A stretch of DNA of 41,513 nt from an uncultured Candidatus Saccharibacteria bacterium (GTDB lineage Bacteria; Patescibacteriota; Minisyncoccia; Phycocordibacterales; UBA5272), in contig CAYVUY010000003.1 of the NCBI GenBank assembly GCA_964455195.1, positions 1-41,513 on the forward strand. The letters are read 5' to 3'. Positions 1-41,513 of this stretch are shown piece after piece; positions within the stretch are counted from its first letter, which is position 1; every line of letters begins with the position of its first letter. The position numbers and the translations under genes are program-made. A model generated the notes under the pieces. It did not search any database and was not told the DNA's origin. It saw only the letters and a program-made list of their open reading frames with translations.

Positions 1-46
1 GTAACAAGGCACGGCTAGCGGAAGCTGGTCGTGGATTAATTCAATG
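1..46 (+). rRNA. rrs: 16S (SSU) rRNA, 3'-terminal fragment; gene continues upstream of the window
   Basis: GTAACAAGG, then a 10-bp helix CACGGCTAGC/GCTGGTCGTG capped by GGAA, then GGAT. This matches helix 45 and the 3' tail of E. coli 16S position for position (GTAACAAGGTAACCGTAGGGGAACCTGCGGTTGGAT...). The tail diverges after GGAT. The 3' end coordinate is approximate. Confidence 0.6.
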
Positions 47-262
47 TGAAATCGTGTACGCAATCCATACTTAGTATGGTGCGTTACATCTTGTCGAAAT
101 CTTTTTAAAGAGATTTAGGACTTAATAGTGATCCTCAACACTATTCGCGTTCAAGCGTAACTGAACAAAAGTCGCAAGTCGCAATTGAGCGTGACAAAAT
201 AAAGTTAGTTGCGCTCGCAACATTGTGTTATATATTTCCAATATTTAATTTTTAAGTACTCT

Positions 263-302
263 AAAAAAATGCCCCGCGAACGAAAGTTCGCGGGGTCTTT
301 TT
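263..302. terminator. Bidirectional intrinsic terminator
   Basis: Perfect 10-bp GC-rich stem CCCCGCGAAC/GTTCGCGGGG (272..281 / 286..295) with a GAAA loop, flanked by an A-run (263..269) and a T-run (297..302). It lies 14 nt past the stop of the minus-strand gene 316..1074. Confidence 0.7.
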
Positions 303-315
303 GTCACCGATAGAG

Positions 316-1074
316 TCAGGATTTCTTTTCGCCAGGATGCAGACGTACTGGTTTGACAGGGAGAGGGCGTAGCATTTTGGTACAGTTGTGCCACTTCGCT
401 CCTTCGTCGGTCTGTATGAAAAACTCGTAGGTGCTACGTGTTTTCTCGGGCATGTTGCGGTCATGAATGAATGCAAGACCTTGCCTTCGATTCTTCGCCA
501 GTACAACAGTAGAGGTGTGATGCGGATGTTCTGTTAACCCAAGATTTAACTTCTGAACCACAAGAGCATGTCGTGCCGCTATCTCATGGAGTGTTCGTTG
601 ATGATACTCACGAACTCGAATGGCGTATGTCACTACTTTTTTTACGTACACCTTCTTGTCTTCTGTGACCGCAAGCTCGGGAAGTGCTGTTGCAGGTCGT
701 CGAGAGGCTAGGTTTTCATTCGGTTCGATTTTCGTGCTCAGTCCGCCATCTTCATCTGTGACCGCAAGCTCGTGAAGTTCCAGCACAGGCCTTCGTGAGG
801 TTGGTTTTTCATACGGCGTGATTTCCGTGTTGGGTCCAGTGTCTTCATAAAAATTACACCGGCTACCTTCCATGGTTCCGCCGTCTTCTTCGAGTTGCAA
901 GAAAAGACTAAACGGTAGTTCATGGAGTATGCGCGTCACCCCATCAATGCGAGCCGCGAGACTCCGGCATTCGAGAATATCTCTTTTACGTACGCGTGCA
1001 GTTTTATTTGGGGTGAGGCTTTCTGTTGGTTCTGTGATGAAGTCAACATAAAACCTCAGTAGACTTTTCGTCAT
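316..1074 (-). CDS. Hypothetical protein, G+C-rich orphan with an internal 31-codon tandem repeat
   Basis: 252-aa ORF. AAGGA lies 6 nt upstream of the ATG. The start overlaps the upstream gene stop (ATGA). A terminator follows directly. I recognise no family motif. Confidence 0.6.
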   Translation of the reverse strand: MTKSLLRFYVDFITEPTESLTPNKTARVRKRDILECRSLAARIDGVTRILHELPFSLFLQLEEDGGTMEGSRCNFYEDTGPNTEITPYEKPTSRRPVLELHELAVTDEDGGLSTKIEPNENLASRRPATALPELAVTEDKKVYVKKVVTYAIRVREYHQRTLHEIAARHALVVQKLNLGLTEHPHHTSTVVLAKNRRQGLAFIHDRNMPEKTRSTYEFFIQTDEGAKWHNCTKMLRPLPVKPVRLHPGEKKS

Positions 1075-1460
1075 GTTGTATCCTTTCGACCGAGGTTTTT
1101 GCCTTTGATTTTTTGGGCGGGTGTTTTGAAAGAACTGACCGGAACCTTTTCATCACCCTTCGTAAATGGCGGACGTCGGATACCTTTTTCTGGTTCCCAC
1201 AAGGAGAACACACCGTCGATTTCGTGGTAGATGACGAACTTGTGATTCGTCCACGTCGGATTCGTACGAAGATAGTCGACGAGGAATGACGGGGTTTCGA
1301 AAACACTGATTTTGCCCCGTTTGGAACAGATACGATTCACTGGTTCTTGATCCAATTGGCGTTCTCTTAGTTCTTCACGTAAGGCATTTGTGGTCATCTC
1401 CCCGATGGGGAGTATGAAAAACACTTCTCCTTTTTTCGGTACGATTGAGTCGATAGGCAT
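1071..1460 (-). CDS. Hypothetical protein, G+C-rich orphan (start re-assigned to ATG 1460)
   Basis: The track ORF begins at a TTG (1472). The in-frame ATG at 1460 is preceded by GGAGG (complement of 1466..1470) with a 5-nt spacer. I recognise no family motif. Confidence 0.6.
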   Translation of the reverse strand: MPIDSIVPKKGEVFFILPIGEMTTNALREELRERQLDQEPVNRICSKRGKISVFETPSFLVDYLRTNPTWTNHKFVIYHEIDGVFSLWEPEKGIRRPPFTKGDEKVPVSSFKTPAQKIKGKNLGRKDTT

Positions 1461-1595
1461 TGTGGCCTCCAAGTTTGTTGGTCAAAGGTTGTTCTTCTAA
1501 ACACTACCTTTTTGGAATAAAAAAGTAAATAAGGGATATAAATAAAAGTGGAGGTTTTAATTTTGCTCTATTTATGCTAGTATTTCATGACATAC

Positions 1596-1662
1596 GCGCG
1601 AATAGCTTGAGAGGCTTGACCTCGATATACTTGAAGCCTGAATTAACAAATCCATGTCTTGG
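1596..1662 (+). pseudogene. Possible decayed partial copy of tRNA-Ile
   Basis: The 12 nt at 1596..1607 (GCGCGAATAGCT) are identical to the first 12 nt of tRNA-Ile at 1737. Weaker colinear matches follow (CTCGA..TATACT vs CTCGACTGATACT; TCTTGG at an equivalent distance). The arms no longer pair. Confidence 0.3.
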
Positions 1663-1691
1663 ACTAGAAGGTGAAAAGTACAGCTGACGCA

Positions 1692-1721
1692 TTGTAATAC
1701 GTGCCGTTTATTGTGTATAAA
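1692..1721 (+). promoter_or_regulatory. Sigma70-like promoter for tRNA-Ile
   Basis: TTGTAA (1692..1697), 18-nt spacer, TATAAA (1716..1721) preceded by TG. It sits about 15 nt upstream of the tRNA. Confidence 0.45.
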
Positions 1722-1736
1722 AATAGTTTCCATCGT

Positions 1737-1809
1737 GCGCGAATAGCTCAGCTGGTAGAGCACTCGACTGATACTCGAGCGGTCCCAAGTTCGAATCTTG
1801 GTTCGCGCA
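1737..1809 (+). tRNA. tRNA-Ile (anticodon GAT)
   Basis: Cloverleaf read by hand. Acceptor GCGCGAA/TTCGCGC, D-arm GCTC-AGCTGGTA-GAGC, anticodon arm CTCGA-CTGATAC-TCGAG, T-arm CCAAG-TTCGAAT-CTTGG, discriminator A. No encoded CCA. Confidence 0.95.
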
Positions 1810-1849
1810 CGATGGATGGTATTCCTAATAGTAAGTAAAGATACAAAAA

Positions 1850-1869
1850 CCCCGCGCCAAGGCGCGGGG
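1850..1869. terminator. Bidirectional intrinsic terminator
   Basis: CCCCGCGCC-AA-GGCGCGGGG hairpin. It is followed by TTTGTT on the plus strand (after tRNA-Ile) and by TTTTTG on the minus strand (after ORF 1888..2052). A second hairpin GTTCTGATGC/GCATCAGAAC lies at 1874..1895. Confidence 0.75.
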
Positions 1870-1887
1870 TTTGTTCTGATGCACGCA

Positions 1888-2052
1888 TCAGAACATGTGG
1901 GTCATACTTTCCCCACCAGTTTTTCTTTGGCCGGAGCGCAGGCGATGACCGGCAGTTGTTGGCTGGGCATTGCTTGCGCGTGAGCGCGGACGTACTATTT
2001 GAGGGCTATCAAATTTTGGTTTGCCCCCGGGTGTTTTCCAAGTCACTATCAT
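1888..2052 (-). CDS. Unannotated small basic protein (54 aa), hypothetical
   Basis: My translation: MIVTWKTPGGKPKFDSPQIVRPRSRASNAQPTTAGHRLRSGQRKTGGESMTHMF. GGAGG (complement of 2059..2063) lies 6 nt upstream of the ATG. A hairpin terminator follows the stop. Locally G+C-rich. Below the ORF-track size cutoff. Confidence 0.3.
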   Translation of the reverse strand: MIVTWKTPGGKPKFDSPQIVRPRSRASNAQPTTAGHRLRSGQRKTGGESMTHMF

Positions 2053-2207
2053 GGAATTCCTCCAAACGTTTAATGAACAAAAATAAGCCCTTGGGTTCTA
2101 GATGTTTACACATCTTAGAAGCTGTAGCTTATACTGTGTATAATAGCATCATTTATCTATATCGTCAAATCTGCAAAGTGCTGAAAATTCTAGTATGATA
2201 GGGGTAT

Positions 2208-3212
2208 ATGATACGAATTGAGACTGAAAGTGGAGAAGAGCTTTCAGCCCTTAAGGTGGGCGGAATAGCCTCTCATACGGTGGTTTCTAGTGATGTAGAA
2301 CTACTTGACGCACTTTCCTATGCTGAAAATAAAGGGTTAAGAATACATATTCGTGGCGAGGGTACCAATACCTATTTTGCTGACACATTAGAAAATCTTT
2401 TAATTATCTCTATCGCATATAAAGGCATTTATGTCGAAGATCATCTATCTTCTGTGCGGGTGCGTTGTGGAGCTGGCGAAGTATGGGATGAGCTTGTTAA
2501 GCGCACTGTTGATGAAGGCTGGTGGGGGATTGAAAATCTTTCTTTTATTCCGGGTACTGTTGGGGCAGCGCCAGTACAAAATATTGGAGCATACGGAGCT
2601 GAACTTTCTTCAGTGTGTGAATCAGTACGTGTGTATGATACACACGAGAAAAAGTTCTCTACCTTCTGTAAATCAGCATGTGATTTTGGTTATAGGGATT
2701 CTTTATTTAAAAAAAGTAATGGAAGATATATTATCACTGAAGTAACACTTATTCTTTCAAAACTTCCAAAGCCTCACGTAACGTATCGACCACTAGATAC
2801 TTTGAAAGAAAAAGAAAATGTTTCTATACAAGATATTCGTGATTTGGTAATTGCTACACGAACCTCGAAACTCCCTGATTATAAAGAGAACCCTAACTGC
2901 GGATCGTTTTTTAAAAACCCCACCATTAGTGAGAGTCAGTTCCTTCATTTACAAGCTAAATATTCAAATTTGGTTTATTTTAAAGATGGAGAAGGATATA
3001 AAATTCCAGCAGGGTGGCTTATAGAATATGTTGCACGTATGAAAGGAGAAAAGATTGGAAATGTAGGGATATGGAAAGATCAAGCTTTAGTAATTGTTAA
3101 TTATGGTAAAGCAAAAGCTGAGGAAGTGCAGAAATTAGCGGCACATATTGTTTATCTTATCGAACATGAAACAGGCATAACATTAGAGCAAGAAGTGCAG
3201 TTTGTGAAATAG
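2208..3212 (+). CDS. murB: UDP-N-acetylenolpyruvoylglucosamine reductase
   Basis: FAD-binding PCMH-type N-terminus (GEGTNTYF), ENLSFIPGTVGAAPVQNIGAYG, and FGYRDSLFK motifs typical of MurB. 334 aa. Confidence 0.9.
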   Translation: MIRIETESGEELSALKVGGIASHTVVSSDVELLDALSYAENKGLRIHIRGEGTNTYFADTLENLLIISIAYKGIYVEDHLSSVRVRCGAGEVWDELVKRTVDEGWWGIENLSFIPGTVGAAPVQNIGAYGAELSSVCESVRVYDTHEKKFSTFCKSACDFGYRDSLFKKSNGRYIITEVTLILSKLPKPHVTYRPLDTLKEKENVSIQDIRDLVIATRTSKLPDYKENPNCGSFFKNPTISESQFLHLQAKYSNLVYFKDGEGYKIPAGWLIEYVARMKGEKIGNVGIWKDQALVIVNYGKAKAEEVQKLAAHIVYLIEHETGITLEQEVQFVK

Positions 3213-3281
3213 ACCGTATACCACTATACTTATTTTAAGTGCTTGTTGTTTTAGATATATAACTAACTTTGCGAGGTTGCG

Positions 3282-3830
3282 ATGATACTTGATTCCGCTA
3301 CTGGCGATGTTATGAGGACCTACAAACTGACCTACAGTCAAGTTATTTTCCTTGAGATGATTCTCAAGGTGAGCTTTCTTGATCCGAGTATTGATGGCAG
3401 GTTCGCTACGGTCCTTAAGGAGGGTGTGAGAAAGTTAGCCGAGTATTTTCTGTACTCTTCTTCCCAACCACTAACTGTAATGTTTTCTTACGGTGGGCAA
3501 GAGCAAAACTTTTGCGAGGTGGTAAAGAACTACCAGCTACCTCAGTTTCAAGAGGAGGGCAATCAGAATGATTACGGAATCAGCCTGGTTGCTTTCGATA
3601 GCTATCTTCACGATATTTCCATCGTTCAGTCTCAGTTCGGGAACTGTTCTGAGCAAGAGGCAATTAATTACACCATTATTTTTTTAGCGATTTGTGACGA
3701 AGTGGAGAAAAACGAGGGCTCCATTAATCAATACGTTACAGGTCAACCTAGTTTTATTGTGGTTGAGGAAGTCACTCCTCTGGTAACAATTTTTCTTGGA
3801 AGTGAAATTCCGTTTACTCGACCGCAATGA
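3282..3830 (+). CDS. Hypothetical protein
   Basis: 182-aa ORF with GAGG 5-6 nt before the ATG. Intermediate G+C (25/60 counted at 3421-3480). Followed by a hairpin terminator. No recognisable motif. Confidence 0.55.
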   Translation: MILDSATGDVMRTYKLTYSQVIFLEMILKVSFLDPSIDGRFATVLKEGVRKLAEYFLYSSSQPLTVMFSYGGQEQNFCEVVKNYQLPQFQEEGNQNDYGISLVAFDSYLHDISIVQSQFGNCSEQEAINYTIIFLAICDEVEKNEGSINQYVTGQPSFIVVEEVTPLVTIFLGSEIPFTRPQ

Positions 3831-3840
3831 ACACAAAACA

Positions 3841-3876
3841 AAACGCGAACCGGAGGATCGCGTTTTCTGTTTTTTA
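3841..3876 (+). terminator. Intrinsic terminator
   Basis: AAACGCGA/TCGCGTTT stem (3841..3848 / 3858..3865), then TCTGTTTTTT. Confidence 0.6.
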
Positions 3877-3915
3877 ATTACCGTGGCGGGGTCGAATAAA
3901 GAAAGTAGAGAGCAC

Positions 3916-4005
3916 TGTTTACATTTCTTGTTATTTTCTGCTACCACCGCAAAGCTGGATACACGAAAATAATGTCGAAATGTTTACATTTCTTGTTATT
4001 TTCTG
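3916..4005 (+). repeat. Exact 25-nt direct repeat, two copies (3916..3940 and 3981..4005)
   Basis: TGTTTACATTTCTTGTTATTTTCTG occurs twice, 65 nt apart. The second copy supplies the -35 and spacer of the rsmI promoter. Confidence 0.9.
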
Positions 4006-4012
4006 ATAGTAT
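3983..4012 (+). promoter_or_regulatory. Promoter of rsmI (extended -10)
   Basis: TTTACA (3983..3988), 18-nt spacer ending TGA, TAGTAT (4007..4012). The ATG at 4020 is 7 nt downstream. Confidence 0.5.
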
Positions 4013-4019
4013 CAAACCT

Positions 4020-4703
4020 ATGAACGGCACACTCTACATAGTCCCAACACCAATAGGAAATCTCGAAGATATGACGCTTCGAGCTATTCGAGTGCTAAAA
4101 GAAGTGGATTTAGTTTTATGTGAAGATACTTCTGTTACACAGAAGCTTCTTAAGAAATATGAAATAGAAAATAAGACAAGTGTTTTCTATGCACAAAGTG
4201 GAAAGGGGACACTAGAGAAAGCGCTAACTCTTTTGGCAGAAGGAAATTCTATTGCATTAGTAACTGATGCTGGTACCCCTGCAATATCAGATCCTGGAAT
4301 GGTCCTTGTGGACGCTGTAAGAAAAGAATTTGGAGATGAATCAGTTATAGCTTTGGCAGGGCCGTCAGCACTTACGACCGCACTCTCGTCATCTGGATTA
4401 GATACTAGTCAGTTCACATTCTTAGGATTTCTTCCACACAAGAAAGGACGCGAAACGTTATTTAAAGAAATAGCTGAGAGTAAACGAACAATTGTATTTT
4501 ATGAATCAGTACATCGCATAGAAAAAACTCTTGAAAAATTAAGTGAAATCTTAGATGCTACAAGACGTGTTGTTATTGCCCGAGAACTTACCAAAATGCA
4601 TGAAGAAACAGTACGAGGAAACGCAAAAGAGCTTAAAAAGTACTACGAGAATAATAAAGATAAGATACGAGGGGAGTTCGTAGTGATTGTAGAAAGACCT
4701 TAA
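4020..4703 (+). CDS. rsmI: 16S rRNA (cytidine1402-2'-O)-methyltransferase
   Basis: MNGTLYIVPTPIGNLEDMTLRAIRVLKEVDLVLCEDT is the canonical RsmI N-terminus. The 16 upstream codons of track ORF 3972.. overlap the promoter and repeat, so the start is placed at 4020. Confidence 0.9.
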   Translation: MNGTLYIVPTPIGNLEDMTLRAIRVLKEVDLVLCEDTSVTQKLLKKYEIENKTSVFYAQSGKGTLEKALTLLAEGNSIALVTDAGTPAISDPGMVLVDAVRKEFGDESVIALAGPSALTTALSSSGLDTSQFTFLGFLPHKKGRETLFKEIAESKRTIVFYESVHRIEKTLEKLSEILDATRRVVIARELTKMHEETVRGNAKELKKYYENNKDKIRGEFVVIVERP

Positions 4704-4862
4704 ATAACTTAGCTTAGAGGGTTATTACTTTACCATAAGTTTCAAGCAATAGTAGTTACTTTCCATTGGTTACAATGTGAAGTCTAAAATAATAAAGTCG
4801 CCAAACTCCTTATTACTTCGAGTCATTTCACTCCTTATTATTTTGATGTATACTATCCCCAT

Positions 4863-5108
4863 ATGTCATCTACCCGTACACAAAGAATTATCGCTTTTAT
4901 CCTTTTCATTTCACCTTGGATTTACCTACCGACAGTATTTAAAGAAATAATTTTTATTGCACTCGCTGTCATTTTGTACCTCTCTACAGTACCTCTTTAT
5001 AAGAAGCATAAGACTGAATATGATGTAGATGCTCAAGTCTCTACTCATACACACACAACTACTCATACCCATCCTGATATTACCAAGGTAGTACAAAATC
5101 CAGCATGA
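4863..5108 (+). CDS. Small membrane protein (two predicted TM helices, His/Thr-rich tail)
   Basis: 81-aa ORF with two hydrophobic stretches. TATACT (4849..4854) lies 8 nt upstream of the ATG. The stop overlaps the next start (ATGA). Confidence 0.5.
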   Translation: MSSTRTQRIIAFILFISPWIYLPTVFKEIIFIALAVILYLSTVPLYKKHKTEYDVDAQVSTHTHTTTHTHPDITKVVQNPA

Positions 5109-6346
5109 AAGGGTTTGCAGCTCTCATAACGTTTCTCGTAGTATCCTTTTTTTATATAGGTGTTGATGGCTATGAAAGATATATTAAACGTTTCGGTCAC
5201 GCAACGTATGATGCAGCACAAATAGCAAAAACAATTCCAAGTAAGTTAGAAACTGCCCAAAAGAAAGTACAAGAGTATCAAGCAAAAAAAGAAGCCGAGG
5301 AAGCTAAAAATAATGCCACCTCTTCACCTACAGAAGTATCGAATCCATATCCAGTAAGTCACATTGATACACCAGAGCATGTTAAAGCGGTATACATGTC
5401 TTCGTGGGTTGCGGGTACACCATCGGTACGAGAAAAAATCATTAAGCTTATAGATACCACAGAAATAAATGCAGTTGTGATAGATGTGAAAGACAATACA
5501 GGATTAGTATCATGGGATGGTCGCATTAAAGATTTAGATGCGTTACTTTATGAATTGCACGAAAAGAATATTTATGTGATAGCACGAGTAGCGGCATTCC
5601 AAGATCCTTTTTATGTAAAAAAGCATCCTGAACTTGCTGTAAAAAATAAAAAAACTGGCGAAGTGTGGCGTGACCACAAAGGGGTGCCATGGATTGATAC
5701 TGGTTCTAAACAAATGTGGGGGTATATTCTTGGAATTTCTAAAGAAGCTTACAGTCGAGGGTTTGATGAAATTAATTTGGACTATATTCGATTCCCTACA
5801 GACGGAGAACTTTCACTTATGTCTTTCCCCGTTTCTGGTGCTCGTGCGATAGGGGATAAGAGAGGTATTGTGAAAGAGTTTTATAAATATATTACTGAAG
5901 AATTACATAAAGATAATATTCCGGTTTCTGGAGACCTCTTCGGTATTATTATGCTTACCAAGGCTGATATTCCAGTGCTTGGTCAGGATTTACATGATGG
6001 ACTAGAATACTTCGACTTCATAGCTCCAATGGTATATCCATCACATTTTTATGCCAACACAGCAGGGTTCAAAAATCCAGCTGTTCACCCTGCAGAAGTA
6101 ATTTCATATGCAATGAAAGCAGGTATTGTCATCGCAGATGAGGTTGCAAGTTCAACATCACAATCAACAAGTACAGTGCGAGCTAAGTTACGACCTTGGT
6201 ATCAAGATTTTGATATGGGTGCAACATATACGAAAGAAATGGTGCGTGCTCAGATAGACGCAGGTGAAAAGATTGGAATTAATTCTTGGATGCTTTGGGA
6301 CCCAGCGAATACCTACACTGTAGGAGCGTTGAAAGTAAGTCAGTAG
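5105..6346 (+). CDS. Membrane-anchored putative glycoside-hydrolase-like TIM-barrel protein (DUF4015/COG1306-type)
   Basis: N-terminal TM helix. The pattern VKAVYMSSW...INAVVIDVKD...ARVAAFQD...GFDEINLDYIRFP resembles the GH-like TIM-barrel family. The assignment is from memory and needs an HMM check. Confidence 0.65.
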   Translation: MKGFAALITFLVVSFFYIGVDGYERYIKRFGHATYDAAQIAKTIPSKLETAQKKVQEYQAKKEAEEAKNNATSSPTEVSNPYPVSHIDTPEHVKAVYMSSWVAGTPSVREKIIKLIDTTEINAVVIDVKDNTGLVSWDGRIKDLDALLYELHEKNIYVIARVAAFQDPFYVKKHPELAVKNKKTGEVWRDHKGVPWIDTGSKQMWGYILGISKEAYSRGFDEINLDYIRFPTDGELSLMSFPVSGARAIGDKRGIVKEFYKYITEELHKDNIPVSGDLFGIIMLTKADIPVLGQDLHDGLEYFDFIAPMVYPSHFYANTAGFKNPAVHPAEVISYAMKAGIVIADEVASSTSQSTSTVRAKLRPWYQDFDMGATYTKEMVRAQIDAGEKIGINSWMLWDPANTYTVGALKVSQ

Positions 6347-6402
6347 TTACATCTCTATCAACTAGTAACTACTACTTATAAACTATATACTTAGCGTTAT
6401 AT

Positions 6403-8121
6403 ATGGATCCTCAGAAAATTACCTTTATTGGTAAAGTTGATCATCGTGATAAACAACTTACCTTTGGTATAAAAGAAAAAGACCGTACTCGACATACCTA
6501 TATCATAGGTAAAACCGGTATGGGTAAATCAACCATGCTTGAAAATTTAGCAATACAAGATATTGCTAATGGTGAAGGTGTGGCTTTCATAGATCCACAC
6601 GGTACTACTGCTGAGAAGCTGCTTGATTTCATTCCTGAACACCGCGTGCATGATGTGGTGTATTTTGCACCATTTGATACAGATCAACCAGTAGCACTCA
6701 ACATGCTTGAAAAGGTAGAACCTTCTAAACGTTATCTTGTCGCCAACGGACTCATGTCAGCTTTTAAAAAGACATTCATTGATGCTGATGGTAAGGGAAC
6801 GTTTTCAGCTAGAATGGAATATATTTTGAATAATATTATTTTGGCCCTTCTTGAAAATGAAGGACAAACTCTTCTTGGTGTTAATCGTATGCTAACTGAT
6901 AAGGAGTATCGTAAGTTCATTGTAAGTAATGTAACAGACCCAACTGTGCGGGATTTCTGGCTTGTTGAGTATGCGAATTATTCAGAGCGTTTCGCACAGG
7001 AAGCGGCTCCTGCTATTCAAAATAAAATTGGTCAGTTCATAGCAAACCCACTTATTAGAAATATCATCGGACAAGAACATACTAGTTTCGATATTCGTGA
7101 CATTATGGATAATAAGAAAATTCTTATTATCAACCTTTCCAAAGGAAAAGTAGGTGAAGGGAACGCGAATCTTATCGGAGCAATGCTTATTACTAAAATC
7201 TATCTTTCTGCTATGGCACGAGCAGATGCTGGTCCATATGGACTTGAAAGTCTACCACCATTTTATTTTTATGTAGATGAATTCCAAAACTTCGCCAATG
7301 AAACATTCGCTGATATTTTATCAGAAGCACGTAAGTACAAGCTTGCTCTCACTGTTGCGCACCAGTATGTAGACCAAATGACAGATGACGTTAAATCAGC
7401 AGTATTCGGTAACGTAGGTACAATGATTACATTTCGTGTGGGTGCAACAGATGCTGAAATTTTCGAGAAAGAGTTTGCTCCGTATTTCACCATGGATGAT
7501 ATTGTGAATCTCTCAGCGTATCAGATGTATATTCGCCTCATGATTGATGGAGTAGGGTCACATCCATTCTCAGCGCGAGCTCTTCCTCCAGCTAACCCAC
7601 TCCCTAGATCATTTGCAAATAATGTTATTGAATATTCTCGTAAGAAGTACGGTCGCTCTAAGACAGAAGTAGAAAAAGAAATTAGTCTTTGGTATGAACC
7701 AATTAAGAAGCCAGAAGTATTACGCACTCCAGCTGATAGTAAGCAAGATGCTCCAACACCTTCCCCATCTCCAAAAAAGGAAGAGAAAAGGGTAACTGAT
7801 ACATACCCAAAGAAAGAGTATAAGAAAGAGGGGAATTCTAGCGCTCGTAGAGACTCTGCACCAAGACAAGATACATATCGTAAAGATGCTACACCTACTA
7901 AAGTAGAGAAACCGTTATTTGATGAAAAACCAGGCATGTCTCTTAAGGATGCATTAGCTAAAGCGTTACAAGATAATCTAGTTACAAAAGGAGAAAAGAC
8001 AGAGTCTTTAAAAATAGATGAGAAAAAAGTAGAAACAGAACCATCCACCAGTACTAGAATTTCAGTACGAGAAGTTCCAGAAGATAAATTAAGATCTCTT
8101 ATTTATGAAGACGAGAAATAA
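6403..8121 (+). CDS. VirD4/TraD-like (type IV coupling protein family) P-loop ATPase, soluble form with a disordered C-terminal tail
   Basis: Walker A GKTGMGKST at about residue 37, Walker B-like FYFYVDEFQNF, ARKYKLALTVAHQY and FGNVGTMITFRV blocks as in TrwB/TraD-type proteins. No N-terminal TM segment. The last ~130 aa are K/E/P/T/S-rich. Confidence 0.75.
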   Translation: MDPQKITFIGKVDHRDKQLTFGIKEKDRTRHTYIIGKTGMGKSTMLENLAIQDIANGEGVAFIDPHGTTAEKLLDFIPEHRVHDVVYFAPFDTDQPVALNMLEKVEPSKRYLVANGLMSAFKKTFIDADGKGTFSARMEYILNNIILALLENEGQTLLGVNRMLTDKEYRKFIVSNVTDPTVRDFWLVEYANYSERFAQEAAPAIQNKIGQFIANPLIRNIIGQEHTSFDIRDIMDNKKILIINLSKGKVGEGNANLIGAMLITKIYLSAMARADAGPYGLESLPPFYFYVDEFQNFANETFADILSEARKYKLALTVAHQYVDQMTDDVKSAVFGNVGTMITFRVGATDAEIFEKEFAPYFTMDDIVNLSAYQMYIRLMIDGVGSHPFSARALPPANPLPRSFANNVIEYSRKKYGRSKTEVEKEISLWYEPIKKPEVLRTPADSKQDAPTPSPSPKKEEKRVTDTYPKKEYKKEGNSSARRDSAPRQDTYRKDATPTKVEKPLFDEKPGMSLKDALAKALQDNLVTKGEKTESLKIDEKKVETEPSTSTRISVREVPEDKLRSLIYEDEK

Positions 8122-9430
8122 TCTTGTATTTATATTTTTCTTATTCTTATTTTTACACACAACAACAAGCGCTCTTATTATTAATGAAGTCATGTACGAC
8201 CCGGAAGGTTCAGATACTGATCGTGAATGGATAGAAGTTCTTAATAATACTAACGACACACTAGATTTAACTTCTTGGAAATTTTTTGAAGCCAATACTA
8301 ATCATGGACTAACAGCTGCTCAAGGAACATTAACCGTACCAGTAGGGGGATATGCTGTTATTTCAAATAACCCAGCGAGATTCTTGCAGGATAATCCTAC
8401 ATACCAAGGAATTCTCATTAAGGCATCATTCTCTCTTTCTAATGGAGGAGAATATCTAGCAATGAAAAATGGAAGTGGGTCTATTCAGGATTCACTTACC
8501 TATATTCCATCACTTGGTGGGCAAGATGATGGAACTACACTTAGCTTCTTAGATGGCATTTGGTTACGTGGAGAAAAAACTCCAGGGGCAGCAAATGTCG
8601 CCTCGTCACAAAGCTTTACTCAGGCAGTTACTCCACCGAATACTGCATCAACTAATGGAACTGAGATTAGTCAGCCCGCTCCTCCTTTAGTAACACTAGC
8701 TAGTATTAGCGCACCAAGTACTGACCTTAATGTATCTACCGTAAATGAAAAAGTAGTAATGGTTGGTGCTGATGCAGAATTTACGGCGAGGGCCTCAATT
8801 GGAGGGAAGAAGGTACCAGAGAATGCTGAGTTCACTTGGTCATTTGGGGATGGAGGAACACGAAAAGGAAAATCAGTTGGATACCACTATCACTATCCAG
8901 GTGTATATGTAGCTATTGTTGAAGTCAGCGCCGATGGTGCAATTGCAACCGCCAAAACCAAAGTAAAAGTGATTGCTCCAGAATTATCTATAAGTGATGT
9001 TGGTGCTATCGTGGGCAAAAATTATATAGAAATAAGTAACAGTAGCCTCTATGAGGTTGATCTTTCGAACTGGTTTATTGATATTAACGGAAGACCATTC
9101 CAGTTACCTAGAAATACAACTCTTATGGGTAAACAAAAAGTCAGATTTGCAGGTGCTTCACTTGGTTTTGATACTACAATAATCACTCCAACATCAACTA
9201 TTAAACTCTTATATCCAGACAGGGTAGAAATGTTACGTTACGTCGCATCAACTACTCCACTACATAAAAGTAGTGACAATACAGAAGTAATATCTCCTTC
9301 ACCTATAAATAAAGTCGTTTATAAAAAGGCCCCAGTAGAAAGTAAGGTCGTATCAACCACTACCCCAATTAAAAATCAAGAAACAAAAGGTGTTAGCTCT
9401 TGGTTCAAGAAATTTTTAAGTAAGTTGTAA
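8105..9430 (+). CDS. Secreted lamin-tail-domain (LTD) / PKD-domain protein
   Basis: Signal peptide MKTRNNLVFIFFLFLFLHTTTSA. LTD signature LIINEVMYDPEGSDTDREWIEVLN. PKD-like FTWSFGDGGT...YHYPGVYVAIVEV. A second LTD-like segment (YIEISNSS...DLSNWFI). Overlaps the ATPase gene by 17 nt. Confidence 0.8.
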   Translation: MKTRNNLVFIFFLFLFLHTTTSALIINEVMYDPEGSDTDREWIEVLNNTNDTLDLTSWKFFEANTNHGLTAAQGTLTVPVGGYAVISNNPARFLQDNPTYQGILIKASFSLSNGGEYLAMKNGSGSIQDSLTYIPSLGGQDDGTTLSFLDGIWLRGEKTPGAANVASSQSFTQAVTPPNTASTNGTEISQPAPPLVTLASISAPSTDLNVSTVNEKVVMVGADAEFTARASIGGKKVPENAEFTWSFGDGGTRKGKSVGYHYHYPGVYVAIVEVSADGAIATAKTKVKVIAPELSISDVGAIVGKNYIEISNSSLYEVDLSNWFIDINGRPFQLPRNTTLMGKQKVRFAGASLGFDTTIITPTSTIKLLYPDRVEMLRYVASTTPLHKSSDNTEVISPSPINKVVYKKAPVESKVVSTTTPIKNQETKGVSSWFKKFLSKL

Positions 9431-10381
9431 TTAGACTCCACGAGCGCGGCCCTCTTTCAATTCTTCCAAGAATGAAGCGTATGCCATGCGTACTCCGTCA
9501 TGAAAGGATGTTTTGTGTTTCCATCCAAGAGAATGAAGTTTTTCGACATGAAGAAGCTTGCGCGGAGTTCCATCAGGTCTGGTCGTATCAAAAACGACAT
9601 CACCTTCATAGCCAACAACAGCTTGAATAGTCACGGCAAGTTCTTTGATGGTAATATCTTCGCCAGTGCCGATATTTACATGTCCTCGTTCGTTATATGT
9701 TTCCATTAAATGGACACATGCATCCGCCATATCATCAGAATAGAGAAATTCACGCATAGGAGATCCGGTTCCCCAGAGAATCACACTAGGGGATTTATTT
9801 ACTTTTGCTTCATGGAATTTACGAATCATTCCAGGAATCACATGTGAACTTTCACTATCGTAGTTGTCATTTGGACCATAGAGATTAGTAGGCATTACAG
9901 AAATGAAGTTATCACCATATTGATCACGATACGCTTCACATAGTTTTAGCCCAGCGATTTTTGCAATAGCATAGAATTCATTTGTAGGCTCAAGTGGGCT
10001 CGTTAGAAGAACATCTTCTGTCATTGGTTGAGGTGAATGTTTTGGATAAATACAAGATGACCCTAAGAAAAGAAGTTTCTTAACCTTATTTTCATGTGCA
10101 GCATGAATGATATTAGTTTCTATTACAAGGTTTTGATAAATGAATTCTGCAGGTTTCATTTTGTTTCCAACTATTCCGCCAACCTTAGCTGAAGCTAGGA
10201 ATACATACTCAGGTTTATACTTTGCAAAAAATGCATTAACATCAGCTTGATTTAATTGGTCTAGTTCTTTTCTTGATTTAGTAAGAATATTGGTATACCC
10301 TTTTGCTTTCAAGTTTCTTACCAGCGCACTACCCACAAGACCATTGTGACCAGCTACGTAGATAAGTGAATCTTTTTTCAT
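9431..10381 (-). CDS. fcl: GDP-L-fucose synthase (GDP-4-keto-6-deoxymannose 3,5-epimerase/4-reductase)
   Basis: [29 protein letters not shown] blocks typical of Fcl/WcaG. Lies 5 nt downstream of gmd. Confidence 0.9.
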
Positions 10382-10386
10382 ATGTG

Positions 10387-11463
10387 TTATACAACAACTA
10401 TATTAAAGTTACCATCGATAAGATGTTGCTCTCGTTTTGCTAATTGAATATCGTAAACCATCATTTCATCAAGTAGTTCTCTCGTTGAAATTTTGGGAGT
10501 CCATCCAAGAACTTTTCTTGCTTTCGAAGCATCTCCAAGGAGCGTTTCCACTTCTGCTGGTCGATAGTAGCGTTCATCAATACGCACTACAATTTTACCA
10601 GTAGCTTCATCGATACCGACTTCATTAAGTCCTTTACCTTGCCATTTTATTTTTGTGCCAACATGATCAAATGCCCATTCTACGAATTGACGAACACTAA
10701 ACTGTTCTCCAGTAGCCACTACATAATCATCAGGGGTATCTTGTTGTAACATAAGCCACATCGCTTCTACATAGTCTTTTGCATGACCCCAATCCCTTTT
10801 AGCATCCAAATTACCAAGATAAAGTGTATCTTCAAGTCCTAAACTAATTCGTGAGACAGCACGGGTAATTTTACGAGTAACGAATGTTTCTCCGCGTATT
10901 GGACTTTCATGGTTGAAGAGTATTCCATTACAGGTAAACATATCATAACTTTCACGATAGTTTTTTGTAATCCAAAATCCGAATACTTTCGCTACACCAT
11001 ATGGGCTGCGAGGGTAGAAAGGAGTTGTTTCTGTTTGCGGAGTTTCCATTACTTTACCGAACATCTCAGAAGAGGAAGCCTGATAGAAACGAGTTTTCTT
11101 TTCTAAACCACAGATACGAATTGCTTCTAGTATTCTTAGTACTCCTGTTGCATCGGTATCTGCTGTATATTCAGGAATTTCAAAAGACACCTTTACGTGC
11201 GACTGAGCGCCTAAGTTATAAAATTCATCTGGTTGAATTTTTTGTATGAGCTGTACAAGACTACCGGTATCTGTAAGATCACCGAAATGCATTTTAAATC
11301 GAGGGTTATGGTGTGGATCCTCATAAATCTCATCCACGCGAGCAGTATTAAAAAGAGATGTTCTACGTTTAATGCCGTGTACTTCGTAACCTTTGCTAAG
11401 TAGAAGTCTTGCCAAATAAGCACCATCTTGTCCTGTAATACCCGTAATAATAGCTTTTTTCAT
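10387..11463 (-). CDS. gmd: GDP-mannose 4,6-dehydratase
   Basis: [55 protein letters not shown]: canonical Gmd motifs. Confidence 0.95.
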
Positions 11464-11598
11464 GTACTTTTAATTTTAACACATAAGTTTATATTTGCGA
11501 TATTTTACTTTTTGTTTTTTTAGACGGGATTCTCGATGTGTTTTGTAGTAATTAATAAACAGTATTTTCTTATTGATAGTTTATTTATTTCCTGTATC

Positions 11599-12588
11599 AT
11601 GAGTATTTATATGACAACCAAGACTAAGACCAAGACTAAGAAAGTTACAAAAGTAGCCAAAAAAACTACAAGTAGCCAAAAAAGCGACATCAAGAGAAAA
11701 CCAAGACAAATTGTTCTTGTGACAGGGGGTGCAGGATTTATTGGTTCACACTTAGTAGAAGCACTTGTAAAAGATGGTGGTTATAAAGTCTACTCACTTG
11801 ATAACTATTTCACAGGATCAAAGGAAAATCACGTTAAAGGAGTTACATATATAAAAGGTCACACCAAAGATATTCATAAACTTGTAAAAGAGATTCCGCA
11901 TATTATTTTTCATCTCGGTGAGTATTCTCGTGTTGAAAAAAGTTTCGATGATATGGATATCGTGTGGGAGTACAACAAAGTAGGAACATTCGCAGTATTA
12001 CAGTTCTGCCGTACTTATAATGCGAAATTAGTCTATGCTGGATCTAGTACTAAGTTCGGAGACGGAGGAATCAGTCGTGATCAAAGTCCTTATGCGTGGA
12101 CCAAAGCAAGTAATACTGAGCTGGTACGTAACTATAGTCAGTGGTATGGCCTCAAGTATGCAATAACGTATTTTTATAATGTCTATGGCCCACGTGAAAT
12201 TACAAAAGGGGATTACGCTACAATTATAGGAATTTTCAAAGAAAATCACATCGAAGGAAAGCCGTTCAATGTAGTAAGTCCAGGAACACAGATTAGAAAC
12301 TTTACTCACGTGGAAGATATTATTCGTGGTCTTATTCTTGTTGGAGAGAAAGGTGAAGGAGATGACTATGGATTAGGACACGAAGAAGGATATAGTATTT
12401 TGGATTTAGCGAACATGTTCGGAGGAGAGATACACATGCTTCCAGAAAGAAGAGGTAATAGAATGAATACGCTTGTGGATGTAGTGCGTGCGCAGCGCGA
12501 GCTTAACTGGAAAGCAAAAATCAGTCTGAAAGATCACATTAAAGATTTTATTGCTAAAAATAAATCAAAAACTAAGTCGAAGAAGTAA
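11599..12588 (+). CDS. NAD-dependent sugar-nucleotide epimerase/dehydratase (extended SDR, UXS/RmlB-like) with Lys-rich termini
   Basis: VLVTGGAGFIGSHL Rossmann motif, SPYAWTK (YxxxK). Start uncertain (ATG 11599 or 11611; the track start 11536 is unlikely). N-terminal TKTKTKTKK and C-terminal KNKSKTKSKK tails. Confidence 0.85.
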   Translation: MSIYMTTKTKTKTKKVTKVAKKTTSSQKSDIKRKPRQIVLVTGGAGFIGSHLVEALVKDGGYKVYSLDNYFTGSKENHVKGVTYIKGHTKDIHKLVKEIPHIIFHLGEYSRVEKSFDDMDIVWEYNKVGTFAVLQFCRTYNAKLVYAGSSTKFGDGGISRDQSPYAWTKASNTELVRNYSQWYGLKYAITYFYNVYGPREITKGDYATIIGIFKENHIEGKPFNVVSPGTQIRNFTHVEDIIRGLILVGEKGEGDDYGLGHEEGYSILDLANMFGGEIHMLPERRGNRMNTLVDVVRAQRELNWKAKISLKDHIKDFIAKNKSKTKSKK

Positions 12589-13359
12589 TTAGCGACGAAT
12601 AAGTATTCGTACTAAGCGCATACATAAATATAGTACAAAGCTTAGGTGATAGAGAATGGCAAGTTTCTTTCCTTCAGTTATGAAAACTCGTATCGTGTGT
12701 AATTGTTCTTCCGCACTTCTTTTTCTAAAATTAAGACCGCTAACTTCATCATATCCGTCAGTGATAGTACTGTTGTGGTTATGATAGAACATTTTTTCAT
12801 GGAGACCAAGTTGGTAATAAAAAATCCACTCTTCTGCTTGTTTGATTTCCTTAGAAAAACGAATATTTTTAATTGTAGAAGTTTTTATTGTGTGTGTTAC
12901 ATCACCACGGCAACGTTTTAAAATGAGACAGTCTCTCGTGTATGAATACCAAGAGTTATTTTTGGGGAATTGGGTTACAAGAGTTCCGTCAGCATATGCA
13001 CGATTAGTAACTAGCCAATTAACATGAGGATGAGTGGAGAGTATCTTTGATAATGCTGTGAGAGCGTCTTTCGCTATGTAATCATCATCGTCCAAAAACA
13101 CGACCCAATCTGAATCATCAGATATCGAATCCAGTGCGAAATTACGAGTGTAATTAACGCCACGATTTTTATCATTATTAAAATATTTAATTCTCCTATC
13201 GGTTATAGAAGATGCAAAGTTAGTGTATGAAGCATCCTCCGGTGAGTCATTTACAATAATCATTTCCCAGTTGCTATATTCTTGCTGTAGCACTGAATCT
13301 ACAGCCCTCGTTAGTTTATCTACACGTTTATGTGTTGGGGTGATTATGCTGAATTTCAT
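12589..13359 (-). CDS. Glycosyltransferase family 2
   Basis: FSIITPTHKR...SVLQQEYSNWEMIIVNDSP...FLDDDDY: GT-A fold with a DxD motif. Confidence 0.85.
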   Translation of the reverse strand: MKFSIITPTHKRVDKLTRAVDSVLQQEYSNWEMIIVNDSPEDASYTNFASSITDRRIKYFNNDKNRGVNYTRNFALDSISDDSDWVVFLDDDDYIAKDALTALSKILSTHPHVNWLVTNRAYADGTLVTQFPKNNSWYSYTRDCLILKRCRGDVTHTIKTSTIKNIRFSKEIKQAEEWIFYYQLGLHEKMFYHNHNSTITDGYDEVSGLNFRKRSAEEQLHTIRVFITEGKKLAILYHLSFVLYLCMRLVRILIRR

Positions 13360-13452
13360 AGGTTATTTTTATATTCTATCATTTTCTTGTTTTTCTGTAT
13401 CTATTAGCACACTTTATGATTAGCATTTATAATAAGCTATATAATAAAGAAT

Positions 13453-15009
13453 ATGAACATTCTGAATACCAAAGAAAGAGCATTTAAGAATATCTTTTAT
13501 AGTTTACTCTCTTTTGGATGGCCGATAATTATCGCCTTCATATTCACTCCTATCATTGTTAAAAGTTTTGGTATTAAGGAATACGGTATTTATATTTTTA
13601 TTAATACGTTAATTAGTTTAGCTGGGCTACTTGATTTAGGGGTTTCTACCGCAATTAGTAAATTCATTGCGGAGCGTAGGGGAAGTAATGATGTTAATGG
13701 ATTACGTGAATTATTTAAAACAGCCAATACGCTACTAATCGGTATAGGTGCTGTGGGTGCAGTTCTTATAGCTGGCTCTATCTTCTTAGGATTAGCTACT
13801 TTTCCAGGAGATGTAACTGGAGGTTATCAGGCATACATACCTTCATTTATATATGCAGGTATTTTATTTTTTATTAGTAGTATTAATTCAATACATGTGA
13901 TTATTCCAACAGCTTATCAACGTTTTGATATTGGAGCCAAGATTGGTATGGTGTTCATTACTCTACAACAGAGCCTTATATTACTTGTTGCAGTTTTGCA
14001 TGGTTCAATTAATGAATTATTTTTACTGCAAAGCATACTGATGTTTATTTTTTATTTTATATACAAGAAATACACAGCGACCATCATGGAGACTCATGAA
14101 CGTCCGTATTTAAATCTGTATGGATGGAATAAAAAAGAAGCTCTTGGTTGTTATAAATTCGGAATAGTACTTTTCCTTAACAACTTAGCGGGCGTATCAC
14201 TTACCTATCTTGATCGCATGATTATTCCGCTTTTCTTAGGTCCATCTAACCTGACCTACTATTCTCTTCCAGGAGGTATTACAAATAAAATTCCTAATTT
14301 ATCTACAACATTATCAAGCATTATTTTCCCAATGACCGCTCATTTCGAAGGAGGAGGGAATAGAGAGATGACTAAGAATCTATATATTCGTTCAATGCGT
14401 TTAATTACTATTATTTCTACCGCACTCACTATTACTTTCATTGCTTTTGCATATGAGATGCTTAAGTTTTGGATTAGTATCGATCTCGCAGAAAAGGCGA
14501 CAGGGGTATTAATTATACTTTCACTTACTAATCTTATACTCGCAGTAATGTACCCACTTAATACCTTCCTGCTTGGATTAGGGAAATTAAAAGCCCTTAG
14601 TATTACCTCTATCGTAACGGCCATTACTAATGGTGTGCTTCTTATAGTGTTACTTCCACATTTTGGAATCATAGGAGCTGCTTGGGCTTACTTGCTCGCA
14701 CTCATTCCATACTTCTACCTACTCTACATTACCGAGAAGTCATACCTAGAACTTACGTTCCGAGGAATGCATTATATAAAATTACTCTCACAGCTCCTTG
14801 TTACTGCGAGTGTTGTCTATTGTATAGATACGTTTATCTTGAAAGCATTCGTGACTAATTTCCCATTGGTATTAATAGCATCTGGAATCTCTTGTGTTTT
14901 ATTCATTGTCCTTCATTATACTTTCGGGTTCTTTGAAAAAGAAGACACAGACGACATCTATTCTTTTTTGAAAAATAACCTTCTTAAAAAGGTAGGAGTT
15001 ACTCTGTAG
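13453..15009 (+). CDS. wzx: Wzx-like oligosaccharide flippase (MOP/polysaccharide biosynthesis protein family)
   Basis: 518 aa, hydrophobic throughout (about 12-14 TM helices). N-terminal pattern typical of PST-family flippases. Located inside the glycan locus. Confidence 0.75.
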   Translation: MNILNTKERAFKNIFYSLLSFGWPIIIAFIFTPIIVKSFGIKEYGIYIFINTLISLAGLLDLGVSTAISKFIAERRGSNDVNGLRELFKTANTLLIGIGAVGAVLIAGSIFLGLATFPGDVTGGYQAYIPSFIYAGILFFISSINSIHVIIPTAYQRFDIGAKIGMVFITLQQSLILLVAVLHGSINELFLLQSILMFIFYFIYKKYTATIMETHERPYLNLYGWNKKEALGCYKFGIVLFLNNLAGVSLTYLDRMIIPLFLGPSNLTYYSLPGGITNKIPNLSTTLSSIIFPMTAHFEGGGNREMTKNLYIRSMRLITIISTALTITFIAFAYEMLKFWISIDLAEKATGVLIILSLTNLILAVMYPLNTFLLGLGKLKALSITSIVTAITNGVLLIVLLPHFGIIGAAWAYLLALIPYFYLLYITEKSYLELTFRGMHYIKLLSQLLVTASVVYCIDTFILKAFVTNFPLVLIASGISCVLFIVLHYTFGFFEKEDTDDIYSFLKNNLLKKVGVTL

Positions 15010-16993
15010 TCTTTTTAATAATCGAAGCTATTTTTTTCCCGGTCGAAACACTTGTTAATATTTTCCCACTTAAGACTGACCAGCATCCGAATCCGTGATC
15101 AATAAGATCAACCACACGAGAATCATCATGCTCTCTATTGGCTTGCACTGCTCGATGTACAATTCTAGATTCTACAATTACAGCTTCTTTTAATATTGGA
15201 AAATACTTCATACTTTCTCTTACTATAGCTTCTTGATTCGAAACGATTACTTTTCGTTTCTTAATAAGACCGTCAGCAGGAACATATCTATCAAGAATTG
15301 ATTCTGTAACATGATAAAGGGTGAATTCATGTTTATTTCCTGTTGGAATAAGTGTCGCGAATGGCCCATCAATGACAGTAATAGATACTGGATCGATAGG
15401 AAGTTTTATCACTAATACTTCTGTAAGATCAATACGAATAGGGGACTTTTCGAAAAGTGCGCTTGTGGTCGCAAGGTTGAGATTCGCATAGGTTGCATTA
15501 ATAACGAAATCAAATTTTTTCTCCACTTTCTTTTTATTTTTGATATAGAGTACAGATTTAGTATTGTCCTTGTTAAGAACAAGTTTCTGTACTGTAGCAT
15601 CACAAATAAGGGAGATACTTTTCTTCTTTGCAAGTCGTGCCTTCACTATCTTCTTTAGAGTTTCGTAGTGGTATCCAGGTTCATCTACTTGTATACAAAG
15701 TTCCATTTCACTCTTAGTAAGAAGGTGTGATGAAAGGCCTGATTTTGCATAACTGAGATTATGTTTTTCACAAAATGCCAAGAAGTCTTTAGCAGAAAAG
15801 TGTGACCCATGACGAGCTATTCCGTAGTATGTTGGGTATGAACGAATAATTGCTTTTTCATAAACACTTTCGAAGTCTTTTTTAGTGTTCTGAATTTCTA
15901 CAACAGTTTCACTACTTCTAGGGTAGTGATATCCAGCATGATGTCTAAAACAGTTTACATAAGCTCCTTCTTCCATGATGTCTTTATTTTTTTCAAAAAT
16001 AGTCACTTCACAGAATTCACTTAGTTCAGCTGCAGCGCTTGTACCGAAGACTCCACCACCGATAATTGCAACACGAGGTTTCTTATTTGTTTTTGGAATA
16101 GCTTGTTCTCCTATTTCCACCATCTTTCTACCTATTTCTCCTGTTGCTTTAGTATCCTTCTTAGTGGAAAGAGTAGAAATAAAATCTTTCAGCTCTGTAA
16201 GTATTAGATTTTCATCAGCTTTTACAGTGTGCACTTTTAGATTAGGTCCCTTTTTTACAGTGATGACATCCGTCATGTAATTAACCTCTACTGTTTCATT
16301 CTCATATTTAAAAGTAAGTGTTCTAGTTCTAACGTCTCCTACCCAACCTAAATCATAGTGTGCGTCACATAATTTCGCATATCGTACATGTGTGTGAGTG
16401 ATGCGGTCATGTTTTCTTCCTGATACAAGTGCTGCATCTTTATTAAAAATATAATGAACAATATCAAAAAGGTGCATCATCTCAAGTGAAGGCTCTCTTC
16501 CTTTGTCCGTAGAAAGTGGATTCGTGAATACACCGTGTATTTTTTTAGGGGAACCCTTTTTATCTAGGAGAATCTTTAATTTTTCAGTGACGTTGTTATA
16601 ACGGAAGATGTGTCCTACTGCAAGTGTACGTTTGTATTTCTTAGCTAATTTTTCTAATACAAGAGCATCTTTAGATTTTGTGGTTATTGGTTTTTCAACG
16701 AATACATTCGTATACGGTAAACATTTTTTAATAAGAGCAAAATGGGTTTCTGGTGGAGTTACTATATCTACAGCATCAACACTTTTCAAAAGAGCAGGGG
16801 TCAGAGTTCCGTAGGTGATAATTCCAAACTCTTTTTCTAGAGCTTTACCCTTTTTTTCATCCCGCACTACCGCACCCTTAAGTACAATAAGCTTCTTCTT
16901 TTCTAGTGTAAGAAGAACCTGTAAATGATTGCGTCCGAAATATCCTACTCCCACAAGAAGAACACTTGGTGGAGTAGATTTTTTAGGTGCCAT
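14999..16993 (-). CDS. Fusion protein: Gfo/Idh/MocA-type NAD(P) oxidoreductase (N-terminal) + FAD-dependent oxidoreductase, DAO-like (C-terminal)
   Basis: N-terminus VLLVGVGYFGRNH...VFVEKPIT (Gfo/Idh/MocA Rossmann). From about residue 305, RVAIIGGGVFGTSAAAEL...FEKN (FAD GxGxxG beta-alpha-beta). Single uninterrupted 664-aa ORF. Confidence 0.7.
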   Translation of the reverse strand: MAPKKSTPPSVLLVGVGYFGRNHLQVLLTLEKKKLIVLKGAVVRDEKKGKALEKEFGIITYGTLTPALLKSVDAVDIVTPPETHFALIKKCLPYTNVFVEKPITTKSKDALVLEKLAKKYKRTLAVGHIFRYNNVTEKLKILLDKKGSPKKIHGVFTNPLSTDKGREPSLEMMHLFDIVHYIFNKDAALVSGRKHDRITHTHVRYAKLCDAHYDLGWVGDVRTRTLTFKYENETVEVNYMTDVITVKKGPNLKVHTVKADENLILTELKDFISTLSTKKDTKATGEIGRKMVEIGEQAIPKTNKKPRVAIIGGGVFGTSAAAELSEFCEVTIFEKNKDIMEEGAYVNCFRHHAGYHYPRSSETVVEIQNTKKDFESVYEKAIIRSYPTYYGIARHGSHFSAKDFLAFCEKHNLSYAKSGLSSHLLTKSEMELCIQVDEPGYHYETLKKIVKARLAKKKSISLICDATVQKLVLNKDNTKSVLYIKNKKKVEKKFDFVINATYANLNLATTSALFEKSPIRIDLTEVLVIKLPIDPVSITVIDGPFATLIPTGNKHEFTLYHVTESILDRYVPADGLIKKRKVIVSNQEAIVRESMKYFPILKEAVIVESRIVHRAVQANREHDDSRVVDLIDHGFGCWSVLSGKILTSVSTGKKIASIIKKTTE

Positions 16994-17003
16994 AATATAA
17001 AGA

Positions 17004-17032
17004 ATAGTATGCTCTTTTTATACTTGCGTCAA
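17004..17032 (-). promoter_or_regulatory. Sigma70-like promoter of the fused oxidoreductase gene
   Basis: On the minus strand: TTGACG (17032..17027), 17-nt spacer, TACTAT (17009..17004). ATG 10 nt downstream. Confidence 0.5.
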
Positions 17033-17061
17033 TCATCTCGGCACTATGTAATAACAGAAAA

Positions 17062-17087
17062 GCGCGTAGAGGTTTCCCTCTACGCGC
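17062..17087 (-). terminator. Intrinsic terminator after the Nudix gene
   Basis: GCGCGTAGAGG-TTTC-CCTCTACGCGC perfect 11-bp stem. On the minus strand it is followed by TTTTCTGTT. Confidence 0.7.
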
Positions 17088-17106
17088 TTATCCGATGTTT
17101 CTTCGG

Positions 17107-17811
17107 TTACGTCTTGTTGACGTGCAACTTCCAGGCGATGAAGCTCATCCACGCAGAGTTGCTGCGGGAGTCACGATACATCGCGCCCTGGCTATCCACA
17201 CCACATGCAATGCGCTCAATGAGCTCATCGAGCGTGATGTATTCAGCGGAGTGGATTGGCTCCGTCGGATCAGCTTTTAATGCTTCAATCCTTCGCAGAT
17301 CAACTTCGATGAAGACCATATCGGCCCAGGTACCGCAGAAGCTTGGTGCTGGATTTTCCCACGGGTACTCAGGAGTTGAGACCTTGATTACCGTGGTTGC
17401 ACCAGCTTCTTCTTCCACCTCACGCGTACCAGCCATCTGCGGTGTTTCGAAGTTCAGGCTGTTAATCAGCTTGTCGCGAAATCCCATCGGCGTTGCACCG
17501 AATACCACCGGAGGATGATCATCCCCGGGACGGCGAGGGTCATCAGCGTGTGGCCGAGACTGACGGATGATGCCGACACGACAGTTTTTGTCTTGATCGT
17601 AACCATATACCACGCTTACCACATGTGGTGCTTCACGGTACATCGGGCGATCAAATATCGGTTTACCATCAGCCCCTATCACAACTACTTGACGCACTTC
17701 GCCGAATCGCGAAGATATATTCCACTCCCCGGTCATGGGGTGGCCGTTAATACTCAACGACCAGACTGGGAAATACCCAGGGAATTCTGCTACAGGTTTT
17801 GTGGCAGACAT
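17107..17811 (-). CDS. Nudix hydrolase (nucleoside-diphosphate-sugar/ADP-ribose pyrophosphatase-like), G+C-rich
   Basis: Nudix box fits Gx5Ex7REUxEExGU: ...ETPQMAGTREVEEEAGA. GGAGG (complement of 17819..17823) lies 7 nt before the ATG. 33/60 G+C counted at 17401-17460. Confidence 0.85.
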   Translation of the reverse strand: MSATKPVAEFPGYFPVWSLSINGHPMTGEWNISSRFGEVRQVVVIGADGKPIFDRPMYREAPHVVSVVYGYDQDKNCRVGIIRQSRPHADDPRRPGDDHPPVVFGATPMGFRDKLINSLNFETPQMAGTREVEEEAGATTVIKVSTPEYPWENPAPSFCGTWADMVFIEVDLRRIEALKADPTEPIHSAEYITLDELIERIACGVDSQGAMYRDSRSNSAWMSFIAWKLHVNKT

Positions 17812-17919
17812 CTTGAACCCTCCTCTTCATACGTTAAACATCGGATTTTTCAAACGACTACTTTAATACACATATTAACATAATTATGTGTATTTGTCAA
17901 ATTACAATATCTCCAAAAA

Positions 17920-18600
17920 CTATTTATTTGCAAGCTTTATTTCAGCTAATTCAAGGTCTCGAGGATAGCCAATGGTTACCCAGAAGTTGGTGTTTTCAGG
18001 GAATACTTTGTGGTCTTTCATGAACTGATCAAGCATAGTAGTAAAGTAGTACTCACCCTTTACAAGTACTGGCTCATAGTTGAAAATATCTGTATTAATA
18101 ATATACACACCAGGGGCAATGAGATTCGTGTCAGGTTTATCTGGCTTTTCTATCAGTGCAGATACTGAACCATCTTCTCTAAAATGCATTGTTGCGTAGC
18201 GTTCAGGTTCATCACTTTCTGCTGTGAGTATCGCGAATTCATGGTTAAGACAATTGGTGATACTTTCTTTATCGTAAATATCATCAGCGTAGGTAAGTAA
18301 AAATCTTTCTTCGGGCGCTAAGTGATTTTTACACAAGGTAAGTGCGTGTGCTGTGCCAGTTTTTTCTTCTTGTGTTATATAAGTGATAGGCTTTCCTTTA
18401 AAAGAATTTCCAAAAAATTCTTGTATCACTTCTTTTTTGTAACCAACGACAAGAATGTATTCTGAAATTTCATCAGGGAGTGATTCTAGTATGTATTGAA
18501 GTAAAGATTTGCCGTGAACCTTAATCATCGGTTTAGGCATGTTTTCGGTGTGTGGTCGTAAACGCTTACCTTCTCCTGCCGCTAGTATTATTGCTTTCAT
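17920..18600 (-). CDS. Sugar-1-phosphate nucleotidyltransferase (candidate mannose-1-phosphate guanylyltransferase)
   Basis: MKAIILAAGEGKRLRP...PKPMI N-terminal NTP_transferase signature. 226 aa. Sugar specificity is inferred only from the GDP-sugar context. Confidence 0.8.
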   Translation of the reverse strand: MKAIILAAGEGKRLRPHTENMPKPMIKVHGKSLLQYILESLPDEISEYILVVGYKKEVIQEFFGNSFKGKPITYITQEEKTGTAHALTLCKNHLAPEERFLLTYADDIYDKESITNCLNHEFAILTAESDEPERYATMHFREDGSVSALIEKPDKPDTNLIAPGVYIINTDIFNYEPVLVKGEYYFTTMLDQFMKDHKVFPENTNFWVTIGYPRDLELAEIKLANK

Positions 18601-18691
18601 ATAAAGTGTGAGTTTATGTAATAAACCTTTTATCCTTTAAGAATATCACACAATAGTAAAGCTTGTAGATTTGGTTTATACTTTTAGAATT

Positions 18692-19633
18692 ATGACTGTA
18701 ATTAAATTAAATCTTCTCACGGCAAAAAAGGATAGGTATCTCTCTGCATTTACTCGCAAAATATATAAAGCGAAGATGAAGTTTGCTAAGAATAAACGAC
18801 CAAGTAGTTACCCGTACTTAAGCGGTGACTCATTCAGAGCGCTCGCAGATCATATTCATGACGAGACAGGAACGTTTGATCCGAATGCGGTACAGAAAGG
18901 GGATATCGTGTTTGTGAATAATCCACTCACAATTCCTTATTTAAAAACTGTACACCCACACATCAAGCACCCTTATATTCTTATAGAACATAACGGTGAT
19001 AATTCTATTGATAAAGAAGTGATTGATTTGCTTGATGATAAGATTATTCGCTTCTATGCCCAAGACTTGGTATATGGTGGTGATAAAGTAATTCCAATTC
19101 CTATCGGTCTTGAGAATGCACATTTCCACATCAATGGAATTACAAGTTTATTTGATTACTTGCGTAACTATGTAGAGCGTCATCCACCAGTACGCAAAAA
19201 CAGAGCATTTTTCTTCTTCAATGTTGGAACCAATCCAAAAGAGCGTGGTCCAGCTAAGGAGTACTGTCTTAAGCATCCATGTATGGATACAACCACAGGG
19301 ATGCTTTCACCAAAGGTACACCTAAAGACACTGATGACATATAAGTTCGTGGTGTCTCCGCCTGGAAATGCTATTGAGAGTTGTCGTACATGGGAAGCAC
19401 TTTATATTAAAACAATTCCAATCGTGAAGGAATTCGTATCAATGAATTATTTTGCTTCTCTCGGATTGCCTATTTGGATAGTAAAAGATTGGAGTGAGTT
19501 AGACGGATATTCTGAGGCAGATCTTGCTAAGAAATACGATGAACTTATGAGAGATGCAAAATGGGATGCACTCTATATGGATTTTTGGATTAAGAAAATT
19601 AAAGACGATCAAAAAGAAGCTAGAAAAATATAG
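18692..19633 (+). CDS. Putative glycosyltransferase, exostosin/GT47-like (copy 1)
   Basis: C-terminal FVVSPPGNAIESCRTWEALYIKTIPIV resembles the exostosin motif (F-C-L-x-P-x-G...R-x-x-E-A-x..G-C-[IV]-P-V). Paralog of 20651..21547. Start set at ATG 18692, since the track start is a TTG. Confidence 0.55.
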   Translation: MTVIKLNLLTAKKDRYLSAFTRKIYKAKMKFAKNKRPSSYPYLSGDSFRALADHIHDETGTFDPNAVQKGDIVFVNNPLTIPYLKTVHPHIKHPYILIEHNGDNSIDKEVIDLLDDKIIRFYAQDLVYGGDKVIPIPIGLENAHFHINGITSLFDYLRNYVERHPPVRKNRAFFFFNVGTNPKERGPAKEYCLKHPCMDTTTGMLSPKVHLKTLMTYKFVVSPPGNAIESCRTWEALYIKTIPIVKEFVSMNYFASLGLPIWIVKDWSELDGYSEADLAKKYDELMRDAKWDALYMDFWIKKIKDDQKEARKI

Positions 19634-19640
19634 AAGAAAT

Positions 19641-19666
19641 AAAAGCGCCCCGCAAGGGGTGCTTTT
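19641..19666 (+). terminator. Intrinsic terminator
   Basis: AAAAGCGCCCC-GCAA-GGGGTGCTTTT hairpin (GNRA loop) with a T-run. Confidence 0.7.
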
Positions 19667-19765
19667 ATTTCTAGCCTTATATTTACAGAATAGTTTCCGT
19701 TAGGAAAATTTTAGAATATCTTATAAACTGAGATAATTACACTTATTATTTAGTTAAATTCAACA

Positions 19766-20644
19766 ATGTCCTTAAATTTAGAAAAAGCATACTCCATTAT
19801 ACGAAATGTAACCCCACCGTTTTTGTTCAATTTCTTACGAAATGGGCCACTCTATTCTCTTGCTAGAAAGGGAGCAAGAACGGTACTTAAACATAAGTAC
19901 ACAGCATCTTGGAACAAGATAGAAAAAGGACCACTTGCAGGAGTAGAGCTATTCGTAGACCCGCACGGCACATGGCAGAAGGAAATGTTGCAGGGCGAGT
20001 ATGATGATTTCTTTTCTAAATATTTAAACGGAATCGACATGAAGGGTAAAACTGTCTACGACATCGGAGCGCACATAGGATATAGTGCACTTTATTTCGC
20101 ACAGAAAGTTGGACCTACCGGTCACGTTGTAACATTCGAACCGAACCCTTTTAACGTAGAGCGTATTAAAATGATTCTTGCAAAGAATAAAGAACTTGGA
20201 TCAAGAATTGAAGTTGCTGAAGTTGCTGTATCTAATAAGAACGGAGTAGATAACTTTATTTTTAGTTCATACATTGATAATGGTACAAGTAGTGGAAGTT
20301 TTATCGATGGGGCACATACTATATATCCAAAGGATGGTTATATTACACAAGGAGGATTTAAAACCATAGAAGTAAAAACAGTCGCATTAGACACTAGAGC
20401 TGACGCATTTAAACAGAAGAATGATCCAGATATTATCAAGTTAGATATTGAAGGGGCAGAATTCTTAGCTCTTGAAGGAATGCGTGAGACGATTAAGCGC
20501 TCATCACCACTTGTACTGGTCGAAGTACATTCAATCTTTAATATGTATATAGTTGGTAAAATATTTAACGAACTTAACTACAGTATTGATCTTCTTAAAG
20601 AAGAACCAGATGGTAGATGTTTCTTCGCAGCAAAAGCCAAGTAA
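19766..20644 (+). CDS. FkbM-family SAM-dependent methyltransferase (copy 1)
   Basis: VYDIGAHIGYSALYFA...FEPNPFN...VAVSNKNG...IIKLDIEGAEFLALEG...VEVHS: FkbM (Methyltransf_21) pattern. Confidence 0.85.
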   Translation: MSLNLEKAYSIIRNVTPPFLFNFLRNGPLYSLARKGARTVLKHKYTASWNKIEKGPLAGVELFVDPHGTWQKEMLQGEYDDFFSKYLNGIDMKGKTVYDIGAHIGYSALYFAQKVGPTGHVVTFEPNPFNVERIKMILAKNKELGSRIEVAEVAVSNKNGVDNFIFSSYIDNGTSSGSFIDGAHTIYPKDGYITQGGFKTIEVKTVALDTRADAFKQKNDPDIIKLDIEGAEFLALEGMRETIKRSSPLVLVEVHSIFNMYIVGKIFNELNYSIDLLKEEPDGRCFFAAKAK

Positions 20645-20650
20645 CAATCA

Positions 20651-21547
20651 ATGTCTACATTAAAAATAAAAACATTCATATTCAAATATGTAAGCGGATT
20701 AGCGCGACACATATTTTTATTTTTAAAACTCCGACCAGCAAGCCTGCCGTATATCAGCGGGGATGGATTTAGATCTATCGCTCAGCATATTTACGAAGCA
20801 GGAAAAACATTTAATCCTGACGATGTAGCACATGGAGATATTGTCTTTCTAGAAGCTGATAAGGTGCACGATTATTTCAAGCACATTCATCCAAAAATCA
20901 ACGCTAAGTATAAACTTATAAGTCATAATAGTGATCAAGAGATAGGAGAACTAGAAGCATCATACATAGACGGTAAGATTATTCGTTGGTTTGCACAGAA
21001 TACTATTGTAGATCATCCGAAAATTACACCAATACCAATTGGTATTGAGAACATAAAATGGTTTATGAGTGGATTTTGGATATATATATTGGCACCTGGT
21101 TTACAACGCGCTCAAGTGAAGAAGAAGTTTAGAATGCTCTTCGGATTCAGTGTGAAAACCAACCCAAAGGAAAGAACTGAAGCGCTTGAGAATTTACGAT
21201 TATGTAAAAGCGCAGATGAAATAGTACATAGGGTGACACAGGATGATTATGTTAGACTATTAAATCAGTATCATTTCGTTGCGTCTCCGCCAGGTAATGG
21301 AACTGATTGTATTAGGACATGGGAAGCGTTGCTCCTTGGTTCCATACCAGTATGTAAGGAATCAGTACTTATCAATTACTTCGTATCGCTCGGTGTGCCA
21401 ATAGTTACCTTGAAGCATTGGAATGAGATACTTGATTGGAATGAAGAAACATTAGAAACACTACACCTTAAACACAAAGAGGCGCTACACAATAAATATA
21501 TTTTAATGGATGCATGGATAGAATTAATTAGAAATACACATGAATAG
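20651..21547 (+). CDS. Putative glycosyltransferase, exostosin/GT47-like (copy 2)
   Basis: Colinear with 18692..19633: PYISGDGFRS, GDIVFL, HNSDQ, PIPIGIEN, FVASPPGNGTDCIRTWEALLLGSIPV. Confidence 0.55.
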   Translation: MSTLKIKTFIFKYVSGLARHIFLFLKLRPASLPYISGDGFRSIAQHIYEAGKTFNPDDVAHGDIVFLEADKVHDYFKHIHPKINAKYKLISHNSDQEIGELEASYIDGKIIRWFAQNTIVDHPKITPIPIGIENIKWFMSGFWIYILAPGLQRAQVKKKFRMLFGFSVKTNPKERTEALENLRLCKSADEIVHRVTQDDYVRLLNQYHFVASPPGNGTDCIRTWEALLLGSIPVCKESVLINYFVSLGVPIVTLKHWNEILDWNEETLETLHLKHKEALHNKYILMDAWIELIRNTHE

Positions 21548-22406
21548 CTACAAACTTTATAATTTAATAAAAGATTTATTACCACCAGTTATTTTCCGAG
21601 CAATTAAGAAAAGTTCTTTCTATGGAGCAACTGTTCGTAAGGTTAAGAAAGTAACAGGATTAGAATATGTTCCTAAGTGGAACATCATCGAAGGAGGATT
21701 ACTTAAGGGGTATCACTTCTTTTGTGACCCTAAGGGGGATTGGCAAAGTGAAATGCTCCATGGAACATATGACAAATTCCTTTTTGATTATATGACGACA
21801 CTTCCTCTTAAAGGCACGACTATTTTCGATATAGGTACACATGTTGGATATCACTCATTGTATTTCGCAAAGATTGTTGGAGATCAGGGTAAGGTATACG
21901 CTTTTGAACCTAATACGTTTAACATAGAAAGAATTAAACTTAACCTTACCAAAAACACACACGTGAAGAACATTTACCTTAAAGAGGTGGCGGTTTCAAA
22001 TCAGATGGGGGAGGAAGAATTTCTCTTTAGTGAAAATATCGAAGGGGGTACAAGTAGTGGAGGATTCCTTGATACATCAGACCCACTCTGGAGGAAGGAA
22101 GTGTATGTTAACGAAGGTGAGTTCAAGAGAGTGAAAGTTAAAACCGTAACACTTGATTCACTTATAGAAGAGAATCGCGCACAGAAACCATCACTACTTA
22201 AGATAGACGTAGAAGGAGCAGAAAACTTAATCATGAAAGGTGGTATGAAGTTTTTACGTGAATTTAAACCAACTATTCTTATGGAAATCCATTCGATGTT
22301 TAATATGTTTGAAGTGTTAAATGCGCTCCATGAGATAGGATATACTACGAAGCTTCTTAAGAAGGAAAGTGATGGACGATGTTTTATCGTAGCAGAGTTT
22401 AAGTAA
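21540..22406 (+). CDS. FkbM-family SAM-dependent methyltransferase (copy 2)
   Basis: IFDIGTHVGYHSLYFA...FEPNTFN...VAVSNQMG...LLKIDVEGAENLIMKG...MEIHS. Colinear with 19766..20644. Confidence 0.85.
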   Translation: MNSYKLYNLIKDLLPPVIFRAIKKSSFYGATVRKVKKVTGLEYVPKWNIIEGGLLKGYHFFCDPKGDWQSEMLHGTYDKFLFDYMTTLPLKGTTIFDIGTHVGYHSLYFAKIVGDQGKVYAFEPNTFNIERIKLNLTKNTHVKNIYLKEVAVSNQMGEEEFLFSENIEGGTSSGGFLDTSDPLWRKEVYVNEGEFKRVKVKTVTLDSLIEENRAQKPSLLKIDVEGAENLIMKGGMKFLREFKPTILMEIHSMFNMFEVLNALHEIGYTTKLLKKESDGRCFIVAEFK

Positions 22407-22429
22407 GTTTCCTCATCTAATATATCTCT

Positions 22430-23239
22430 ATGAGTATGTTTCCTAAAAATGATGTTTACGAAGAATATAAAAAGAATTACGTAGATTTAACATACTCCAA
22501 CAGAATTCCTGATGTAACCAAAAAAATTACTTTGGAGGGAATTAATACTGCTGTTAATTGTTGTGAGAAGTGGGATACATTCATCGATATTGGAGCAGCT
22601 ACTGGACACTATTCATCAGGGTTGGTGCATAAGTTTAAGAAAGGGTTGCTAGTAGAAGTTGATCCACCGAAAGAGTTATTGCTTTTGGTGGAAAAGTTTA
22701 AGAATCTTTCTTGCGAAACTTCATATATTGAAGATTTAAAAATCACTGAATTTTTTGATTTTGTAATGCTTATTGATATTTTCGAGCACATTGAAGATAT
22801 CATAGCTTTCATTACTCAAGTATCACGACTACAAACTAAAGGTGGAGTAGTTTACATAGTGACTCCTAATCCACTATACTGTGGGCCAGCTATAGAAGGT
22901 GAAATTCACCATAGTAAAAGTAAGAACGGTCACCATAGACACTACTTCCCTCATGAAGTAGATGAAATAATGAGTAAAGAGGGGTATAGATTAATTAGAG
23001 AAGGATTCGAAGAAAGACCACTAAGAGATAAAGGGAGACAGTTCGTGAAAGGTCTTGCGAGACGTGACGTACGATGGAATAAGAATCCACTTTATCAGGT
23101 ATTTAGATTCGTATTTCATTATCCACTAAAAGTATTTTTGTGGGTGATAGAAAAAATAATATATAGCAATGAAACCAGGGCATCGCGTAACAAAGTAGAC
23201 ACAAGAGCGTCAACATTTATTTATAAAAAAATTAATTAA
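22430..23239 (+). CDS. Class I SAM-dependent methyltransferase
   Basis: FIDIGAATGHY (motif I), LLVEVDP, FDFVMLIDIFEHIED. Confidence 0.75.
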   Translation: MSMFPKNDVYEEYKKNYVDLTYSNRIPDVTKKITLEGINTAVNCCEKWDTFIDIGAATGHYSSGLVHKFKKGLLVEVDPPKELLLLVEKFKNLSCETSYIEDLKITEFFDFVMLIDIFEHIEDIIAFITQVSRLQTKGGVVYIVTPNPLYCGPAIEGEIHHSKSKNGHHRHYFPHEVDEIMSKEGYRLIREGFEERPLRDKGRQFVKGLARRDVRWNKNPLYQVFRFVFHYPLKVFLWVIEKIIYSNETRASRNKVDTRASTFIYKKIN

Positions 23240-23245
23240 CATTAT

Positions 23246-23950
23246 ATGAAAAACAAGATTAAATTTATTTTAAGAGGACTTAAAATTACACCACACTTTA
23301 GACAAAAGTTTGTTCAAAATCTCCATTCTCTCACCGCTCTTGAAATGTTTATATACGCGCTCTTTATTAGGCCATTCTGGAGTAAGGAAGATAGATTCTT
23401 TTTTGAAAGTATCGGATTCATGATTTCTGGACAAATGTATGTGGCAGAAAGAAAAGCTCTTTTTAATATTATTAAAGAGAGGAAACCTCGACATTGTTTC
23501 GAGATTGGAACATATACAGGAGGGGGGAGTACATTTTTTACGGCAAAAGCTTTTGAAAGTATAGGTGAAGGTAAATTATTTACACTTGAAAATGATCCAT
23601 ACTTCTACAATAGGGCACAGGATTACTACACCAAGAATTTACCCAAGGTGGCTAAGCATGTTGAGTTCATTTTGGGCGATAAGGCAGAAGATTTTGATTC
23701 CATTATTAAGTCTTATGGGGGAGTTGATTGTGCGTTTTTAGATGGGGCAGAAGATAGTACTCAGACATTAGATCAGTATCATTACTTCTTACCACATTTC
23801 CATAAGGGTAGCATCTTAATGCTTCATGATTGGAATACAGAAAAGACAGCGAAGATTAAACCAGTGTTACAAGATAATAAAAATTGGCGTAAGGTTCTCG
23901 AACTTCACCCTCCGACAAGTGTAGGATTCGCTATTTTCGAAATGGTATAA
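23246..23950 (+). CDS. Class I SAM-dependent methyltransferase (O-methyltransferase family 3 / Methyltransf_24-like)
   Basis: CFEIGTYTGGGSTFF, LFTLENDP, AFLDGAED, ILMLHDW. Confidence 0.65.
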   Translation: MKNKIKFILRGLKITPHFRQKFVQNLHSLTALEMFIYALFIRPFWSKEDRFFFESIGFMISGQMYVAERKALFNIIKERKPRHCFEIGTYTGGGSTFFTAKAFESIGEGKLFTLENDPYFYNRAQDYYTKNLPKVAKHVEFILGDKAEDFDSIIKSYGGVDCAFLDGAEDSTQTLDQYHYFLPHFHKGSILMLHDWNTEKTAKIKPVLQDNKNWRKVLELHPPTSVGFAIFEMV

Positions 23951-23957
23951 TTGGTTC

Positions 23958-24986
23958 ATGGATAAGAAAAGAGCCCTCATAACAGGAATTACTGGACAAG
24001 ACGGCTCTTACCTTGCGGAGTTCTTACTTGAGAAGGGGTATGAAGTGTATGGACTTGTGCGACGCACTAGTGTAGATCCGCTTATGCGAATTGATAGTCT
24101 TTCGCTACAGCATAAAATAAAAATTATCTACGGAGATTTGCGAGACAACGAAGCCATCATAAGAGCACTCGAAGCTTCTAAGCCTGATGAGATTTATAAT
24201 CTAGCAGCTCAATCTAGTGTTGGGGTTTCCTTTCAGACACCAGAAGAAACACTCGAGATTAATTACCATGGAGTAGGACGTCTTGTTAAAGAAGCTTTTG
24301 CTCAGAATCCAAAAGTGAAACTTTACCAAGCTTCATCCTCTGAGATGTTCGGTAATGTTAAGGAATCTCCTCAGAATGAAACAACACCATTTAATCCAGT
24401 GAGTCCGTATGCAGAAGCTAAGGTAAAAGCTCATCAAGACTATATTGTTTCTTTTAGAAATGAGTATAAAGCTTTTTTGTGTTCGGGGATTTTGTTTAAT
24501 CACGAGTCTCCTCGAAGAGGGAAACAGTTCGTTACGAGGAAAATCACACACTCAATGGCGAAGATTAAATTAGGGCTTCAGCAGTCTTTCGAGCTTGGTA
24601 ATCTTGATGCTAAGAGGGATTGGGGATATGCGAAAGACTATGTAGAAGCGATGTGGCTTATCATGCAACATGACACACCAGAAGATTATGTTATTGCAAC
24701 GGGTATTTCACATACTGTACGTGATTTCGTGAACGCCACAGCAAAGGCATTAGAAATGGAAATTTTATGGGAAGGGGAAGGAATACATGAAGTAGCAAAA
24801 AACAGTAAAGGTAAAATAATTCTTCGTGTAGATCCTAAGTTCTATAGACCTAATGAAGTGCATAGTGTTTTGGGTGATCCATCAAAGGCAAGAAAACAAT
24901 TAGGTTGGGAACCAAAAGTAAATTTTGAAACATTGGTAGCTATGATGGCTACGTCAGACTTAGAGAGCTTATCATTACATAAATAA
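23958..24986 (+). CDS. gmd: GDP-mannose 4,6-dehydratase, second copy
   Basis: [57 protein letters not shown]. Diverged paralog of 10387..11463. Confidence 0.9.
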   Translation: MDKKRALITGITGQDGSYLAEFLLEKGYEVYGLVRRTSVDPLMRIDSLSLQHKIKIIYGDLRDNEAIIRALEASKPDEIYNLAAQSSVGVSFQTPEETLEINYHGVGRLVKEAFAQNPKVKLYQASSSEMFGNVKESPQNETTPFNPVSPYAEAKVKAHQDYIVSFRNEYKAFLCSGILFNHESPRRGKQFVTRKITHSMAKIKLGLQQSFELGNLDAKRDWGYAKDYVEAMWLIMQHDTPEDYVIATGISHTVRDFVNATAKALEMEILWEGEGIHEVAKNSKGKIILRVDPKFYRPNEVHSVLGDPSKARKQLGWEPKVNFETLVAMMATSDLESLSLHK

Positions 24987-24988
24987 GT

Positions 24989-25963
24989 ATGAAATTAGAA
25001 CTCACCATAATAATACCTTGCTATAATTGTGCAGACACCTTAGAGGAAGCTGTAGAATCTTGTTTTAAACAAAACCTAACTTCTTTTGAGGTGGTGTTAG
25101 TTGATGATGGCTCTTCTGATAGAACAAGAGAAGTAATGCATTCACTAGCTAAGAAACATTCTGAGGTGAAAGTATTTTTCCACGAGAAGAACCAAGGAGG
25201 AGGAGCAACTAGAAATACCGCAGTTAAACATGCAGAGGCAGACATTATTTTTTGTTTAGATAGTGACGATATTCTTCCAGATGGTTCACTATCTACAATG
25301 CTTTCTTTTATGAAAGAGAAGAATTGTGACGCAGTAGGAGTACATAAATCAATTAAATTTAGAGGAGCAAATAAGAATGATGTTATTCGAGTCGATACCT
25401 TTGGACATGTTGGAGAAAAAATTCCTTTCGAAGCCCTTCTTCAAAAAAATGGTGTCTTGTGTTCGCTCTATTCAACATTCATGCATACTAAGAAAGCATT
25501 TGAAATAGCAGGAGGGTATCCTGTAGAGCACGGCTTTGACACTCAAGGGTTTGCATGGAGATTTTTAACTTGTGGTTTAGATGCTTATACTTGTCCTGAA
25601 GCATCATATCTTCACCGTATAGAATATAAAGATTCTTATTATATACGGGAGGCAAATGCAGGGAAAATTAATTATAATTGGCAAGATTTGTTAAGCGAGT
25701 ACTTACCACTTTTTAATGAGGAAACAAGACAGTTCATTCTTACCTTTAACTGCACAGATGCTTCCCGTAATCTTTTTGAAGAATTTAAAGAAAGAAACTC
25801 TGTTTTTGTAGATAACTATAAAGAACTTATCGGCCTACATTTCAAAAGAGAAAAGAGGGTATTTCAAAATAGGAAATATATTAGTCGTTCAAGCTTTTTA
25901 GGTATTATAATGAGAATTAAGTATAAGTTAAAACGTTTATTCATACACAATGAAAACTCCTAG
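24989..25963 (+). CDS. Glycosyltransferase family 2
   Basis: LTIIIPCYNCADTLEEAVESC...VVLVDDGSSD...CLDSDD. Confidence 0.85.
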   Translation: MKLELTIIIPCYNCADTLEEAVESCFKQNLTSFEVVLVDDGSSDRTREVMHSLAKKHSEVKVFFHEKNQGGGATRNTAVKHAEADIIFCLDSDDILPDGSLSTMLSFMKEKNCDAVGVHKSIKFRGANKNDVIRVDTFGHVGEKIPFEALLQKNGVLCSLYSTFMHTKKAFEIAGGYPVEHGFDTQGFAWRFLTCGLDAYTCPEASYLHRIEYKDSYYIREANAGKINYNWQDLLSEYLPLFNEETRQFILTFNCTDASRNLFEEFKERNSVFVDNYKELIGLHFKREKRVFQNRKYISRSSFLGIIMRIKYKLKRLFIHNENS

Positions 25964-27278
25964 CGAAATATTCGTAAATCCTAAAAAACTTTCTTATACA
26001 GAAGAAACGTTGTTTTCGCTTATTAGGGCACTAGAAGAGGGAGGGTACGATATTGTATGTGCTGAGAGACTTACACTTAAGTTTAAAAATGGTTTTGTTA
26101 AAAAAGATATTTTTTTTGAAAACTTAAATCAAATTCTTCCAGAATCTGTACTTTCTGTACCTAAAGAACCAGAAGCTTTTATAAAAGAACGTTGGAATCC
26201 TTTGAATGGTTTATTTGTTGCTAAAAAATCATTACTTCATTCTTTGCACACAAAAGACTATGAAGATGTGGATGAATTATTACGATATTGTTTTAAACAC
26301 AATTACAAAATATTTATTCTTGGAGGTACTGAAGCAATAGAAACTATCACACCACATTTAGGTGTTCTACTTAGAAAATCAAACAACGTGGTTTCCAAAA
26401 TAAAACAAGTTTTAAAAGAAATAGTAGTAAGTAATTTTTATTTACGAAAAATATTTCTTCGAATTACTTATATTCTAGGTAACATAAGGTCTGTTTTTAA
26501 AAATAAAGAAAGAAGAAAGCGTTATTATGAAACAATAGAACAGAGTAAAATAAAAAAGGAATTAGTATTACATTTAAGTTACGGAGGGTTGGGGGATTGT
26601 CTTGTCTTTACCTCACTACCACGTCTTTTAAAAGAGCAATATGGTGTAGATTTTTATCTCGATGAGAAAACAAAAGATATTTTTCGTCAGCATGATATCT
26701 TTAAACTTTGTTTTGAAATGAATCCTTTTTTTAAAGGTTTTAAAACATCAGAAAATGTTTTTGAGTATGGACACTTCTCACAAGACATGTCGCTGCGTAC
26801 ATTTTTTACAGATAAGTACGGTGAAAATATTTGTGAACAAGTAGAGAGACAATTTAATGTAAAAGGTAATGGGGTGCCAGAATTATTTTATAAACCCAAA
26901 TTTTTATCTGAATACACTAATACTATCTTTGTAGACACTAACTGGTTTAGTGGAAAGAAATGGGGGCTCTATAATGATCAGTCTCTTTTAGAGAAAGAAA
27001 TTCAAAATTCAAAACTTGAAAATACAAATGCAAGAGTAGAGTTCTCTACTCCAACGAGACAAGATATTTTCACCTATATCGATAAGATTTTTTCGAGTTG
27101 GAAATTCATCAGCTTTTTTTCTGGTGGGAATGTACTTGCTGCCACATTAAAGAAAGAAAAGGTAACTATTATTTTGCCTGAAAATATTGAAGGTGGGTCA
27201 ATGTATTCTTTCCTTTTCCCTCGGTCGCACAATACATATATTCGAAATGGCTCATTAAAAGGATATGTGATACCATAG
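25950..27278 (+). CDS. Hypothetical protein; C-terminal half has a GT9 (heptosyltransferase)-like N-terminal motif
   Basis: 442-aa ORF. LHLSYGGLGDCLVFTSLPRLLKEQY at about residue 205 resembles the GT9 RxxxxGDxxxxxPxxxxLK motif. Extremely AT-rich (10/60 G+C counted at 26401-26460). Function uncertain. Confidence 0.45.
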   Translation: MKTPSEIFVNPKKLSYTEETLFSLIRALEEGGYDIVCAERLTLKFKNGFVKKDIFFENLNQILPESVLSVPKEPEAFIKERWNPLNGLFVAKKSLLHSLHTKDYEDVDELLRYCFKHNYKIFILGGTEAIETITPHLGVLLRKSNNVVSKIKQVLKEIVVSNFYLRKIFLRITYILGNIRSVFKNKERRKRYYETIEQSKIKKELVLHLSYGGLGDCLVFTSLPRLLKEQYGVDFYLDEKTKDIFRQHDIFKLCFEMNPFFKGFKTSENVFEYGHFSQDMSLRTFFTDKYGENICEQVERQFNVKGNGVPELFYKPKFLSEYTNTIFVDTNWFSGKKWGLYNDQSLLEKEIQNSKLENTNARVEFSTPTRQDIFTYIDKIFSSWKFISFFSGGNVLAATLKKEKVTIILPENIEGGSMYSFLFPRSHNTYIRNGSLKGYVIP

Positions 27279-27285
27279 TATTTAT

Positions 27286-27843
27286 ATGAAAAAACAACTG
27301 AAAAATACCGGTCTTGCGGTGCAGAAAATGTCTCAACCAAAACCTCCTAAAAATGATCCACCAGTATTTCAATACAAAGGTAAAATATATCCATCATATT
27401 TAAAGTATGGTGATGCATGTTCATACGCACTTCCTTTCGCGAAGAAATTCTGTAAAGGGAAAGGGTTAGACATTGGAGGTTATGCTGAATGGACATATCC
27501 AGGAGCTCGTGCGGTGAACATCACTAACGGTGAGGAGTACGATGCTTATAATCTTCCAGCTGGAAAGTATGATTATATTTTTAGTAGTCACACCTTGGAA
27601 CATTTACCTCTTTATGTAAAAGCGTTACAGTATTGGAAAGAACATTTAAAGAAAGGAGGAGTATTGTTTATGTACTTACCACACCCTGATATGGAATATT
27701 GGTTACCTCAGAATAATGCTAAGCATTACCATGCTTTTAACCCAGAGGAGTTGAAGAAAGTTCTAGTTGATATTGGATATAAAAATGTTTTAGTAAGTGA
27801 GAGAGACTTGTACTGGTCTTTTTCTGTAGTAGCTTTTAATTAA
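27286..27843 (+). CDS. Class I SAM-dependent methyltransferase (Methyltransf_11-like)
   Basis: KGLDIGG, YDYIFSSHTLEHL, LKKGGVLFMYLP. Confidence 0.7.
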   Translation: MKKQLKNTGLAVQKMSQPKPPKNDPPVFQYKGKIYPSYLKYGDACSYALPFAKKFCKGKGLDIGGYAEWTYPGARAVNITNGEEYDAYNLPAGKYDYIFSSHTLEHLPLYVKALQYWKEHLKKGGVLFMYLPHPDMEYWLPQNNAKHYHAFNPEELKKVLVDIGYKNVLVSERDLYWSFSVVAFN

Positions 27844-27904
27844 GCTGCTATTTAGACGGAGATACTTGTAGAAGTATTTTACGCACGTAATAAGACTAAC
27901 TTTT

Positions 27905-29683
27905 ATGGTAACCTTTTTAAAAAAATTTATTTGGTTTTTCAGACTCTGTGCACATCGTAAATGGAATCCACGACTTGTCGGTGCCTTTGTGTCTCTTAAG
28001 TTAAAGAAACTTTGTAAAGTAAAATTTAACGAAGTTGATACTTCCTCAGAATCCGTAGTAATAGATGTTGTAATCCCAACAGTATCTAAGGATTTAGCAC
28101 TTGTAGAAGAGGTAATAGAATCATTAAGAGAAAATCTTAAGCATACTATTTCTAAGTTTTACATTGTCACCCGCAAGACAGATGAAATGATTGCTTTTTG
28201 TGAAAAAAATAAATATGTTTTTGTTGATGAAGTTTCTGTACTTGGATATGGTAAAGATAAAGTACACTACACAGTACATGGAAAAGATAGAAGTGGGTGG
28301 ATATTCCAACAACTCTTAAAGCTCTCAGGGGACACGTTCGTAAAACAAAAAAAGTATTTTATTCTCGATTCGGATACTATTTTAATTAAGCCACATTCTT
28401 TTATTCGTGGTGGTAAAGACGTGTTCTTGCAAAGTGAAGAATGGAATCCACCGTATTTTAAATCATTCGAGAAGCTTTTTGGATACCCAACAAAAAACAC
28501 TCTTTCATATACAGCACATATGATGCTCTTCGACACAGATATGTTAAGAGAAATGAAGAAAGAAATTGAATCTAAGCATAAGAAATCATGGGATAAGGCA
28601 TACCTTGATCTTATTGATGAGAATGAGAATTCTTGCGCGTCAGATTATGATATGTACGCTAATTGGATGGAAGTTAATCATGGTGAAAAAGTAACATTTA
28701 CTCCGTTCTACAATACTGCCCTTCCTAGAAAGGAGCTCTTGCCGTTGTATGATATGATTAAAAAATATAATACAAAATATCAATCTATGTCTTTCCATCA
28801 CTACACCAACAAACCTATTACTACTAAATTAAAAGGAGGGTTAGGCAATCAAATGTTCCAGTATGTTATGGGACTTACATTTGCAACTAGAGATAATCGA
28901 GAACTTAAGTTAGATGTTACTGCGTATATGGATAATGGTTCTCCAGCCAGAGATACTCCACGTAAGTATAGACTTCATGCTTTTAATTTATCTGGCACGC
29001 TCGCTACGACAGAAGAAGCTATGAAGGCACGTAATCCATACGGAATCCTATCCAAAGGTATAAGGTTCATTAGTCAGAGAATTTTGAAGCGTTTCTATAC
29101 AGATTATGATGCTGACTTTTTGAAAAAAGAACATGACTACATAGAAGGATATTTCCAGTCAGAGAAAAACTTTATTTCAATAAAAGATAAAGTGTTTAAA
29201 GAATTTACATTGAAGAAAGAATTCGAATCTCCTGTTTATATAGAAGAGAAAGCAAAAATTGATAAAGAGAAAAGTGTTTCAGTTCACATCAGACGAGGGG
29301 ATTATGTAAGTGATCAAAAAACTAATCAAGTCCATGGAGTATGCAACAAAGACTATTACGATAAGGGAATAGCATATATAAAAACTAAAATTGATTCACC
29401 AATTTTCTATTTCTTTTCTGATGATATTGAATGGGTAAAGAATGAATTCGGTAATGACCCAAACTACAGATATGTTTCTAATCCTAAGCTAGAAGACTAT
29501 GAAGAATTGATGCTTATGACAGCGTGCGCGAATAACCTCATAGCTAACTCGTCATTCTCGTGGTGGGGAGCATGGCTAAACAGAAATCCTAATAAGCTAG
29601 TTGTAGCCCCTAATAGATGGGTAAATATAAAACCAAACCCTCAGCCGAATATTATTCCAGAAGGCTGGACAATACTAGACTAA
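27905..29683 (+). CDS. Two-domain glycosyltransferase: N-terminal GT-A-like domain + C-terminal GT11 alpha-1,2-fucosyltransferase
   Basis: C-terminal half: GGLGNQMFQY, HIRRGDY, FFSDDIEWVK, NSSFSWWGAWL (GT11/FutC motifs). N-terminal half: VIDVVIPTVSKD...GWIFQQLLKL...FILDSDT (DxD-like). Confidence 0.8.
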   Translation: MVTFLKKFIWFFRLCAHRKWNPRLVGAFVSLKLKKLCKVKFNEVDTSSESVVIDVVIPTVSKDLALVEEVIESLRENLKHTISKFYIVTRKTDEMIAFCEKNKYVFVDEVSVLGYGKDKVHYTVHGKDRSGWIFQQLLKLSGDTFVKQKKYFILDSDTILIKPHSFIRGGKDVFLQSEEWNPPYFKSFEKLFGYPTKNTLSYTAHMMLFDTDMLREMKKEIESKHKKSWDKAYLDLIDENENSCASDYDMYANWMEVNHGEKVTFTPFYNTALPRKELLPLYDMIKKYNTKYQSMSFHHYTNKPITTKLKGGLGNQMFQYVMGLTFATRDNRELKLDVTAYMDNGSPARDTPRKYRLHAFNLSGTLATTEEAMKARNPYGILSKGIRFISQRILKRFYTDYDADFLKKEHDYIEGYFQSEKNFISIKDKVFKEFTLKKEFESPVYIEEKAKIDKEKSVSVHIRRGDYVSDQKTNQVHGVCNKDYYDKGIAYIKTKIDSPIFYFFSDDIEWVKNEFGNDPNYRYVSNPKLEDYEELMLMTACANNLIANSSFSWWGAWLNRNPNKLVVAPNRWVNIKPNPQPNIIPEGWTILD

Positions 29684-29706
29684 ATTCACTCAGTCAAGGG
29701 TGTATA

Positions 29707-29744
29707 CCATGAAAAAACCACACTCTAGTGTGGTTTTTTCATGG
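29707..29744. terminator. Bidirectional intrinsic terminator
   Basis: 17-bp inverted repeat CCATGAAAAAACCACAC / GTGTGGTTTTTTCATGG. The track start codon 29741 lies inside this hairpin. Confidence 0.7.
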
Positions 29745-29782
29745 TATACTTTTTTGCAATACTCATTATTAAAATAAACTGT

Positions 29783-32125
29783 ATGCAAAAAAATCTTAAA
29801 ACAATTGTGCTTGTTTCTTTATCACTTATTCCGTTTCTCGCATGGCTTGTGTCTGACGGGCGATTCCTTGATCTTAATATCGACTTTGGAAACTCGGGAC
29901 TTTTCTTCCCGTTTATTTCAGGGAAAAACTTCGGCTTCAGAGTGTTGGTTGAAATTGCTTTCGTAGCATGGGCATTTCTTGCGATACGTTTTCCAGAATA
30001 CCGTCCGAGAATGTCTAAGTTGCTTCTTGCGTACAGTATTTTCATTGGAGTGCTTTTCGTGGCAGACCTCTTCGGTGTTGATCCAGAAAGAAGTTTCCTT
30101 TCTAACTATGAACGTATGGAAGGATTCGTTACACACTTACACCTATACCTTTACTTCATTATGTTTACCTCAGTGGTACGCACAGCGGTAGAGTGGGATA
30201 GAATGCTTAAGATTTTTTTGTCGTCAAACGCAGTTGTACTTCTATGGGGATACTTTCAACTTCTCGGTAGTCCATCGTTCATCGTGGCTAAGATAGCTCC
30301 TCCTCTTGCTAAAGCGTTTAGTGGTAAGTTCCCAATTCACATGTCAGGGGACCGACTAGATAGTACTATTGGTAACTCAGCATATTTCGCTATTTATACA
30401 GCGCTCTTTGCATTCATTGCAGCAATTCTTTATCTTCGTGAGCAGAAGAAGAGTTGGAGAAAGGTCTACGTGGCAATGGTTGTTCTAAACCTCATAGCGC
30501 TTTTCTACACAGGTACTCGTGGAACACAATTAGGTCTTGGGCTTGGATTACTTGTTGCAGTATGTGCATTCGTATTTTCATATGCAAAACATAAGAAAAT
30601 AGTAACACTCATCTCGGTGCTTCCAGTCTTGGGTATTGTGTCAGCATTGTTTGATAAAAATCTCCTCAACTTCCTTTATCAAGGTGCAACGCTTTACGTC
30701 ATTATCGTAGCCGCATGTGCTGTTTATGTGGCTCGTGCTGATCATGATAAAGAAAAGAAGATTGCTGCTAATATTCTTGTGTTTATCGCAGCATGTGCAC
30801 TTATCTTTACTCTTGCTAAGGGTTCAGATTTCGTGAAGAATAGTCCATCACTTTCTCGTCTTGCTAACATATCAGTGACAGATGGAACCACACTTTCTCG
30901 TTTCACCATTTGGAAAATGAGTTATGAAGGATGGAAGGAAAGACCATTACTTGGTTACGGACAAGATAACTTCGGTTATATCTTCGCTCGTCATTTCGAC
31001 CCTGCAATGTATGGACAGGAACCATGGTTCGATCGTTCTCACAACGTGTTCTTCGACTGGTTAGTTGCAGGTGGAATATTAGGACTACTCTCGTATCTAT
31101 CACTCTTTGCTATTGCATTGTACTTATTACTTAAAGTAAAAGGAGATTTATCACCAAAAGAAAAGGTGTTACTACTTGGAGCTTTGGTAACATACTTTAT
31201 ACACAATACGCTAGTGTTCGATAACTTAACCAGTTATATTCTCTTCTTCATGCTACTCGCATTCATTTCTATGCGTACTGAAGGACATCTTCATAAACCA
31301 GTACATAAGAATATGTCTGAATACCAAGCTGTACTTGAACCTGTGGCAGTTGTGCTAACACTTATTGTATTTTGGTTCGCTGTTTATAAGCCGTACGTAG
31401 CTAATACGCTTCTTATTAAAGCAATTGATACCGCACGTCTCGCGCAAGGTCCACAAGGAAATAGAAGTATTGAGGAAGTAATCAATATTCAAATTGATTC
31501 ATTTAAACAAGCTCTTGCAATGGATAGTTTCGGATCACAAGAAGTTCGTGAACAAATGGTAAGTTACGCTGCTCGTCTTGCTGGGTATAACGCTTCACTT
31601 CCTCCAGTGCAGAAATTCTTAGGAGAAACTGACAAAGTTATCGCGGGTCTTTCTGATAAGGACAAGAGTGATGTTCGCCAACTCTCTATCTACGGAGCAT
31701 ACTTTAATGCAAAGCAAGACTTCACAAATGCTGAAGCATTCTTAAGTAAGGCTCACGAGCTTAGTCCTAACAAGCAACTTATTGCTTTTGATTTGATTAG
31801 TACCTATATAGGGGAGAAGAAGTATGCAGATATGTATACAGTTGCACTACAGACATACAATGCTAGACCACAAGTAGCAGCAGCTGCAACCATTCTTGCG
31901 GCGGCATCAGTATACGCTGGTAAGGAAGCAGAAACTGTTAAAATATTTACCGATAACAATCAGAAGTTCCCACTATCGATTGAAGTTATTAATGCTTACA
32001 TTAATCTCGGTAATTATCAGCGTGCTATCGATCTTCTTAATCAATACAAAGCACAGAACCCAGGTGACGCAACACAGGTTGATGCATTTATTAAACAAAT
32101 TATCGATAGGGCAAATAAAAAATAA
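29783..32125 (+). CDS. O-antigen ligase/polymerase-like (Wzy_C family) polytopic membrane protein with a C-terminal TPR-like domain
   Basis: Many TM helices. YTGTRGTQLGLGLGLL is like the Wzy_C loop. The C-terminal ~270 aa are helical-repeat/TPR-like. Start re-assigned to ATG 29783 (MQKNLKT...), which lies 7 nt after TAAAAT. Confidence 0.75.
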   Translation: MQKNLKTIVLVSLSLIPFLAWLVSDGRFLDLNIDFGNSGLFFPFISGKNFGFRVLVEIAFVAWAFLAIRFPEYRPRMSKLLLAYSIFIGVLFVADLFGVDPERSFLSNYERMEGFVTHLHLYLYFIMFTSVVRTAVEWDRMLKIFLSSNAVVLLWGYFQLLGSPSFIVAKIAPPLAKAFSGKFPIHMSGDRLDSTIGNSAYFAIYTALFAFIAAILYLREQKKSWRKVYVAMVVLNLIALFYTGTRGTQLGLGLGLLVAVCAFVFSYAKHKKIVTLISVLPVLGIVSALFDKNLLNFLYQGATLYVIIVAACAVYVARADHDKEKKIAANILVFIAACALIFTLAKGSDFVKNSPSLSRLANISVTDGTTLSRFTIWKMSYEGWKERPLLGYGQDNFGYIFARHFDPAMYGQEPWFDRSHNVFFDWLVAGGILGLLSYLSLFAIALYLLLKVKGDLSPKEKVLLLGALVTYFIHNTLVFDNLTSYILFFMLLAFISMRTEGHLHKPVHKNMSEYQAVLEPVAVVLTLIVFWFAVYKPYVANTLLIKAIDTARLAQGPQGNRSIEEVINIQIDSFKQALAMDSFGSQEVREQMVSYAARLAGYNASLPPVQKFLGETDKVIAGLSDKDKSDVRQLSIYGAYFNAKQDFTNAEAFLSKAHELSPNKQLIAFDLISTYIGEKKYADMYTVALQTYNARPQVAAAATILAAASVYAGKEAETVKIFTDNNQKFPLSIEVINAYINLGNYQRAIDLLNQYKAQNPGDATQVDAFIKQIIDRANKK

Positions 32126-32142
32126 TGTAAATTAAAACTTAT

Positions 32143-32493
32143 ATGAGTAGAACCAAAGATGAATTCGATGTTTTTTATGAAACAAGACCATGGGGAGCAT
32201 TCCACGAGTACCGCTCAGGAGTGAAAATGCTTATTGTTAATGCTAATGAAGCTTTCAGTCTTCAATATCATAATCACCGCGCAGAATTCTGGGAAGTGTT
32301 AGAGGGTAACCCTATTATTACTGTTGGAGACAAAGAAATACCTGCTAAACCAGGAGATAGATTCTTAATTCCAGTTAAAACAATTCATAGAATAAATGGT
32401 GGTCCAACAGGGACTAAGGTATTCGAATTAGCAACTGGTCACTTCGATGAAGATGATATTGTGAGAATCGAAGATAAATACGGACGAAATTAG
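32143..32493 (+). CDS. Stand-alone cupin, type II phosphomannose isomerase-like (ManC C-terminal domain homolog)
   Basis: RPWGAF...SLQYHNHRAEFWEVLEG...PGDRFLIPVKTIHRI matches the PMI type II cupin pattern. Confidence 0.75.
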   Translation: MSRTKDEFDVFYETRPWGAFHEYRSGVKMLIVNANEAFSLQYHNHRAEFWEVLEGNPIITVGDKEIPAKPGDRFLIPVKTIHRINGGPTGTKVFELATGHFDEDDIVRIEDKYGRN

Positions 32494-32574
32494 TTTTGAC
32501 ACAAAAGATGGAATGGCGTATGCTATATGCATGTGAGTGTAGAAATGCTAGCTCGCAAAATAAATAAATGCCTG

Positions 32575-32607
32575 TGTAAATTCCCCGAAAGGGGAATTTA
32601 CATTTTT
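32575..32607 (+). terminator. Intrinsic terminator
   Basis: TGTAAATTCCCC-GAAA-GGGGAATTTACA, followed by TTTTT. Confidence 0.7.
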
Positions 32608-32811
32608 AGAGCAAAATTTAAGCAATTACTTTGTTGAAAGAATTTTTTGCTCCCGCAAAGTACTTCTGTACATTTTGGTCTCAAAAAATCCTTTCGCCTC
32701 GTACTTGTTTAAATTTTGCCCTAAAAATAGATTCGAATAAAATATTTTGCCGCACCAGCTACTTGCTCCACTCTTTAATTTCTGTCATACTTTATACGTG
32801 CTGTTGTATCA

Positions 32812-32879
32812 CCTCGCGGTGAGCGACCGCACTCACATAAGGCACTTATTTTGGAGTTAGCACTTCGCTCACCACGAGG
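32812..32879. other. Long GC-rich hairpin of unknown function (candidate small RNA or 3'-UTR element)
   Basis: CCTCGCGGTGAGCG (32812..32825) pairs with CGCTCACCACGAGG (32866..32879). There is one C-A mismatch on plus, which becomes G-U on minus. An inner hairpin ATAAG-GCA-CTTAT is present. No ORF. Confidence 0.3.
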
Positions 32880-32883
32880 GGGT

Positions 32884-32926
32884 GCAAAACAAAAGACCAA
32901 ACATTTTGTTTGGTCTTTTGTTTTGC
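32884..32926. terminator. Bidirectional terminator downstream of tsaD
   Basis: Perfect 19-bp stem GCAAAACAAAAGACCAAAC / GTTTGGTCTTTTGTTTTGC with an ATTTT loop. Confidence 0.7.
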
Positions 32927-32963
32927 GTTGTGCTTATAATAACGCTACCTATTCTTAATTGTA

Positions 32964-34154
32964 TTAACTTCTGTATTCTTCACTCACTTTCCAATTGCCA
33001 TTTGCTTTCAATTTTACTTTTGGTTTCAAACCTTTAGCGATATGTAGTAGTCCTGTTGCTCCTATCATAAGAGCGTTGTCTGTAGAGAGTATTCTTTCTG
33101 GAATGAAAAGCGCAGCGCCTTCTTCTTTGGTGAGTTCTTTAAGTTGAGCGCGAATATGATTATTAGCACTTACTCCACCACCGACTACTACCGTCTTCGC
33201 ACGTGTTTCATACATTGCAGTTTTGGTCTTTGCTATTAAAACATCGGTGATAGCATTTTCTATTTCAAGTGAAAGTACTGCTTTAAAATGATCAGTGAGT
33301 TCTTTTTGTTTTTGTACTTTGGTAAGTACAGCAGTTTTTAAACCGCTAAAAGAAAAATGTAGATCCTTAGAATGAAGCATTGGTCGTGGTAGTTTGTATG
33401 TTTCATCTGGAAGAAGGTGATTATCTCGTGCGTGTTTCGCGAGGCGAGATATCTCTGGTCCTCCAGGGTAAGGGAGTCCGAGCATTCGTGCGCTCTTATC
33501 GAAGCATTCTCCAACAGCATCATCCTTGGTGTCACCGATAATATGATATTTCAATTCTTTTGGAATTCGGACGAGCTCTGTATGTCCACCAGAGATTAAA
33601 AGTGCAAGTGCAGGATACTCATATTCAGGAATTTCATAGAAGTCTCCTTTCTTAGAAAGAAGACTTGCTACGATATGTCCTTCCATGTGATTAATAGGGT
33701 AGACAGGTATGTCCCAGACCATATTTAAGGCCATTGCACAGTTAATTCCAACCCAGAGTGCTGGTTCAAGGCCAGGGCCAGAAGTAACAGCTATGGCGTC
33801 AATTTTCGGCTTTTGGATGCCTTCGAAGAGTACGATGAGAGCTCGTAACATCTCTTCTTCTCTTTCCAAAAGTACTCCTAGCTTCTTTTTTATAGCAAGT
33901 GGAAGTGGTGCTTCTCTAGCACGTTCTACGAGTAGGTCTGCGCTATGGAGAGACTCTGCTATAAGTTGAGTTATGGTGCGAGCATGTTCACGCTTCGCAA
34001 GTGCGGGGAATACACCGCCATACTCTTTGTGAATGTCTATCTGAGAAAGAATAGAGTGAGCGAGAACTTCGAATTTTACATTTTTACCACGCACCCTTTT
34101 AAGTAATGCTACAGACGTCTCGTCACAACTTGTTTCTATTGCAAGTAAAATCAT
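32964..34154 (-). CDS. tsaD: tRNA N6-adenosine threonylcarbamoyltransferase
   Basis: MILLAIETSCDETSVAL, INHMEGHI, and LLISGGHTEL are Kae1/TsaD motifs. At 396 aa it is somewhat longer than typical. Confidence 0.9.
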   Translation of the reverse strand: MILLAIETSCDETSVALLKRVRGKNVKFEVLAHSILSQIDIHKEYGGVFPALAKREHARTITQLIAESLHSADLLVERAREAPLPLAIKKKLGVLLEREEEMLRALIVLFEGIQKPKIDAIAVTSGPGLEPALWVGINCAMALNMVWDIPVYPINHMEGHIVASLLSKKGDFYEIPEYEYPALALLISGGHTELVRIPKELKYHIIGDTKDDAVGECFDKSARMLGLPYPGGPEISRLAKHARDNHLLPDETYKLPRPMLHSKDLHFSFSGLKTAVLTKVQKQKELTDHFKAVLSLEIENAITDVLIAKTKTAMYETRAKTVVVGGGVSANNHIRAQLKELTKEEGAALFIPERILSTDNALMIGATGLLHIAKGLKPKVKLKANGNWKVSEEYRS

Positions 34155-34205
34155 ACTGGTAAGAGTATATCAAAAAAGTGTTTATCTCTCTATTTTTGAT
34201 ATTAT

Positions 34206-35204
34206 TTATTTAGGAAGTACATTTCTAATATTTTGTACTAAGCCTTGAGTTTCATAATTACCAACGGTGAGCCATGTTGGGATTCCTAATACACAGAGTC
34301 CGTCAGCATCTTTTGCTATTGCTATACCGCCTGAATTACCGCTATCAATTTTTGCTGAAATGAAAAAGTTAGGATCTTTAAGTTTCCCTTTTGGTAAAAC
34401 ATCAGAAGTATCGTACCCACTCACGATTCCATTCGTTACTGTTCTATAGATAGTTTTTACACTTCCGATAGATGGTATCATTACTTCTGCATCTCTTTTT
34501 GCATATGCAGGGAAACCTAAGATAACAACAGGAGAACCAAGAGAAATCGTAGAAGGACACTTTCTAAGTGATGACAATGAATAGTTATATGATGATAACG
34601 CTGGCGCAGAAGAAGAAAGAAGGTTACCAATTTTTACCACAGCAGTGTCCGTGTTTTTATTAAAAGTAACAGCAGTATCATTTAGAGAATACATTCCAAG
34701 TGTACTAGAATCTTTATTACTGATTACCACGATGCAATTTTCAGCACCCTCTACAACATGTCTATTAGTAAGAATTGCATGAGGCATATCTGCGAAACTC
34801 CAGAGACTAGCACTTCCAGAGGAAACACTACTTGTTTGTTTACAGATGACTTGAGGGATAGCATTTAGGAGTCCGGTAATATCTGTAGAAGTAATTACTG
34901 TACTTGCTGCTTTTGATTTTTCTTTAGTGAAATTAGCTTCTATAGTGCTTAGCTTTGTGGTTGCTGTCTCGGCATCCTTTTTGGTTTGAGAGAGTTCTTC
35001 TTGAACAGATTGCACAGCTTTACTTTGTTCTTGAAGTAATTTATCTTGTGCCACTGAATAACGAACTTGCTCATTTTCTAGTGAGTTAAGTGAACTATCG
35101 ATAAGAGCAAATTTTTTATTGATAGTTGCATTAGTATAAATACTAAGTGAAAGAGCGATACAAGTAAGAATGAAGGTGAATCGTATGAGGAGAGAGTTTG
35201 GCAT
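34206..35204 (-). CDS. Membrane-anchored trypsin-like serine protease (S1/HtrA-like, no PDZ seen)
   Basis: N-terminal TM helix and a coiled-coil segment. Catalytic triad contexts TNRHVV, DTAVVKI, DSGNSGG. Confidence 0.8.
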   Translation of the reverse strand: MPNSLLIRFTFILTCIALSLSIYTNATINKKFALIDSSLNSLENEQVRYSVAQDKLLQEQSKAVQSVQEELSQTKKDAETATTKLSTIEANFTKEKSKAASTVITSTDITGLLNAIPQVICKQTSSVSSGSASLWSFADMPHAILTNRHVVEGAENCIVVISNKDSSTLGMYSLNDTAVTFNKNTDTAVVKIGNLLSSSAPALSSYNYSLSSLRKCPSTISLGSPVVILGFPAYAKRDAEVMIPSIGSVKTIYRTVTNGIVSGYDTSDVLPKGKLKDPNFFISAKIDSGNSGGIAIAKDADGLCVLGIPTWLTVGNYETQGLVQNIRNVLPK

Positions 35205-35250
35205 ATTCTATAGTAGTATAGTAGCATAGAACTTACTATCCATTTAACGT

Positions 35251-35694
35251 ATGAAAGTCACAATTATCTCTGTCGGGAAAGCCCACGATATAAGCCTTAA
35301 GGATATACTTCTTGAATATACTAAGCGAACGTTTGCAACACTTTCTACTGAGTGGTTACTTCTTCCTACTTCCAATATAGACACCGAGGCAAAGGCAATA
35401 CTTGCAACACTTAAAAAAGATGATTACGTTATTCTTCTTGATGAAGAGGGGACAGATATGACAAGTATCGCTCTTGCTGAACTTATGGCAGAAAAGATGA
35501 ATGACGCCACACGAAGAATGGTATTTATTATTGGTGGAGCATACGGTGTAAATGATGAAGTGAAGAAGCGTGCGAATTATATATGGAGATTATCTAAGCT
35601 CGTGTTCCCACATATGATAGTGCGTCTCATCCTCATCGAACAACTCTATAGAAGTATTTCTATTCTTCAAGGTGGTAAGTATCACCACGAATAG
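35251..35694 (+). CDS. rlmH: 23S rRNA (pseudouridine1915-N3)-methyltransferase
   Basis: SPOUT/RlmH pattern: FIIGGAYG...LSKLVFPHMIVRLILIEQLYR. Confidence 0.9.
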   Translation: MKVTIISVGKAHDISLKDILLEYTKRTFATLSTEWLLLPTSNIDTEAKAILATLKKDDYVILLDEEGTDMTSIALAELMAEKMNDATRRMVFIIGGAYGVNDEVKKRANYIWRLSKLVFPHMIVRLILIEQLYRSISILQGGKYHHE

Positions 35695-36363
35695 TTAGAG
35701 TAATTCGTATTCTTGCAATATCGCATTCAATACTTCTATTCCATCTTCGCTACAGTTATATGCACCCACATTGCCACCAAGAGAGGCGAAGGTGTCTCTG
35801 TATTCTGCAACATCATCGATGTAGAGTATGTTTTTCATTTCTTCATCTGTAAGTCGGCATGCGCGTATGACATCGGTGTATATTTTCTTTTCTGGTTTAC
35901 GAGACTTTGCAGTATATGAGCGTACGATTCTAGACTCATTTGGAAAATGTTTCTTGATAATGTTCATCTGAGCAATTTTTTTCCAGTGAATTGCATCGAT
36001 ATTCGAAAGAATACATTGCACCACATCTGTAGAGATGGAACTAAGTAATGCATCTGCATCGGTATTTTCTTCAAAAATATCCATCCAAATCTCAGAAAAT
36101 AAATCAAAACTAAGAGAGTCTCTAAACAAAGCAAGGTCTTTAATAATGGTAAAGAACTCTTCTGAAGTGATTCTACCCGCGTCGTGTAATTCTATTGGAG
36201 AATGTTCACTTCCTAAAATTTTATGGTGGATGATAATGTTATAAATTTCCTCAGCACTTTTTTCGGTATGCTCTGCGAAACGACGACATGCTTTCCTGTG
36301 GTCGAATTTCACAAGGACATTCCCAAGATCCCATACGATAGCTTTTATAGCAGGTTTCGACAT
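35695..36363 (-). CDS. HAD-superfamily hydrolase (subfamily IA, YihX-like)
   Basis: Motif I variant VWDLGNVLV. C-terminal LYIDDV acidic motif. Confidence 0.8.
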   Translation of the reverse strand: MSKPAIKAIVWDLGNVLVKFDHRKACRRFAEHTEKSAEEIYNIIIHHKILGSEHSPIELHDAGRITSEEFFTIIKDLALFRDSLSFDLFSEIWMDIFEENTDADALLSSISTDVVQCILSNIDAIHWKKIAQMNIIKKHFPNESRIVRSYTAKSRKPEKKIYTDVIRACRLTDEEMKNILYIDDVAEYRDTFASLGGNVGAYNCSEDGIEVLNAILQEYELL

Positions 36364-36365
36364 GG

Positions 36366-36518
36366 TTATTTTCTTTTGGAACTACTTTTACCTCCTTTTC
36401 TACATTTGCTACTGCAAAAACGCACAGATTCCCAGTCCTCTCGTTCGCGGAAACCCTTTAGTGTATTTAAATCTAGCTTACACACGACACATTTTTTATC
36501 TAATTTGGAGGTGGTCAT
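36366..36518 (-). CDS. Unannotated small Cys-rich protein, DUF2256-like (50 aa)
   Basis: My translation: MTTSKLDKKCVVCKLDLNTLKGFREREDWESVRFCSSKCRKGGKSSSKRK. The CxxC...W..V.FCS..CR pattern resembles DUF2256. TATACT lies 7 nt before the ATG. The stop is 2 nt before the HAD gene start. Confidence 0.55.
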   Translation of the reverse strand: MTTSKLDKKCVVCKLDLNTLKGFREREDWESVRFCSSKCRKGGKSSSKRK

Positions 36519-36637
36519 GAACTCTAGTATAACAAACGTTTTCTTGATAATTTAATCTCTAAATGGTAGGTTGGTTTATGAAGCTAAGAGAAATCTCTCC
36601 AAGCACATTTCCGACCTTGAAATTGAAAGGAATACAC

Positions 36638-37195
36638 ATGCAATTACAGTTACCGAATCAGGGGAATGGAGTGGTGCCACCGGCATTTCTCTTGGATCTC
36701 ACCCCATTTACCCCCTTCAATGTCCAGTTTTTCGTGGACCATCCGTGCGCCTACGTCATGAACGAAGACAAAAGGTCCACGTCGCTTAAGGTCTTCGACC
36801 TCGAGCACTTAGAGCTTGACCGCACTATGGTGGGGCTGAAAGAATCTCTTTCAGCGTCTCATCGACACCAGGTGCACCTCACTCAGAAGGATGTGGTTTT
36901 GGCTGATCCGCGTATCGGCCTTGCATTACTTTCTGAGTACAAGGACAAGGTAGCCCTCGGCCGAGGCGAAGAAAGCCAGCTTGAAAAACTGCGGAAAGAA
37001 AAGGGGGTGACCCGCCTTGATTTTCTCGGGATCATCTTGGCTCGATTGCCGCGGTATGCCTACTTCTTCTATTTGATTTTCGATGACCGGAAGACCAAGC
37101 CCGCGTTCGCGTGGGATTGGAGCATCTATAATTTCGATGCCGCCGAGAAAATCAATCACCCCACGGCGACGTTCCGGAAAGGTTCCTTCCAGTAA
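36638..37195 (+). CDS. Hypothetical protein, G+C-rich orphan
   Basis: The ORF is open from 36563. ATG 36638 is preferred because AAAGGA lies 6 nt upstream. 33/60 G+C counted at 36661-36720. A terminator follows. No recognisable motif. Confidence 0.55.
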   Translation: MQLQLPNQGNGVVPPAFLLDLTPFTPFNVQFFVDHPCAYVMNEDKRSTSLKVFDLEHLELDRTMVGLKESLSASHRHQVHLTQKDVVLADPRIGLALLSEYKDKVALGRGEESQLEKLRKEKGVTRLDFLGIILARLPRYAYFFYLIFDDRKTKPAFAWDWSIYNFDAAEKINHPTATFRKGSFQ

Positions 37196-37214
37196 AGCAC
37201 ACCGACGAAAGACT

Positions 37215-37245
37215 GCACTCACCTGAAACTAGGTGGGTGCTTTTT
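37215..37245 (+). terminator. Intrinsic terminator
   Basis: GCACTCACCT-GAAACT-AGGTGGGTGC (one G-U pair), followed by TTTTT. Confidence 0.7.
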
Positions 37246-37593
37246 ATTAATATAACCCTAGTATTTGCGACCCGCCTCGTCTGTATCTGTTTTATCGATG
37301 TGCGTCGATAAGTACTAAAGCCTTTTATTTCGTTTCACTCATAAAAGTCTAAGTACTTCGATATCACAAAAATATAGTCGTTACACTTCTTATTTTTTGT
37401 GAGCGTACACAATTTAGAGTGGAACACCTTCCAAATAGAGATTTTAAGGTGGAAGAGTATTCTGTCACCATATAAAGTGTATGATACTAGGCACAAAAAA
37501 GCCTTATTTTATAATTAAGAGTGATCATTTATGATAACCACTAAGTACCTTACTGATAGTAGAATAAGGAATCAGGAAGTAATATAAATATGA

Positions 37594-37974
37594 ATGGATA
37601 CAAAAAGGAAAACAAAAGCAACACCTAAAACTATAGCGATAATACTCGATGCTATTTCTCAAGGACTAACTCAACGAGAAGCATCTATTCTTGCAGGAAT
37701 AAGTGAAGATACATTCTCTCTTTGGAAGAGAAAAGATTCAGATTTTTCAGAACAAATACGACAAAAAGAAATTGAGTGTAAGCTTTACCATATAAAAAAT
37801 ATCAAGAAGGCTAGTGAGAAGTCTTGGACAGCAAGTGCTTGGTGGTTAGAGCGTAAGTATAAGGATGAGTTCTCACGTAACAGTAAACTTGATTTACAAG
37901 TAAACGAAACCCTTGATCAACTTGGAGATTCAATCAAGAGTATCCTCACTCCAAAAACAAGAGTGCAGAAGTAG
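37594..37974 (+). CDS. HTH-domain protein, phage terminase small-subunit-like
   Basis: N-terminal HTH (ISQGLTQREASILAGISEDTFSLW) and SAWWLERKYKDEF, a motif I associate with phage small terminase/HTH proteins. Assignment from memory. Confidence 0.5.
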   Translation: MDTKRKTKATPKTIAIILDAISQGLTQREASILAGISEDTFSLWKRKDSDFSEQIRQKEIECKLYHIKNIKKASEKSWTASAWWLERKYKDEFSRNSKLDLQVNETLDQLGDSIKSILTPKTRVQK

Positions 37975-38017
37975 TCTATTTTTGGTAAAATAGAAATACA
38001 ATTCAATATAGAGACCT

Positions 38018-38156
38018 AACCCCTAGAGCTTGCTTTAGGGTATGGTCGCAAAACCAGTCAAGGATAAAGAACCCATCGCGTGGGATTTACCTTGACTGGT
38101 CATATCTGGAAACGGATATGGATAGCGAAAGCTGTCACTCACGTGGTGGGCTTTTT
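38018..38156 (+). promoter_or_regulatory. Candidate structured 5' leader / cis-regulatory RNA upstream of the PG-binding protein gene
   Basis: Four or five consecutive hairpins. CCCTAGAG-CTTG-CTTTAGGG. ACCAGTCAAGG...CCTTGACTGGT (11 bp) enclosing CCCA-TCGCG-TGGG. CATATC-TGGAAACG-GATATG. AGC-GAAA-GCT. Then a weak hairpin followed by TTTTT (38152..38156), 42 nt before the ATG. A possible promoter is TTGGTA (37982..37987), 17 nt, AATATA. Confidence 0.35.
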
Positions 38157-38197
38157 GTATCTCATCACGTAGAGAATTATCAGCTAATCTCTACGAT

Positions 38198-38908
38198 ATG
38201 AAAATAATAAGAATCATAAGCATTGCCTCACTCGTCACCTTTACAGTTACCTCAACCTCTTTTGCATCTATAGATAAAAATCTAAAGTACGGTCAAAGAG
38301 ATAAAGAGGTTTCTGAATTACAAGAATTTCTTATTGATAGGGGTTTCTTAAATACGTCACCATCTAGTTTTTTTGGGCTACTGACACTAAAAGCAGTAAA
38401 GGCATACCAAACAAATGTTAGTATTTCTTCCACAGGATATGTTGGGTTACTTACTCGTCAAAAAATAAATAATGAACTAGCTATTGATTTAGCAAGCTCA
38501 ACTCAAGCAGAAATTCAGGAGACCGGAACTACAACAGTAACTAGTTATATACAACCAAATAATCAACCTACAGTAGCTCCAACAACGATCGTAGCTACTC
38601 CTTCAGCTACCCCTCCAATTCAACAACCACAGGTCATTATTATTCAAATACCGACACCTGTAACCTCTATAGCACCAAATACACCAGTTACTCAAACGGA
38701 AAAGTTATATACAATTACAAAAAATGGTTCAGTTGTAAAAGATAATATCAACGAGCAATCAGTTCGTGACTTTATGTCTGACTTAACGGATTATGCAAGT
38801 GTAAAGAAATACGCTATGACGTACCCACTTTTCCCTATTAGTGAAGGAGATCAAAAGAATATCTTGAGTTTCCTAAAAGCTAATGACTTCATCTTGACTG
38901 AAAAATAG
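38198..38908 (+). CDS. Secreted peptidoglycan-binding (PG_binding_1) domain protein with a P/T/Q-rich linker and an unknown C-terminal domain
   Basis: Signal peptide. YGQRDKEVSELQEFLIDRGFL...FGLLTLKAVKAYQ fits PG_binding_1. Confidence 0.75.
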   Translation: MKIIRIISIASLVTFTVTSTSFASIDKNLKYGQRDKEVSELQEFLIDRGFLNTSPSSFFGLLTLKAVKAYQTNVSISSTGYVGLLTRQKINNELAIDLASSTQAEIQETGTTTVTSYIQPNNQPTVAPTTIVATPSATPPIQQPQVIIIQIPTPVTSIAPNTPVTQTEKLYTITKNGSVVKDNINEQSVRDFMSDLTDYASVKKYAMTYPLFPISEGDQKNILSFLKANDFILTEK

Positions 38909-38910
38909 GA

Positions 38911-38928
38911 ATATATATATATATATAT
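38911..38928. repeat. (AT)9 dinucleotide microsatellite ending in the start codon of 38927..39217
   Basis: ATATATATATATATATAT read directly. The last AT is the first two bases of the ATG at 38927. Confidence 0.95.
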
Positions 38929-39217
38929 GAAAAATTTTCTCAATTACGTAAAACAAGGCAATAACTTTCTATCGGTAAGTCTTGGTATTGGAGTTCTTTT
39001 GACAGCCGTCTCAATTTTCTACTCTATTCTCATAAAACCAATAATGAATAGAATTTCACTTGATAACTGTTTAGATTCTGTGCAAGTACAGAAAATAAAG
39101 CAGACAATCAGTGCTTATGATCTCTATCTTAGGGAGAATCCGTTCGCTGTAGATACAAGAATAGGCCAAAAAGAAGTAAATAACGAGGAAGCAAAATGTT
39201 ATGATAGATATAAATAG
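38927..39217 (+). CDS. Small membrane protein, hypothetical
   Basis: 96-aa ORF with one hydrophobic helix (LSVSLGIGVLLTAVSIFYSILI). Confidence 0.45.
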   Translation: MKNFLNYVKQGNNFLSVSLGIGVLLTAVSIFYSILIKPIMNRISLDNCLDSVQVQKIKQTISAYDLYLRENPFAVDTRIGQKEVNNEEAKCYDRYK

Positions 39218-39219
39218 CA

Positions 39220-39387
39220 ATGTCAAAAATAACTTCGATAAAACAACTAAATAAGGAACAGTTAGAAAAGTTTCAGATGGGGAGAGATCTTACCATACAT
39301 CTACATAAAATAGGGCAAATAAAGGAAAAACCCACAGAGGAAGAGATGGAGCAATACTTTCTAAAGAGGGTAAATCAAAAACTGTAA
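39220..39387 (+). CDS. Possible small ORF (55 aa), hypothetical
   Basis: My translation: MSKITSIKQLNKEQLEKFQMGRDLTIHLHKIGQIKEKPTEEEMEQYFLKRVNQKL. It starts 2 nt after the previous stop. There is no other support. Confidence 0.25.
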   Translation: MSKITSIKQLNKEQLEKFQMGRDLTIHLHKIGQIKEKPTEEEMEQYFLKRVNQKL

Positions 39388-39399
39388 AAACTAGCGGTC

Positions 39400-39429
39400 T
39401 TGTCAATTTGCACTATTTAGGAATATACT
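39400..39429 (+). promoter_or_regulatory. Sigma70-like promoter upstream of the recombinase gene
   Basis: TTGTCA (39400..39405), 18-nt spacer, TATACT (39424..39429). It would give a ~330-nt leader before ATG 39767. Confidence 0.4.
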
Positions 39430-39766
39430 TATGGTAATGGTGAATAAATCACCGCTGTCTAAATAGACACACACTCATTCGGAGTCCTTCATAACGTCAG
39501 GCTTACTAAACCAAACATTGCTTTTAGTAAAAATCTTAAAGTAAGCCTATCAAGTCTAGTTCGTACAGTATTAGTAAGTTTTCTAATATCTAACGCTTAT
39601 GAATGGCTACACTCTCTTTGGAGAACTTTACGAAACTATTTCCTAAAGAAATTCTCTCCCAATATACAGAAATGCAAATTGAACACTTATATAAAGTTTC
39701 AATGTGTTTTTCAGATCTTGTTTTCCATCAATGGAAGACTAATAGAAATAAAAAATTATCAGAATA

Positions 39767-41485
39767 ATGAATATAAAAACAACACAAAAAATAATTGTCA
39801 TAGGATACGCTCGGGTTAGTTCTTCAAAGCAAGCACAATCAGGAGAGAGCTTGGAAGATCAAGAAAAGGCTATACGAAGGTATTGTGAAGTAAATGGATA
39901 TATCTTATATCAAGATAGAATTTTCAAAGAGCCTTATTCAGGTATGAATACCGATAGACCTGTATACAATGAGATATTAGAAATCCTGAAAAAGAGTAGA
40001 GGTAAAGTAAACTTCAAATACTTTATCTTTTGGGACTTTGATCGCTTGACTCGTGCAGGTACAGGTGATTATGACAAGATGTGGGCTGATGTTGTTAAGT
40101 ATGACTTAGAACTACGAGATACAAGCAATATAATTCAACCTCAAGTAAATGTATTTGAAGAATTTGGATTTCCTTTTGAATATTCGTGGGCAGTAAGTAG
40201 ACCTAATGAGGAAACTGAATACGCACGTGTGGAAAGAGCAAAGCACGACAGGAGAAAGATACTGCAAAGACTAATAAAACCTCAAATAAGCCTAACACAA
40301 GCAGGCTATCATATTGGGAGACCTGATGAAGGATATATAAATAAAAAGATTTTTGTAGATAATAAGAAGAAGTGTATACAGTCACCAAATCTAGATAGAT
40401 CACATTTTATAGTAAAAATGTTTGAGCTTAGGGCTGAAGGATTGTTATCTGATCCAGATATATGCAAGAAGCTAAATTCACTTGGGTATAGAACTGAAAG
40501 CTTGAACAAATGGAATAAAGAACGAACAAAGGTTATTAGTAAAATAGGAAATAATCCACTTTCAGTACAACACTTACAGAAGATTATTTCTAGAACAACT
40601 TACTGTGGTGTTACTTGTAGGAAGTGGACAAAATATCTCCCAGTAAAAGCACAGTATGATGGCTTAGTAAGTATTGAGCTTTTTAACAAAGCTAACAGAG
40701 GGAAGGTTTATATAGAGAAGCTCTCAAGTGGAGAAATAAACTTATTGAGAAATATTTCGATCTACTCCTTGAAAAGGAAGAAGTATAATCCTGATTTTCC
40801 GGCAAAAGGTCTTCTTATGTGTAGAGAGTGTGGAAAAGAAATGAAAGCCAGTTTCTCTCGAGGAAAGAGCGGAAAAAGATTTGGGTTTTATCATTGCACT
40901 AGAAATCACAAAAGATATTCAGTGCCAAAAAATGAAGCAGAGAAGAGTGTTTCAGATTTTATGTGTAATCTTAAATTTGAAGATACCTTCTTAGATATAT
41001 TAGAGAAAGTATTGATACATCAATATAGAGAGAAAGAAGGTTTAGTTGCTCAAGAGAGTGCTGATATAAATCAACACATTGCAAATCTTGAAAGAAAGAA
41101 ATCTGAACTCATCGCTTCTTTTCCGTTAGCCAGCTCTTCCATAGTTAGATCGGGAATAGAAGAAGAAGTTGAAAGAGTTCAGAAAGAGATTGTTGAGGCA
41201 AGAGTAAATAGATCTGAAACAGAGCTAAAAGAGGATGATATTACTAAATTTATTGCTTGGGCTAAAACATTAGTGGAACACCCAGCAAAAATGCTTGAAG
41301 ATATTGAGTCTCCTGAAGAGTTAAGAGTAGCAAGTAGTCTTATTTTTGATAAACTACCAACCTATGAAGAGTTAAGTAGTGGAACACCTAAACTCTCTTT
41401 AGTTTTTAAGCTTGATAGATCTTTTGCTGACAGAAAAGATTCGATGGTGACCCCACGGAGAGTCGAACTCCGGTTACCAGCTTGA
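39767..41485 (+). CDS. Large serine recombinase (resolvase/invertase catalytic domain + recombinase domain + zinc ribbon + coiled coil)
   Basis: VIGYARVSSSKQ...GESLEDQ catalytic N-terminus, FDRLTR, zinc ribbon CRECGKEM...YHCTRNH, and a C-terminal coiled-coil region. The last 13 codons are read from the antisense of tRNA-Glu. Confidence 0.9.
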   Translation: MNIKTTQKIIVIGYARVSSSKQAQSGESLEDQEKAIRRYCEVNGYILYQDRIFKEPYSGMNTDRPVYNEILEILKKSRGKVNFKYFIFWDFDRLTRAGTGDYDKMWADVVKYDLELRDTSNIIQPQVNVFEEFGFPFEYSWAVSRPNEETEYARVERAKHDRRKILQRLIKPQISLTQAGYHIGRPDEGYINKKIFVDNKKKCIQSPNLDRSHFIVKMFELRAEGLLSDPDICKKLNSLGYRTESLNKWNKERTKVISKIGNNPLSVQHLQKIISRTTYCGVTCRKWTKYLPVKAQYDGLVSIELFNKANRGKVYIEKLSSGEINLLRNISIYSLKRKKYNPDFPAKGLLMCRECGKEMKASFSRGKSGKRFGFYHCTRNHKRYSVPKNEAEKSVSDFMCNLKFEDTFLDILEKVLIHQYREKEGLVAQESADINQHIANLERKKSELIASFPLASSSIVRSGIEEEVERVQKEIVEARVNRSETELKEDDITKFIAWAKTLVEHPAKMLEDIESPEELRVASSLIFDKLPTYEELSSGTPKLSLVFKLDRSFADRKDSMVTPRRVELRLPA

Positions 41486-41513
41486 AAAGCTGATGTCCTA
41501 ACCATTAGACGAT
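41445..41513 (-). tRNA. tRNA-Glu (anticodon TTC), 5' end truncated by the window edge; CCA encoded
   Basis: The reverse complement reads ...A-TC-GTCT-AATGGTTA-GGAC-A-TCAGC-TTTTCAA-GCTGG-TAAC-CGGAG-TTCGACT-CTCCG-TGGGGTC-A-CCA. It is colinear with E. coli tRNA-Glu. Confidence 0.85.

Follow-up and report, generated by a model that had tools for sequence, protein, structure and literature searches.

A predicted hypervariable surface-glycan island at a conserved Wzy_C-TPR gene in an uncultured patescibacterium

General O-glycosylation loci of Bacteroidota and S-layer glycan loci are described systems whose architecture is matched by the locus analysed here, a 23-kb glycan gene cluster (9431-32493) of an uncultured ultra-small bacterium (Patescibacteria) from wastewater; the whole stretch of DNA under study, 41,513 nucleotides, is referred to as the window. 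The initial annotation had found no described pathway to match this combination of genes, which is still true in that no characterised cluster equals the locus gene for gene, but does not hold for its architecture. Patescibacteria are monoderm-like and have no LPS, the Pfam family Wzy_C (PF04932) also takes in Wzy polymerases, and the PglL_A motif (PF15864) is the mark of proteobacterial protein O-oligosaccharyltransferases. On balance, we favour reading the locus as one allele of a surface-glycan island that is hypervariable in Paceibacterota (Patescibacteria/CPR). It would be the patescibacterial counterpart of an O-antigen locus or a locus for general O-glycosylation, functioning in the absence of LPS and with a non-LPS acceptor. 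The open reading frames were found where they had first been placed, and 20 of the 21 genes at 9431-32493 are tied to glycans by their assignment in Pfam and NCBIfam or through a gene fusion, which supports the earlier proposal of a single glycan locus. An assembly artefact as its origin is ruled out by even read coverage (depth 3-5) in two wastewater metagenome runs.

The anchor of the locus is a gene (29741..32125, plus strand) encoding a predicted WaaL/PglL-superfamily glycan ligase that carries a TPR domain at its C-terminus (Wzy_C 70.7 bits, cut-off 31.7; TPR_19), the sole protein of this superfamily in the locus and already recognised as a Wzy_C/TPR membrane protein. It belongs to a large patescibacterial family of proteins of about 740 residues, with 1693 matches at E<=1e-10, 3505 representatives at E<=1e-30 and a mean column identity of 52% (52 members). 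The family profile matches WaaL (7tpg) at E 5e-8 with the TRG, R-x-x-I-W and H motifs aligned, and R260, R387 and H434 fall in this alignment on the Arg/Arg/His residues that are functional in WaaL and PglL (PMC3643930). When the AF2 model (pLDDT 86) was searched with Foldseek, WaaL 7tpg was the only membrane protein among the top 50 matches, at a weak E-value of 0.016. The tail of the model folds as a TPR superhelix that matches, among others, the TPR domains of OGT and SPY, and helix counting and the positive-inside rule predict an outside location for this domain. The PglL_A motif was not detected in the protein, and the neighbours of the ligase gene include none recognisable as coding for a pilin or S-layer protein.

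Comparison across relatives set the ligase and its downstream core genes, which are conserved, apart from the variable sugar-building cassette upstream. In the window and in the related loci L001, L034, L036, L037 and L040, the genes downstream of the ligase gene are tsaD, one for a trypsin-like protease, and rlmH; in eight GTDB loci the next gene is murB. The upstream cassettes are different in every genome, Wzx being kept in 10 of 16 loci, and 19 of their 139 ORFs match class-I methyltransferase families and 7 match FkbM. The synteny suggests that, across Paceibacterota, a conserved ligase gene marks the site of a hypervariable glycan island, of which the locus represents one allele. Alternatively, the Wzy_C-TPR protein might be a Wzy-type polymerase, a polysaccharide of repeat units, either a capsule or a secondary cell-wall polymer, being polymerised outside the membrane and then linked to peptidoglycan by some enzyme, LCP-type or other, with its gene at another site. 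We consider this unlikely, even though PF04932 includes polymerases, the locus carries Wzx with no separate Wzy in the window, the gene lies directly upstream of a peptidoglycan gene in the eight genomes with murB, and a related Stellaceae locus with the oxidoreductase fusion described below pairs a Wzy_C protein with Wzz. In such loci it is normally the polymerase gene, specific for its repeat unit, that varies most, whereas the Wzy_C-TPR gene is conserved while the glycosyltransferase set differs completely between genomes; furthermore, neither the window nor the patescibacterial flanks contain Wzz or any other chain-length regulator, and the Arg-Arg-His pattern aligns with that of a ligase. 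Ligase activity remains our preferred prediction.

The Wzx-type flippase of the MOP superfamily (13453..15009, plus strand) was upheld by matches to Polysacc_synt_3, Polysacc_synt and MatE and by about 12 or more hydrophobic segments, and its orthologues are 68% identical in the sister locus L041 and 43% in L042 and L021. Convergent with it in the window, in L041 and in the gammaproteobacterial locus L043 is a gene (14999..16993, minus strand) that was correctly described as a fused Gfo/Idh/MocA-FAD oxidoreductase, since Pfam assigns it GFO_IDH_MocA and DAO domains, corresponding to a sugar 3-dehydrogenase-like domain and a DAO-family FAD oxidase. This two-domain architecture (GFO_DAO) is shared by 206 homologues. 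In its AF2 model (pLDDT 93.6), the N-domain superposes on the UDP-GlcNAc 3-dehydrogenase GnnA (7bvj; TM 0.86, rmsd 2.1) and the C-domain on glycine oxidase (4ysh; TM 0.75). The pair of GFO_DAO and Wzx genes is also found in proteobacterial Wzx/Wzy loci with a Glycos_transf_4 priming enzyme, Wzy_C and Wzz.

The fucose branch comprises fcl for GDP-L-fucose synthase (9431..10381, minus strand; NF047922 496.7 bits, at its cut-off of 500; Epimerase 216 bits) and two GDP-mannose 4,6-dehydratase genes above the equivalog cut-off. The first of these, gmd1 (10387..11463, minus strand), is of the E. coli type (TIGR01472 588 bits; closest PDB entries 7kf3 and 1db3, 520-528 bits), and gmd2 (23958..24986, plus strand) is of the Aquifex type (428.7 bits, cut-off 415; closest PDB entry 2z1m, 388 bits); the two are 51% identical, and L041 has no gmd2 counterpart at the equivalent position. 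The earlier expectation of a fucose/rhamnose-type glycan is thus borne out for L-fucose, for which gmd and fcl would provide GDP-L-fucose, and is unsupported for rhamnose, as rml genes and Rmd are absent; D-rhamnose via a bifunctional Gmd is only conceivable. An extended SDR of the UDP-sugar 4-epimerase/decarboxylase class (11536..12588, plus strand; Epimerase 141 bits) has an N-terminal tail rich in Lys/Thr, and its closest PDB entries are a UDP-Glc 4-epimerase (4zrm, 115 bits) and UXS1 (2b69, 93 bits). Its orthologues are 84-88% identical in L041, tail included, and 70% in L042. The sugar-1-phosphate nucleotidyltransferase (17920..18600, minus strand; NTP_transferase 109 bits) is missing from L041; its top NCBIfam models, the Arch_glmU N-domain (184 bits) and the AglF UDP-Glc pyrophosphorylase (148 bits), both score under cut-off, and the mannose-1-P guanylyltransferase model reaches just 83 bits. 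A stand-alone PMI-type cupin (32143..32493, plus strand; MannoseP_isomer 63.6 bits) has equally placed counterparts of 92-93% identity in L037 and L039, and a cupin near GFO_DAO occurs in L042 as well.

Except for one C-terminal hydrophobic helix in GT2a, the glycosyltransferases have no transmembrane segments, and Wzx and the ligase are polytopic. GT2a (12589..13359, minus strand; Glycos_transf_2 85 bits, with PglI/WcaA-like matches under cut-offs) is the conserved GT2 of the locus core, its orthologues (48-62% identical) adjoining the ligase or Wzx gene in L034, L036, L040, L041 and L042. The two paralogous enzymes described as exostosin-like were found at their sites, but their family is CAZy GT114. 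The module 1 enzyme (18671..19633, plus strand) matches PBCV-1 A075L (8avq, 8asa, 8q8i) at E 1e-19 and the module 2 enzyme (20651..21547, plus strand) at E 1.5e-13, the latter with RXYLT1_C at 27.2 bits. Conserved residues of module 2 align with the catalytic residues Asp73, Arg158, Arg208 and Asn202-Gly203 of A075L (PMC11571054), a chlorovirus beta-xylosyltransferase acting on fucose that both GT114 enzymes resemble. Since A075L and RXYLT1, the two closest characterised relatives of the pair, are UDP-xylose-dependent, a pentose may be present in the glycan. GT2b (24989..25963, plus strand; Glycos_transf_2 122 bits) overlaps in reading frame with an orphan partner gene (25950..27278, plus strand), for which the earlier label GT9-like has to be given up, as its product matches nothing in Pfam or NCBIfam and has no similarity to the genuine GT9 of a related locus. 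The orphan has just 15 homologues among 5.8 billion proteins, and its C-terminal ~300 residues are fused to GT2 in three of these 15 as well as in a 588-aa ORF of L041, which points to a rare family that relatives fuse to GT2. In the last glycosyltransferase (27905..29683, plus strand), proposed as a GT-A and GT11 fucosyltransferase fusion, the alpha-1,2-fucosyltransferase family GT11 was retained (Glyco_transf_11 106 bits) and the N-terminal partner was matched as DUF6492 (49 bits). In the closest relative, L039, a GT11 gene with 63-69% identity is situated directly upstream of the ligase, and L042 (50%) and L019 (43%) have related genes.

All five predicted methyltransferases were confirmed as SAM methyltransferases, two FkbM and three class-I enzymes. 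The FkbM enzymes (19766..20644, TIGR01444 108 bits, and 21540..22406, both plus strand) are each paired with a GT114; with paralogue identities of 38% and 42% between modules, module 2 (20651..22406) represents an ancient tandem copy of module 1, whose L041 orthologues are 70% (GT114) and 82% (FkbM) identical. Pfam assigns the others, all on the plus strand, to Methyltransf_23 (22430..23239; L041 orthologue 43%), Methyltransf_24/O-MT (23246..23950; 63%) and Methyltransf_23 (27286..27843; 42 bits).

With genes on both strands, the locus comprises five or more transcription units and includes two probably recent additions, the Nudix-like and nucleotidyltransferase genes, and its genes may not all serve one product. 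It is conceivable, if quite improbable, that the 23 kb combine at least two pathways independent of each other, with a simple conserved glycan made by a conserved core (SDR, GT2a, Wzx, GFO_DAO and ligase) and another molecule, e.g. a glycolipid or secreted product, decorated by an accessory set (fucose, GT114 and methyltransferase genes). L041, which retains fcl, gmd, SDR, GT2a, Wzx, GFO_DAO, GT114, FkbM and methyltransferase genes, shows mosaic identities to the window (43-88%) with indels, among them the two additions, and its gmd and fcl are just 53-57% identical, against 88% for SDR; moreover, the SDR-GT2a-Wzx-GFO_DAO block recurs in L041 and L042, and the GFO_DAO-Wzx pair in L043. Nevertheless, all the cytoplasmic glycosyltransferases have just one flippase and one ligase-type enzyme to draw on, and the genes at 18671-32493 overlap or are separated by no more than 132 nt in a run that ends with the ligase and cupin. 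In L008, L022 and L033, fcl orthologues (58-62% identity) lie beside gmd and directly upstream of the ligase gene, which ties fucose to the ligase pathway.

In the single-glycan reading that we prefer, Gmd and Fcl would make GDP-L-fucose in the cytoplasm, and the SDR and nucleotidyltransferase one or more UDP-sugars. The soluble glycosyltransferases, comprising the two GT2, the two GT114, the partner of GT2b and the DUF6492-GT11 fucosyltransferase, would build up an oligosaccharide on polyprenyl phosphate as the carrier, for which the priming enzyme would be encoded at another site. Among window ORFs of at least 90 aa, no Bac_transf, Glycos_transf_4, Wzz, ABC transporter or DegT-type aminotransferase was found, in agreement with the absences first reported; the lipid-linked start is assumed, as a priming phosphoglycosyltransferase is missing from the window, from every annotated flank and from the 25 most frequent families in the census. 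The five methyltransferases would O-methylate sugars of what is predicted to be a heavily methylated chain containing fucose, and the GnnA-like/FAD fusion would make or resolve a keto-sugar; the order of steps, the methylation positions, the donor sugars of the GT2 and GT114 enzymes and the glycan structure are likewise matters of prediction. The finished unit would be flipped by Wzx and moved whole by the Wzy_C-TPR enzyme, through its putative WaaL-type Arg-Arg-His site, to an extracytoplasmic acceptor held by the TPR domain. This route from carrier through flipping to Wzy_C-family transfer, already proposed, is still the best reading, and the conservation of the Arg-Arg-His residues and the family-wide synteny lend it further weight. 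The acceptor would most likely be a surface protein (S-layer, pilin or other secreted protein), or alternatively peptidoglycan or a wall polymer. A lipid anchor in its place (cytoplasmic-membrane lipoglycan or glycolipid) would fit the transfer to lipid A-core by WaaL, the closest solved relative, and the lack of PglL_A, but is very unlikely given a window without lipid A or core biosynthesis genes, a lineage without LPS, and a TPR domain of ~230 residues typical of protein-recognising glycosyltransferases.

The Nudix hydrolase label of the remaining gene (17107..17811, minus strand) is weak, its NUDIX score of 21.1 bits equalling the Pfam cut-off exactly and its Nudix box being partial (E-x7-REVEEEAG). 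Missing from L041, this gene is also a compositional outlier (GC 0.528 compared with ~0.36 in its neighbours) and is probably a recent insertion; it is covered at even read depth, and a terminator hairpin of its own lies at 17060-17089.

A scan of all ORFs of at least 90 aa against Pfam and NCBIfam gave a glycan-related family assignment for 19 of the 21 genes between positions 9431 and 32493, and a 20th, encoding a 442-aa orphan, is linked to a GT2 glycosyltransferase via gene fusion in relatives. The locus comprises nucleotide-sugar and related enzymes (Fcl, two Gmd proteins, an extended SDR, a sugar-1-phosphate nucleotidyltransferase, a Nudix-like protein, a GFO/IDH/MocA-DAO fusion, and a PMI-type cupin), glycosyltransferases (two GT2, two exostosin-like enzymes, and a DUF6492-GT11 fusion), methyltransferases (two FkbM and three class-I), and, for export and transfer, a Wzx-type flippase (Polysacc_synt_3, 45.9 bits, and Polysacc_synt, 41.8 bits, in Pfam) together with a Wzy_C-TPR membrane protein. 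Nearly every item in the gene list of the initial annotation was thereby borne out by the ORF map and both family scans, and the absences it had claimed within the window (a priming transferase, Wzz, an ABC exporter, and an aminotransferase) stand by the same profiles. Neither the window nor the annotated patescibacterial flanks showed a phosphoglycosyltransferase for priming, a Wzy polymerase apart from the Wzy_C-TPR protein, or a Wzz co-polymerase. Two wastewater metagenome runs cover the whole window evenly at a depth of 3-5, and the DNA is therefore real. Since neither the sigma-70 promoter scan (57 found versus a shuffled expectation of 68.6) nor the terminator scan (11 versus 11.3) exceeded the shuffled expectation, operons were not defined from them, with the exception of a strong hairpin 3' of the Nudix-like gene.

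The Wzy_C-TPR protein (29741-32125, plus strand), hereafter the ligase, matches the Wzy_C domain with 70.7 bits against a cut-off of 31.7 (Pfam, PF04932) and is polytopic, with at least 12 hydrophobic segments. An alignment of 52 family members shows 52% mean column identity and numerous invariant polar residues, R260, R387, and H434 being invariant among the 52 homologues. An exact look-up of the protein sequence matched no recorded contig. A single-sequence phmmer search of the PDB gave no match, and WaaL was reached by the family profile only: this retrieved the WaaL structure 7tpg (E 5e-8), with R260, R387, and H434 aligning with the TRG, RLKIW, and AHN motifs. The functional Arg/Arg/His of E. 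coli WaaL are R215, R288, and H338, and they are kept in PglL (PMC3643930). Foldseek comparison of the AF2 model (pLDDT 86) returned mostly TPR proteins for the whole chain, and WaaL was the sole membrane-protein match in the top 50 hits, albeit a weak one (E 0.016) that we use only as support. At its C-terminus, the model folds into a TPR superhelix (about 230 residues) similar to the TPR domains of PEX5, OGT, and SPY. Behind the catalytic loop come four helices joined by short Lys/Arg-rich loops, from which we infer that the TPR domain would be extracellular and face the same side as the active site. At E<=1e-10, 1693 relatives were retrieved in a database search, and nearly all of the best 120 of these are 720-800 aa long; the source names of relatives are O-antigen ligase family proteins of Paceibacterota, Parcubacteria or Nomurabacteria. 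The family profile in turn retrieved 3505 representatives at E<=1e-30 among 1.84 billion cluster representatives. In one close relative with 78% identity (L037/L038, positions 120-2498), the ligase was called as a 592-aa product after a separate 142-aa ORF, while tblastn aligns all 794 residues; the split call may reflect a frameshift, a pseudogene or misassembly.

We consider a Wzx-dependent pathway with en bloc transfer to be the best-supported reading of the locus, and one that is somewhat better than even. All glycosyltransferases and methyltransferases are devoid of transmembrane segments, save for one C-terminal helix in the first GT2 enzyme (GT2a, 12589-13359, minus strand), so that the glycan would be assembled in the cytoplasm on a carrier that must cross the membrane. 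Wzx would move the carrier-borne glycan across, and the ligase would be the only extracytoplasmic catalyst. The priming enzyme is probably encoded outside the window, by analogy with wecA in E. coli. A Wzy_C-TPR enzyme could also act as a repeat-unit polymerase, which we regard as unlikely, because the enzyme is conserved while the glycans vary, ligase-type residues are kept, and a protein-interaction domain is present; a relaxed-specificity ligase or O-oligosaccharyltransferase is favoured on these grounds.

The cross-genome comparison proposed in the initial annotation, which was meant to separate variable from conserved parts, returned a conserved ligase with conserved flanks and a variable upstream cassette. 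The genes tsaD and rlmH lie downstream of the ligase in the window and in five related loci (L001, L034, L036, L037, L040), and a trypsin-like protease gene also belongs to this downstream set in the window, L036, L037, and L040. Eight further species representatives (L005, L008, L011, L013, L019, L022, L025, L026) have murB directly 3' of the ligase. The window murB (2208-3212) is found 26.5 kb upstream of the ligase, on the far side of the glycan island; either the region was rearranged, or the island lies between two ancestral neighbours. The glycan cassette is invariably upstream of the ligase and differs in content in each locus, with GT9, FkbM, and methyltransferases in L034, GT25, a carbamoyltransferase, GT-D, and Nudix in L036, GT-D, GT25, and epimerases in L040, and gmd-fcl directly abutting the ligase in L008, L022, and L033. 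In 16 species, the 10 kb preceding the ligase gene contain 139 ORFs, and a census of these counted 19 class-I methyltransferase-family ORFs, 18 GT4, ten Wzx-type flippases, ten SDR enzymes, seven FkbM, and six GT2, and no priming transferase family was among its 25 commonest families. Given this methyltransferase-rich census, heavy methylation is a trait of the lineage rather than of this genome alone.

The closest relatives of the locus, L039 and the sister locus L041, come from one other metagenome and encode a ligase with 75% identity. The order fcl, gmd, SDR, GT2a, Wzx, GFO-DAO fusion, GT114, FkbM, and two methyltransferases is common to the window and L039/L041, as are GT11, the ligase, and the cupin, and the identities form a mosaic ranging from 43 to 88%. 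That the locus is itself a mosaic of separate pathways appears to us quite improbable. L041 has one GT114-FkbM module, a fused gene for the second GT2 enzyme and its orphan partner, and an extra asparagine synthetase-like gene, and it carries no Nudix and nucleotidyltransferase genes at the corresponding position. The overall pattern is one of a conserved transferase with its flanks, a semi-conserved core (SDR, GT2a, Wzx, GFO-DAO fusion), and a rapidly exchanged periphery, which has the same look as O-antigen, capsule, and Bacteroidota general O-glycosylation loci.

Like WaaL of Cupriavidus metallidurans (7tpg) and of E. coli, the ligase combines a Wzy_C domain with a polytopic membrane fold and a large external loop, its Arg, Arg, and His are aligned with those of WaaL by the profile, and the expected donor is likewise a Wzx-flipped polyprenyl-PP-oligosaccharide. 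It differs from WaaL in about 380 extra residues, including additional helices and the C-terminal TPR superhelix, in a similarity that is detectable only by the family profile, and in that a lipid A-core acceptor is not expected in this phylum. No LPS or core genes were detected in the window or any related flank, and the locus cannot be a classical WaaL system. Patescibacteria are not known to possess LPS, and we favour a protein or the wall over a lipid as the acceptor, a glycolipid acceptor being very unlikely. PglL/TfpO/PglS are Wzy_C-domain enzymes that move preassembled glycans whole to Ser/Thr/Tyr of surface proteins, pilins included (PMC3643930), and the S-layer O-oligosaccharyltransferases WsaB/WsfB of Geobacillus and Paenibacillus, also Wzy_C-domain proteins, transfer whole glycans to S-layer proteins (PMC2943079). 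The relaxed glycan specificity of such transferases fits a conserved transferase beside variable glycans. Gram-positive S-layer glycans include methyl-capped 6-deoxyhexose chains, and we know of no TPR domain in PglL/TfpO/PglS or WsaB/WsfB enzymes. The window further differs from these systems in that the PglL_A motif (PF15864) was not matched in the ligase at E<=0.01 in the Pfam scan, which places the enzyme outside the PglL family as defined by that motif, and in that no adjoining pilin or S-layer gene was recognised, pilin families giving no Pfam or NCBIfam match in the window. In addition, the Geobacillus S-layer pathway uses an ABC transporter, whereas the window encodes Wzx.

The 27-kb O-glycosylation cluster of Tannerella forsythia is close in size to the window locus and, like it, contains Wzx and nucleotide-sugar genes, along with five glycosyltransferases and three methyltransferases (PMC6120980). 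An asnB-like gene occurs both in this cluster and in L041, the priming transferase lies outside the cluster in both the Bacteroidota LFG system and the window, and in both the end genes are conserved and the interior is variable (PMC6120980). The Bacteroidota LFG glycan is fucose-containing, partly O-methylated, and species-specific, which resembles the glycan predicted for the window, and the oligosaccharyltransferase is encoded outside the cluster in Tannerella (PMC6120980). In contrast, the window holds a WaaL/PglL-superfamily gene with TPR inside the locus as a conserved anchor, its organism has no outer membrane, and its enzymes include GT114, the GFO-DAO fusion, and two Gmd proteins. By analogy, the locus would work like Bacteroidota general O-glycosylation (PMC6120980) and like S-layer and pilin systems with Wzy_C-family transferases (PMC3643930).

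As for the sugars, the fucose/rhamnose-type glycan proposed in the initial annotation can be narrowed: fucose is retained on account of gmd and fcl, and rhamnose is left without support, as neither Rmd nor rml genes were found in the window by Pfam and NCBIfam, nor was an aminotransferase. L-fucose is thus the sole 6-deoxyhexose with direct support. The first Gmd scores 588 bits and the second 428.7 bits against a cut-off of 415, and Fcl scores 496.7 bits, marginally under its cut-off of 500 (NCBIfam). The two Gmd proteins are 51% identical and belong to separate lineages, one of E. coli type and the other of Aquifex type. As regards GDP-mannose supply, the cupin matches the PMI type with 63.6 bits (Pfam), no PMM was recognised in the window, and UDP-Glc/GlmU-type models outscore the guanylyltransferase model for the nucleotidyltransferase (17920-18600, minus strand; NCBIfam). 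The GT11 domain scores 106.2 bits against a cut-off of 23.9 over profile positions 124-278 of 298 (Glyco_transf_11, Pfam), and the DUF6492-GT11 protein is accordingly a predicted member of the alpha-1,2-fucosyltransferase family. The SDR (11536-12588, plus strand) falls in the class of UDP-hexose 4-epimerases and UDP-glucuronate decarboxylases, within which similarity does not separate UXS from the 4-epimerase; no other gene of the locus core is as conserved (84-88% identity to L041, where even the unusual Lys/Thr-rich N-terminal tail of the SDR is kept).

The earlier Nudix hydrolase call did draw a Pfam match, albeit exactly at the threshold (21.1 bits). The Nudix-like gene (17107-17811, minus strand) has a GC content of 52.8% and a GC3 of 54.5% in a locus of about 36% GC, possesses a strong terminator of its own with a 13-bp stem (17060-17811 region), and looks like a recent horizontal acquisition. 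The even depth in two runs rules out an assembly chimera. Searches for its origin in plasmids (tblastn), PHROGs, and the PDB (single-sequence phmmer) returned nothing.

The two exostosin-like proteins, already recognised as glycosyltransferases in the initial annotation, can now be assigned to CAZy GT114 from their match to PBCV-1 A075L and from their catalytic residues. Both match the A075L structures 8avq, 8asa, and 8q8i, the product of 18671-19633 with E 1.1e-19 and that of 20651-21547 with E 1.5e-13. A075L founded GT114 and is a beta-xylosyltransferase that attaches xylose to O-4 of L-fucose, with Asp73 as the catalytic base and Arg158 and Arg208 binding phosphate (PMC11571054). Alignment of the 20651-21547 protein to A075L gives the pairs HSD/NSD, EER/KER, and HRLWE/IRTWE with GNG conserved, and the same motifs are recognised by inspection in the 18671-19633 protein as HNGD, KER, CRTWE, and GNA. 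The only other family match of the two, RXYLT1_C, is likewise a xylosyltransferase domain, and no UDP-glucose dehydrogenase was found in the window by Pfam and NCBIfam. An FkbM methyltransferase gene follows each GT114 gene, and the resulting pairs (18671-20644 and 20651-22406) are paralogous, with identities of 38% and 42%; from their composition, each may be read as a unit to add a sugar and then methylate it. The capsid N-glycan machinery of chlorovirus PBCV-1 also comprises the GT114 enzyme A075L, viral Gmd and Fcl-type enzymes, and methyltransferases (PMC11571054, PMC9614988). It shares with the window the GT114 catalytic Asp and Arg, the GDP-fucose pathway, and a fucose-centred O-methylated glycan (a predicted one in the window), whereas the viral glycan is made in the cytoplasm directly on the capsid-protein Asn with no lipid carrier, flippase or ligase, and only in the window are the GT114 genes duplicated and each paired with an FkbM methyltransferase. 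Dedicated O-methyltransferases likewise act position by position on fucose or rhamnose in mycobacterial phenolic glycolipid and glycopeptidolipid tailoring, giving di- and tri-O-methyl 6-deoxyhexoses (PMC3594219); unlike the window, that system has a polyketide or lipopeptide lipid acceptor, unrelated glycosyltransferases, and neither Wzx nor Wzy_C.

The GFO/IDH/MocA-DAO fusion (14999-16993, minus strand) is one of a family with over 200 members, which are about 665 aa long. In its model (pLDDT 93.6), the N-domain superposes on GnnA, a UDP-GlcNAc 3-dehydrogenase (TM 0.86), as well as matching other sugar C-3 oxidoreductases, and the C-domain superposes on glycine oxidase. The most economical guess from these folds is that the enzyme makes or resolves a keto-sugar. 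We further speculate that the DAO domain could be a 2-hydroxyglutarate oxidase that recycles the cofactor for a WbpB-like dehydrogenase; in fold, the domain comes closest to glycine oxidase, and it has no sequence-level assignment. The fusion gene and the Wzx gene converge in the window and L041 as well as in the gammaproteobacterial polysaccharide locus L043, which also carries a WecA-type transferase, and it recurs in a Stellaceae polysaccharide locus with Wzy_C and Wzz (L044). The fusion looks like a mobile module that moves between phyla; in one homologue (P0194), GT4 is fused on as well.

The protein encoded at 25950-27278 (plus strand) had been labelled GT9-like, a label that has to be withdrawn: neither Pfam nor NCBIfam gave a match, BLASTP showed no similarity to the L034 GT9 protein, and Glyco_transf_9 (PF01075) was found in none of its 15 homologues. 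These 15, without any Pfam domain, are the only ones in 5.8 billion proteins. Its C-terminal 300 residues or so are fused to GT2 in three of the homologues and in L041, which provides a Rosetta-stone link to the upstream GT2 enzyme (GT2b, 24989-25963, plus strand), and judging by these fusions the protein is best treated as a putative accessory or second domain of GT2b. A role for GT2b as a polyprenyl-phosphate priming transferase of the GtrB/DPM1 type was unsupported, as it has no C-terminal transmembrane helices.

Taken together, the predicted glycan would contain L-fucose, supplied by Gmd and Fcl and used by GT11 and possibly as GT114 acceptor sites, along with two GT2-derived and two GT114-derived sugars, of which the latter may be xylose. 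It would be O-methylated at as many as five kinds of position, and the GFO-DAO enzyme may contribute a keto-derived or epimerised sugar. The logic of the pathway is familiar and built from known enzyme families, and the mechanism is not new in kind. What is new is the undescribed ligase architecture and the phylum-wide anchored island, and the GFO-DAO fusion, the orphan GT2 partner, and the bacterial GT114-FkbM modules are conserved components without prior characterisation. Patescibacteria (CPR) account for a large share of bacterial diversity and live attached to other microbes; to our knowledge, almost none has been cultured and their surface chemistry is essentially unknown. A search of the Patescibacteria/CPR literature (O-antigen ligase, glycosyltransferase or fucose) found no description of the ligase family or the island, and a 2024 study of Saccharibacteria pili called glycosylation processes in this group "unexplored" (PMC11623550). 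As a tentative joint reading, which we hold to be possible rather than probable, Paceibacterota, and perhaps Patescibacteria more widely, would possess a phylum-specific general glycosylation system, in which a ligase of about 740 residues with a WaaL/PglL fold and an external TPR acceptor-binding domain, at a fixed chromosomal site, attaches strain-specific, heavily O-methylated glycans from the adjoining hypervariable cassette to surface proteins or the wall. For these episymbionts, the resulting coat would serve as the chief variable surface antigen and govern host-cell recognition and evasion of phages or predators, and the cassettes would swap enzymes (GT114, Gmd/Fcl, methyltransferases) with the same gene pool from which giant viruses draw for their capsid glycans. 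The Wzy_C-TPR gene is a conserved, easily recognised marker that flags the glycan island in any MAG, and the type of glycan can then be predicted from the genes of the island, here fucose and GT114-added sugars with up to five kinds of methylation. Several questions become testable, namely where the glycan is placed (S-layer proteins, pili or wall), how cassette diversity relates to host range or phage pressure, and which roles the GnnA-like/FAD fusion and the orphan GT2 partner play; a relaxed-specificity ligase could also interest glyco-engineers.

The region bordering the glycan locus (6403-9430) encodes a TrwB/HerA-like ATPase (phrog_5156, 212 bits), whose gene overlaps the start of the next one by 17 nt. 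The overlapped gene (8105-9430) encodes a secreted Lamin-tail (LTD)/PKD protein with Ser/Thr/Pro-rich linkers, which we speculatively name as a candidate glycan acceptor; an ORF directly 3' of the ligase in L004 (6360-7409) is 26% identical to it over 368 aa. Encoded 3 kb upstream of the locus is a DUF4015 protein (5105-6346; 277 bits), a putative TIM barrel of glycoside-hydrolase-like type that bears an N-terminal signal anchor. Three ORFs of 252, 133, and 210 aa (316-1472 and 36563-37195) have 47-50% GC in a genome otherwise at 35-39% and no Pfam or PHROG match. As tRNA-Ile is often located in rRNA operons, RNA genes were suspected in the high-GC stretches (1-1500, 17.0-17.9 kb, and 36.5-37.2 kb), and the idea was abandoned after an Rfam scan gave neither rRNA nor any other RNA for them. 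Immediately 3' of the core genes lies the remnant of a prophage or integrative element (37594-41513), which encodes a small terminase subunit (phrog_4102, 82 bits), an endolysin-like protein with PG_binding, and a large serine integrase (phrog_95). The integrase gene overlaps at its 3' end with a partial tRNA gene located at the edge of the window (41448-41513, minus strand). Between the small-terminase-like and endolysin-like genes lies a full-length LOOT RNA (38013-38136, plus strand; Rfam RF03000), which scores 95.6 bits against a gathering score of 46.4.
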